Origin: a candidate division WOR-3 bacterium
Lineage (GTDB): Bacteria; Hydrothermota; Tepidihabitantia; B36-G15
Reading direction: 5' to 3'
Assembly (NCBI GenBank): GCA_003645615.1
Contig: QNBE01000002.1
Location: forward strand, 1 to 43,366
Length of the DNA stretch: 43,366 nucleotides
Below the pieces are notes generated by a model. The model saw only the letters and a program-made list of their open reading frames with translations, was not told the origin of the DNA and made no database searches. Position numbers and translations under genes: made by a program. This document shows, piece by piece, positions 1 through 43,366 of the stretch (position 1 is the first letter of the stretch; every line of letters begins with the position of its first letter).

Positions 1-640
1 ACTTCCCCTCCTTGGCAACCCACCCGACAATCCCTTCTCCAATCTTTAGTCGCTTACCGATAAGCTTCTGGCCAACTGGCCCGGCTGCCTCCTCGAAATA
101 GAGTTCATCCCTTTCCTTGTCAACCAGAAGCAACGACCAGGCCTCCACCTTGATCAAATCGGTGATCTTCTCCATGATCCGTTTGAATATCTGATCGGGA
201 TCGAGTGAGGAGTTGAGAACCCGAACAATCTCATTCAGTGTCCTCAACTCCTTAATCCTCCTTTGCAAAGCCAGGACCGCTTCCATACTCTTAAAGGATC
301 GCTGTCTCCTCTCCCAGGCCTGGGCAACCTTCTCCAGAAGGACTTCATTTCGGAATGGCCGTCTTAATAACTTTTCGCTACTCAGCCGGAAAAGAAGCTC
401 TTTCTCAAAATCTTCCCCAATAATTATTACCTCAATATCGGGATCGATCTTTTCAATTGCTTCGATATCGAAATCTTTATCAACAATGACGATGTCAAAG
501 GGCTCCCGTTTTAGCCTCTTGATCGCCTCTTCCTCATCATGGGTGAACTGGGTATGATAGCCCTCTTCTCCCAAGAGTCGGGCCGTATTTATTGCCCTCA
601 ATCGATCACTATCATAAATTAGTATCTTTGCGTATCTCAT
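1..640 (-). CDS. Receiver(REC)-like + GAF signalling protein, 3' end outside window
   Basis: Not in the ORF track because it runs off the edge. My translation from ATG 640 (ATGA overlap with the upstream stop) is open to position 2: MRYAKILIYDSDR...EPFDIVIVDKDF...LLRRPF (receiver-like), then RIKELRTLNEIVRVLNSSLDPDQIF...WSLLLVDKERDELYF...KIGEGIVGWVAKEGK (typical GAF entry). Confidence 0.85.
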   Translation of the reverse strand, partial: MRYAKILIYDSDRLRAINTARLLGEEGYHTQFTHDEEEAIKRLKREPFDIVIVDKDFDIEAIEKIDPDIEVIIIGEDFEKELLFRLSSEKLLRRPFRNEVLLEKVAQAWERRQRSFKSMEAVLALQRRIKELRTLNEIVRVLNSSLDPDQIFKRIMEKITDLIKVEAWSLLLVDKERDELYFEEAAGPVGQKLIGKRLKIGEGIVGWVAKEGK

Positions 641-2892
641 TCACCAACTACCTCAAAAAGGAGATTGATCATCGAGTTGTTCTGATCATAAAAATTACCC
701 TCATCATCGACATGAATCTTTCCTCGATAGCCAAAGTCAAGCGCCTTCAACTTATCAGCTTCTTCCAGAAGGTGGACACCGAGTTTGATTACCCGGAAAT
801 GGTAGTCTGGGAAGAGATAATCCCTCACCACTCCGCGTTGTTTGCCAACCTCCTCCGCAATCGACTCTGGTGGGCCTTCACTCACCCCATCGTAGTAAAA
901 ACTGGGCGAATTGAGGAGGAGATTGATCAGGGTGGAGCTGTCGATGATCACAACCGAGCGATTGGGATCCCTCCCCATCGAGTATAGATTCGACTCGGCC
1001 AGAAGCGGACCGACAACATCGGGATCACCATAGGAATTGACGCTGAAGAAGATATCCCGCCCCGGACGTCCGGAAGCAATGCCAACGCCAATCCTAAAGA
1101 GGCTGCGAAATTCGGGAGGGAGGAGGGCATAAGTGACCCCTTCCACTTTCACCTCCCGTTTGCTAACCTCGCCAAACCAGTCCCGATAGTGGATAAAGTT
1201 GACCTTGATGAATTCCTCGGCCGCCTTTACCATCTCTAATCCACACTGAACCGCCCGGAGCCCGGCATCCGCAGAAGGATGGAGTTCGAACTCCCGTCCA
1301 GAGAATATTGACTGTCTGATCTTAATCCCCTTGGAGGCGATCGACTCAATATAAGAGCGATCATAGGTCTCCTTGGAATTAGCTCCAAACCAGACGACAC
1401 CACCATCACCGGTATCCTTGAGAAGGAAACCACCAAATCTTCTGGCGATACCACTCATAATTTGGGAAAACTTATATTTTATCTTCCACTCCTTTTCCGC
1501 ATTGCGCAATCTCGTTCCCATATAGGTAGACCCCCTAATATCATAGGTAAGAACCGAGATCGTCTTTCTTAATGAATTTATGAAATGGACCAGTCGCTTG
1601 GGACACTCTGATTTGGGCTTAAGATGGATGCCGGCAAAATATCCAAAATCTTTGGTTCGGTCTCCATAGGGCCATACCAAAACGAGCTCTTTTAATAGCT
1701 CACCGATCATTACCGGAAGGAAAACCTTCCGGATAAAGCCCAGATAATTCTCCATGATTAGGTCGGTATCGAGGGTAGTGCCCAACATCCCTTTGCGTTC
1801 ATACTCACGCAGGATGGAAATCTTCCTCATCCGACGGCTACGAATCTCCTCATCGATCATCCCGATTAGATACTCAGTGAACCGCTTTCTGATCTTGGCG
1901 GGAAGCTCCCGGCCGATCCGGAAGAAGATAATCTCTTCATAGATCGTAAGAAGATCGAAGGTCGGCCTTTCTACTTCCAGCTTCTCCAACTGTTCCAAAA
2001 TCCTGAGTGATTCCTTACGTTTGGCCTCATGATCCTGAAAGTGATGGAGCTGAATTAAAAGCGCTCGCTGCAATTTACTGGTTAACTGATTGATATGTCT
2101 GATAACATCGGTCCGGTTAACCAGCTTTTCCATCTTAAACAGTGTCTCCTTCAGTTCCCGGGAGAGCTCGTCAATTATCTCCTTCAGTCGTTCATGGGTC
2201 CGAATCAGAAATAACTCCGACTCCTTCAGTTCCTCCTTATGCAATGCCAGAATCCGTTCCGTCTCCTTACGATAGATTTTGAGAAGCTTCTGTCGTGCTG
2301 CGGGAGATAGGTGGTTTCTGATCACCTTAGGGAGACGGCCCAGTATATCGGCTGGCGTAGTTATTGGCTCCACCTCAACGATCCGATCCAGCTCGTAATC
2401 GACAAAGGCCATTGCCATCGCATCGTGGGCCATGAGGAAGAGTTCCGGTGTCAGGATAAACTTTTCCAATTCTCTCCGGAAGATATCAATCCCATCGTTA
2501 AGTTTGGGCCTCGTCTTTATCCTCACCTCATCAAAGATTCGGGCCAGGACCTGTCCCTTTTCATTGTATCCCTCCCGTAAGCGAATGAGTGTTTTCGCAT
2601 CAGCCCCCAATTTTCTGAATGCAACCTCAAGGATCAGCAATTTTTCTGGATCTTCGCTAAGAATACGTTGATATTCCTCTTTGGGATCGTCCGATTTCAA
2701 CTCGAGATAAAAATCATTCTGATCTTCATAAGGAGCAAGGATCTGGGTTGGCAACCGGAGTAGCCCCATACCATTTCTGATTAGGTTGAGAAAGTGCTCG
2801 AAGCGATCCTCCTTTAAATACCTTTCCCTCAATTTATGGGAATAGTTGCTGTGATCCTCAACACAATTGAACAACTGTTCACATGGATTCAT
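637..2892 (-). CDS. Large helical/coiled-coil protein with C-terminal class III nucleotide cyclase-like domain (paralog B)
   Basis: 751 aa; motifs VLTYDIRGST, LLKDTGDGG, FRIGVGIASG, GDPDVVG; no obvious TM segment; ATGA overlaps at both ends. Confidence 0.85.
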   Translation of the reverse strand: MNPCEQLFNCVEDHSNYSHKLRERYLKEDRFEHFLNLIRNGMGLLRLPTQILAPYEDQNDFYLELKSDDPKEEYQRILSEDPEKLLILEVAFRKLGADAKTLIRLREGYNEKGQVLARIFDEVRIKTRPKLNDGIDIFRRELEKFILTPELFLMAHDAMAMAFVDYELDRIVEVEPITTPADILGRLPKVIRNHLSPAARQKLLKIYRKETERILALHKEELKESELFLIRTHERLKEIIDELSRELKETLFKMEKLVNRTDVIRHINQLTSKLQRALLIQLHHFQDHEAKRKESLRILEQLEKLEVERPTFDLLTIYEEIIFFRIGRELPAKIRKRFTEYLIGMIDEEIRSRRMRKISILREYERKGMLGTTLDTDLIMENYLGFIRKVFLPVMIGELLKELVLVWPYGDRTKDFGYFAGIHLKPKSECPKRLVHFINSLRKTISVLTYDIRGSTYMGTRLRNAEKEWKIKYKFSQIMSGIARRFGGFLLKDTGDGGVVWFGANSKETYDRSYIESIASKGIKIRQSIFSGREFELHPSADAGLRAVQCGLEMVKAAEEFIKVNFIHYRDWFGEVSKREVKVEGVTYALLPPEFRSLFRIGVGIASGRPGRDIFFSVNSYGDPDVVGPLLAESNLYSMGRDPNRSVVIIDSSTLINLLLNSPSFYYDGVSEGPPESIAEEVGKQRGVVRDYLFPDYHFRVIKLGVHLLEEADKLKALDFGYRGKIHVDDEGNFYDQNNSMINLLFEVVGE

Positions 2893-5267
2893 AACTTCAC
2901 CACCTCATAGGCAAACTTTACCCTCCCACCTCGATCATCGACAAGCAATCCAAAATCATCGACACCGATACCGACATCATCAAGTCGAAGCTGATCGGCA
3001 TCACTCAACCTCACATCAAGCTTACGAAAGGCAATACCCCTTGCTTCGTGGACGAAGCCGATCCGTCGTTCCTTAAGCTTCAACCAGTGTTCAATCGCCT
3101 GCTCCATATCAAACATCATAATGTTCAACTTGGACCCCTCCGGTGAGAGGAAAGAGATCGATTCCGAATTAAGAATCAAACTGAAGAGGGTGGCCTCATC
3201 ACAGATAATCATCGACCGGTCAGGAGATCGGGCTTTAGAAAAGAGGTTCGCCTCACGAACCAGCATCCCGGTAACATCAAATTCTCCAAATGCATTGCGA
3301 TCAAAATATACTTCCCTGGGAGCCGATCCCGAGACCACCCCTACCCCGATCTGGAAGATGCTCTGATATTCGGGTGGCAACTGGGCAAAGGCACCACCCT
3401 CAAACTCCAACTCCCTGATCCTTGCTTCTTTAAACCAATCTCGATAGTGCTTCAGATTCCTCTTCACAAACTCCTCTGCCTCATCGACCATTGCTACCGC
3501 ACATTGAATCGCATTTATCGCCGCTCGTTCATCCTCCTCAAGTTTACCTCTCTCCTCAATACACTCGAGAATATTACGGCCGAAGAGGATGATGCCGCCA
3601 TCTCCGGTATCCTTGACTGGGTAACCATGGAATCTCCTTGCAACATCAAGCATAGCTTGATTAAACAGATTCCTGACCTCATTCTCAACTCGAGCGTTCT
3701 CCAGCTTTGTCCCCATGAAGGTGGAACCACGGATATCGTAAATAAGAAGAGAAATTACCCTCCGATAACGATCAACCAGTCGATCGGGAATTCTGGGCTC
3801 GACCTTTTCCTCCTTGGTAAGTTCACTCACAAATACGATCTCATCCAGTGATGTGGGCCTTTCCGATTTCGGCAATATCTCCACTATCTCCTCGAGAAGG
3901 AGGCAGGCGGCAAGGGGAGCAACGATCTCCCGCTTCACCCTCCGATAACGCTCCGATAAAACCTCGGTATCAACTCGTTCCTTAAAAAGCCCCCCTTTCT
4001 TAAATTCTCGGGCATAAAGATTATCTTCCTCACTACCTTCTTTTTGGATAATGCTGATGGTCTTCTTCACCTCCTCCAAAACCTCTTCGTCAAAATCCCA
4101 ACCCGATTTTGCCAAGGCGAGATTCAGGATCAAGGGAAATCTTATTCGGGGCGAGAGTAACCGATTCCGAACGATATTCCGGTTGATCCCGCCCAACGTT
4201 TCTACCCCTTGAATCCTTTGATCCAGAGTCTTCAGTCTTTCCTTTAACTCCCGGAAATGGTGGCAGTAATCGGCCATCCGTAGTTCGATCTTTTGGGTTG
4301 TTTGCTTGAGCCGATCATAATCCGGCTGGGTGAGAAGATTATGACGACACTCCTCCAATGCACTCTGGAGATAAGAATCCATCTTTTCTTTGAGCAGATT
4401 GATCTTGCTCTGGAGAGCCTCCCGTTCCTGCTCCAGCCCCCTAATCCTCCCCTTCACCGAATCCTTAACCTCTTGGACGATCCGCTCAATCTCATCATCA
4501 CTCAGACCATAGAGATAATAGGGGAAACTTTCAAAAAGCTCCTCCAGTGAATAGTAGCTCCCCTTGGTAAGATACTCATCGGCAAGATCTAACAATACCT
4601 TGCTCCGATGCTGGGTATCCCAATTGAAGAGGGCATAGAAGATCGGGAAGGGGATTCGGAAATCACGAAATTGAGCTTGAAATGTTTTGAGGATCTCATA
4701 ATCATTCTCACCGATGATGAAAGGGAATTTAAGAAAGGTCTCTTGAAGCAATACCGTCCTTAAGATCACCTTTTTGGCCAATGCGGTTCTGATCTTATGG
4801 AAGATCCCATTAACAACCTTGCCGGTCTTCTCATATAGGGTTTCAGGGGGGATAGTAACACCTTTAAGACCAACCTCGATCTCTCGGGCCAATAATTTTC
4901 TCATCCCGATCTCAAGAATCTGATAGGAATCGGGTTCCCTCTCAACGACGGGTTCCAGTGCGCCAACGGCCGCCTTCAAGAATCTATCGCAGAACTCAAG
5001 CCAACCCTCATCATCATCCCTTCCCAACCGGATGATCCGCTGGGCAAGATCGGAGAAGAGCAATCTCAGCTCGCGATGGAAGTAAAAAAGATAAATCCCA
5101 TCATCCTCTTTCCGGACGATGGGCTTGATCACATCCTCGGGGAGTATCTCTCTTAGAAATCGCAGAATCCTTACATATACTTCAGGTCGGCGGAATTTCT
5201 TATTTATTCTTTCGAACATCGGTGAACGGTGGATGATGTAATCCTCGATAATCGCCCGGTTAACCAC
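2889..5267 (-). CDS. Large helical/coiled-coil protein with C-terminal class III nucleotide cyclase-like domain (paralog A)
   Basis: Motifs LLIYDIRGST, PVKDTGDGG, FQIGVGVVSG, GEFDVTG. Start moved from 5333 to GTG 5267 (GGAGG just upstream, overlapping the mltG end); ATG 5219 is an alternative. Confidence 0.85.
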   Translation of the reverse strand: MVNRAIIEDYIIHRSPMFERINKKFRRPEVYVRILRFLREILPEDVIKPIVRKEDDGIYLFYFHRELRLLFSDLAQRIIRLGRDDDEGWLEFCDRFLKAAVGALEPVVEREPDSYQILEIGMRKLLAREIEVGLKGVTIPPETLYEKTGKVVNGIFHKIRTALAKKVILRTVLLQETFLKFPFIIGENDYEILKTFQAQFRDFRIPFPIFYALFNWDTQHRSKVLLDLADEYLTKGSYYSLEELFESFPYYLYGLSDDEIERIVQEVKDSVKGRIRGLEQEREALQSKINLLKEKMDSYLQSALEECRHNLLTQPDYDRLKQTTQKIELRMADYCHHFRELKERLKTLDQRIQGVETLGGINRNIVRNRLLSPRIRFPLILNLALAKSGWDFDEEVLEEVKKTISIIQKEGSEEDNLYAREFKKGGLFKERVDTEVLSERYRRVKREIVAPLAACLLLEEIVEILPKSERPTSLDEIVFVSELTKEEKVEPRIPDRLVDRYRRVISLLIYDIRGSTFMGTKLENARVENEVRNLFNQAMLDVARRFHGYPVKDTGDGGIILFGRNILECIEERGKLEEDERAAINAIQCAVAMVDEAEEFVKRNLKHYRDWFKEARIRELEFEGGAFAQLPPEYQSIFQIGVGVVSGSAPREVYFDRNAFGEFDVTGMLVREANLFSKARSPDRSMIICDEATLFSLILNSESISFLSPEGSKLNIMMFDMEQAIEHWLKLKERRIGFVHEARGIAFRKLDVRLSDADQLRLDDVGIGVDDFGLLVDDRGGRVKFAYEVVKL

Positions 5268-6195
5268 CTTTCCTCCGCTTGGCCAAGAGATGCCCCCAAT
5301 AGGTGGTGGAGAAGTAGTGCCCCCCATGTCCATTACTGACGAAATATAGATATTGAGTTTCCTTCGGATTCATAACCGCCTTGAGCGATGCCTTGCCCGG
5401 AGAACAGATCGGGGTTGGTGGTAGTCCCGGATAACGATAAGTATTGTAAGGGGAGTCGATCCTGAGATCGCTCAGGCGCAATCGTCTCCGATGGCCACCC
5501 AGGGCATAGTTGACCGTAGCACAGGATTCTAAGGGACGACCATTCCTGAGTCGTTTAAGAAAGATGGCAGCAATTATCGGCCGTTCACTATCGATCTTCG
5601 CTTCTTTCTCAACGATCGAAGCGAGGGTAAGAATTGGATAGAGCGAATCACGGATACCCAACTGCTTGATAATCTCCTTAAATCGTTTCACCATCCGGGT
5701 GATGATCTCCTCCTCACTATTGAAGATGGAAAAGATATAGGTGTCGGGGAAAAGAAGTCCTTCCAAGGTGGTCACCCCTGGAAAACCGAGTCGACCGATG
5801 AATTCGGGATCGTGGGCGAGACGGGTGAAGGTATCGATATCGATCAGTCCCAGCCGTGCCAACCGGTGGGTGATCTGCTGGAGACTGAAACCCTCCGGAA
5901 TAGTTACCCTGATCGTATCGATCCCACCTCTTCTCAGTTTTAAGAGGATGGAGAGCGGTGTCTCGGTTCTTCCGATGTAATAGTAGCCAGGTCTTATCCG
6001 CCGTTCCCAACCCAGAACTCGAGAGAGTGCGATCATCAGAAAAGGGCTGACCAAGACATCTTTGGTCCTTAGGCTCTCAACCACCGTAGTAAGTGGTTCC
6101 GCAGGATAGACAAAGATCCTGACCTTTGGTCCGGAGATCGGATTGTAGATGAGTGAGAGAACCAAAAGGATGATGACCGTCCCTATTTTGAGCAT
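5260..6195 (-). CDS. mltG: Endolytic peptidoglycan transglycosylase MltG (YceG family)
   Basis: VTIPEG, LEGLLFPDTY, LASIVEKEA, SPYNTY..PGLPPTPICSPG, YLYFV; N-terminal TM. Confidence 0.95.
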   Translation of the reverse strand: MLKIGTVIILLVLSLIYNPISGPKVRIFVYPAEPLTTVVESLRTKDVLVSPFLMIALSRVLGWERRIRPGYYYIGRTETPLSILLKLRRGGIDTIRVTIPEGFSLQQITHRLARLGLIDIDTFTRLAHDPEFIGRLGFPGVTTLEGLLFPDTYIFSIFNSEEEIITRMVKRFKEIIKQLGIRDSLYPILTLASIVEKEAKIDSERPIIAAIFLKRLRNGRPLESCATVNYALGGHRRRLRLSDLRIDSPYNTYRYPGLPPTPICSPGKASLKAVMNPKETQYLYFVSNGHGGHYFSTTYWGHLLAKRRKGG

Positions 6196-6569
6196 CTCAT
6201 CTGCTCCAGATAATCGCCGAGCATGATGGCAGCGGCACGGGCGTCTACCATCCGATCACTTATCCGGGAGGCAATCTTCGTTGTCCAGCGTTCATCATAG
6301 AGCAGGACATCGATACCGATCTTCCTCAACTTCCTAAGGAAACTTAACACCCGCCGGGTAATGGCCGTCTCTTTCCCTTTCAAAGAGTAGGGACAACCGA
6401 GGATGATCTTTCCCACCCCCTTCTCCCGGCAGATCCTTTCGATCTCAGCAATCGCTTTCCGATCCGAAATCCGTTCAATAACCTGATAAGGATAGGCAAT
6501 AGCCCCCCCCTCATCACTGAGGGCAATACCGATCCGCTTTTCACCAAAATCGACCGCTAAGATACGCAT
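6183..6569 (-). CDS. ruvX: YqgF/RuvX family RNase H-like nuclease
   Basis: MRILAVDFGEKRIGIALSD, DERWTT, VDARAAAIML. Confidence 0.95.
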   Translation of the reverse strand: MRILAVDFGEKRIGIALSDEGGAIAYPYQVIERISDRKAIAEIERICREKGVGKIILGCPYSLKGKETAITRRVLSFLRKLRKIGIDVLLYDERWTTKIASRISDRMVDARAAAIMLGDYLEQMRCSK

Positions 6570-7441
6570 CGCTTCAATACCCTTAAGAAATTTCTTATTG
6601 CCAGCTGTCCCAACACCTTCTTATTGAGTCCCAGCCCCTTTAGAAGTTCTGGGATATGAGCACTATCCGGTATTATCGGATCTTTGATCCCATCAAAGTC
6701 CGATCCTAAGGCGAGTAGTCGGGGAGAAAACTCATCCTTGAGATAATCGACATGATCCCGAAAGGGGTGGGGACCCAGATGGCGGCGGCTCAGGTTGATC
6801 CCCACCACTCCATCCCTTTCTGCAATCGCATCGATGGCTGGGTCAGAAAGGTTTCTCAAATCCGGATTGAGCGCTCGGAGACAGGAGTGGGAGGCAATGA
6901 TTGGTATCTCCAGCAGTCGGCTGATATCGATGACCGTTTTTGTTGAGGCATGGGAGACGTCGACCACCCCGCCCAATTCCTCAATCCTTAATAGGAATCT
7001 CCGCCCTTTTCGGCTCAACCCTTTGTTATCATTATCATAGGCAGAATGGGCTAGGCTGTTGGAGTTGTTCCAGGTAATGGTAAATACCCGAACCCCTAAT
7101 CGGTAGAGGAGATTGATCCGTTCTATCCTTTTCTCAAAGATGTGACCACCCTCAACACCAATTATGAGATTTATCTTTTCTAAATCGAGATCCGCAAATC
7201 GTTCCACCACTCTCATACGGCCACGACTCCGCTCCACCGTCTCCCATATTGCCTCGATCATCTCCAGTGCCGATCCGAAGGGATCGGGATCGGCTGGTTT
7301 GACCCAGCAGGCGAAAACGACGACCTTCACCCCTCCCTTTTTCAACTTAATAAGATCAACCGGTCCCGAAGTCATCCCCAGAAGATCATCCCCCCGCTTG
7401 ATTCGATATACCGAATCAGTATGGAGATCAGCTACTACCAA
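6557..7441 (-). CDS. Membrane dipeptidase family (peptidase M19) metallo-dipeptidase
   Basis: DLHTD, IGVEGG, TITWNNSN, VDVSHAS, ASHS, RNLSD, LGSDFDG. Confidence 0.92.
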   Translation of the reverse strand: MVVADLHTDSVYRIKRGDDLLGMTSGPVDLIKLKKGGVKVVVFACWVKPADPDPFGSALEMIEAIWETVERSRGRMRVVERFADLDLEKINLIIGVEGGHIFEKRIERINLLYRLGVRVFTITWNNSNSLAHSAYDNDNKGLSRKGRRFLLRIEELGGVVDVSHASTKTVIDISRLLEIPIIASHSCLRALNPDLRNLSDPAIDAIAERDGVVGINLSRRHLGPHPFRDHVDYLKDEFSPRLLALGSDFDGIKDPIIPDSAHIPELLKGLGLNKKVLGQLAIRNFLRVLKRCVS

Positions 7442-7731
7442 CTCGGTAGATTAAATCCGATCGATCGGGTAATCGCCTGTCGTGCTGCCTCGGCCGCCTT
7501 ACGTCTGGCATCATTAACTGCCGCAAGGATTAGATCCTCGAGCATCTCGATCTCTTCCTTATCAACCACCGTCGGATCAACCTTCACCTCGATGAGATCA
7601 AAATTGCCGTTCATCTTAACCCGGACCATACCCCCTCCCGCACTCCCTTCCACCATCACCTCACCGAGCGACTTCTCGATCTGGGCCTTGATCTTCTCCG
7701 CATTCTTAAATAGCAGGGAAAAATCCTTCAC
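7435..7731 (-). CDS. ybaB: YbaB/EbfC nucleoid-associated protein
   Basis: VEGSAGGGMVRV.MNG, EMLEDLILAAVNDA; directly after dnaX. Confidence 0.95.
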   Translation of the reverse strand: MKDFSLLFKNAEKIKAQIEKSLGEVMVEGSAGGGMVRVKMNGNFDLIEVKVDPTVVDKEEIEMLEDLILAAVNDARRKAAEAARQAITRSIGFNLPSW

Positions 7732-9107
7732 TTCACCTCTTCCCCATCGAAGAATGATATCACCTTCTCCTTCAAACTCCTCTCCTCCATCCGTAATCTT
7801 ACCGATCCACCAGCAATTCTCTTCAACACCGTTTCGATCTCCTGGCGCTTCTTAAGAAGCTGATCACGAATCTTGGGATCGCGAGTGTAAACCACCATTT
7901 GATTCTGTTCGCAGTGAATCTCGGCCTGTCTCAGTGAGGCGGCCAGTTCTTTATCGATGCGCTCCAGATCATCAACCATCGTCTGGACGATATCCTTCTT
8001 CCTACCCTCATAGTATTTCAGAAGATCATCAATCATTACTGAACTCTCGAGATAGATAAACCGCAGGATCAGAGCCTCCATCACCACCCTTGGTGAACTT
8101 GAACGGCGCAGGAGATCTTCATAATTCAATGCTACCTGGAGCATCCTTAAGAGGTCAAGCGGATTGATCCCCTCGGCCAGTAGTTGATCACCCTCCCCCA
8201 ACGGTTCATCAACTCCACTCTGGATAAATAGGAGATGTCTTAAGTATTCAATCAGGGCGCGGTAGATCTCGAAGGGTTCGTTCCCCCCCTCCATCATCTG
8301 GGTGAGAATCTCAAGTGCCTTTCTCTTATCCTTCTTATTGACCGACTGGAAAAGCTCCAAAACCGCAAAATCGGGAACCTTACCCACGACATCGAGAACA
8401 TCTTCCCTCTTTATCTCATCCTCGGTATAACCGGTAAGCTGCTCAAGAATTACCAGACCATCCCTCATACTGCCATCGGCATACCGGGCAATTGTCCGAA
8501 TCGCATCATCGCCGATTTTAATATTCTCCCGATCGGCAATCTCCCTGAGTCGGTGGGCGATCGGCTCAACCCCGATACGGCGGAAATCGAATCTCTGACA
8601 GCGGGAGAGAACGGTCTGGGGGACCTTGGCCGGAGCCGTGGTCGCGAGGATGAAGATGGCATGGGGTGGAGGTTCCTCCAAGGTCTTTAGGAGAGCATTG
8701 AAGGCCTCGGTGGTGAGCATATGAACTTCATCGATAATATAGATCTTGTATCTCCCCTGGAGGGGAACATATTTGACCTGCTCCCTCAACTCACGCACCT
8801 GATCAATACCTCGATTGGATGCGCCGTCGATCTCGATGACATCGACACTCCGGCCCTCGATTATCTCTCGGCAGGCGGGACATTCACCACAGGGATTAAC
8901 GGTTGGACCATTGAGACAGTTTAGGGATCGGGCAAAAACCCGGGCGGTAGTTGTCTTTCCGATTCCGCGCGGACCGGCGAAGATGAAGGCGGGGAAGGCG
9001 AGGCCGTGCTCAACCTGGTTCTTCAAGATTCGCTTGATATAATCCTGATCGACGATCTCATCAAAAGTCTTGGGTCGATACTTTAATGCCAGGGGAAGAT
9101 GTCTCAT
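7728..9107 (-). CDS. dnaX: DNA polymerase III subunit gamma/tau
   Basis: LALKYRP, GPRGIGKTT, Cys zinc module, EIDGASNRGID, IIDEVHML, LLKTLEEPP, SRCQRF. Start set at ATG 9107 because the 9140 start lies inside the SRP RNA. Confidence 0.97.
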   Translation of the reverse strand: MRHLPLALKYRPKTFDEIVDQDYIKRILKNQVEHGLAFPAFIFAGPRGIGKTTTARVFARSLNCLNGPTVNPCGECPACREIIEGRSVDVIEIDGASNRGIDQVRELREQVKYVPLQGRYKIYIIDEVHMLTTEAFNALLKTLEEPPPHAIFILATTAPAKVPQTVLSRCQRFDFRRIGVEPIAHRLREIADRENIKIGDDAIRTIARYADGSMRDGLVILEQLTGYTEDEIKREDVLDVVGKVPDFAVLELFQSVNKKDKRKALEILTQMMEGGNEPFEIYRALIEYLRHLLFIQSGVDEPLGEGDQLLAEGINPLDLLRMLQVALNYEDLLRRSSSPRVVMEALILRFIYLESSVMIDDLLKYYEGRKKDIVQTMVDDLERIDKELAASLRQAEIHCEQNQMVVYTRDPKIRDQLLKKRQEIETVLKRIAGGSVRLRMEERSLKEKVISFFDGEEVK

Positions 9108-9116
9108 AACCGATAG

Positions 9117-9385
9117 ACGGCCGTGCAACCACCCTCGCAACCCACCTCCAGCGGTGGTCGATGGCTGAGACTCCGGTCAGGCGCCCCTCCAACCGGCCTT
9201 TTTTCACTTACCGTTGCTTCCTTCCGGACCTGGCGGATTCGTGAACAGTACCTTTGGAGGACCCAACCTTCACCATCCCAGACCATCAACCCCATACTAC
9301 AGGTGGGAGGCTCAGGAGGTATTCGGCTCCGCATAAGCGGGTTTCGGATACAGGGTACCGCTAACACCCCGCCTAGCACGACCGT
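9117..9385 (-). ncRNA. ffs: Large bacterial SRP RNA (~270 nt, Alu + S domain)
   Basis: Minus strand carries the S-domain motif GCCAGGTCCGGAAGGAAGCAACGG and a 5' Alu-like GTGCTAGGCGGGGTGTTAGCGGTACCCTGT; ends ACGGTCGTGC / GCACGGCCGT can pair; ffs-dnaX-ybaB synteny. Confidence 0.93.
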
Positions 9386-10332
9386 CACCTCTCAAAATCG
9401 ATCGGCCGGGCAATAATACTATCAATATTAACGGGAAGACCGAACCTCTGGGCGTAAGATCTTATCGCATCCTCATTGAGCTCGCGCATCCGCTGAAATT
9501 CTACCAGTGCGACATTAGCGGGATCACCCTCGATGTTCAAACGATCATAGAGAAGTCGCTTGGCATCAGCACGATTCCGAATGATATAGCGGAAGGCGGC
9601 ATCGATCGCATTCCTCAACCGCTGGGCACCAATCCGATCCTTGGCGATGAAATCCCGGTTGATGAGATACCCGGCCACCGGATATCCCCTTTGGATAAAG
9701 AAGGCAAGGGGGGCATCCTGGATTACCCTTGCTCCTTGTGCGACTGCCAAGCTCCGATAAGGCTCGAAGAGGAAGAGACAATCTACCCGCCGGCGCGAGA
9801 AGAGGGTGGTAATCTCCTCTGGCTCGATCACAACCTCGGTTATCCTTTTGATCGCGAGCGGGAAGTGTTGCTTCAACTCCTCAAAGTAGCCTTCGGTCTC
9901 AGCCAAAAGACCGATCTTCTTCCGATTGAGATCCCGCAGCCTCTTTATCTTACTTTTGGGGAGGGCGAGCAGGGCCTCAGCAGGTCTGAGCAATCTGGTT
10001 TCAGCCGAACCGATAACCTTAACCGGATGCCCTTCGTCAAGAATCATCGCCCAGGGGAGAAAGGTAAAGGCGCACTCACCCCGATAGAGGGCATCCCTCC
10101 GCTTGGCTGGATCCTCTACGGTAACGATCTCCGGAATCAGCTTATACTCCTTAAACAGACCCTGAGCCTCTGCGGCGAAGACGGGAAGGCTTAAAACAGA
10201 CCGGTCGATGAGAATTCGGACTCGAGTCGGCTGGGCCATCTTGTATTGAGGATAGATGAGGATTACCGCCAACCCCAGTGCCGCCAAAAGGATCAAGATG
10301 TCGAGGATTCGCTCCTTAGCTCTCTGACTCAT
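9385..10332 (-). CDS. SsuA/THI5(NMT1)-like substrate-binding protein with N-terminal TM anchor
   Basis: SLPVFAAEAQGLFKEYKL, SKIKRLRDLNRKKIG, VDCLFLFEPY pattern. Confidence 0.75.
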   Translation of the reverse strand: MSQRAKERILDILILLAALGLAVILIYPQYKMAQPTRVRILIDRSVLSLPVFAAEAQGLFKEYKLIPEIVTVEDPAKRRDALYRGECAFTFLPWAMILDEGHPVKVIGSAETRLLRPAEALLALPKSKIKRLRDLNRKKIGLLAETEGYFEELKQHFPLAIKRITEVVIEPEEITTLFSRRRVDCLFLFEPYRSLAVAQGARVIQDAPLAFFIQRGYPVAGYLINRDFIAKDRIGAQRLRNAIDAAFRYIIRNRADAKRLLYDRLNIEGDPANVALVEFQRMRELNEDAIRSYAQRFGLPVNIDSIIARPIDFER

Positions 10333-11579
10333 TTGCCCCCCTTCTCAACCTCCTGGGCCTTCTTATAATATTCCACCGCCTTCTTCTTCTCACCGATCTT
10401 AGAGTAGATGAGGGCCAAGTTTCGATAGGTATCGGGATTCTTGGGGTTCAACTCGGCGGCCCTTTCAAATGGTTCAATTGCATCCCGATAACGCTCCTGT
10501 TGAGCAATCGATGCTCCCAAGTAGAACCAGTAGCGGAAATCATCATCTCGGAGTATGGTGAGATATCGGAAGTTGGCTTCTGCCCCGGAATAATCCTTCA
10601 GCTGATATTTGCAGATCCCACCCTGGAACCAGGCTCCCTGATGCTTGGGCTGAATCTTCACAACCTTTTCAAAACGGGTTAAGGCCTCCTGGTAGTTCTT
10701 CTGTTTGAATTCATCAACCCCCATCTGGAAGATGAGATTGGCAAGATCGTAACGGATGTCGGTTAGGCGCTTAAGAAGTTTTTTTCTCGCCTTGAGGTTC
10801 TCAATCCCGAATGGCTTAAGGAGCTTTTTCGCCTCCTCATCTCTCTTCTCTTCTACCAGAATCGATGCCTTAACCACCGGATCCCTCGTCTCTTCTAAGG
10901 GACGATCCGGCACAATCATCGTCACCATCGAATCCACCCGCGCTTCCATAAGGCTATCGGTGATGGCATAGTAACGGAAAGCAGAGTCGGTCTCTCCCCT
11001 CAGGCTATAGATCCGACCCAGATAACCATAGGGATAGGGATCCTGAGGATTGAGCTCGATCGCCTTCTGATAGGAGAGGACCGCCTGAGAGGTATCACCA
11101 TCCTCCAGGGCAATCAATCCCTGCATTGTGTAGTTCTCGGCCCGATCCGGGATGATCTTAAATGCGATATGGAGAAACGCCTTGGCCATCCGATAGTCTT
11201 CACGCTCGATCATCTGATTGGTAAATCGGCGGAAGATCGACCAATAGGCCTCACCATGCTGACGGAGATGCTTTAAGACCTTGATCGAGTCAGTCTGGAA
11301 TGCCTTATTGACCAACTTTGCCCCTTTGATCATTGTATCTACGTTTGATTTCTGTTCTCCAAGATTGATATAGGCCTCACCAAAATAGAACCATCCCATG
11401 GCACTCTGGGGACGCTGTGTTACCTCCTTTTCTGCGAGTTCCCGCCACTTCATCAGCACCTCGGGATCATGTTTCTCATACCACTCACGCCGATAGATCT
11501 TGATCCCTTCGAGTAGCGGACTCGAGGCGCATCCCACAACAACCAAGGCCAGCAGTAGAATCCACCAGGTCTTCTGCAT
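10329..11579 (-). CDS. Tetratricopeptide-repeat lipoprotein
   Basis: Lipobox VVGC; several TPR-like repeats (YQKAIELNPQD, FERAAELNPKNPDTYRNLA); AGGAGG RBS. Confidence 0.88.
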   Translation of the reverse strand: MQKTWWILLLALVVVGCASSPLLEGIKIYRREWYEKHDPEVLMKWRELAEKEVTQRPQSAMGWFYFGEAYINLGEQKSNVDTMIKGAKLVNKAFQTDSIKVLKHLRQHGEAYWSIFRRFTNQMIEREDYRMAKAFLHIAFKIIPDRAENYTMQGLIALEDGDTSQAVLSYQKAIELNPQDPYPYGYLGRIYSLRGETDSAFRYYAITDSLMEARVDSMVTMIVPDRPLEETRDPVVKASILVEEKRDEEAKKLLKPFGIENLKARKKLLKRLTDIRYDLANLIFQMGVDEFKQKNYQEALTRFEKVVKIQPKHQGAWFQGGICKYQLKDYSGAEANFRYLTILRDDDFRYWFYLGASIAQQERYRDAIEPFERAAELNPKNPDTYRNLALIYSKIGEKKKAVEYYKKAQEVEKGGK

Positions 11580-11597
11580 CGTTCCTCCTTTTGTCCT

Positions 11598-11625
11598 ATT
11601 CTATCCAATCCTTAGCTGATGTCAA
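11598..11625 (-). promoter_or_regulatory. sigma70-type promoter TTGACA-16-TAGAAT for the TPR...cyclase operon
   Basis: Hexamers read directly at 11620-11625 and 11598-11603. Confidence 0.7.
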
Positions 11626-11633
11626 TATGGCCC

Positions 11634-14255
11634 TTAAAACCTGATTCTGGTAGCAAAACCAAACTGATAGTCTGGTCCGAGCTCCGGGTGGTGAGAACCC
11701 TGGTAGGTAACCCCGACCGTCGAGTTCTCACCCAGCTTCCTTTCCATCCCGATCCGATAGTTGGCCGAAAGTCCTGGAGGATAGCTGAGGGCGAAAAAAC
11801 CCATGATGAGAGGGGCATAGATATAAGAGAGTTCTAAACCACCATCCAGTCGATAATTCTTCAAAGACAGCGTGAGATCGGTCCCCAGCATTGGATTGTC
11901 GAGGACAATCTCACCTATTTCGGGAAAATAAGCCGGACTCTCGGCCCAGATCCGATCATAACCGATGTAGCAATCCAGGCCAACCCTCCCATAGATTGCG
12001 GCCTTGAGCTTCCCTCCCCACTTTATTATCTCCTGGATGATCGCACCATCTTCGGTCTCAAAGGATCGGTAGAAGCGGAGAAACGGACCGACCTTTCTGG
12101 CCTCGGTAAGATAGCGATGAACTCCAGTCTCAAGATCTAGTTCCGAGCCATCGAAGTTGGTATTACGATCCTCCCGTTGGTGATAGGAGAAATTGAGGCT
12201 GGGTTCTACCACCTCTCCCGGGTAGGTCATATCTCCGGTTAATTTGAGATCGGAATCGAGGTCATCCCGGGTGCCGAGAAGGTCGAGACTGACCATCTCA
12301 TGGTGGAGATAGACCCTTAGCGAATAACATCGGGAGATATCATACCGATCGAGATAGTGGATCTTCCGGATATAGTCGCCTCTCGGATCATAGATATATC
12401 GCCCGGTTAGGGTATCAAGCCGGTAGTTGCCCTCACCCGGCTTTACCTTCATATAATACTCATCATATCTCCGCCTCAATTCATAATTCATCGCAAATCT
12501 GGTCGAAAGATAGATGGGCCGGATGAGCTCCCCTCCAATAGAAAGAAGGTCCCAGCTTCTCGCTTCCCACCGGTTTCGGAAGAGAGTCAGCTCCGGGCGA
12601 AAGGGACCGAACTGCGGGGAGAGGAGGAAGGAGATCTCCCGACCATTACCCAATGTGTCGGTCATAAGCCGATATCCGAGCTTGGCGATCTCCCCTCTTC
12701 TGATACCAAACCCGATGATCCTCCGCTCATCCTCGGTTAAAAGCTCCATCCCAGGGGTAAGGAGTCCCAAGGGATATTCCAGCTTACTTAGGAATCGGTA
12801 CCGATTCAGGAAACGGGTATAGGATAGAGTGCCGTAGGCAGAGTTGATCCTCACCATCCCCCGGGGCCAGCGGCGGTTGAGGATTCCACCGGAGCCGATG
12901 ATCTCACACCCTCCGGTTTGGAACCTGATCCCGGCCTCGTAACGGCTCCTCACCTCCTCAAGACTGTCCATCCCCCATCGATAGATAAGATCGTAATCGT
13001 AGCGGAGAGGAAAATGGTAATTTTCATCACGAGTCAAGAAATTGGCAAAGAAGATTCCAGATTCAACCCTCCCGCCGATACCGAATCCGGTCCTCTTTGG
13101 ATCGCGGTTGGAATAGAGGTTACCATCGGTGAAAGAGAGCGAGGGCTCGAGGGCGAGGTGGATCGGCCCAAACCCCTGGTCGGTCCGATAATAGATGAGC
13201 CCTTCCCGAGCTGGGGGTCTGATCTTCACCTTCGCCACATAGTCGCCACCACTTTCCACCCAGCGGTAGGCGTGGATCTCCTCATCATAGCGGTAATCGC
13301 CTTTTCCTTCACCAACATAAGTAAACCGGACCCGATAATCACCTTTTCCAAAACCGGCAAACTCGTAGTGATCACCAACCTTATGATAGTCTCCTCCAGT
13401 CAGGGTATCTCCCCCATCGATCCAGATCAGGGTATCACCACTCCTTTCCAGAAGTTCAATATCTTGGGGATCGAGATCGATCCCGATCGGCCGGTCCTTA
13501 TTCTCCACCTCGGTGATGAATCCAATCCGATGCTTACCATGGTCTACCCCTCCAAAGCCAGATAGTTTCAGAAACTTCAAATCCCCAGAGAGATACTGGA
13601 TCTCGATCCGATTTATTGGGGTCACCGGCCGTTTTGGGGTGAAGGTGATCTCACCATTCTCATAATCAATCAGATAGTCAACCCCTTTCTCAAGCGGGAT
13701 CCCATCAAAATAGACCGTCTCACTACCGGGTATGATCCCTTCGGGATCGATCGAATAGGGTCCCTGATGGGCCTCGGCCTTGATCCTTTTGTAGCGATAG
13801 TGGCCCCGGGCAACCGATAATCCCCCTTCAATCGGTCCCACTCTCAATCGGCCTCCAATCCCGGCCTGATTGTGATCACCCACCAAAAGATGATGAGGAA
13901 AGTAGAGATCCCCAAAATCGCCACTCCCCCAAGGTGCCTGGAAGCCCAACCTGGTATTTTCAACCTCAAACAGTGGTCTGGTAATCTCCCCCTTCCCTTC
14001 CTCATCGGCGATCGATCCCTCGATCATCACGTCCTTTGTCTGACCACGAAAATTTACCCACATCCCCTGATCGAAGATAAGGCCATCCCGACCATAGGAG
14101 ATGGTGAAGGATTTGGTTCCCGCCATCACCATCTCCCCACCCGATGTTATCTCGAGCTCCCGTTCATAAATGTTGGTATCGATCGGAAGATAGCGATAGT
14201 AGATCGAGTCGAGTCCGGTCTCAATCAGTGAGAAGACGGAGATGAGAATTATCAT
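11634..14255 (-). CDS. Large outer-membrane beta-barrel protein with SprA-like GSE..DY.IDY..G motif
   Basis: 873 aa, alternating beta-strand pattern, C-terminal Phe (FGFATRIRF), motif IIPGSETVYFDGIPLEKGVDYLIDYENGEITF. Confidence 0.65.
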   Translation of the reverse strand: MIILISVFSLIETGLDSIYYRYLPIDTNIYERELEITSGGEMVMAGTKSFTISYGRDGLIFDQGMWVNFRGQTKDVMIEGSIADEEGKGEITRPLFEVENTRLGFQAPWGSGDFGDLYFPHHLLVGDHNQAGIGGRLRVGPIEGGLSVARGHYRYKRIKAEAHQGPYSIDPEGIIPGSETVYFDGIPLEKGVDYLIDYENGEITFTPKRPVTPINRIEIQYLSGDLKFLKLSGFGGVDHGKHRIGFITEVENKDRPIGIDLDPQDIELLERSGDTLIWIDGGDTLTGGDYHKVGDHYEFAGFGKGDYRVRFTYVGEGKGDYRYDEEIHAYRWVESGGDYVAKVKIRPPAREGLIYYRTDQGFGPIHLALEPSLSFTDGNLYSNRDPKRTGFGIGGRVESGIFFANFLTRDENYHFPLRYDYDLIYRWGMDSLEEVRSRYEAGIRFQTGGCEIIGSGGILNRRWPRGMVRINSAYGTLSYTRFLNRYRFLSKLEYPLGLLTPGMELLTEDERRIIGFGIRRGEIAKLGYRLMTDTLGNGREISFLLSPQFGPFRPELTLFRNRWEARSWDLLSIGGELIRPIYLSTRFAMNYELRRRYDEYYMKVKPGEGNYRLDTLTGRYIYDPRGDYIRKIHYLDRYDISRCYSLRVYLHHEMVSLDLLGTRDDLDSDLKLTGDMTYPGEVVEPSLNFSYHQREDRNTNFDGSELDLETGVHRYLTEARKVGPFLRFYRSFETEDGAIIQEIIKWGGKLKAAIYGRVGLDCYIGYDRIWAESPAYFPEIGEIVLDNPMLGTDLTLSLKNYRLDGGLELSYIYAPLIMGFFALSYPPGLSANYRIGMERKLGENSTVGVTYQGSHHPELGPDYQFGFATRIRF

Positions 14256-14895
14256 CTATGACGAGCAAGCCCTTCCTTACCGGAAGGAGGGATTGGATCG
14301 TAACCGGGAGGGACAGCCGATGCCAGCTTCCTTCATAATACTTATAGAGATGCTCCTCATCATAGGCAAAGATGGTATCCGATTTGATTACCCTAAGATT
14401 CGGTTCCGGCAGAGGAATCACCGAATCGACCTCAAAGAGTGGGTTTAAAAAGATGATCCGTTTCCGATCGTAGAGATAGAACCCATCCTCATAGCCACAC
14501 CCAACGATCCGTCCGATTCCGGGAAGGATTGACCGACCATCGAGCAGGACCCTCTCGCCCCAATCAACGACGGTCATCACCCTCCCCTCATCATCACAAC
14601 TGAGATCGACAATACCCTCCCCTTCCCGATAGAGCCTTAGGGAGAGGTCGCTCCTCCTCACCCGATATACCCTCCGGCCATCTCCAAGATAGAGGAAAAA
14701 TCGATCACCATCGAGATAGCGGATCCGAAATCCGGTTGGTAGGGAGAGGAGAAGGGGACGAAAGTCGAGGCTTTCCGATTCCGACTCGTAGAGTCGTTGA
14801 TCATAAGTGAGGTAGAGATTGGTTCCATCTGAGAAGAGATGGTCGGCCCGGTAGGGGAAGAGGGTAATAACCGGCAGGATCAGAATCAGCGCCAT
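14221..14895 (-). CDS. Hypothetical exported protein, possibly beta-propeller-like
   Basis: Short hydrophobic N-terminus; repeated short strands (DGTNLYLT, DRFFLYLGDG, DGFYLYD). Confidence 0.6.
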   Translation of the reverse strand: MALILILPVITLFPYRADHLFSDGTNLYLTYDQRLYESESESLDFRPLLLSLPTGFRIRYLDGDRFFLYLGDGRRVYRVRRSDLSLRLYREGEGIVDLSCDDEGRVMTVVDWGERVLLDGRSILPGIGRIVGCGYEDGFYLYDRKRIIFLNPLFEVDSVIPLPEPNLRVIKSDTIFAYDEEHLYKYYEGSWHRLSLPVTIQSLLPVRKGLLVIDDNSHLRLLTD

Positions 14896-14904
14896 CGAAG
14901 GGGA

Positions 14905-15525
14905 TCAGAATAGGGCGCGGAAGAATTCGATCAGAAACTTCAATCTTCCGATAAAGAGGCTCACCCGCGCCATCACCGTATACCCGAATGATGCTCCAAA
15001 ACCGATCATGATGAAGATGATCCCGAGCCGTGAGACACGACCGATCGCCCCTTTATGTTCCGTCGAGAAGAAGAAGTAGGTGAGTGTGGCAACGACCCCG
15101 ATCAGGATGATGGTTGCCCAGATACCCGAACTTACCTGGGGCTGAAAACTCTGGGGGGTGAGGATCGTCCCATGGAGTTGTTTCAGGATATTGGCCTGGA
15201 AATAGGCCGGGATCGAAACCCCGGCTCCCCAACCGATCAGAAAGGCTATCGGGAGCCGGGCCAGCCAGGAGATCCTTTTGACAAACATCGTGAAGTATAG
15301 AAGGCCCAGGACCATCGGGATGAGGAAGATATACTGGCCACGACCCAAGGGGTCGAAGAGGTTGGGCCTCAGGGCATTATGCCAGGTGATGGCAATGAGA
15401 TAGCCATTTGAGATCCCAACATAGAGATGTTCGGCAAAACGGAAAAGGGGATTATCCTTATAGAGGAAGGAGAGGATGAAGAGGGTAAGGAGGGCAGCGG
15501 CAATATTCCAGGGATTGATGATCAT
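14905..15525 (-). CDS. Uncharacterised integral membrane protein (module gene 3, ~6 TM)
   Basis: SFLYKDNPLFRFAEHLYVGISNGY, TLTYFFFS, IMIGFGASFGYTVMAR. Confidence 0.8.
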   Translation of the reverse strand: MIINPWNIAAALLTLFILSFLYKDNPLFRFAEHLYVGISNGYLIAITWHNALRPNLFDPLGRGQYIFLIPMVLGLLYFTMFVKRISWLARLPIAFLIGWGAGVSIPAYFQANILKQLHGTILTPQSFQPQVSSGIWATIILIGVVATLTYFFFSTEHKGAIGRVSRLGIIFIMIGFGASFGYTVMARVSLFIGRLKFLIEFFRALF

Positions 15526-16382
15526 CTCCGCCTCAGATAGAAGTAACCGATATTACCGATAACGATGAAGACGATCATAACCAGATGGGCGAGATTCTGG
15601 GCATCCATTCCCGGTGCCGCGGTCTTCTTCTTAATCGGAATATTGTGCTCATCCAGGAGGGTCTCATACTCGGCCGCCCCTTTCAGACCAGCCAACATCC
15701 CCACCAGCTGTCTGGTCTGGAGATAAGGGTAATAGCTTGCCCCCATCACCGCTGTTACCCCGGCCCCAACCCTGAGGCCGTATCTTGATCCCGCATAGGC
15801 AACCCAGGTGTCTGGAAATGCTGCTCCAGAGAGGGAGATACAGAGGCCGATCTGCCGATAATTTTTGATCCCCTCCATCACCTCGAGTTCGTCGATCGGA
15901 TTACCATAATAATCCTTGGGATAGACCCCCTTGATACTCTCCCCCATCCCCAGGATCACCGCAACATATCCCGACTTCCATCCCAAGAAGACATAGTCGC
16001 GACCGTAGATGATGCTATCCTCACGACTCCGTGCCCGTTCATTATACTCGGCCGCGATCCGATTGAAGACATCAACGGCCATCCCGGTTCCCTGGACATT
16101 GAGACAGAGGCCGATCACCTTCCGCCGGAGGGCGAAGAGGTGGTGGACCAAGGCATAGGCCATCGGGTGAACCTCGGGCATCACCTGGGGATCATAATCG
16201 AAGGAGATCATTACTGCCCGACCCCGAGTCGAGTCCTCGATAAAGGTAAAGAGATCCCGAGATCGATCCATCACATTGACCGGAATCCCCCACGGCTTGA
16301 GCAGGGGGAGGAGGATGGCCAATCCCAGGACGAAATAGATAATCCTCCGATCGATCTTGGTGAGCCGCTCAAAGATACTCAT
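15522..16382 (-). CDS. Uncharacterised membrane protein with soluble alpha/beta domain between terminal TMs (module gene 2)
   Basis: [59 protein letters not shown]. Confidence 0.8.
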
Positions 16383-17002
16383 GATCCCCCACCCAGATAA
16401 CCCCGTTCGATCCCGAGGATGATCTTAAGGGCGGTGGCGATCGCCCCGAAGGCGATGCCGAAGAGGATCCCCCGTTGGGCGGCAAGATTGGGGACCTTGA
16501 GCACCCACTCAGCAAAATCGGGGACCTTATCATGGATAAAGCTACCCAAGGAGGTAACACCCAGCATCACAACAAAAGCGGCAACCAGTAGTAGGGTCGC
16601 CTCCAAGCTCCGGGCCCGAAAGGCCCGATAGGCGGCCGAGGCCATGAAGAAGGCAAGGAGTGAGAACATCGTTGCCCCCAAGGGGGCCTGGATATTGAGA
16701 TAGATCTTCTGGAAGGTAGAATCGGCCTTGACCCCGAAGAACAACCCGATTACCGCCATAACTCCAAGTGAGGCAAGGGTGACGATCGAATAGGGCCAGC
16801 CCTCCAATCTCCGCTTGAGTTTGTTATAGTGGGAACGGATGAGGTTGCCGACCGCAAGCACCAAGGCAAAAGCGGAGACGACGATGAACCATTTCGATGA
16901 GATCGTATAAAGATCACGGGAGACCGGATGGGGGATAAAGAACTGGACCACCATCACAGTCCCGGAGACAAAGCAGATGAGAAGTGGGAGATTCCGCTTC
17001 AT
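16379..17002 (-). CDS. Uncharacterised integral membrane protein (module gene 1, ~5-6 TM)
   Basis: [56 protein letters not shown]. Confidence 0.8.
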
Positions 17003-17595
17003 CGATAGTCGAGGATGACCGATTCGTCTAAGGGGACATAACGGTCCGCAGTCTCCCTCAGATCATAGGCGGTGGAGGCCTCGAAACTGTAGACCTCTAC
17101 CGTCTTCCCTTTGTCACGGATGTAGGAGAGGAGGGGAACAAAATCACCATCACCGGAAACGAGCACCACGGTATCAACCTTATCCAGAATCCCGAGGATA
17201 TCAAGGGCGATCCCCATATCCCAGTTGGCCTTGGCTGAACCGTCACCCCTGATCCTGATCTCTTTCAACCGCACCTCATAGCCGATCTTCTCCAAGGAGG
17301 CGACAAATGGTCGGACATCGCCCTCTGGAGGGTGGACTACATAACTGATCGCCTTGACCAGAATCCGATCGCCTCTGATCTTATAGAGGAGTTTATTATA
17401 ATCGACCTTGCCTCCATAGATCGCCTTAACCGAATAGTAAAGATTCTGAGAATCGACAAAGACGGCGATCCTCTCTTTCCTCTCCGTTACCGTAATCGCC
17501 CGGTCGATCTTGTTCTCAATCGCACCGAGCTTATCGCAGATCTCCTTCAGATACCCTCTGATCTCATCAAAAAGGGTGACCAATCTCTCATCCAT
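16999..17595 (-). CDS. NYN domain (LabA/DUF88, PIN-like) protein with N-terminal coiled coil
   Basis: [34 protein letters not shown]; ATG 17595 preceded by GAGGAG. Confidence 0.92.
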
Positions 17596-17596
17596 A

Positions 17597-18805
17597 TCAG
17601 TACTCCTCAATTACCCATTCGGGCAGATAGCGATCCCAGTCCGGAAAACCGGGATCATCCTTAGAGTTGGACCAGACCAGACGATAGTCGCCATCTCCGT
17701 AGAGATCCATGAAGATGAAATGGAGTCCACTCGCATAATAAACCCAGTGCTGGATCGGCTTCAACTTCTCCTCAAAAGTTTTACTCACCGTCTCATCGGG
17801 TGGGCCATATTTGATATAGATCCGCCCTCGGTCGGTCTTCCAGCCCGCCTTTGTCCCGGCCTGAAAGTGCTCGTTGGCATAAGAGACTCTCCTCTGGTAG
17901 TTTTGGAAGAGATCGGATCTCTTAAACTTATCGATATAGGCCTTCCTTTTTACAAGGTCCATCTTCCGATAACGTTCGTATTCTCTGGTCCCGAGTAGGA
18001 CCTTGATGAGCTCGTCATATCGCCCGCTCACCCTGATCCCCTTACCACCAACGATCTGGAAGGGACGGGAACGGCTCACCTTCTCTCCTTTGGTTGAGTC
18101 GTAGACGGTTACCTTTAGAGTATAGCTCCCCGCCTTCAAACCGGCAAGATCGATCCCGATCACCTCATTCTGAGCGGAAAAGAGCTTTTCAGCCTTTTTA
18201 TGAAGGATCTTAATCGACCGATTGGTGCTATCAAGTATCTCAAAGGTTGCCCGGTAATAGCTACCGTCCGGCTTGAGATTGTATAGTTCGAAGTAGGGAA
18301 AGATGACCCGCCATCTTCCCCCGAATCTTGAAGAGGGGTTCGGGACCACCACCAGGCCGAATTTGGTGAACGGGGTTTGAGCAGTATCGGCCTCGGCCTT
18401 TATTGCCAGTTCCAGATCAGAAATGGTGAGATGTTCCCTGTCGATCGGAGCTAAGTGGATCTTACCGCCTCTGGCTTCAACCTTAGTGGAACAGATAATG
18501 GTCACCTGATACTGGTATTCTCCAGGAAGGAGGATATAGTTATGTTGATCGACAAAACTGAGATCACGCTCCTTAGCCTGACGGAACGATCGAATCACCG
18601 CCTTCTTTGTCAGGGTATCGGCAAGCAGAAGATCAGATCCCTTTATCTCAAAGATTACCTGGTAGCGAGAAACCAGCTCATCACCAACATTCCGGTAGAT
18701 GAGCTCATGGTAGGGGATCTGATAGTAGATCTCGGTCCGATAAACCCGACCCCGGTAGGGGAAGGCGGCATAATCGACGAAGAAACTGAAAAGAAGAATG
18801 ATCAT
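17597..18805 (-). CDS. GWxTD domain protein
   Basis: RVSYANEHF...GWKTDRGRIYIKYGPPD. Confidence 0.9.
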   Translation of the reverse strand: MIILLFSFFVDYAAFPYRGRVYRTEIYYQIPYHELIYRNVGDELVSRYQVIFEIKGSDLLLADTLTKKAVIRSFRQAKERDLSFVDQHNYILLPGEYQYQVTIICSTKVEARGGKIHLAPIDREHLTISDLELAIKAEADTAQTPFTKFGLVVVPNPSSRFGGRWRVIFPYFELYNLKPDGSYYRATFEILDSTNRSIKILHKKAEKLFSAQNEVIGIDLAGLKAGSYTLKVTVYDSTKGEKVSRSRPFQIVGGKGIRVSGRYDELIKVLLGTREYERYRKMDLVKRKAYIDKFKRSDLFQNYQRRVSYANEHFQAGTKAGWKTDRGRIYIKYGPPDETVSKTFEEKLKPIQHWVYYASGLHFIFMDLYGDGDYRLVWSNSKDDPGFPDWDRYLPEWVIEEY

Positions 18806-19860
18806 ATCCCACTCCCTTCGGGATAGAGTAGCTCATACCTTCCGAAACCGTAACGGTCGATGAAGATGAACTTCAGATTCCGATTATAATAATACCAGAT
18901 CTCATAGGCCCGGGTTGCTGCCTCAAAGGGATGGCTTTCGATCTCATCGGGTGGACCATATTTGATATAGATCTTCCCCCGATCGCTCCGCCAACCGAGA
19001 TCGCCCATCTTGAAATTCTCCTCCGCATATCTAATCCGGGCGAGATACTCCTCCTTCAGCTCATTCTCCTCGGTGCCCGGTGTCGGATCACGACTCTTCC
19101 AGAACTCTTCATAGGCCTGGCGTCGCTTCTTGGGATCCCTTATCTTCTTCATCCGGCTCAGTTCCTCGGGGGTGGCGATATACATCAGTTGATCCACCGC
19201 TTCATTATACTTAGCATCTGAAAAATAGAAAGGGACGGTTAGGTGAAATTTGAGGATATCTTCCTCCCGATCATAACCGAAGGCAGTGAGCCGAAGCTCA
19301 TAATCACCCTCTTTAAGCTCACTTAGGGGGAGCAGGATGGTATCGATACCGGGGTTAACCGGGTGAGAGCTCTCCCTTCTCAAGGTCCTTCCATCCCGAA
19401 CGATGGCGTAGCTTAGGGAGTCGAGCCGGGTACGGATGGCGAAGATAAGCAGGACCGTGTCGGTGATGTTGAACTCTCCAGCCACTACCTTCCCATCCTT
19501 CTCAAACCTGATTCTCTCCAAAAGAAGAGAAGGATTTACTCGGCGCTGGGCGGAAAAGATCCGGCCCATCTTCTCCGCCAGTACCACGATCTGGAATCCG
19601 GAGGCCCGAGGGGGGATGGGGAGGGCAATCGAGTCATAATAGGTCCTCAATGTTCCCCGGACCGTCTTCTGCCAGAAGTCACCACCAAGTCGATCCCTGC
19701 CATCCTGGAAGGTGAGCTCAATCTCATAGGAGGCCCGCCACTCTCCATCTTTAATAAAATGGAGCTCATCCCGATCGATCGAATAGATGATCGAAAGCCA
19801 CCTCTTACCATCAACCCATTTCTCGAAATGGCTGAATCGAAAGGCGATGAGAATAATCAG
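18802..19860 (-). CDS. GWxTD-family (GWxSD variant) protein, probable non-canonical start
   Basis: FWKSRDPTPGT.ENE, RIRYAEENF, GWRSDRGKIYIKYGPPD; frame stays open 70 codons upstream of the track's TTG 19650 to a CTG overlapping the lon TGA. Confidence 0.85.
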   Translation of the reverse strand: MIILIAFRFSHFEKWVDGKRWLSIIYSIDRDELHFIKDGEWRASYEIELTFQDGRDRLGGDFWQKTVRGTLRTYYDSIALPIPPRASGFQIVVLAEKMGRIFSAQRRVNPSLLLERIRFEKDGKVVAGEFNITDTVLLIFAIRTRLDSLSYAIVRDGRTLRRESSHPVNPGIDTILLPLSELKEGDYELRLTAFGYDREEDILKFHLTVPFYFSDAKYNEAVDQLMYIATPEELSRMKKIRDPKKRRQAYEEFWKSRDPTPGTEENELKEEYLARIRYAEENFKMGDLGWRSDRGKIYIKYGPPDEIESHPFEAATRAYEIWYYYNRNLKFIFIDRYGFGRYELLYPEGSGI

Positions 19861-22196
19861 GACGATCGTTTCCTCCGGAAGATAATCCTTGCCGCCTCGT
19901 CGATCCTCTTTACGAAGTAGAATTTGAGTCCTTTTCGGATGTGGGCAGGAATCTCCATCAGATCCTTCTGATTAACCTCGGGCATGATGATCCGGTTGAT
20001 TCCAGCCCGCTTGGCCGCAATCACCTTCTCCCTAACCCCTCCCACTGGAAGGACCCTTCCGGTGAGGGTTAATTCTCCAGTCGATGCGATCTTGGGATCG
20101 ATCGGCTGATTACGCAGTAGGGAGAGGAGGGAGAGGGCGATCGTAAGACCGGCGGAAGGGCCGTCCTTTGGGATCGCGCCCTTCGGCACATGGATGTGGA
20201 TATCGCTCTTATCAAAGAAGTCATGGTTGATCCCAAATTGCTCTGCTTTAGAGCGGATATAAGATAGTGCCGCCTGGGCCGACTCCTTCATCACATCACC
20301 CAAAGAGCCGGTAAGCTGAAACCTACCCTTGCCAGGCATCCGGATCGATTCGATGAAGAGGATCTCACCTCCAGTCGGGGTCCAGGCCAGTCCGGTCGCA
20401 ACGCCCACTTCCCCTTTCCTCGCGGCCAGTTCCGAGTAGAAGCTGGGTGGTCCAAGATAGCGAACGATATCGGCCTTCTCCACCTTCTTCTTGACCTTCC
20501 GATTCTGGGCGATCTGGGTGGCGATCTTCCTCATGATCGCACCGATCGCCCGCTCTAAGTTTCTTACCCCGGCTTCCATGGTATACTGGGTGATGATCGT
20601 TTTGATCGCATCCTCGGTGATCTCAACCGGAAAATCCTTAAGGCCGTTCTCCTCCCTCTGTCTCGGGATCAGGAACCGTTTGGCGATCTCCAGCTTCTCC
20701 TCCAAGATGTAGCCGGGGAGGTGGATGATCTCCATCCGATCCCGGAGTGCCGGGATAATTGTGTCGGTAATGTTGGCGGTGGCGATGAACATAACCCTGG
20801 AGAGATCAAATGGGACCTCAAGGTAGTGGTCGGAGAAGGCAAAATTCTGCTCCGGATCCAGGACCTCAAGCAGAGCGGCCGAGGGATCGCCTCTAAAATC
20901 GGCGCCGATCTTATCGATCTCATCGATCATGAAGATCGGATTGTTGGTACCCGCCGTCTTTATCCCCTGGATGATCCTACCGGGGAGGGCACCGACATAA
21001 GTCCTCCGATGGCCCCTGATCTCGGCCTCATCCCTTACCCCTCCCAAGGAGATCCGGACGAACTTCCTTCCTAAGGCCCGGGCAATCGATCGACCCAAGG
21101 AGGTCTTACCGACACCTGGAGGACCGACAAAACAGAGGATCGGTCCTTTGGAATCCGGTTTCAGCTTCCGGACCGCAAGGAACTCTAAGATCCGCTCCTT
21201 CACCCTCTTGAGATCGTAATGGTCCTCATCGAGGATCCGCTTTGCCCTCCGGATGTCGAGATTGTCTTTGGTCGACCTGGACCAGGGGAGATTGATAAGC
21301 CAGTCGAGATAGGTCCTGACCACGGTATACTCAGCCGCCTGGACCGGGATCTTGGCCAGGCGATCGATCTCCTTTAGGGCTACCTTCTCCACCCCTTCCG
21401 GCATCCCGGCCGCAGCCACTTTTTCCTTGAGCTCATTGATCTCGGCGGTCCGTTCATCATACTCCCCCAGCTCCTTCTGGATCGCCTTGAGCTGCTCCCG
21501 GAGGTAGAACTCCCTCTGCCCCTTGTCCAGTTCGCTCTTGACCTGGGAGCGGATCTTGGCACCCAGCTCTAAAATCGAGATCTCCTTGGAAAGAAGAGGG
21601 ATGATCCGCTCCAACCTCTCCTTGGGATCGATCGTCTCCAGAATCATCTGTTTATCACCGATCTCGAAGTTGGTATAGGTGGCGACAAAGTCGGCCAGCT
21701 TGCTGGGATCATCGATATTCATAACCACGGTCGAGAGCTCATCCGGGAGATAGGGGGCAATCGATACCAACTGCTGGAACATGGCGATGACATTTCTCAT
21801 ATTCGCCTCTAAGGCCATCGACTTGCGGTAGGACTCGCTGATCTCCTCAACCTCGGCAACGAGATAGGGCTCTTCCTTGATAAACTTTTTGATCCGGACC
21901 CGTTTTATCCCCTGAACCAGGAGCCGGATCGAACCATCGGGAAACCGGAGCATCCTCAAAATCTGAGTGGCGGTGGCGATCCGGTAGAGTTCATCTGGTT
22001 TCGGATCCTCGGTCTCCTGATTCCTCTGGGCCACTGCCACCACGATCTTCTCACCGGCTAAGGCATCGTCGATGAGTTTTATCAACCTCGGGGTCTGGAC
22101 GACGATCGGGGTGACATGGCCCGGGAAGATAACCCCACCCCTGATGGTAAGCACACCCAGTTCCTTTGGTATGGTCGGTTTCTCTTCAGCCATCAC
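19857..22196 (-). CDS. lon: ATP-dependent protease La (LonA)
   Basis: GPPGVGKTS, RGHRRTYVGALPG, DEIDK, PKDGPSAG (catalytic Ser), GGVREK. Confidence 0.98.
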   Translation of the reverse strand: MMAEEKPTIPKELGVLTIRGGVIFPGHVTPIVVQTPRLIKLIDDALAGEKIVVAVAQRNQETEDPKPDELYRIATATQILRMLRFPDGSIRLLVQGIKRVRIKKFIKEEPYLVAEVEEISESYRKSMALEANMRNVIAMFQQLVSIAPYLPDELSTVVMNIDDPSKLADFVATYTNFEIGDKQMILETIDPKERLERIIPLLSKEISILELGAKIRSQVKSELDKGQREFYLREQLKAIQKELGEYDERTAEINELKEKVAAAGMPEGVEKVALKEIDRLAKIPVQAAEYTVVRTYLDWLINLPWSRSTKDNLDIRRAKRILDEDHYDLKRVKERILEFLAVRKLKPDSKGPILCFVGPPGVGKTSLGRSIARALGRKFVRISLGGVRDEAEIRGHRRTYVGALPGRIIQGIKTAGTNNPIFMIDEIDKIGADFRGDPSAALLEVLDPEQNFAFSDHYLEVPFDLSRVMFIATANITDTIIPALRDRMEIIHLPGYILEEKLEIAKRFLIPRQREENGLKDFPVEITEDAIKTIITQYTMEAGVRNLERAIGAIMRKIATQIAQNRKVKKKVEKADIVRYLGPPSFYSELAARKGEVGVATGLAWTPTGGEILFIESIRMPGKGRFQLTGSLGDVMKESAQAALSYIRSKAEQFGINHDFFDKSDIHIHVPKGAIPKDGPSAGLTIALSLLSLLRNQPIDPKIASTGELTLTGRVLPVGGVREKVIAAKRAGINRIIMPEVNQKDLMEIPAHIRKGLKFYFVKRIDEAARIIFRRKRSS

Positions 22197-22594
22197 CCCT
22201 CCTCGATTGGAATCTCATACTCCACCGGTCGGATCCGCTTCAGTTCGATAGTGAGAACTCCCTGTTCAAAGGTTGCGGTCATCCGATGGGGATCAACCGG
22301 ACACGGGAAATAGATCCTCCTTTCAAATGGGCCATAATCGATCTCTAAGTTATAGAAGCTGATCCCCCGGCGGGAGCGGGCCGGGCGATGTCTTATCCCC
22401 TCAATATAGAGGCCATTTCGAGAGAGGGAGACCGAGAGGTCGGCTTTGTTCACCCCGGGTAGCTCGATCTCGATGATGAGATCCTCTTCGGTGAGATAGA
22501 TATCCGCCTTCGGTGTCCAGCGGACCGCTGCCGGGGTTGGTGTACCGATCACCAACTCATCGAAGATATGGAAGATATCATCGATCGGATTCAA
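22193..22594 (-). CDS. Hsp20/alpha-crystallin small heat shock protein
   Basis: WTPKADIY, ELPGV, EIDYGPFER, ATFEQGVLTI; TTG 22594 preceded by GGAGG (the track start 22639 coincides with the -35 box). Confidence 0.93.
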   Translation of the reverse strand: MNPIDDIFHIFDELVIGTPTPAAVRWTPKADIYLTEEDLIIEIELPGVNKADLSVSLSRNGLYIEGIRHRPARSRRGISFYNLEIDYGPFERRIYFPCPVDPHRMTATFEQGVLTIELKRIRPVEYEIPIEEG

Positions 22595-22611
22595 ACTTAC
22601 CTCCAGAATTA

Positions 22612-22671
22612 AGGATAGCGAAATGGGGTTCTTTGTCAATCCTTGACAGAATCTACCGACCGGGTTAGGAT
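22612..22671. promoter_or_regulatory. Back-to-back divergent sigma70 promoters (minus TTGACA-16-TATCCT; plus TTGACA-17-TAGGAT)
   Basis: TGTCAA-tcc-TTGACA at 22634-22648; -10 boxes at 22612-22617 and 22666-22671. Confidence 0.72.
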
Positions 22672-22696
22672 TGCTTAAGCTTCCTTAGGAGGTGCG

Positions 22697-23980
22697 ATGA
22701 GTAAATACCCGAAATGGCTGATCCCTCTTTTTATTATTGCCACCTCCTGTGGCAAGGGGATCGGCATCCCCGAGCTCTTAGATCCCACCGGTGGAGAGAC
22801 GGTCTCATTGCCGGTGACCTTTATCTGGACATCGGTCGAGAATGCCAAAGGCTATGCGATTGAGATCGACACCACTACCGCCTTTGAGAATCCGATCATC
22901 TCGGCCGAGGTGGACGAGACCACCCATACGGTCACGAATCTCGATACATTAAAGTATTACTGGCGGGTCTCCTCCATCGATGAGAATGGAGAGAAGGGAG
23001 ACTTCTCCGATCCAGACTCATTCATCGTCCAGGGCAGCGCCTATCCCAGAAATCTCATCACCACCATCCAGCTCCCCGGTGAATACCCGGCGACGATCGA
23101 TATCACACCGGATGGCTCCGAGTTATGGGTCGGTTACTGGGGCCAGACCGATACCATCGTCACGGTGATCGCCACCGCCACCAATCAGATTACCCATGAG
23201 ATCACAACGACGAATCCCGGTAATGACCTGGGTGAACTCCGGATCTCCGCCGATGGCAACCATGCCTACTTCTGCGGGGTCTGGGATATGGACAGTTCCG
23301 GCCTCATCGAACTCTCGACCTCAAGCTATCGCCAGATCAGGATGATGGGTTATCCCTCCGGTTCTCCTCCGGTTAAGCAGGGGCCGGATGGCCCGGGCAT
23401 CGCTCTGGGTAAGGACTATGTCTATGCAGCTCACATGGCAACGGTAGATGACGGCTATATCACCAGGATCGATCTTGCCAGTGGATCCCCGATCGACAGT
23501 CTCCATATGAGCTGGATCGCCGATGTCGATCTCAATCACGCCGGGACCAGACTCTATGCGGTGGGGGAAGAAGATTCGCTCTATGAAATTGACCCCGCCA
23601 CCCTCACTGTAACCAGACAGATCGGAGTCGGCTATGCTCCTCACCGTCTGGTCATCACCGGTGATGATCGCTATGCCTTTGTCACCGGTGACAGCATCTA
23701 TGTCGTCGATCTCAACACTTTCACCGTGGTTAAGAAGTTCGATCCCGACATCTCCGCCGAAGGGCTGAAGCTCACCCCAGATGAGAACTATCTTTATATT
23801 ACTGATGGTGGGAGCAACTATATCGATATCTATGATGTCTCTGATCCGACCGATCCTACTCTGGTAGAAAAGCTCCAATTTCCTCAGGCCGGATCATTCA
23901 ATGAGCTTGTCTTCAACAAGGATGGCTCTCGCGCCTACATCATCGAGGAGAGTGGAGATATCTTTGTCTTGGGCAAGTAG
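22697..23980 (+). CDS. Lipoprotein with Fn3-like domain and YVTN/YncE-type beta-propeller
   Basis: Lipobox ATSC; YYWRVSSID (Fn3-like); repeats ITPDGSELWV, ISADGNHAY, LNHAGTRLYA, ITGDDRYAFV, FNKDGSRAY; AGGAGGT RBS. Confidence 0.85.
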   Translation: MSKYPKWLIPLFIIATSCGKGIGIPELLDPTGGETVSLPVTFIWTSVENAKGYAIEIDTTTAFENPIISAEVDETTHTVTNLDTLKYYWRVSSIDENGEKGDFSDPDSFIVQGSAYPRNLITTIQLPGEYPATIDITPDGSELWVGYWGQTDTIVTVIATATNQITHEITTTNPGNDLGELRISADGNHAYFCGVWDMDSSGLIELSTSSYRQIRMMGYPSGSPPVKQGPDGPGIALGKDYVYAAHMATVDDGYITRIDLASGSPIDSLHMSWIADVDLNHAGTRLYAVGEEDSLYEIDPATLTVTRQIGVGYAPHRLVITGDDRYAFVTGDSIYVVDLNTFTVVKKFDPDISAEGLKLTPDENYLYITDGGSNYIDIYDVSDPTDPTLVEKLQFPQAGSFNELVFNKDGSRAYIIEESGDIFVLGK

Positions 23981-23987
23981 TTAGATC

Positions 23988-24017
23988 TACCCGGCCCCGT
24001 TTAGTCGGGGCCGGGTA
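23988..24017 (+). terminator. GC-rich 12-bp hairpin after the lipoprotein gene
   Basis: TACCCGGCCCCG-TTTAGT-CGGGGCCGGGTA; no real U-tract. Confidence 0.6.
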
Positions 24018-24111
24018 AGTTCATGCTTGACCTTCCGAACAATTGACCAAAAGAGGAGGTGGTTATGAAAAGTCCCGTGATTCTTATCTTTATGATTACA
24101 ACCGACCATCC

Positions 24112-24684
24112 ATGGAACTGAAGCGGGTAATTGCCTGGCGGCGGAGTGTCCGGAGGTTCCAGGCCCGACCGATCCCCAAGGAGATCCTGATCGAGATCCT
24201 CGATGCGGCCCGTTTGGCCCCCTCATCCTCCAACTCCCAGCCCTGGCATTTTATCGTCGTCGACCGATCCGACCTGATCGAGAGAATCGCATCCTCGGCC
24301 CCGATCGGGACGAGATCGATTATATCCTGGGCCAGAGATGCCGCAGCTATTATCGTCTGCTGTTATAGGAAGCGGATCACCCACCACTTAGCCGGTCTCT
24401 TCGGCCATGACAACCATCTGATCGACCTCGCCATTGCCACCGATCATCTCGTCCTTCGGGCCACCGACCTCGGGATCGGATCTTGCTGGATTGGCTGGTT
24501 TAATGAGTCAAGGATAAGAAAAATCCTCGCCATCCCGAGAGGGTATCGGATCGGGGTCTTGGTTGCCCTCGGTTATCCCGAACAGCCGTCCAATGAGAAA
24601 GGGATCGGTGGTATAGAAGCAAGACCGAGAAAACCGCTTTCTGAGATCACCTCATATAATCTTTTTTCCGATCCCTTCATCTAA
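24112..24684 (+). CDS. Nitroreductase family protein
   Basis: RRSVRRF, AARLAPSSSNSQPWHFIVV, LGIGSCWIG, LGYP; start set to ATG 24112 (MELKRVI). Confidence 0.93.
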   Translation: MELKRVIAWRRSVRRFQARPIPKEILIEILDAARLAPSSSNSQPWHFIVVDRSDLIERIASSAPIGTRSIISWARDAAAIIVCCYRKRITHHLAGLFGHDNHLIDLAIATDHLVLRATDLGIGSCWIGWFNESRIRKILAIPRGYRIGVLVALGYPEQPSNEKGIGGIEARPRKPLSEITSYNLFSDPFI

Positions 24685-24689
24685 GGAAC

Positions 24690-24717
24690 TTGAATCCGGG
24701 AGCGGAATCACTATTAT
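24690..24717 (+). promoter_or_regulatory. Promoter TTGAAT-16-TATTAT, probably giving a leaderless nfeD mRNA
   Basis: -10 box ends 6 nt before ATG 24724; no SD. Confidence 0.55.
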
Positions 24718-24723
24718 TCTTTG

Positions 24724-25953
24724 ATGCCGACAATTCTCATCTTTACCACCATCTTTATCGCCCGGTTCAAAGGGCCGATCGGACCGGTTGCTGCCGACTA
24801 TCTCACCGGAGCGATCGAGCTGGCCCAGGACGGTAGCTGTCTCATTATCGAACTGGATACCCCGGGTGGAGATGATCAGTCAATGCGGGAGATCATCCAG
24901 GCGATTCTAAATGCTCAAGTCCCGGTCTGTGTCTATGTCTACCCCTCTGGAGCTCGGGCGGCATCAGCCGGTGCCCTCATCCTCCTTGCCTCTCATATTG
25001 CGGCTATGGCACCGGGGACCAATGCTGGGGCCGCCCACCCGGTCCAGATGTTTGGTGAGAAGATCGATTCGATCATGCTCGAGAAGGTGACCAACGATGC
25101 TGCCGCTTATGCGATATCCCTTGCCGACCGGAGGGGGAGGAACCGGAGGTGGGCTGAAGATATCGTCCGCAAGAGCATCTCCACCCCGGCTCGAGAAGCG
25201 GTTAAGATCGGCGCAGTCGATCTTCTGGCTGGAAGTGAAACAGATCTGATTGAGAAGCTTGATGGGTATGAGGTGAAGGTCGATAATGAGAAAAAACGCA
25301 TCACCACCAGGGATGAACCGATCCATAGAATTCCGATGTCGGTAAAGCACAAATTCCTCCTCATTCTTACCAATCCCGGTATTGTCTACTTCCTGCTTTT
25401 GATCGGGATTTATGGTATCTTCTTCGAGCTACAGAATCCCGGAGCGATCTTTCCCGGTGTAGTCGGTGCCATCGCCTTCATCCTCTTCTTCTATGCCTCA
25501 CGCCTCCTGCCGATCAACTATGCGGGTGTTGCCCTGATTATCCTGGCCGCGATCCTCTTTATCTTAGAACTTCAGATCACCTCCCATGGTCTCCTCACCG
25601 TTGGTGGAATCATCGCCTTTGTCCTCGGTTCGATTATGCTCTTCGAATCCGATGTCCCCTATCTTAGGACCTCAATATCCCTTATCATCTTTGCCACTGT
25701 TGTCACCGGCCTCTTCTTTCTACTTATTGTTGGTCTTGGGATCAAGGCCCAGTTCAGGAAGCCCCAGACCGGTAGAGAAGGGATGGTCGGCCTGATCGGA
25801 GTAGCCAAAACCAGGATCCGGCCGACCGGAACCGTCCTGGTCCACGGTGAATTGTGGCAGGCAGAAAGTGATGAGGTGATCAAACCAGGCGAAAAGGTCA
25901 TCGTTGTGGAGATGAAGGAGGGGATGGTCCTGAAGGTTAAGAAGAAGGCGTGA
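24724..25953 (+). CDS. Long-form NfeD membrane-bound ClpP-like serine protease
   Basis: ELDTPGG, ARAASAG, AMAPGTNAGAAHPV, TM bundle, C-terminal OB-fold (GTVLVHGELWQAES). Confidence 0.93.
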   Translation: MPTILIFTTIFIARFKGPIGPVAADYLTGAIELAQDGSCLIIELDTPGGDDQSMREIIQAILNAQVPVCVYVYPSGARAASAGALILLASHIAAMAPGTNAGAAHPVQMFGEKIDSIMLEKVTNDAAAYAISLADRRGRNRRWAEDIVRKSISTPAREAVKIGAVDLLAGSETDLIEKLDGYEVKVDNEKKRITTRDEPIHRIPMSVKHKFLLILTNPGIVYFLLLIGIYGIFFELQNPGAIFPGVVGAIAFILFFYASRLLPINYAGVALIILAAILFILELQITSHGLLTVGGIIAFVLGSIMLFESDVPYLRTSISLIIFATVVTGLFFLLIVGLGIKAQFRKPQTGREGMVGLIGVAKTRIRPTGTVLVHGELWQAESDEVIKPGEKVIVVEMKEGMVLKVKKKA

Positions 25954-26618
25954 TCATCCTCCTCTTCCTCCTCCCGATTACTGATTCGATCGCACCAGCC
26001 GATCCGGTTGCCGGAGATGGAAGGTGGCGGATCGGCCTTCTCATTGAGAATCGCTTTCTGCTCAAAGAGCTCTCCGGTAGCAAGCTCTCTCTCTATGGAA
26101 GGGGCTTCCGTTTCTTGGTCTCCGGTTTTGGACTCGGCCCCCTCCAGATCTACCAGCTTAGGATTGCCTACTCTTTCTCTCTTATCGAACCGCTTGATCT
26201 CGGCTATGGTATTGCCACCCATCTCTACCGGTTTGACGATGGCAACTCCCATCTCGGTCTCGGGATCGATCTCGGTCTCGGTTATACCGATGAGCTCATC
26301 ACCGTTCGACTCTCCTCTCTCGATCTCAACCGACCCCGGCTCACCCCAATCGATGAGATCCGCCCGGGATACCACCTCAAGCTCAGGGTAGGAAAGAACC
26401 CCCAATTTCATTTCAAACTCACCCATCGGACCAATTTCAGCATCTACTCCGGATTCACCCTATCCCTCCCCCCGCCCCTCTCGCTCTCCCTCGGTTTTAA
26501 TACCGAACCGAGGGAGCTCTCATTTGGGTTCTCCATTATTACCAGACCGGAGATCTATTACACGGGATCGATCCACTCCACCCTTGGCCTCTCCCACCAG
26601 ATCGGGATCAGGATATGA
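25950..26618 (+). CDS. Hypothetical OM beta-barrel-like protein
   Basis: Short hydrophobic N-terminus, amphipathic strands, ENRFLLKEL and HSTLGLSHQIG motifs; coupled to neighbours. Confidence 0.6.
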   Translation: MIILLFLLPITDSIAPADPVAGDGRWRIGLLIENRFLLKELSGSKLSLYGRGFRFLVSGFGLGPLQIYQLRIAYSFSLIEPLDLGYGIATHLYRFDDGNSHLGLGIDLGLGYTDELITVRLSSLDLNRPRLTPIDEIRPGYHLKLRVGKNPQFHFKLTHRTNFSIYSGFTLSLPPPLSLSLGFNTEPRELSFGFSIITRPEIYYTGSIHSTLGLSHQIGIRI

Positions 26619-28252
26619 GCCTCCTATTCATCTTTCTCACCCTTGAGGAGCTGGAGTTGGAGCGGCCCATCGAGGAGTCCTCCTACCTCACCCAGCTCGA
26701 GTATCTTGCTCAGCATCCGATTGATCCCAACCAGGCCAAGATCGAGGACTGGCTTCTGATCCCTTTCATCTCGCCGGTTGAGGCCTACCGATTGGTTGAA
26801 GGAAAGGGGAGCTATCAGAGCCTTGAGGATCTGAGGCAGGCCGGTCTCGACCGGGACCGGATCGCAATGCTCAGACCTTTTGTCCGGATCGGGAAAGAGA
26901 TCAAAAGGTCCCACTCCGATATCCGGCTCCGTTATCAGCTCTTCAATCCAGAATCCTTATCCGATTCTCGACTCTATACCCGAACCCAGTTCCAAGGCGA
27001 GAAAATCCGGCTCTTCCTCACCACGGAGAAGGATCCCTATGAGCGCTCCTACCTCGACTATCTGGGCGGTGGTATCCTGATCAGGCAGGGAAGACTTACG
27101 GGCGCTATTGGCCGCTATCATCTGGAACTGGGGGAAGGTCTTCTCCTCGGGCCAGAACCATTCGACTTTCTCAGGGACTATGACTTCCAATCGCCCCGGC
27201 GGGGTATCATCCCTTATCCAGGGGTTGGTGAGAATTACGGCCTCTTCGGGGTCGCCCTCTCCTATCGAGGGTTTATCGGCTTCTATTCCAATTATCGGCT
27301 CGATGGATCGGTTCGCAACGATACCATCCGTGGGATTGACTATCAAGGTCTCCATACCGATTCTGCCTCTTTGGCCAATCGGGATCGGCTAAGAGAGGTT
27401 GTCTATGGCCTTGGCTATCAACTCGGTCTCGGAGACGATATTATCGGGATCAAGGGCTATCGGCTCCGATATCGACCCGGGATCTATCCGGAAGATTCCC
27501 TCCCTTTCTATGGCGAGGATTTGAATCTCTGGGCCATCGATCTTCGCCGCTATGGTCACCTGGGTGAGCTCTTCTTCGAAGGCGGTTTCTCGGGCCGAAG
27601 CTTTGGTCTCATCGGCGGTTTTATCGCTCGAATCGGTGAGCTCGGTCTCTCCGGAACCTGGAGCCACTACCCACCAGATTTCTACTCCCCCCATGGTGGG
27701 ATCGTCGAACCGGGAAGGGATCTTCTAACCGCAAATATCGGGCTTATAAGATCCGAGTATCGGATTGGTCTAAGGAGTTGCTATCGATATCGGATCGATG
27801 ATGAGAGCGAGTATTATGATCTGAGGCCATACCTCAACTACCACCTCCCACCATTCCGTTCGGAGTTAGAACTCCGCTATCGATTCGGTTCCATCCCGAG
27901 CTATGAACGGGGAGCTTCCTTCCGATTCACCTATCGGCTCTCTAAGCTAAGGCTGAGGCTCCGGATTGTGGATCGGACCTATCCGGATGAACCCACCGGT
28001 CTCTATGGAGGGGTAGAGATCACCATCTTCCACCGTTATTACCGTCTCACCCTCGGCTACGGCCGATATTCTGCTCCCGGACCTATCTATATCTATCAAC
28101 CCGATCTTCCAGGAAGATTTAATACCTTGGTTCTCTCCGGATCAGGTCAGGAGTATTATCTTATCATCGGACTGAAACCATTAATCGGGATGAAATTCTA
28201 TCTCAAACTATCAAACCGGGTCTTCGGGCTTCAGACCGACCTTACTTTCTAA
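26615..28252 (+). CDS. ComEA-like helix-hairpin-helix domain fused to a beta-barrel
   Basis: PIDPNQA..EDWLLIPFISPVEA..LV...GSYQSLEDL (HhH), EKDPYE, GRYHLELGEGLLL; C-terminal Phe. Confidence 0.75.
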   Translation: MSLLFIFLTLEELELERPIEESSYLTQLEYLAQHPIDPNQAKIEDWLLIPFISPVEAYRLVEGKGSYQSLEDLRQAGLDRDRIAMLRPFVRIGKEIKRSHSDIRLRYQLFNPESLSDSRLYTRTQFQGEKIRLFLTTEKDPYERSYLDYLGGGILIRQGRLTGAIGRYHLELGEGLLLGPEPFDFLRDYDFQSPRRGIIPYPGVGENYGLFGVALSYRGFIGFYSNYRLDGSVRNDTIRGIDYQGLHTDSASLANRDRLREVVYGLGYQLGLGDDIIGIKGYRLRYRPGIYPEDSLPFYGEDLNLWAIDLRRYGHLGELFFEGGFSGRSFGLIGGFIARIGELGLSGTWSHYPPDFYSPHGGIVEPGRDLLTANIGLIRSEYRIGLRSCYRYRIDDESEYYDLRPYLNYHLPPFRSELELRYRFGSIPSYERGASFRFTYRLSKLRLRLRIVDRTYPDEPTGLYGGVEITIFHRYYRLTLGYGRYSAPGPIYIYQPDLPGRFNTLVLSGSGQEYYLIIGLKPLIGMKFYLKLSNRVFGLQTDLTF

Positions 28253-28685
28253 AGTAGAAACGGGCCCCAATCCCACCTTCGAGATCGAAATCGGTCTCGG
28301 GGACCAGATCCATAACCGGATAGAGCTCACCGAAGAAGCCAAACCGTTGATAGATATATTCGATACCGATCCCAAATCGAGCCCCGAGATTGAACTCCCA
28401 CTCCTCCTCCTTGGTCCTCTTCATCTTCAGCCTACCGCCAAGGCCGAGATAGGGGTACCAGTTTGGCTCCTGGATCCACTCCGGAAAATGGAAGAGATAA
28501 TCGGCAACCAGATGGATTCGCTCCCGAGTGAAGGACCAGCCGATGCCAAAGTCGATTGCGTTTATCTCGGTAATCCAGCTTTTGAAACTGAGCCCGGTCG
28601 GTTCTCCCAAGATGATTCCCACCCCGATGGGATAGGCAGTAGTGATGAGGCCAAAGATTAGAATGATGGTAAAGGTTCTCATCAT
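28242..28685 (-). CDS. Small OM beta-barrel protein (DUF3996-like)
   Basis: GVGIILGEPTGLSFK, ADYLFH, YLGLGG, GGIGARFYF. Confidence 0.7.
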   Translation of the reverse strand: MMRTFTIILIFGLITTAYPIGVGIILGEPTGLSFKSWITEINAIDFGIGWSFTRERIHLVADYLFHFPEWIQEPNWYPYLGLGGRLKMKRTKEEEWEFNLGARFGIGIEYIYQRFGFFGELYPVMDLVPETDFDLEGGIGARFYFRK

Positions 28686-29788
28686 CCCATCCTTACCGGC
28701 ATAAGGAGATAGAAGACCTCGATATCCCCCTTCTCTTCTGGTTCAATCTTCATCGCTGATGCCGGAGAGGTAAAGCCGATCTTGATCCGATCCGAATCGA
28801 TATGTCTGAGGATATCGATCATGAATGAGGCATTAAAACCGATCTTCAGCTCTTCCCCCTCATATTCGGCCTCAATCTCCTCCCGGGCCGCACCAACATT
28901 TGGAGTTGAGATATTCATGTTGATCAGTCCCGGAGCAAGATCAAGATATACTGCCTTAGTGGTGGTATTTGCGAAGAGTGATACCCTCCTTAAGGTCGAC
29001 TCGAAATTCTTCTTGCTCACCTTTAACTCTCCAACAAACTCCTTTGGTATCACCCCCTCATAGGCAGGGAAAGGACCCTGGATCAGTCTGCCGGTGATCT
29101 GGATATCCTCACCCTTGATACCGAAGAGTTTGGGAGAATCACCACTCTCAAGGCCGAAGGTGACCATTCCACTATAACCACTTATGAGATCGAAGGCCTT
29201 GGGTGGTATGATGAGACTGAACTCTGGACCGAACCTTTCCCGTTTCTCAATAAAGCCAAGTTTCACTCCATCGGTGGTAACGATTCTCAGGGCGTCACCT
29301 GAGGATGTGAAGAGTATGCCACTCATCGCACCTTTAGAATAGTCTTTGCTGGCGACAAATGAAACTGCTTTAATCAATTTCCAGAGATCGGGCCAGTTGA
29401 TCTCAAATGAGGCACCATCTGGGAATTTGGGGATCTCAGGATATTCAGCAGGATCGATGGTGGGAAAGGTAAAATTGGATCTAATCCCCAAGACGGTGGC
29501 CACCTGTTCCGCAATCCTCAAGTTGATCCGATCGACCTCGATCTCCTTAGCAATCGCCAATAGTTTTTTGCCTGGCAAAAGAACCTTCTCTTTCTCCCCC
29601 TGAGCGATCTCGGCCGTTAAGGTCTTCTCTATGAAGACATCGAGATCCGAGCCGGCGATGATGACCTTACCCGATTCAATACGGATCAAGATGTTCTGCA
29701 GGATTGAGAAGGCACTCTTCGGTGGAATGAGGGGAATAACCGAATTGAGTGCTGATATCAGCTCGTCACGATCAAAGATAAGTTCCAT
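28682..29788 (-). CDS. dnaN: DNA polymerase III beta sliding clamp
   Basis: GSDLDV, TTDGVKL, RLIQGPFPAYEGVIP, IGFNASFMID, YLLMPVR; follows dnaA. Confidence 0.96.
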   Translation of the reverse strand: MELIFDRDELISALNSVIPLIPPKSAFSILQNILIRIESGKVIIAGSDLDVFIEKTLTAEIAQGEKEKVLLPGKKLLAIAKEIEVDRINLRIAEQVATVLGIRSNFTFPTIDPAEYPEIPKFPDGASFEINWPDLWKLIKAVSFVASKDYSKGAMSGILFTSSGDALRIVTTDGVKLGFIEKRERFGPEFSLIIPPKAFDLISGYSGMVTFGLESGDSPKLFGIKGEDIQITGRLIQGPFPAYEGVIPKEFVGELKVSKKNFESTLRRVSLFANTTTKAVYLDLAPGLINMNISTPNVGAAREEIEAEYEGEELKIGFNASFMIDILRHIDSDRIKIGFTSPASAMKIEPEEKGDIEVFYLLMPVRMG

Positions 29789-29820
29789 ACCCAGACCTCC
29801 TTTTAAACCACACCATCATC

Positions 29821-30001
29821 ATAATAAATATATTTAGATGTTGAAGATGTGCCAGTGGAAAATGTGGAAAAATGAGAAAGGTTTGATTGAGCGTAATTTC
29901 TTTCCCACCCAAGGTAGATTAACTTCTTAAATATTTGTGGATTATTTCTCCTATCGGGAAAACCGGTAACTAATCGACAACCGATCCACAGCCTATCCAC
30001 T
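29821..30001. other. oriC unwinding subregion (dnaA-dnaN spacer)
   Basis: Tandem box-like AGTGGAAAA/TGTGGAAAA (29854-29871), TGTGGATTA (29936-29944), CGATCCACA (29982-29990); AT-rich tract 29821-29836. Confidence 0.75.
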
Positions 30002-31318
30002 CTTTATCCCCAGGATTATCGACTGAATCTTCTGATCGAAGTCATGATCCGATCTTCTCAACTTATCAATCTTCTCACAGGCGTGGATGACTGTGGAATG
30101 GTCCTTACCACCGAAGAAATTACCGATCTCTTTTAGAGAGATACCGAGGAGGAGTCTCATGAGAAACATGGCGATCTGTCGGGCTAAGGCGAGTTCCTGG
30201 ACCCGGGATTGACTCTTAATCTCCTCGGTGGAAAGGGAGAAGTGCTCGGCCACCTTCCTCAGGATCAACTCCTTGGTTACCGTCCTCCCATCCCCGATCA
30301 GATCCTTGAGCACCTCCTTGGCTAAGTCAACATCGATCTCTCGACCGGAGAGGGAGGAGACCGCAAGCAATCTTATCAGGCATCCCTCCAGCTCCCGGAT
30401 ATTAGATTTTACCCGATTGGCGATGTAGTAGGCAACCGACTGGGGGAGCTCAGCCCCTTCCAGTTCTGCCTTCCGATTGAGGATTGCAATTCTCGTCTCA
30501 AGGTCCGGTGCCTGGATATCGACGACAAGTCCACCCTGAAATCTCGATTTTAAGCGCTCTTCCAAGGTTGGGATCTCACGAGGGGGACGATCAGAGGAGA
30601 TGACGATCTGACTACCGGAGTCATAGAGATAGTTGAAGGTATGGAAGATCTCCTCCTGAAGACTCTCCTTGCCGTGGAGAAACTGGATGTCATCGATGAG
30701 GAGAACATCCTTACTCCGGTACTTCTTCTTAAACTTCATCCTGGTATCGGTCTGGATGGCATGAATCAGCTCATTAAAGATATTCTCCGCCGGGGTATAG
30801 TAGACCTTGGCCTTCGATCCAGAGGCGATGATGAAGTTACCGATCGCCTGCATCAGATGGGTCTTACCCAGACCGACACCGCCATAGATGAAGAGAGGGT
30901 TGTAGGCCTCAGCCGGTGCCTCGGCCACAGCCAAGGCCGCGGCATGGGCAAGTTGATTCGACTTCCCCACCACAAAATTCTCAAAGGTATAGCGCTTCTG
31001 AAGTTTGGTCCCATCGTGGGTGATGATTACCGGCTTGACCTTCTTCTTCGGCCTCACCCCTCCAGATTTATGGAGGGGCTTGAAGGCGATGTGAACCTCC
31101 TCCTCCACGGTCGATCGGACGATCGTCTCCAGCATCTCCGAATAATGCTTGGCAATCCAGTCGATGTGGAAGGCGGTTGGAACCTCGACCAGCAGGGTCC
31201 CATCCCTCATCTCAAGGCCTTTGGTGGTAGCAAACCAGGTCCGGAAGCTCTCCGGAGGGATACGGCTCCTGATCCGATCCAAGACCTTCTGCCAGATCGC
31301 TGCGGCCGCCTCTCTCAT
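29993..31318 (-). CDS. dnaA: Chromosomal replication initiator DnaA
   Basis: YTFENFVVGKSN, YNPLFIYGGVGLGKTHL, LLIDDIQF, RELEG, GGKDHSTVIHA; ATG 31318 preferred because the 31348 start overlaps DnaA boxes. Confidence 0.98.
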   Translation of the reverse strand: MREAAAAIWQKVLDRIRSRIPPESFRTWFATTKGLEMRDGTLLVEVPTAFHIDWIAKHYSEMLETIVRSTVEEEVHIAFKPLHKSGGVRPKKKVKPVIITHDGTKLQKRYTFENFVVGKSNQLAHAAALAVAEAPAEAYNPLFIYGGVGLGKTHLMQAIGNFIIASGSKAKVYYTPAENIFNELIHAIQTDTRMKFKKKYRSKDVLLIDDIQFLHGKESLQEEIFHTFNYLYDSGSQIVISSDRPPREIPTLEERLKSRFQGGLVVDIQAPDLETRIAILNRKAELEGAELPQSVAYYIANRVKSNIRELEGCLIRLLAVSSLSGREIDVDLAKEVLKDLIGDGRTVTKELILRKVAEHFSLSTEEIKSQSRVQELALARQIAMFLMRLLLGISLKEIGNFFGGKDHSTVIHACEKIDKLRRSDHDFDQKIQSIILGIKSG

Positions 31319-31338
31319 TTTAACCACCGGAAATTTGA

Positions 31339-31433
31339 GAATCCACAACTATCCACAAAGTTATCCACAATCGGTCCCAAGAAAAAGCTGTTAACCTTCG
31401 CCCTTTTTCTCCGCTCTAACTCATTTTTCCACA
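31339..31433. other. DnaA-box cluster upstream of dnaA (origin part / autoregulation)
   Basis: GAATCCACA 31339-47, CTATCCACA 31349-57, perfect TTATCCACA 31361-69, TTTTCCACA 31425-33. Confidence 0.8.
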
Positions 31434-31478
31434 GATCGCATGCCTGGCTCACAATCGACTCCATTTCCCAGGCTGGCT

Positions 31479-31506
31479 ATTTTAGTCAGATTCGTAGATC
31501 CGTCAA
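31479..31506 (-). promoter_or_regulatory. dnaA promoter TTGACG-16-TAAAAT
   Basis: Hexamers at 31501-31506 and 31479-31484. Confidence 0.68.
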
Positions 31507-31527
31507 GAAGTTGGTTGTAATTTTTTG

Positions 31528-32100
31528 CTAAGGTTTCCAGCCGCTGGCCCGATAGTGGTCGGGATGATCGCGGATTTCCACCTTTTGAAAGCCTCCGAGC
31601 CGGAGGAGTTCGGTCATCCTTAATCCATCCGGGATGAAATCCTCTTTGATCACCCCGCCGATCTTTTGATGAAACCGGTTGATCTCCTCTCTCGATGCGG
31701 AGTGGAGGATATCGATCCTTCCTTCCGGTCTCAGGACCCGGTAGAGCTCTTTAAGTGCCCGCAGCTTATTCCGGAGGTGGGGAAAGACCGCGAAGAGGAT
31801 CGCCCGATCAAAACTCCGGTCGGAAAAGGGGAGAGAAGCTGCATCGGCCTGGATCAGAAGCCGATGGGGAAATTTCTGCTTTGCCCTTTTGAGCATAAGA
31901 TAGGAGAGGTCAATCCCGATGATCGGATTCTCGGTGAGGAATTGAAGAAGGATTCCGGTTCCGGTGCCAACATCAAGGATCGACTCGGCTTTATCGATCT
32001 TAAGCGCTTCGATCAATTCTTTGATCTTCCCGATCTCATCTTCTTCCCGCTCCTCGTCCCATCCCTCAGCCAATCGATCGAAGAACTCCCGATGATTCAT
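31528..32100 (-). CDS. Class I SAM-dependent methyltransferase
   Basis: ILDVGTGTG, GIDLS, DAASLPF.D.SFD, YRVLRPEG. Confidence 0.92.
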   Translation of the reverse strand: MNHREFFDRLAEGWDEEREEDEIGKIKELIEALKIDKAESILDVGTGTGILLQFLTENPIIGIDLSYLMLKRAKQKFPHRLLIQADAASLPFSDRSFDRAILFAVFPHLRNKLRALKELYRVLRPEGRIDILHSASREEINRFHQKIGGVIKEDFIPDGLRMTELLRLGGFQKVEIRDHPDHYRASGWKP

Positions 32101-32906
32101 CGCTTGGGCGAGAAGATGAGGGCGATACCGAAGATAACCGATGAGGTGATGATGATCACCGCACCGGTGGGGGTATTGAAGAGGTAGGAGAAGAGTAGGC
32201 CAAAGAGGCAGGAGATGACACCAAAAAGGCCGGAGAGAAAAAACATCTGCTTCAGATCATAGGTGAGCTGGTAGGCGGCAGAAGGGGGGTTTATGATTAG
32301 TGAGAAGATGAGAAGGCCGCCAATCGTATTTAAGGAGAGGGCGACCGTAAGGCCGGCAAGTGTGATCAGGAGATAGAAGATCGACCGTTCCGGGATACCT
32401 ACCGATCGGGCAATCTCGCGATGGAAGAGGACCGCCATGATCTCCTTGAAGAAGAGGATGAGGATGAGAAGGATAACCAGGACGATGATAAGGAGGGAGA
32501 GGAGGTCCGAATCGGAGAGGAGGAGGATATTCCCCCAGATAAAATTGAGTGCCTCGGTCTTTGGTCCGTGGAGTAGTCCCATCCCCAAGAAGGCAATACC
32601 GAGTAGAATAGAGAAGATGATGCCGAGGGAGATGTTGGGATCGAGATCGGCCCGTTCTGCAACTGGCCCGATCAGGCCGGAGGCGATGAGGGCGAAGAGG
32701 ATCGCCATTAAGAGCGGATTGAGACCGAAGAGGAGGCCGGTGATTGCACCGGCAAAGGCGGCATGGGACATCGCCACACCCACGAACGGAATCCGGGCTA
32801 AGATGATCCAGACGCCGATCATCCCACAGCCAAGGCCGCCCAGGATCGAGGCGAAGATTGCCCGGAGCAAAAATTTATAATGGAAGATCGTGATCGGGAA
32901 TCCCAT
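32097..32906 (-). CDS. Metal ABC transporter permease (ZnuB/ABC-3 family)
   Basis: GVAMSHAAFAG, FIWGNIL, GGLLIFSLIINP, PTGAVII; start set to ATG 32906. Confidence 0.92.
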   Translation of the reverse strand: MGFPITIFHYKFLLRAIFASILGGLGCGMIGVWIILARIPFVGVAMSHAAFAGAITGLLFGLNPLLMAILFALIASGLIGPVAERADLDPNISLGIIFSILLGIAFLGMGLLHGPKTEALNFIWGNILLLSDSDLLSLLIIVLVILLILILFFKEIMAVLFHREIARSVGIPERSIFYLLITLAGLTVALSLNTIGGLLIFSLIINPPSAAYQLTYDLKQMFFLSGLFGVISCLFGLLFSYLFNTPTGAVIIITSSVIFGIALIFSPKR

Positions 32907-33630
32907 AGAGATCACCGATTCGGTTTCGTTGGAGGGCCCGCCCCCGTGGGCCATCGAAGGTGATCTTTCCCCTTTTCATCAGGAGGAGACGGGAAGAGGA
33001 TGGTGGGATATGGGAGAGGATATGGGTGACGAAGACGATGGTGATCGACCTTTCGAGATAGATCTGCTCGATCAGATCGAGGAGCTCATACTGGGCCCGA
33101 AGATCAAGATTTGAGGTCGGTTCATCAAGGAGGAGAATCCTCGGTTCTTGGGCGAGCGCTCTGGCAATCTGAACCTTCTGGAGCTCACCACCGGAGAGGT
33201 GGCCAATCGGCCGTAGGCTAAAGTCTTTGATTCCGGTCAAGGCCATAACCTCATCGACGATATCTTCATCCCGAGATGAGAGGCGGTGGATGAGTCCGAC
33301 CTTGCCGAACCTTCCGATCCGGACCACATCCCGGACACGGATTGGCATCCTGGGATCGAGATTCAAGATCTGAGGCACATAGCCGATCTCCTTTCGAATC
33401 TCGCCAGCACGGGAAGGGGTGAGACGGATCCCAAAGATCCATACCTCCCCTCCCCTTATCCTCCCCAGACCATTTATTGTCGTCAGTAGGGTCGTCTTTC
33501 CCGCCCCGTTGGGACCGAGCACGGTGACAAATTCACCCTCATCGATCTGGAGGTTGATCTTAGTAAGAACCAGATCCTTCTGATAAGCTACCGAGACATC
33601 CTTTAATCTAATGATGGCTGAGGCATTCAT
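32875..33630 (-). CDS. Metal ABC transporter ATP-binding protein (ZnuC-like)
   Basis: GPNGAGKTT, IGYVPQ, LSGGELQ, LLLDEP, FVTH. Confidence 0.95.
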   Translation of the reverse strand: MNASAIIRLKDVSVAYQKDLVLTKINLQIDEGEFVTVLGPNGAGKTTLLTTINGLGRIRGGEVWIFGIRLTPSRAGEIRKEIGYVPQILNLDPRMPIRVRDVVRIGRFGKVGLIHRLSSRDEDIVDEVMALTGIKDFSLRPIGHLSGGELQKVQIARALAQEPRILLLDEPTSNLDLRAQYELLDLIEQIYLERSITIVFVTHILSHIPPSSSRLLLMKRGKITFDGPRGRALQRNRIGDLYGIPDHDLPL

Positions 33631-34384
33631 CCAATCTCTTCATATTCTCGATCAGGGTCTGGGGATAGGATTGATCGATCGGGAAATTGGTCAAAACGAG
33701 GTGGTTGATGCTGGCCGCCTCGGCGATGGGGCGGCCAGCATCGGGTCCACTTTGGAGATTGTCGACAACCAATCTCGCTCCGCTACCACGGGCGAGGTCG
33801 ATGAGTCGGGCGAGCTCCTTGGGGGAGAGATCCTCTGGACGACCATAGGTGGCCACCACATCAAAACCGACCCAGGAGAGGAAAGGGGCCTGATATCGGG
33901 CACAGATTACCTTTACCCCTTTGAACTTTGATCGATCAAACTGCTTAACAATTGAATCGATCCTCGCCCGGTAAGACCTCAGATTGGATTGAAAGAGAGC
34001 GCTATCCTCGGGGAAGGAGAGAGAGAGGATGCGGGTTATCACCTCGGCAGCCCGGAGATGGATCTCGGGAACCATCCAGCTCCCTTTTACGCCCACAGTT
34101 TCGATCCTCACTTCGGGCAGGGCTAAGGCAAGTTTCTTAAGCCAGCCCTCAAATCCGTGATTGAGGATGATCTTGGCGTGGGAGAGTCGATCGATCTCCT
34201 TCGGCTTGAGATCGAAATGTCCAGGACACATCCCGGCCGGAACGATTGTGATTGCCTCCACCCGATCCTTCCCAATCGATTTAACGATCGATCCGATCAT
34301 CGATGTTGTTGCTCCAACCGGATATCCCTCTTCCTTCTGGACACAGGAGATGATGAGAAGAGAGAGAAGTAGAATCCTCACCAT
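33608..34384 (-). CDS. Cluster A-I (ZnuA/TroA-like) metal-binding lipoprotein with atypical ligands
   Basis: Lipobox IISC; IVPAGMCPGHFDLKP; fold pattern of TroA-like SBPs. Confidence 0.85.
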   Translation of the reverse strand: MVRILLLSLLIISCVQKEEGYPVGATTSMIGSIVKSIGKDRVEAITIVPAGMCPGHFDLKPKEIDRLSHAKIILNHGFEGWLKKLALALPEVRIETVGVKGSWMVPEIHLRAAEVITRILSLSFPEDSALFQSNLRSYRARIDSIVKQFDRSKFKGVKVICARYQAPFLSWVGFDVVATYGRPEDLSPKELARLIDLARGSGARLVVDNLQSGPDAGRPIAEAASINHLVLTNFPIDQSYPQTLIENMKRLDECLSHH

Positions 34385-36162
34385 CGGAAGTCAAGGCCAA
34401 TGGTAAAGCTGCGGCCGGGCATCTCGTAACATCCAGCTGCACCACCGGGGAGATCGGCATAGATGGCATATTCCTGATCCAGGATGTTTTCGATGGAAAG
34501 AAATGGAACCAGACCGAATCCGAATCGGAAGGAGAGGTTCAGGTTGATGAGGAGATAATCATCGATCCGATCCATACTGCTGTCGGCGGCAAAGTAATTG
34601 GTGACATACTGACCCATGAGGCCGATCCGGATGGGCTGGAAATCCCCACTCAGGGAGATACCAAACTTATCCTTGATGCGCCCCCTCGTCTTCTCACCCG
34701 GGTCGAGATGGGAGTAGTTGATCTCTCCCTTGAGCTTTCGGTGGTCGATCCGGAGCGAGATCTCGCTCCCATAAAAACGGAAGGAGTCGGTATTCTGGAA
34801 GCGGAACTTAGGTGGTGGGGAGGGGTTGGGGGCAAGTTCGATCAGATTCTCACCATCCATCAGAAAACCGACCAGATCGAAACTCAATGGTCCGAAGAGG
34901 TGTTGAGAGATCCCGACCTCATAGTTGGTGACGAACTCTGCCTTAAGATCGGGATTGGAGGGGGGGAACATATAGAGCTCATTGAGCTGAGGCGAACGAA
35001 AACCTCGACCTATCGATCCCCTGATGATCGTTCCACTCAAAATCGGCCAGACCAGCCCAGCTCTGGGGACGAATACCCGACCCGAGATCTCATCCCAGTT
35101 GATCCTACCTCCAACCGTAGCAATGAGTTTATTAAGAATCCGCTGCTCATCGTGGGCAAAGATGCCGATCTCATACTTGCTCCAGGAACCGGTCCCGATC
35201 CACTCACCGAGCTGACGCCGGTATTCGACCCCGACCATGAGCTCATTGGTATTGGTAATACGTCCGGTGAGATGGCCGATCATGCCATAGGTCGAATCCT
35301 TCGACTTCCAGCCATCAGAGAACTCATGCCTACCAAAATTGAGATAGGACTTGATCATCCCTCTATACCTCTGCCATCGCCCATCGATCGATAGGTCGAT
35401 CGCCCCCCGCCGATACCGATTCCAGACATCGGACTCAAGGGTCTCGGGATCGGTCACCCGTTTTGGCTCCTCCTTATAACCATCAAAATATTTGGCCGAG
35501 AGTGAGGCCCTTAGCCCGGGTAGAAGCTGGTAGCCGATCCGCCCGGTGAAGTCTTTGCCCGAATAGGCAGAGTTTTCCAGATGGCCATCGCTCTTCTCGT
35601 AGTCTCCGGTCAGAAAGTAGTCGAACTCTCCGATCCGACCGCCATGGCGGAGCCGGAGCTGCTGGGTCTGATAGCTCCCATAGGCGAGCCTGAGGTCGGT
35701 AGTAAATCCGGATTCTACCCGCTTGGTTATGATGTTGACCACACCCCCGAGGGCATCGGAGCCGTAGAGGACCGATGCCGGTCCCCGGACGACTTCGATC
35801 CGTTCAACATTGTTGAGGGGAAGGGAGTGGGTCACGGTGCAACCGAAGAGTCCCATCTTGACCGGACGGCCATCGACTAAGACCATCACCTTCCTCCCCC
35901 GATCACCAAGCCCCCGGATATCGATATCAGACCGGCCAAAGGATCCGGTCTTTTCGATGAATACTCCGGGAAGGAAGGAGAGGAGATCGGGGGTGGTATG
36001 GACATACCGGGAGGAGATCTCCTCCTCGGTCAGGACCGATACCGTTGCCGAGAGATCCTTTATCGCCCGCTCACTCCTGGTTGCGGTGACGACGATCTCC
36101 TCCAGCTTATACACCTTCAGGGTATCGGGAAAAGCAAGCAGGATGATAATCAATCCAAACAT
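34378..36162 (-). CDS. TonB-dependent outer-membrane receptor
   Basis: LEEIVVTATR, IDIRGLG, VLVDGRP, VERIEVVRGPASVLYGSDALGGVVNIITK, ENILDQEY...PGRSFTIGLDFRW; ATG 36162 with GGAGGT. Confidence 0.95.
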   Translation of the reverse strand: MFGLIIILLAFPDTLKVYKLEEIVVTATRSERAIKDLSATVSVLTEEEISSRYVHTTPDLLSFLPGVFIEKTGSFGRSDIDIRGLGDRGRKVMVLVDGRPVKMGLFGCTVTHSLPLNNVERIEVVRGPASVLYGSDALGGVVNIITKRVESGFTTDLRLAYGSYQTQQLRLRHGGRIGEFDYFLTGDYEKSDGHLENSAYSGKDFTGRIGYQLLPGLRASLSAKYFDGYKEEPKRVTDPETLESDVWNRYRRGAIDLSIDGRWQRYRGMIKSYLNFGRHEFSDGWKSKDSTYGMIGHLTGRITNTNELMVGVEYRRQLGEWIGTGSWSKYEIGIFAHDEQRILNKLIATVGGRINWDEISGRVFVPRAGLVWPILSGTIIRGSIGRGFRSPQLNELYMFPPSNPDLKAEFVTNYEVGISQHLFGPLSFDLVGFLMDGENLIELAPNPSPPPKFRFQNTDSFRFYGSEISLRIDHRKLKGEINYSHLDPGEKTRGRIKDKFGISLSGDFQPIRIGLMGQYVTNYFAADSSMDRIDDYLLINLNLSFRFGFGLVPFLSIENILDQEYAIYADLPGGAAGCYEMPGRSFTIGLDFRW

Positions 36163-36173
36163 CACACCTCCTG

Positions 36174-36200
36174 GTGACACGAATCTGAAAAAAGTAACAC
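36174..36200. promoter_or_regulatory. Imperfect palindromic operator GTGACAC-N13-GTAACAC (NikR-like candidate)
   Basis: Lies between the -10 box and RBS of the TonB/ABC operon. Confidence 0.55.
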
Positions 36201-36203
36201 CAA

Positions 36204-36271
36204 ATCTTACCCATTAGATCGGAGCTGTCAACCCTGATCCTCATTGACTTCAAAGTAGGATGGGATATAAT
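36204..36271. promoter_or_regulatory. Divergent promoters: minus TTGACA-16-TAAGAT (TonB operon); plus TTGACT-16-TATAAT (tRNAs)
   Basis: Hexamers at 36226-31/36204-09 and 36244-49/36266-71. Confidence 0.75.
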
Positions 36272-36279
36272 CTCACCAG

Positions 36280-36352
36280 GCGGGAGTAGCTCAGCTGGTA
36301 GAGCATCGGCCTTCCAAGCCGATGGTCGCGGGTTCGAGACCCGTCTCCCGCT
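36280..36352 (+). tRNA. tRNA-Gly(TCC)
   Basis: GCGGGAG/CTCCCGC acceptor stem, TCGGC-CT-TCC-AA-GCCGA anticodon arm, GGTTCGA T-arm; CCA not encoded. Confidence 0.96.
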
Positions 36353-36355
36353 TAA

Positions 36356-36427
36356 GGCGGCATAGCCAAGTGGTAAGGCGGCGGTCTGCAAAACCGCTAT
36401 ACCCCGGTTCGAATCCGGGTGCCGCCT
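36356..36427 (+). tRNA. tRNA-Cys(GCA)
   Basis: GGCGGCA/TGCCGCC acceptor stem, GCGGT-CT-GCA-AA-ACCGC anticodon arm, GGTTCGAATCC; U discriminator; CCA not encoded. Confidence 0.96.
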
Positions 36428-36446
36428 CTGTGATACAAATCGGAGA

Positions 36447-36474
36447 TTGAAATCAGCTCCGGAGAGGTTATACT
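36447..36474 (+). promoter_or_regulatory. Promoter TTGAAA-16-TATACT, probably leaderless
   Basis: -10 box ends 6 nt before GTG 36481. Confidence 0.6.
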
Positions 36475-36480
36475 GTTTTA

Positions 36481-37638
36481 GTGCTGATATCTCTCTTGTT
36501 TGGCCTCAGCATTACGGACTTCCGTCCTCCGAGTAGTCGAGTATATGGTTGGGAACTGAATGGCGGCTTCCACCATCTCCGGAGTAACCATGGGGATTTC
36601 TCATCCCATCTCTACTATTATCTGGAGAGTGACACGATCGAATTCTCTATTTCCGGGGGAGGATCGTACTCCTATTCCACCTTCGATTCTAGCTACCAGG
36701 CGGATCTGTCCAGTAGGGTTCAAATCCGCTCCTACCTCTCCAACTCACCTTTCTTTATCGGTGGTATGGTGAGAGGGTCATCCCAGTGGGATCGTATCTT
36801 TGGAGAGGAGTATCGTTACCACAGTTTCGATCTTACCCTTAGCAGTGGGGTTGGCCGGATCAGGGATGGGATCTATGTGGTCCGAGCCCTTGCGATCAAT
36901 AAGATCCTCCTGACCGAAGGGGTGATCAGCCAAGAACTCAAGCCCGAGACCATCCTCGCCCTGGCCCAACTCCTCTCCCAACGCACCTTCTTTCTGCTCC
37001 GCTACGAACGCTATTTCAAATACCTTGCCCAGAGGGTCGAATCGATCCTTGAAAAAGATCCGGCCTATAAGGGTAAGATCTCCGGCTACTGCTGGTTTAA
37101 GATCTTCGAACTTGCTGACAATATCTACTACCGGGGCCTCTATGAACTAATCGAATGGGAACGGAGATTTGGGATCAGATTGAGCTTGGATCTCAGTGCA
37201 GGGGGTATCACCAAAGGAAGGAGCGGGGACCGGGTCGGATTGGGGATCGATGATCTCTATGGTTATCCCGAAATCGGGGTTACCTTGGAGTATGGCTATC
37301 CCATCGATCTTTCCCGCCAGCTCTCATTTACCGCCTCTTACACCTTGAGCTTTGTTGATACCATGACCTCCCATTATTGCCAGCTCAGGTTTGCATATGG
37401 CTATGGGATAATTGATCGCTATCTCATTCAGCCTCAGTTTGCTGTGGGTAATAGCTGGCATATCAGGGAGGGAAGGGGCGATTGGGAATGCTGGATCTCT
37501 CCAGGGATAGGTTTCTATTTTTATCTTGAGGACCGGATCTCCTTTGAATCTAAAGGGGATATCACCTTCTATCGAGATCGGACCGGATGGAGTGGGAGTA
37601 CCTATTTAAGGCTTGGGGTTGACCATCGAATATTTTAG
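36481..37638 (+). CDS. Hypothetical OM beta-barrel protein with central helical insertion
   Basis: Amphipathic strands flanking a helical segment (GVGRIRDG...WFKIFE); C-terminal Phe. Confidence 0.65.
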   Translation: MLISLLFGLSITDFRPPSSRVYGWELNGGFHHLRSNHGDFSSHLYYYLESDTIEFSISGGGSYSYSTFDSSYQADLSSRVQIRSYLSNSPFFIGGMVRGSSQWDRIFGEEYRYHSFDLTLSSGVGRIRDGIYVVRALAINKILLTEGVISQELKPETILALAQLLSQRTFFLLRYERYFKYLAQRVESILEKDPAYKGKISGYCWFKIFELADNIYYRGLYELIEWERRFGIRLSLDLSAGGITKGRSGDRVGLGIDDLYGYPEIGVTLEYGYPIDLSRQLSFTASYTLSFVDTMTSHYCQLRFAYGYGIIDRYLIQPQFAVGNSWHIREGRGDWECWISPGIGFYFYLEDRISFESKGDITFYRDRTGWSGSTYLRLGVDHRIF

Positions 37639-37642
37639 GCAT

Positions 37643-37715
37643 TTGACAAGGGGGAGTAGATAGTTATCATTATCCATGGATCGGACATTGACAGTTTCCA
37701 CTCAGGGGTTAAACT
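37643..37715 (+). promoter_or_regulatory. Tandem promoters TTGACA-16-TATCAT and TTGACA-16-TAAACT
   Basis: 37643-48/37665-70 and 37688-93/37710-15. Confidence 0.65.
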
Positions 37716-37739
37716 TACAGACTGTGAAAGGAGGTGACG

Positions 37740-38960
37740 GTGGTAAAACTTCACTTTAACTACAAAGATGTCTTCCGTGCCGCAAGACTCGGACTCAGTT
37801 TCAAAAAGATTCTGATACAGCTGATCGGCTTTATTATCGGCTTCTTGGGTTATGATCTTTTTGCCTACCTCGCCCATGTCAGCGGTGGCTGGAGCTGGGT
37901 TGAGATCTGGGATCAGTTTCGGCTCTGCCCTATCTATCCGATCGGCTTCCCCTGGTATTCCTGGTTGATCTGGTTGATTGGTCTGATCTGGTTCATCTGT
38001 GTCCTCTTGATTACCGGCACTGCGGTTGCCAAGGTCACCTATGAGCAGCTGAAGGGCGATGAATTCTACGAGGCCAAGGAGGCATTCAAGTTTGCCCTTA
38101 CCCATGGCAAGGCGGTTATCCTCACCCCTCTACTCATTATCCTCTTCATCCTCCTTCTGGTGGTCATGGGTCTCATCCTCTCTGCTATCGGTAGGTGGAT
38201 CCCATATTTTGGCGAACTATTTGTCATGCTTATGTCGATCCCGGCCTTCTTTGCTGCCTTCGGTATCATCATCCTCTTGATCGGGACACTGGTATCATTA
38301 CTCTATGGACCGGCGATTGTTGCCACCACAAAGAGTGATACCTTCGATACCTTGTTCGAATCCTTCTCCATCCTCCAGTATCAGACCTGGCGGCTCGTTG
38401 TCTACACTGTTCTTTTAAGAGTGATAATCGGGGTTGCTCTCTTCATCGCAGGTTATCTATCGGCCAAGGCAATCTTCTTAGGTAAGGGCATCGTTGGTAT
38501 CTTCATGGCGGATAAACTTGATCTTCTCTTCAACAATGCTGCCCACCTGGTCCGAATCACCATTCCTCCCATCTGTCCCGATTTTGTCTTCCAGAAGATT
38601 ACCTGGACCTTAGAGAAGTTCGGTATGATGAACCTCCTCTTCCCACCGGGATATCAGGATGTCAACTGGGCCATGGCTATCGCCGGTTTCGGAATGGGGA
38701 TCTTCTATTATCTCATCATCCTCATGGTCCTCTCCTATGGTTTTGCAATCTGGTGGGCCGGAACTACGGTGATCTTTACCGTCTTGGTGATGAAGAAGGA
38801 TGAGCGAAACCTTCTTGAGGAGAAAGAGGAGATCCCCCCGGTGATTGAGGAGGAGAAGAAAGAAGAGAAGGAAGAGGAGAAGCCGAAGCGGAGGAGGAGA
38901 ACCAAGAAAAAGGAGAAGAAGGAGGAAGAGCGTAAGGAAGAGGATACCTCTTCCTCATGA
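37740..38960 (+). CDS. Uncharacterised polytopic membrane protein with highly charged C-terminal tail
   Basis: Several TM segments; tail EEEKKEEKEEEKPKRRRRTKKKEKKEEERKEED; GTG 37740 follows AGGAGGT. Confidence 0.8.
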   Translation: MVKLHFNYKDVFRAARLGLSFKKILIQLIGFIIGFLGYDLFAYLAHVSGGWSWVEIWDQFRLCPIYPIGFPWYSWLIWLIGLIWFICVLLITGTAVAKVTYEQLKGDEFYEAKEAFKFALTHGKAVILTPLLIILFILLLVVMGLILSAIGRWIPYFGELFVMLMSIPAFFAAFGIIILLIGTLVSLLYGPAIVATTKSDTFDTLFESFSILQYQTWRLVVYTVLLRVIIGVALFIAGYLSAKAIFLGKGIVGIFMADKLDLLFNNAAHLVRITIPPICPDFVFQKITWTLEKFGMMNLLFPPGYQDVNWAMAIAGFGMGIFYYLIILMVLSYGFAIWWAGTTVIFTVLVMKKDERNLLEEKEEIPPVIEEEKKEEKEEEKPKRRRRTKKKEKKEEERKEEDTSSS

Positions 38961-39829
38961 AAGCTGGCTATGTCACGATCATAGGACTTCCCAATGTTGG
39001 GAAGTCTACCCTTATGAACCGGATTCTGGGTCAGAAGATATCGATCGTCTCTAAGAAGCCCCAGACCACCAGACATAGGATTATTGGGATTCTGACAGAA
39101 AAGGACCATCAGGCCATCTTCGTCGATACCCCGGGTCTGATCGAACCAAGATATCAGCTTCAGGAGATAATGGTGAGGGCGATCGATAAGGCGTTAAAAG
39201 GGACCGATCTTGTTCTCTGGATGGTACCGGCTACCAGGATGCCGGCAGAGCCTGAGGTGAAGATTTCCCAGCGATTGGATCCCTTTCCTACCATCATTGC
39301 GATCAACAAGATCGATCTGGTTAAGAAAGATCAGCTCCTACCAATTATGGACTTCTTTAAGAAACTGGGAAAGGAGGATATCTATCCCATCTCAGCGCTT
39401 TATGGTGAGGGCGTGGGTGAGTTGAAGGAGTCCATTCTTAAGAGTTTACCTGAAGGGGAATTCTACTATCCCGAGGATATGATCACCGAGCATCCGGAGC
39501 GGTTCTTTATCGCCGAGATCATCAGAGAGAAGATCTTCGACCTGTATGAGGAGGAGATCCCCTACTCTACCACCGTCACCGTTGAGGAGTTTAAGGAGCG
39601 AGGGAAGGAGAAGCACTACATCCGGGCCATCATCTATGTCGAGCGGAGGAGTCAAAAAGGGATCATCATCGGAAAGAATGGCCAGATGCTCAAGAGGGTA
39701 GGGATGGAGGCGAGAAGTGCGATTGAAGAGTTTCTGGACCATCCGGTCTATCTCGATCTCTGGGTGAAGATCAAGGAGGGCTGGCGGCGGGATCTGGCCA
39801 AGATCAAGGAGCTCGGCTATCATCCTTAA
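38957..39829 (+). CDS. era: GTPase Era
   Basis: GLPNVGKST, SKKPQTTR, DTPG, NKID, EEIPY, KH domain SQKGIIIGKNG. Confidence 0.97.
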   Translation: MKAGYVTIIGLPNVGKSTLMNRILGQKISIVSKKPQTTRHRIIGILTEKDHQAIFVDTPGLIEPRYQLQEIMVRAIDKALKGTDLVLWMVPATRMPAEPEVKISQRLDPFPTIIAINKIDLVKKDQLLPIMDFFKKLGKEDIYPISALYGEGVGELKESILKSLPEGEFYYPEDMITEHPERFFIAEIIREKIFDLYEEEIPYSTTVTVEEFKERGKEKHYIRAIIYVERRSQKGIIIGKNGQMLKRVGMEARSAIEEFLDHPVYLDLWVKIKEGWRRDLAKIKELGYHP

Positions 39830-40709
39830 GTCCAGGATCGGAATTGCCTTAGGAGGGGGAGGAGCCAAGGGGCTCGCCCATATCGGAGTGCTGATCGCCC
39901 TTGAGGAGATGGGTATTAAATTTGATGCGGTGGTCGGCACCAGCATCGGTGCAATCATCGGTGGGCTCTTCGCCTTGGAGGGGTCAGCCCAGAATCTGAA
40001 GGAGAAGGCCAAGGAAATCATTACCTCCAAGGATTTTCTCTCCTTAGGACTTAACGCCTTTCGTAAAGATGGAACGATCTTCCACAAGCTGGCGGAAAAG
40101 TTCTATATGGGCAAACTCCTTTTTAAAGAAGCCCAGATCGATGTTGCCAAGACCGAACGGATCTTTCGAGACCTCTTTAAGGATGCGACCTTTGAACAGA
40201 CCAAGATCCCATTCGCCACCGTCGCCTTAGATCTTGCCACCGGGGATGACTTCGTCTTCGATCATGGCCCACTGATGATCGGCACCTGGGCCAGTGCTGC
40301 GATCCCTGGCATCTTTCCCCCTGTGGTCTATGATGAGAAGATCCTGATTGATGGTGGGGTGACCACTGATCTACCGGTGAGGATCTGCCGACGTTATGGT
40401 GTTGATGTGGTTATCGGGGTCTATCTCGGGGGATCGATCCTCCGTAAGGAGGAGTATAAGACGGGGTTTCAGATCCTAAAGCGGAGTGCGGAAATCCTCA
40501 ACTACCGTGTCAACGAACCGAACCTGATCGATGCCGATGTCCTAATCCATCCCCATCTCGAGCAGATCCACTGGGCAGACTTTTCCCGGATCGATGAGTG
40601 TGTTGAGGAAGGCAAGCATGCGGTCTTAAGGCGCCAGAAGGAGATAAGGGAGGCCCTCTCCCTGCGGAATCGTATCAAGAGATTATTTCGATTTCTTAAG
40701 CACCCTTAA
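39819..40709 (+). CDS. Patatin-like phospholipase (RssA/NTE-type), probable non-canonical start
   Basis: GTSIG nucleophile elbow and LIDGG; the Gly-rich loop IGIALGGGGAKGLAHIG lies upstream of the track's GTG 39888; candidate ATC 39819 is 7 nt after AAGGAG. Confidence 0.9.
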   Translation: MILKSRIGIALGGGGAKGLAHIGVLIALEEMGIKFDAVVGTSIGAIIGGLFALEGSAQNLKEKAKEIITSKDFLSLGLNAFRKDGTIFHKLAEKFYMGKLLFKEAQIDVAKTERIFRDLFKDATFEQTKIPFATVALDLATGDDFVFDHGPLMIGTWASAAIPGIFPPVVYDEKILIDGGVTTDLPVRICRRYGVDVVIGVYLGGSILRKEEYKTGFQILKRSAEILNYRVNEPNLIDADVLIHPHLEQIHWADFSRIDECVEEGKHAVLRRQKEIREALSLRNRIKRLFRFLKHP

Positions 40710-42974
40710 GAAGGCCTGGACCACCTCGGGATCGAACTGGGTTCCGGCATTTCTCCTCAATTCCTCTATCGCCTCCTTCTTAGTGAGGGCGGGACGGTAG
40801 GGGCGATCACTGGTCATCGCATCATAGGCATCAGCAACGGAGAGGATCCTCGCCCCAATCGGAATCTGCTTCTTTCCCAGGCCATTGGGGTAGCCACCAC
40901 CATCATACCGTTCATGTTCAGCCCGAACGATCTCCGAGACCCCGGCCAAAAAGCCGATATCTTTTAGAAGGCCATGGCCAATGATCGGGTGCTTCATCAC
41001 CAATCGCCACTCACGACCGGTAAGGGGACCGGCTTTGGTCAGAATCTCATCTCTTATTCCAATCTTGCCGATATCATGGAGCAGGCCGGCATAGGTGAGT
41101 TTTCTGATCTCCTCCTCTGGTAACCCCATCTCCCTGGCGATCTTTATGGCATAATTGGTCACCCGTTCGGAATGGCCTTTGGTATATCGATCCTTGGCCT
41201 CCATGGCCAGAACCAAGGCCTTTACCGTATCATAATAGCTCGCTTCCAGCCTCTGATAGAGGCGGGCATTCTCGATGGCGATTGCGGCCTGGGCCGCAAT
41301 GGAGGTAAGGATACCGATCGTCTCGGGATCGAAGGCATCCTTTCTACTACTCTCAATATTGAGGACACCGATGGTCCGGTCCCTTACTTTAAGGGGGATG
41401 GCGAGGTTAGAGCGGGTCGATTTCAGATACTGAACATAATAGGGATCTTTGGATACATCGGGAGCGTAATAGACCTTCCCGGTCTGGAAGGCCCGAACCG
41501 ATATCCCCTTCTTCTTTTTGACTGGGAGGCGAATCCTTCTCACCCGTTCGGTGATTCGGGAGCCGGTGGCACGGATGTAAAGTTCCTTTTTCTTCTCATC
41601 GTAGAGAAGGATGGCGATATATCTCAATCCGAAGGTTTTGGAGATCATATCGATGATATGGTTGAGGAGATGGTCGAGATCCAGGATTGAGGAGATAGAC
41701 TGGCCAACATCAAAGACCAGTTCCTGCTCCTTCAATTGCCGCCTCAGCCGGTGGTATTGTCGGGCATTCTCGATCACGATTGCGGCCTGGGCAGCAATCG
41801 TGGTTAGGAGATCGAGATCCTCGGGCTGGAAGGCATCGGTCCTCTCCTCATCCCAGATATAGATAAGGCCGATCGGTTCACCTTTGATCAGCATCGGGGC
41901 CCCTAACCAGCATTTGGCCGGACGACCATAGGGTTTGATCTTAAGCCGTTCACACTCCCTGTCGTAATCACGGGTGAAGAGAGGTCTTCTGGTTCTTATG
42001 AGATAACTGCTCATCCCATAACCGAAGGGGAATCGGTAGCGTTTCACCCTCCGACCCTTCCGATATTTGAGAATGACCTCAAACTCCTTCTCTTCGGGAT
42101 GGTAGAGGGAGATACAGAAATTCTTCGGATGTAAGATCTCCTTCACCTGCTGATAGAGATGGATCAGGGTCTGCTCCAGGCTAAACTCAGAGCCGAGGAT
42201 CTTACCGATCTCGCTGAGAGCAGATAGATAGGAGATCCGTTCATTCCGTTCCTTTAATAGTCTCAGATTCTCAATCGCATTACCAAACAGAATCCCCAGC
42301 TCCGGAATCGGTCGGGCCTCCTTTTTGATGAGAAGATTCAATACCCCGATCGTCCGCCCATGGGCCTTAAGGGGAAGGATGATCAGGTTACGGAATTTAC
42401 CTCTCATCCGATAGGGGTTCCTGATGACCGCCGGTTCCTGGCTTTTGAGGACCCTTCGATAGATCCCACTCGATGGGGAGATCGGATTCAAGAGGTTTCC
42501 CGGGATTCCAATCTGAGCAGTTGGAATGAGAAGATCCTCCTCCTCTTTATAAAGATAGACGATTCCGGTGTCGGTTCCATAGGCCCGGGTAATCAGTTCC
42601 AGCCCTTCCCGGAGAAGTTGATCCAGATCCGAAACTCGATTGATCAGTTCCATCAGGGAGGTAACCGGTGAGTGATGATTCCTGGCAATGCCGATGATCC
42701 TCTCTCCAATCAACCACTCCTTGGTTCTCATCCGTATAATCCCGCTCTTGATTCGGAATTCCAGTTCCAGATCCGTGGGCTCGGTTGAGATGGTGCGGAG
42801 ATGGTTTTGCCATCTCCTCCGACTGGTTGGGGTGAGACGGTCGACAATTCGTTTGGGTGGTGACCCCAGGATCTTCTGGAAGGCCTGATTGGTGTATAGA
42901 ATCTTTCCTTTCCGATCCAGGATATAGACGATCTCATTTATCTCTTCAATCAAAGGATAGAGCTCCTCAATCAT
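40683..42974 (-). CDS. PAS + 3xGAF + HD-GYP cyclic-dinucleotide phosphodiesterase
   Basis: IVYILDRKGKILYTNQAF (PAS), three GAF-like segments, EAKDRYTKGHSERV, LLHDIGK, HERYDGGGYP, VADAYDAMTSDRPYR. Confidence 0.95.
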   Translation of the reverse strand: MIEELYPLIEEINEIVYILDRKGKILYTNQAFQKILGSPPKRIVDRLTPTSRRRWQNHLRTISTEPTDLELEFRIKSGIIRMRTKEWLIGERIIGIARNHHSPVTSLMELINRVSDLDQLLREGLELITRAYGTDTGIVYLYKEEEDLLIPTAQIGIPGNLLNPISPSSGIYRRVLKSQEPAVIRNPYRMRGKFRNLIILPLKAHGRTIGVLNLLIKKEARPIPELGILFGNAIENLRLLKERNERISYLSALSEIGKILGSEFSLEQTLIHLYQQVKEILHPKNFCISLYHPEEKEFEVILKYRKGRRVKRYRFPFGYGMSSYLIRTRRPLFTRDYDRECERLKIKPYGRPAKCWLGAPMLIKGEPIGLIYIWDEERTDAFQPEDLDLLTTIAAQAAIVIENARQYHRLRRQLKEQELVFDVGQSISSILDLDHLLNHIIDMISKTFGLRYIAILLYDEKKKELYIRATGSRITERVRRIRLPVKKKKGISVRAFQTGKVYYAPDVSKDPYYVQYLKSTRSNLAIPLKVRDRTIGVLNIESSRKDAFDPETIGILTSIAAQAAIAIENARLYQRLEASYYDTVKALVLAMEAKDRYTKGHSERVTNYAIKIAREMGLPEEEIRKLTYAGLLHDIGKIGIRDEILTKAGPLTGREWRLVMKHPIIGHGLLKDIGFLAGVSEIVRAEHERYDGGGYPNGLGKKQIPIGARILSVADAYDAMTSDRPYRPALTKKEAIEELRRNAGTQFDPEVVQAFLRVLKKSK

Positions 42975-42981
42975 ACCCTCC

Positions 42982-43055
42982 TGGGCGGTAGAGGGGTCGA
43001 ACCTCTCACCTCTGGTATGTGAGACCAGCGCTCTAACCAGCTGAGCTAACCGCCC
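42982..43055 (-). tRNA. tRNA-Val(CAC)
   Basis: GGGCGGT/ACCGCCC acceptor stem, CTGGT-CT-CAC-AT-ACCAG anticodon arm, GGTTCGA; CCA not encoded. Confidence 0.95.
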
Positions 43056-43061
43056 GGAAAA

Positions 43062-43090
43062 AATATAACCGGGCTTATATGAACCGTCAA
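43062..43090 (-). promoter_or_regulatory. tRNA-Val promoter TTGACG-17-TATATT
   Basis: Hexamers at 43085-43090 and 43062-43067. Confidence 0.65.
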
Positions 43091-43200
43091 GTTTTTATCC
43101 GGCCCTGAAGGATGGGGAGAGTGGTTGTGTAAAGCGAGGAAAGATCCTCTTGATGTATGGGGATGATTGGGATAGAATATAGGGTAGGAAGGAGGTAGAA

Positions 43201-43366
43201 ATGGTAATACTACTTTTACCTCTGGCGACATGGATGTTCACACCCTGGGATAGTGCCCCTACCCCCCCCCAAGACCGAAGTAGACTTCTCCCGGGACCGA
43301 TTCGTGGTCCTTAGTAATACCTTAAATGGTGTGGAGTATCAGGACACCACGGTCAACGGCATCACC
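43201..43366 (+). pseudogene. 5' part of a probable secreted-protein gene frameshifted at a C9 tract
   Basis: Promoter-like TTGATG-17-TAGAAT (43150-43178), AAGGAGGT RBS, ATG 43201 MVILLLPLA; in-frame stop at 43312-43314, while the +1 frame after the C9 tract (43262-43270) is open to the window end. Confidence 0.55.

Follow-up and report, generated by a model that had tools for sequence, protein, structure and literature searches.

The window, the whole 43,366-nucleotide stretch analysed here, encodes a run of envelope proteins, including several outer membrane protein (OMP)-like proteins, two GWxTD-domain proteins, an NfeD-type protease, and a TonB-dependent receptor. See Table 1 for all features. 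Most of these proteins begin with Met followed immediately by a short hydrophobic run. The initial annotation listed ten such N-termini, of which eight were reproduced exactly and are already the longest possible ATG/GTG/TTG reading. The remaining two are less secure. At 19860 there is no ATG, GTG, or TTG; the first canonical start of this second GWxTD gene is TTG 19650, the open frame reaches back to 19899 or beyond, and we infer that the gene begins at CTG 19860, overlapping the Lon stop (CTGA). The open reading frame at 43201 is doubtful as a gene because it is only 37 aa long and lies at the contig edge.

Table 1. Features of the window, with N-termini and start contexts
Coordinates	Strand	Feature	N-terminus	Details
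9121..9381	-	Large (Alu-domain) SRP RNA		Rfam RF01854, 144 bits, full length; directly upstream of dnaX
11634..14255	-	OMP-like protein, 873 aa (C-terminus ...RIRF)	MIILISVFSL, then IETGLD	In-frame stop adjoins start; no Pfam match
14221..14895	-	224-aa protein	MALILILPVI	In-frame stop 4 codons upstream; no Pfam match
17597..18805	-	GWxTD-domain protein, 402 aa	MIILLFSFF	PF20094, E 2e-11; ATGA overlap with stop of upstream gene
18802..19860	-	Second GWxTD protein	(M)IILIAFRF	PF20094, E 3e-16; candidate CTG start
22697..23980	+	Lipoprotein with Lys in n-region (contrast)	MSKYPKW...SC	
24721..25953	+	NfeD-type membrane protease	(M)MPTILIFTT	Pfam NfeD1b_N, NfeD_membrane, NfeD; stop 11 codons upstream
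25950..26618	+	222-aa protein, no known family	MIILLFLLPI	GTGA overlap with NfeD stop
26615..28252	+	OMP-like protein, 545 aa (C-terminus ...TDLTF)	MSLLFIFLTL	ATGA overlap
28242..28685	-	Small OMP-like protein, 147 aa (contrast)	MMRTF...	Conventional signal
33608..34384	-	Lipoprotein with Arg in n-region (contrast)	MVRILLL...SC	
34378..36180	-	TonB-dependent receptor	MFGLIIILLAF	Pfam Plug and TonB_dep_Rec barrel; N-terminus from ATG 36162
36481..37638	+	OMP-like protein, 385 aa (C-terminus ...HRIF)	MLISLLFGLS	GTG start; in-frame stop 11 codons upstream; no Pfam match
43201..43314	+	37-aa ORF	MVILLLPLA	Contig edge; other frame runs off contig end

In-frame stops lie 0–38 codons upstream of the window starts with no intervening ATG, GTG, or TTG, the longest such stretch (38 open codons) preceding the 545-aa OMP-like gene, and there are three stop/start overlaps. 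The TonB-dependent receptor is likely to start at ATG 36162, which has AGGAGG 5 nt upstream; the alternative GTG 36180 would gain MSPGGV only, without Lys or Arg. Counted from this ATG, the TonB-box-like LEEIVVTATR begins at residue 20–21, as the initial annotation had placed it. For the NfeD-type protease, reading from TTG 24721 instead of ATG 24724 gains a single Met. The 873-aa OMP-like protein has homologues in 29 of 30 relatives of the same class, and at 11 related loci the N-termini are short and mostly uncharged. For the 222-aa protein, a threshold of E ≤ 0.001 leaves just two database matches, one of which is the identical sequence. The three lipoproteins of the window do have Lys or Arg in their N-termini, in agreement with the earlier description.

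Next, we counted such N-termini genome-wide. The class was defined by no possible Lys or Arg, a hydrophobic window beginning at residue 2, absence of any later transmembrane segment, and a length of at least 100 aa, and only genes with a closed 5′ end, as called by a home-made gene finder, were counted. The genome holds 137 such genes out of 1,769, compared with 1/293 in 400 kb of E. coli K-12, 0/245 in the two sampled genomes of a sister family, and 0/154 in a GC-matched relative (GC 54% vs 51%), with Fisher p values from 1e-5 to 2e-8 against the controls. Short uncharged N-termini are far commoner than chance gives, which confirms the original observation across the genome. Its extension to “most envelope proteins” fits the window, but the genome-wide figure is about one-quarter to one-third. 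The class also occurs in relatives (12/324, 7/175, 12/151, and 7/106), the third of these counts coming from a low-GC, Lys-rich genome (G072, GC 38%). Among 523 secretory-like proteins, 171 have no possible Lys or Arg before the hydrophobic core even when read from the farthest ATG/GTG/TTG start, and in 137 of them the core begins at residue 2.

The uncharged class lacks the positively charged n-region of a Sec/signal peptidase I signal and has an uncharged h-region within the usual range of ~7–15 residues. Median core length is 9 residues, the same as in E. coli, compared with 11 in the genome’s own Lys/Arg signals, and the cores fall short of the ~18 residues or more of a membrane-spanning signal anchor. 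Leu, Ile, and Phe account for 67% of residues 2–9, and the best 8-residue window has a mean Kyte-Doolittle value of 3.19 versus 2.69 for E. coli signals (p = 1e-7). The core ends at a median of residue 10, the first polar residue (DEKRNQH) has a median position of ~12, and conserved mature motifs begin 0–3 residues past the core. In 52% of the class, the residue right after the core is Gly, Ser, or Thr. A permissive small-x-small (-3/-1) site is found in 104/137, a weak pattern counted without a null model, and no clean -3/-1 motif emerged among the 137 N-termini. In one paralogue, the conserved Gln is preceded by Phe, a residue that a normal signal peptidase I would refuse. Net charge over the 12 residues past the core is -0.42, only a little more acidic than the -0.15 of the Lys/Arg class; the E. 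coli value is -0.39.

The carriers are proteins that work outside the cytoplasm. They include the TonB-dependent receptor, BamA, a second Omp85 protein, a SurA-like protein, and type IX secretion system (T9SS) cargo. Of the 115 closed-5′-end genes whose products bear a T9SS C-terminal domain, 26 encode the uncharged type, another 5 an n-region that is uncharged but longer, and 53 a short n-region containing Lys or Arg. A C-terminal Phe, Trp, or Tyr is present in 31/137 of the uncharged class versus 8.9% of all genes. The N-termini do not resemble lipoprotein (signal peptidase II) signals, as a lipobox-like pattern occurs in 2/171 uncharged N-termini versus 30/239 short Lys/Arg n-regions; genome-wide, 30 of 32 lipobox proteins keep Lys or Arg. 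They are not Tat signals either, since the class by definition has no Arg or Lys before the core and hence no twin-arginine motif.

We then compared orthologues and paralogues. In trait-positive lineages, 9–14 uncharged residues precede the first POTRA strand of BamA, whereas BamA orthologues of trait-negative lineages have canonical 18–25-aa signals with Lys or Arg at the matching place. The tblastn-aligned part of BamA is preceded by 18 residues here versus 36 in E. coli, and that of SurA by 10 versus 23. Similarly, a conserved mature motif in paralogues lies 11–13 residues from Met where the N-terminus is uncharged and 22–32 residues from it where the signal is of the canonical AxA-Q form. 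Orthologues with the same type of N-terminus were found throughout the class, and three further families sampled from the phylum also have them. Another family of the phylum lacks the trait, as do neighboring lineages whose records are titled Edwardsbacteria, Stahlbacteria, TA06, and Cloacimonadota. The orthologue distribution and the BamA contrast support the proposal of a minimal targeting signal, specific to this lineage, on proteins that require export.

Based on sequence inference from metagenome-assembled genomes, we consider it likely that these N-termini function as Sec-type export signals of reduced design and a heritable trait of the lineage. The signal would consist of Met1 and a core of ~9 residues, mostly Leu, Ile, and Phe, without a basic n-region and with almost no c-region, so that the conserved mature domain would begin just 9–14 residues from the start codon. 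Its range appears to be the class of the window organism plus several other families of the candidate phylum. Its substrates would be of the signal peptidase I type, namely outer membrane barrels including BamA, periplasmic factors, and T9SS cargo, with lipoproteins keeping a Lys/Arg n-region. Strong hydrophobicity of the core may compensate for the absent positive charges; a longer or more hydrophobic core reportedly compensates in the work of Hikita and Mizushima (1992). Deformylation would leave an alpha-amino group on Met1, which the original label “charge-free” ignores, and this free group, together with the mildly acidic flank past the core, could hold the N-in orientation. The nascent chain would reach SecYEG, probably co-translationally by way of the signal recognition particle (SRP) with SecA assisting, and an ordinary signal peptidase I would cleave at a small residue at or just past the core end, at about residue 9–14. 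To our knowledge, a pre-sequence of 9–13 residues is shorter than any known to be cleaved in bacteria. Genes for SecA, SecY, and LspA (signal peptidase II) are present, as is Ffh, with an FtsY-like second match. SecB was not found in any of the 12 genomes searched.

Real initiation further upstream, through a non-canonical start, stop read-through, or a frameshift, would give a normal signal with a basic n-region, and the second GWxTD gene does seem to need a start other than ATG, GTG, or TTG. Furthermore, more than 10 upstream codons are open in 45/137 class members. However, a near-cognate upstream start (CTG, ATT, ATC, or ATA) could add Lys or Arg in only 15/137, and even the CTG case yields an uncharged hydrophobic N-terminus. 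An in-frame stop lies no more than 3 codons upstream in 46/137 and is directly adjacent in 9, the open upstream stretch is entirely without Lys or Arg in 63/137, and orthologues elsewhere have equally bounded starts. Shine-Dalgarno-like motifs precede 40% of class starts, compared with 35% for called starts overall and 16% for random positions. Each of the three stop codons is used normally, and translation table 11 gives a coding density of 88%. Mis-assigned starts are thus largely refuted by the adjacent in-frame stops, and we regard them as a very unlikely explanation. A compositional or gene-calling artefact, in which chance hydrophobic runs follow Met or the reading frames are wrong, could draw on the home-made gene finder and on six of the 137 class members with Rossmann- or P-loop-like Gly motifs, which resemble cytoplasmic nucleotide-binding N-termini and are probably false positives in the class. 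The control genomes refute this reading: the same-GC relative has no class members, and the Lys-rich genome still has its twelve. Additionally, the carriers are long proteins, with a median of 405 aa and a coding-potential score higher than the genome median, and they bear known export-dependent domains, which leaves an artefact with hardly any credibility.

The N-termini might also target the membrane without being removed by signal peptidase I, as uncleaved anchors, as substrates of another protease, or through YidC or another route. This would fit the lack of a convincing -3/-1 motif, sites that would put Phe at -1 or Pro at +1, and a pre-sequence that is unusually short for a peptidase with its active site on the membrane's outer face. 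Against this, a stable membrane anchor needs more than a core of ~9 residues; BamA, TonB receptors, and T9SS cargo have to get beyond the inner membrane; a small residue directly follows the core in about half of the class; and signal peptidase I is conserved here and in all 61 phylum genomes. We consider this reading unlikely. Somewhat less likely still is the need for a special co-evolved machine, either an Alu-type SRP or a signal peptidase I, SecA, or SecY that has diverged, as the initial annotation had suggested. All eight trait-positive genomes with any detected SRP RNA have the full-length large form, and five trait-negative genomes match over the small S-domain part only. Yet the full-length large RNA also occurs in three trait-negative genomes (G085, G092, and G093, whose status was judged from one or two Omp85 proteins each) and so lacks specificity for the trait; the sample is incomplete, with no match in 5 of 13 trait-positive or intermediate genomes, and the genomes are related and hence not independent. 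The suggested Alu-type SRP link is accordingly not supported. Nor does a divergent signal peptidase I find support, as in genomes with the trait, in genomes without it, and in E. coli alike, the enzyme has one transmembrane segment at an unchanged distance from the catalytic Ser. The SecA here shares 45% identity with its E. coli counterpart.

If these N-termini are reduced Sec-type signals, much of the secretome in this uncultured bacterium and its relatives has probably been overlooked by standard predictors, since in many exported proteins Met and ~9 hydrophobic residues replace the longer, positively charged signal.

The closest known system is the canonical tripartite (n-h-c) Sec/signal peptidase I signal of ~18–30 aa, in which cleavage falls 3–7 residues past the core, with small residues at -1 and -3. 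The two share an N-terminal, uncharged core of comparable length; they occur on the same kinds of exported protein, and the machinery genes are shared. They differ in that here there is no n-region, with the core starting at residue 2 and no Lys or Arg possible, the c-region is ~0–3 residues, and the total is ~9–14; compared with E. coli signals, the core has more Ile and Phe and less Ala. The very hydrophobic core is also reminiscent of DsbA-type E. coli signals routed through SRP, although such routing would be putative here, and the DsbA type keeps Lys residues and an AxA site. SRP and SecA are described as cooperating in the export of proteins with highly hydrophobic signal sequences (PMC3981701), and very hydrophobic cores in E. 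coli as diverting secretory proteins to co-translational SRP targeting (PMC3981701, PMC9594773). The Bacteroidetes Q-rule, as reported in PMC5837995, is likewise a clade-level departure in signal peptidase I substrates among the wider FCB-type, T9SS-bearing bacteria, but it concerns the +1 residue after cleavage and not the architecture of the signal. Some canonical signals of the present genome end in Ala followed by Gln, as in that rule. For Borrelia, Leptospira, Ehrlichia, and Methanospirillum, a proteomic survey gives 0 as the minimum n-domain charge (PMC3509430, Table 1), like the uncharged N-termini described here. Finally, removal of the positive residue at position 2 is reported to have left export running in two E. 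coli model systems, a basic residue not being strictly required for Sec export (PMC2034453). Those were laboratory mutants of full-length signals that kept the c-region, whereas here the reduced form appears to be natural in about one-quarter to one-third of the lineage’s secretome, BamA included.

Sequence comparison places uncharged N-termini, in which Met is followed by a hydrophobic run from residue 2 and no Lys or Arg can precede the core, on export-dependent proteins, at the position occupied by canonical signals in relatives. We read the N-termini in the window from the first ATG, GTG or TTG after a stop, which is the longest reading and already maximal. The initial annotation had listed ten short N-termini of this kind. 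Eight are exact and bounded, and they stand because the upstream stops or overlaps leave no basic n-region to be obtained. The other two were less secure. The second GWxTD gene (19860, minus strand) lacks a canonical start, as no ATG, GTG or TTG occurs until 19650, and the reading frame is open, with protein-like sequence, from 19899 at the latest. Within 19834-19899 the likeliest start is the proposed CTG, which overlaps the stop codon of Lon (CTGA) and would probably be a non-canonical initiation codon. The N-terminus at 43201 (plus strand) belongs to a 37-aa ORF at the contig edge that opens with a hydrophobic stretch; a second open frame follows it and runs off the contig, and this may reflect a frameshift or a contig-edge assembly error.

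Features of the window, with the upstream boundary of the short N-termini
Feature	Position	Strand	Detail
Large SRP RNA, full-length	9121-9381	minus	RF01854, 144 bits
873-aa OMP-like protein and overlapping 224-aa protein	11634-14895	minus	
Short N-terminus	14255	minus	ATG directly preceded by stop
Short N-terminus	14895	minus	In-frame stop 4 codons upstream
Short N-terminus	18805	minus	ATGA overlap with upstream gene's stop
Short N-terminus	25950	plus	GTGA overlap with NfeD stop
Short N-terminus	26615	plus	ATGA overlap with upstream gene's stop
dnaN	28682-29788	minus	
dnaA	29993-31348	minus	
Short N-terminus	36162	minus	AGGAGG 5 nt ahead of ATG; alternative GTG at 36180 adds MSPGGV only
Short N-terminus	36481	plus	GTG; in-frame stop 11 codons upstream
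37-aa ORF and second open frame	43201-43366	plus	

Among the proteins behind these starts, Pfam identifies one as a TonB-dependent receptor (Plug and barrel), two as GWxTD proteins and one as an NfeD protease. The remaining five have no Pfam match, and their C-terminal residue is mostly aromatic, as is typical of outer-membrane barrels. An 873-aa OMP-like protein has no Pfam family but has homologues in 29 of 30 class relatives; its gene overlaps translationally with that of a 224-aa protein whose family is unassigned. A 222-aa window protein matches just two database proteins, one of them identical. The source genome, G000, is a MAG of 2.23 Mb in 186 contigs with a GC content of 51%, of which the window is the 43.4-kb contig C2. 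The window also carries three tRNAs, and its cumulative GC skew minimum (~30-32 kb) coincides with dnaN and dnaA (~28.7-32 kb), consistent with a replication origin near dnaA. The closest relatives of DnaA are 58-62% identical to it; those at ~47-53% identity come from records labelled Candidatus Edwardsbacteria/UBP2, TA06, Hydrothermota, Stahlbacteria and Cloacimonadota.

We extended the count to the whole genome using a home-made gene finder based on codon log-likelihood and greedy overlap resolution, which called 1869 genes at a coding density of 88%. Genes with a closed 5' end were scored from the farthest possible start. Secretory-like genes were those with an 8-residue window of mean Kyte-Doolittle value ≥ 2, free of D, E, K and R, within 35 residues of that start; further criteria were the presence of a later TM-like segment and of Lys or Arg between the farthest start and the hydrophobic window. 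By this measure 523 of 1769 genes in G000 were secretory-like; of these, 171 had no possible Lys or Arg, 137 of them with the window from residue 2. The enrichment over E. coli, family f15 of the same phylum and G081 gave Fisher p values of 1e-5 to 2e-8. Uncharged N-termini are enriched in a lineage-specific manner, and the earlier suggestion of a lineage-specific minimal signal is supported: the type occurs in the class and in other families, with counts of zero in the f15 sample and G081. The true class must be a little below 137, since about 6 of these N-termini look like those of cytoplasmic Rossmann or P-loop proteins.

Counts of the uncharged type in sampled comparison genomes, obtained with the same code (Edwardsbacteria and UBP2 as in record titles)
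Genome	Affiliation	Count
E. coli K-12	400 kb	1/293
G019	Same class	12/324
G035	Same phylum, other family	7/175
G072	Same phylum, other family	12/151
G069	Same phylum, other family	7/106
G063	Family f15	0/170
G067	Family f15	0/75
G081	Edwardsbacteria/UBP2, GC 54%	0/154
G082	Edwardsbacteria	2/74, both like cytoplasmic glycosyltransferases

Misplaced start codons could in principle produce such N-termini. Across the 137 uncharged starts, an in-frame stop lies no more than 3 codons upstream in 46, the open upstream stretch is free of any Lys or Arg in 63, and a near-cognate start could add Lys or Arg in only 15. Each of the three stop codons ends genes in G000. Shine-Dalgarno-like motifs precede 40% of uncharged starts vs 16% of random positions. 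The uncharged N-termini are bounded by stops.

We take these N-termini to be export signals because three independent lines agree, namely their carriers, their paralogues and their orthologues. Among the carriers are cargo proteins of the T9SS, whose C-terminal sorting domain (TIGR04183) has at least 150 matches in G000 (e.g., C151:1255-1473 and C64:11883-12083); these amount to ~7-8% of genes in a 2.2-Mb genome, and three genomes labelled Edwardsbacteria/UBP2 have 65-70 each. Classification of the 115 mapped cargo genes with a closed 5' end gave 53 with a short Lys/Arg n-region, 26 of the uncharged type, 5 uncharged with a longer n-region, 18 with Lys/Arg only at the farthest start, and 13 with no N-terminal hydrophobic window. 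BamA, a second Omp85, a SurA-like and a DegP-like protein of G000 are also of the uncharged type, and 31 of the 137 carriers end in Phe, Trp or Tyr, vs 8.9% of all genes.

Paralogues place the conserved mature sequence right behind the short leader. The PGDS(V/I)GW motif lies 11-13 residues from Met in six of eight members of its family, and PDTLW stands at residue 14 in the uncharged member of its family and at residue 23-46 in 11 paralogues. Most signals of these paralogues close with a canonical A-x-A followed by Q (e.g., C143:3174, C138:2968, C74:5662), which resembles the Bacteroidetes Q-rule; according to excerpts of PMC5837995, that rule does not extend to the entire FCB group. For the orthologues, BamA has only 9-14 uncharged residues before the first POTRA strand in nine genomes (G000, G003, G019, G011, G035, G069, G088, G094 and G097) and an 18-25-residue Lys/Arg signal in eleven others (G081, G082, G085, G063, G067, G072, G086, G087, G091, G092 and G093). 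The smaller Omp85 paralogues split between genomes as BamA does. With tblastn, 18 residues precede the aligned part of BamA in G000 vs 36 in E. coli, and 10 vs 23 for SurA.

Residue 2 of the uncharged type is Ile in 45%, and positions 3-9 are mostly Leu, Ile and Phe. The median core end is residue 10, the next residue is Gly, Ser or Thr in 52%, and strongly polar residues (DEKRNQH) set in at about residue 12. Signals of G000 with Lys or Arg ahead of the core are likewise short, with a core end at median residue 14. The uncharged core is unusually hydrophobic: it scores 3.19 and the Lys/Arg class 3.17, both above the 2.69 of E. coli signals. A cleavage-site logo gave no sharp motif, with profiles anchored at either the start or the core end. 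In 84 of 137 an acidic residue is the first charged one (p = 0.01); we rejected an acidic flank as a marked feature, as the shift is only slight and net charge over 12 residues is near that of E. coli. The lipoproteins keep a basic n-region, as had been proposed: 30 lipobox proteins have Lys/Arg vs 2 without.

The genes for Sec, SRP and the signal peptidases look ordinary. G000 has SecA (45% identical to that of E. coli), LspA, MAP, SecY and Ffh, plus an FtsY-like second match, and signal peptidase I is present in G000 (C20:14511-15086) as well as in all 61 of the phylum genomes sampled. None of 12 genomes searched yielded SecB, which is therefore uninformative either way. A divergent signal peptidase I had been put forward to explain the short signals. 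We aligned 15 phmmer-picked sequences from trait-positive and trait-negative genomes and E. coli, and read the spacing from the alignment. Every full-length enzyme has one TM segment adjoining the catalytic domain and equal spacing to the GSM serine box; no adaptation is visible between the trait groups, which speaks against this explanation. Ten f15 genomes (G036, G042, G048, G053, G058, G063, G067, G071, G075 and G079) have three signal-peptidase-I matches each, including a ~147-aa short form, against one or two in most other families; the two f15 genomes sampled for N-termini (G063 and G067) lack uncharged signals.

Reading of the short signals by an Alu-type SRP was another proposal. Full-length large SRP RNA does occur in eight trait-positive genomes (G000, G003, G011, G069 and G094-G097), but also in G085, G092 and G093, whose Omp85 proteins carry canonical signals, so the Alu-type SRP is not specific to the trait. 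In five trait-negative genomes the match is limited to the S-domain part. Searches found no SRP RNA in G019, G035, G072, G088 and G089 (RF01854 and RF00169, with RF01857 too for the first three), and no match in G086, G087 and G090. In the window, G003 and G011 (loci L228 and L229), dnaX follows immediately downstream of the large SRP RNA, an arrangement known from Bacillus; in G011 the best Rfam score of this RNA is with the archaeal SRP model (RF01857, 101 bits).

The uncharged leaders would enter SecYEG, with high core hydrophobicity offsetting the missing charge; excerpts of PMC2034453 document export in E. coli without a position-2 charge. Targeting probably runs through SRP, assisted by SecA (in line with PMC3981701), and signal peptidase I may cut at the core edge. 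We speculate that a short core without a charged anchor could lie closer to the outer leaflet, the site of peptidase action. It is about as likely as not that, in signal peptidase I substrates, essential BamA included, a lineage-wide leader of 9-14 residues that lacks an n-region and nearly all of a c-region would suffice for targeting and for a cut at the core edge. On this reading, which we consider no more than evenly likely, the lineage with the rewritten signal peptide comprises the class of the window organism and several other families of the phylum, including MAGs labelled Hydrothermota.

Few rules of protein sorting are as general as the tripartite n-h-c signal peptide. If the 9-14-residue reading is true, natural bacterial signal peptides go down to about half the textbook length, the positive n-region is dispensable in nature for non-lipoproteins, and ~100 or more exported proteins per genome, lineage-wide, do without it and without nearly all of the c-region. 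Current predictors and proteomic filters ask for 15 residues or more and for basic residues early on; a quarter to a third of the secretomes of these organisms would then systematically escape them. Interpretation of these uncultured, T9SS-rich bacteria commonly starts from the secreted hydrolases predicted for them; should predictors overlook the uncharged type, we expect their secretomes and ecological roles to be under-called. These points bear on the protein-export field and on metagenome annotation. Our literature search, confined to main texts outside subscription journals, found no description of the trait. According to excerpts of PMC3509430, a broad proteomic survey of signal peptides demanded 15-35 residues and early basic residues, a filter that makes the uncharged short type invisible to it.

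The trait would be a natural test of the minimal needs of Sec, SRP and signal peptidase I, with a clean comparison at hand in the canonical signals of sister-lineage orthologues and in the Lys/Arg of lipoproteins from the same cell. Judged by its sequence, the uncharged short type is probably a variant of the Sec signal peptide, and one of real interest: it would work like the canonical form, but without the basic n-region, one of that form's defining features.
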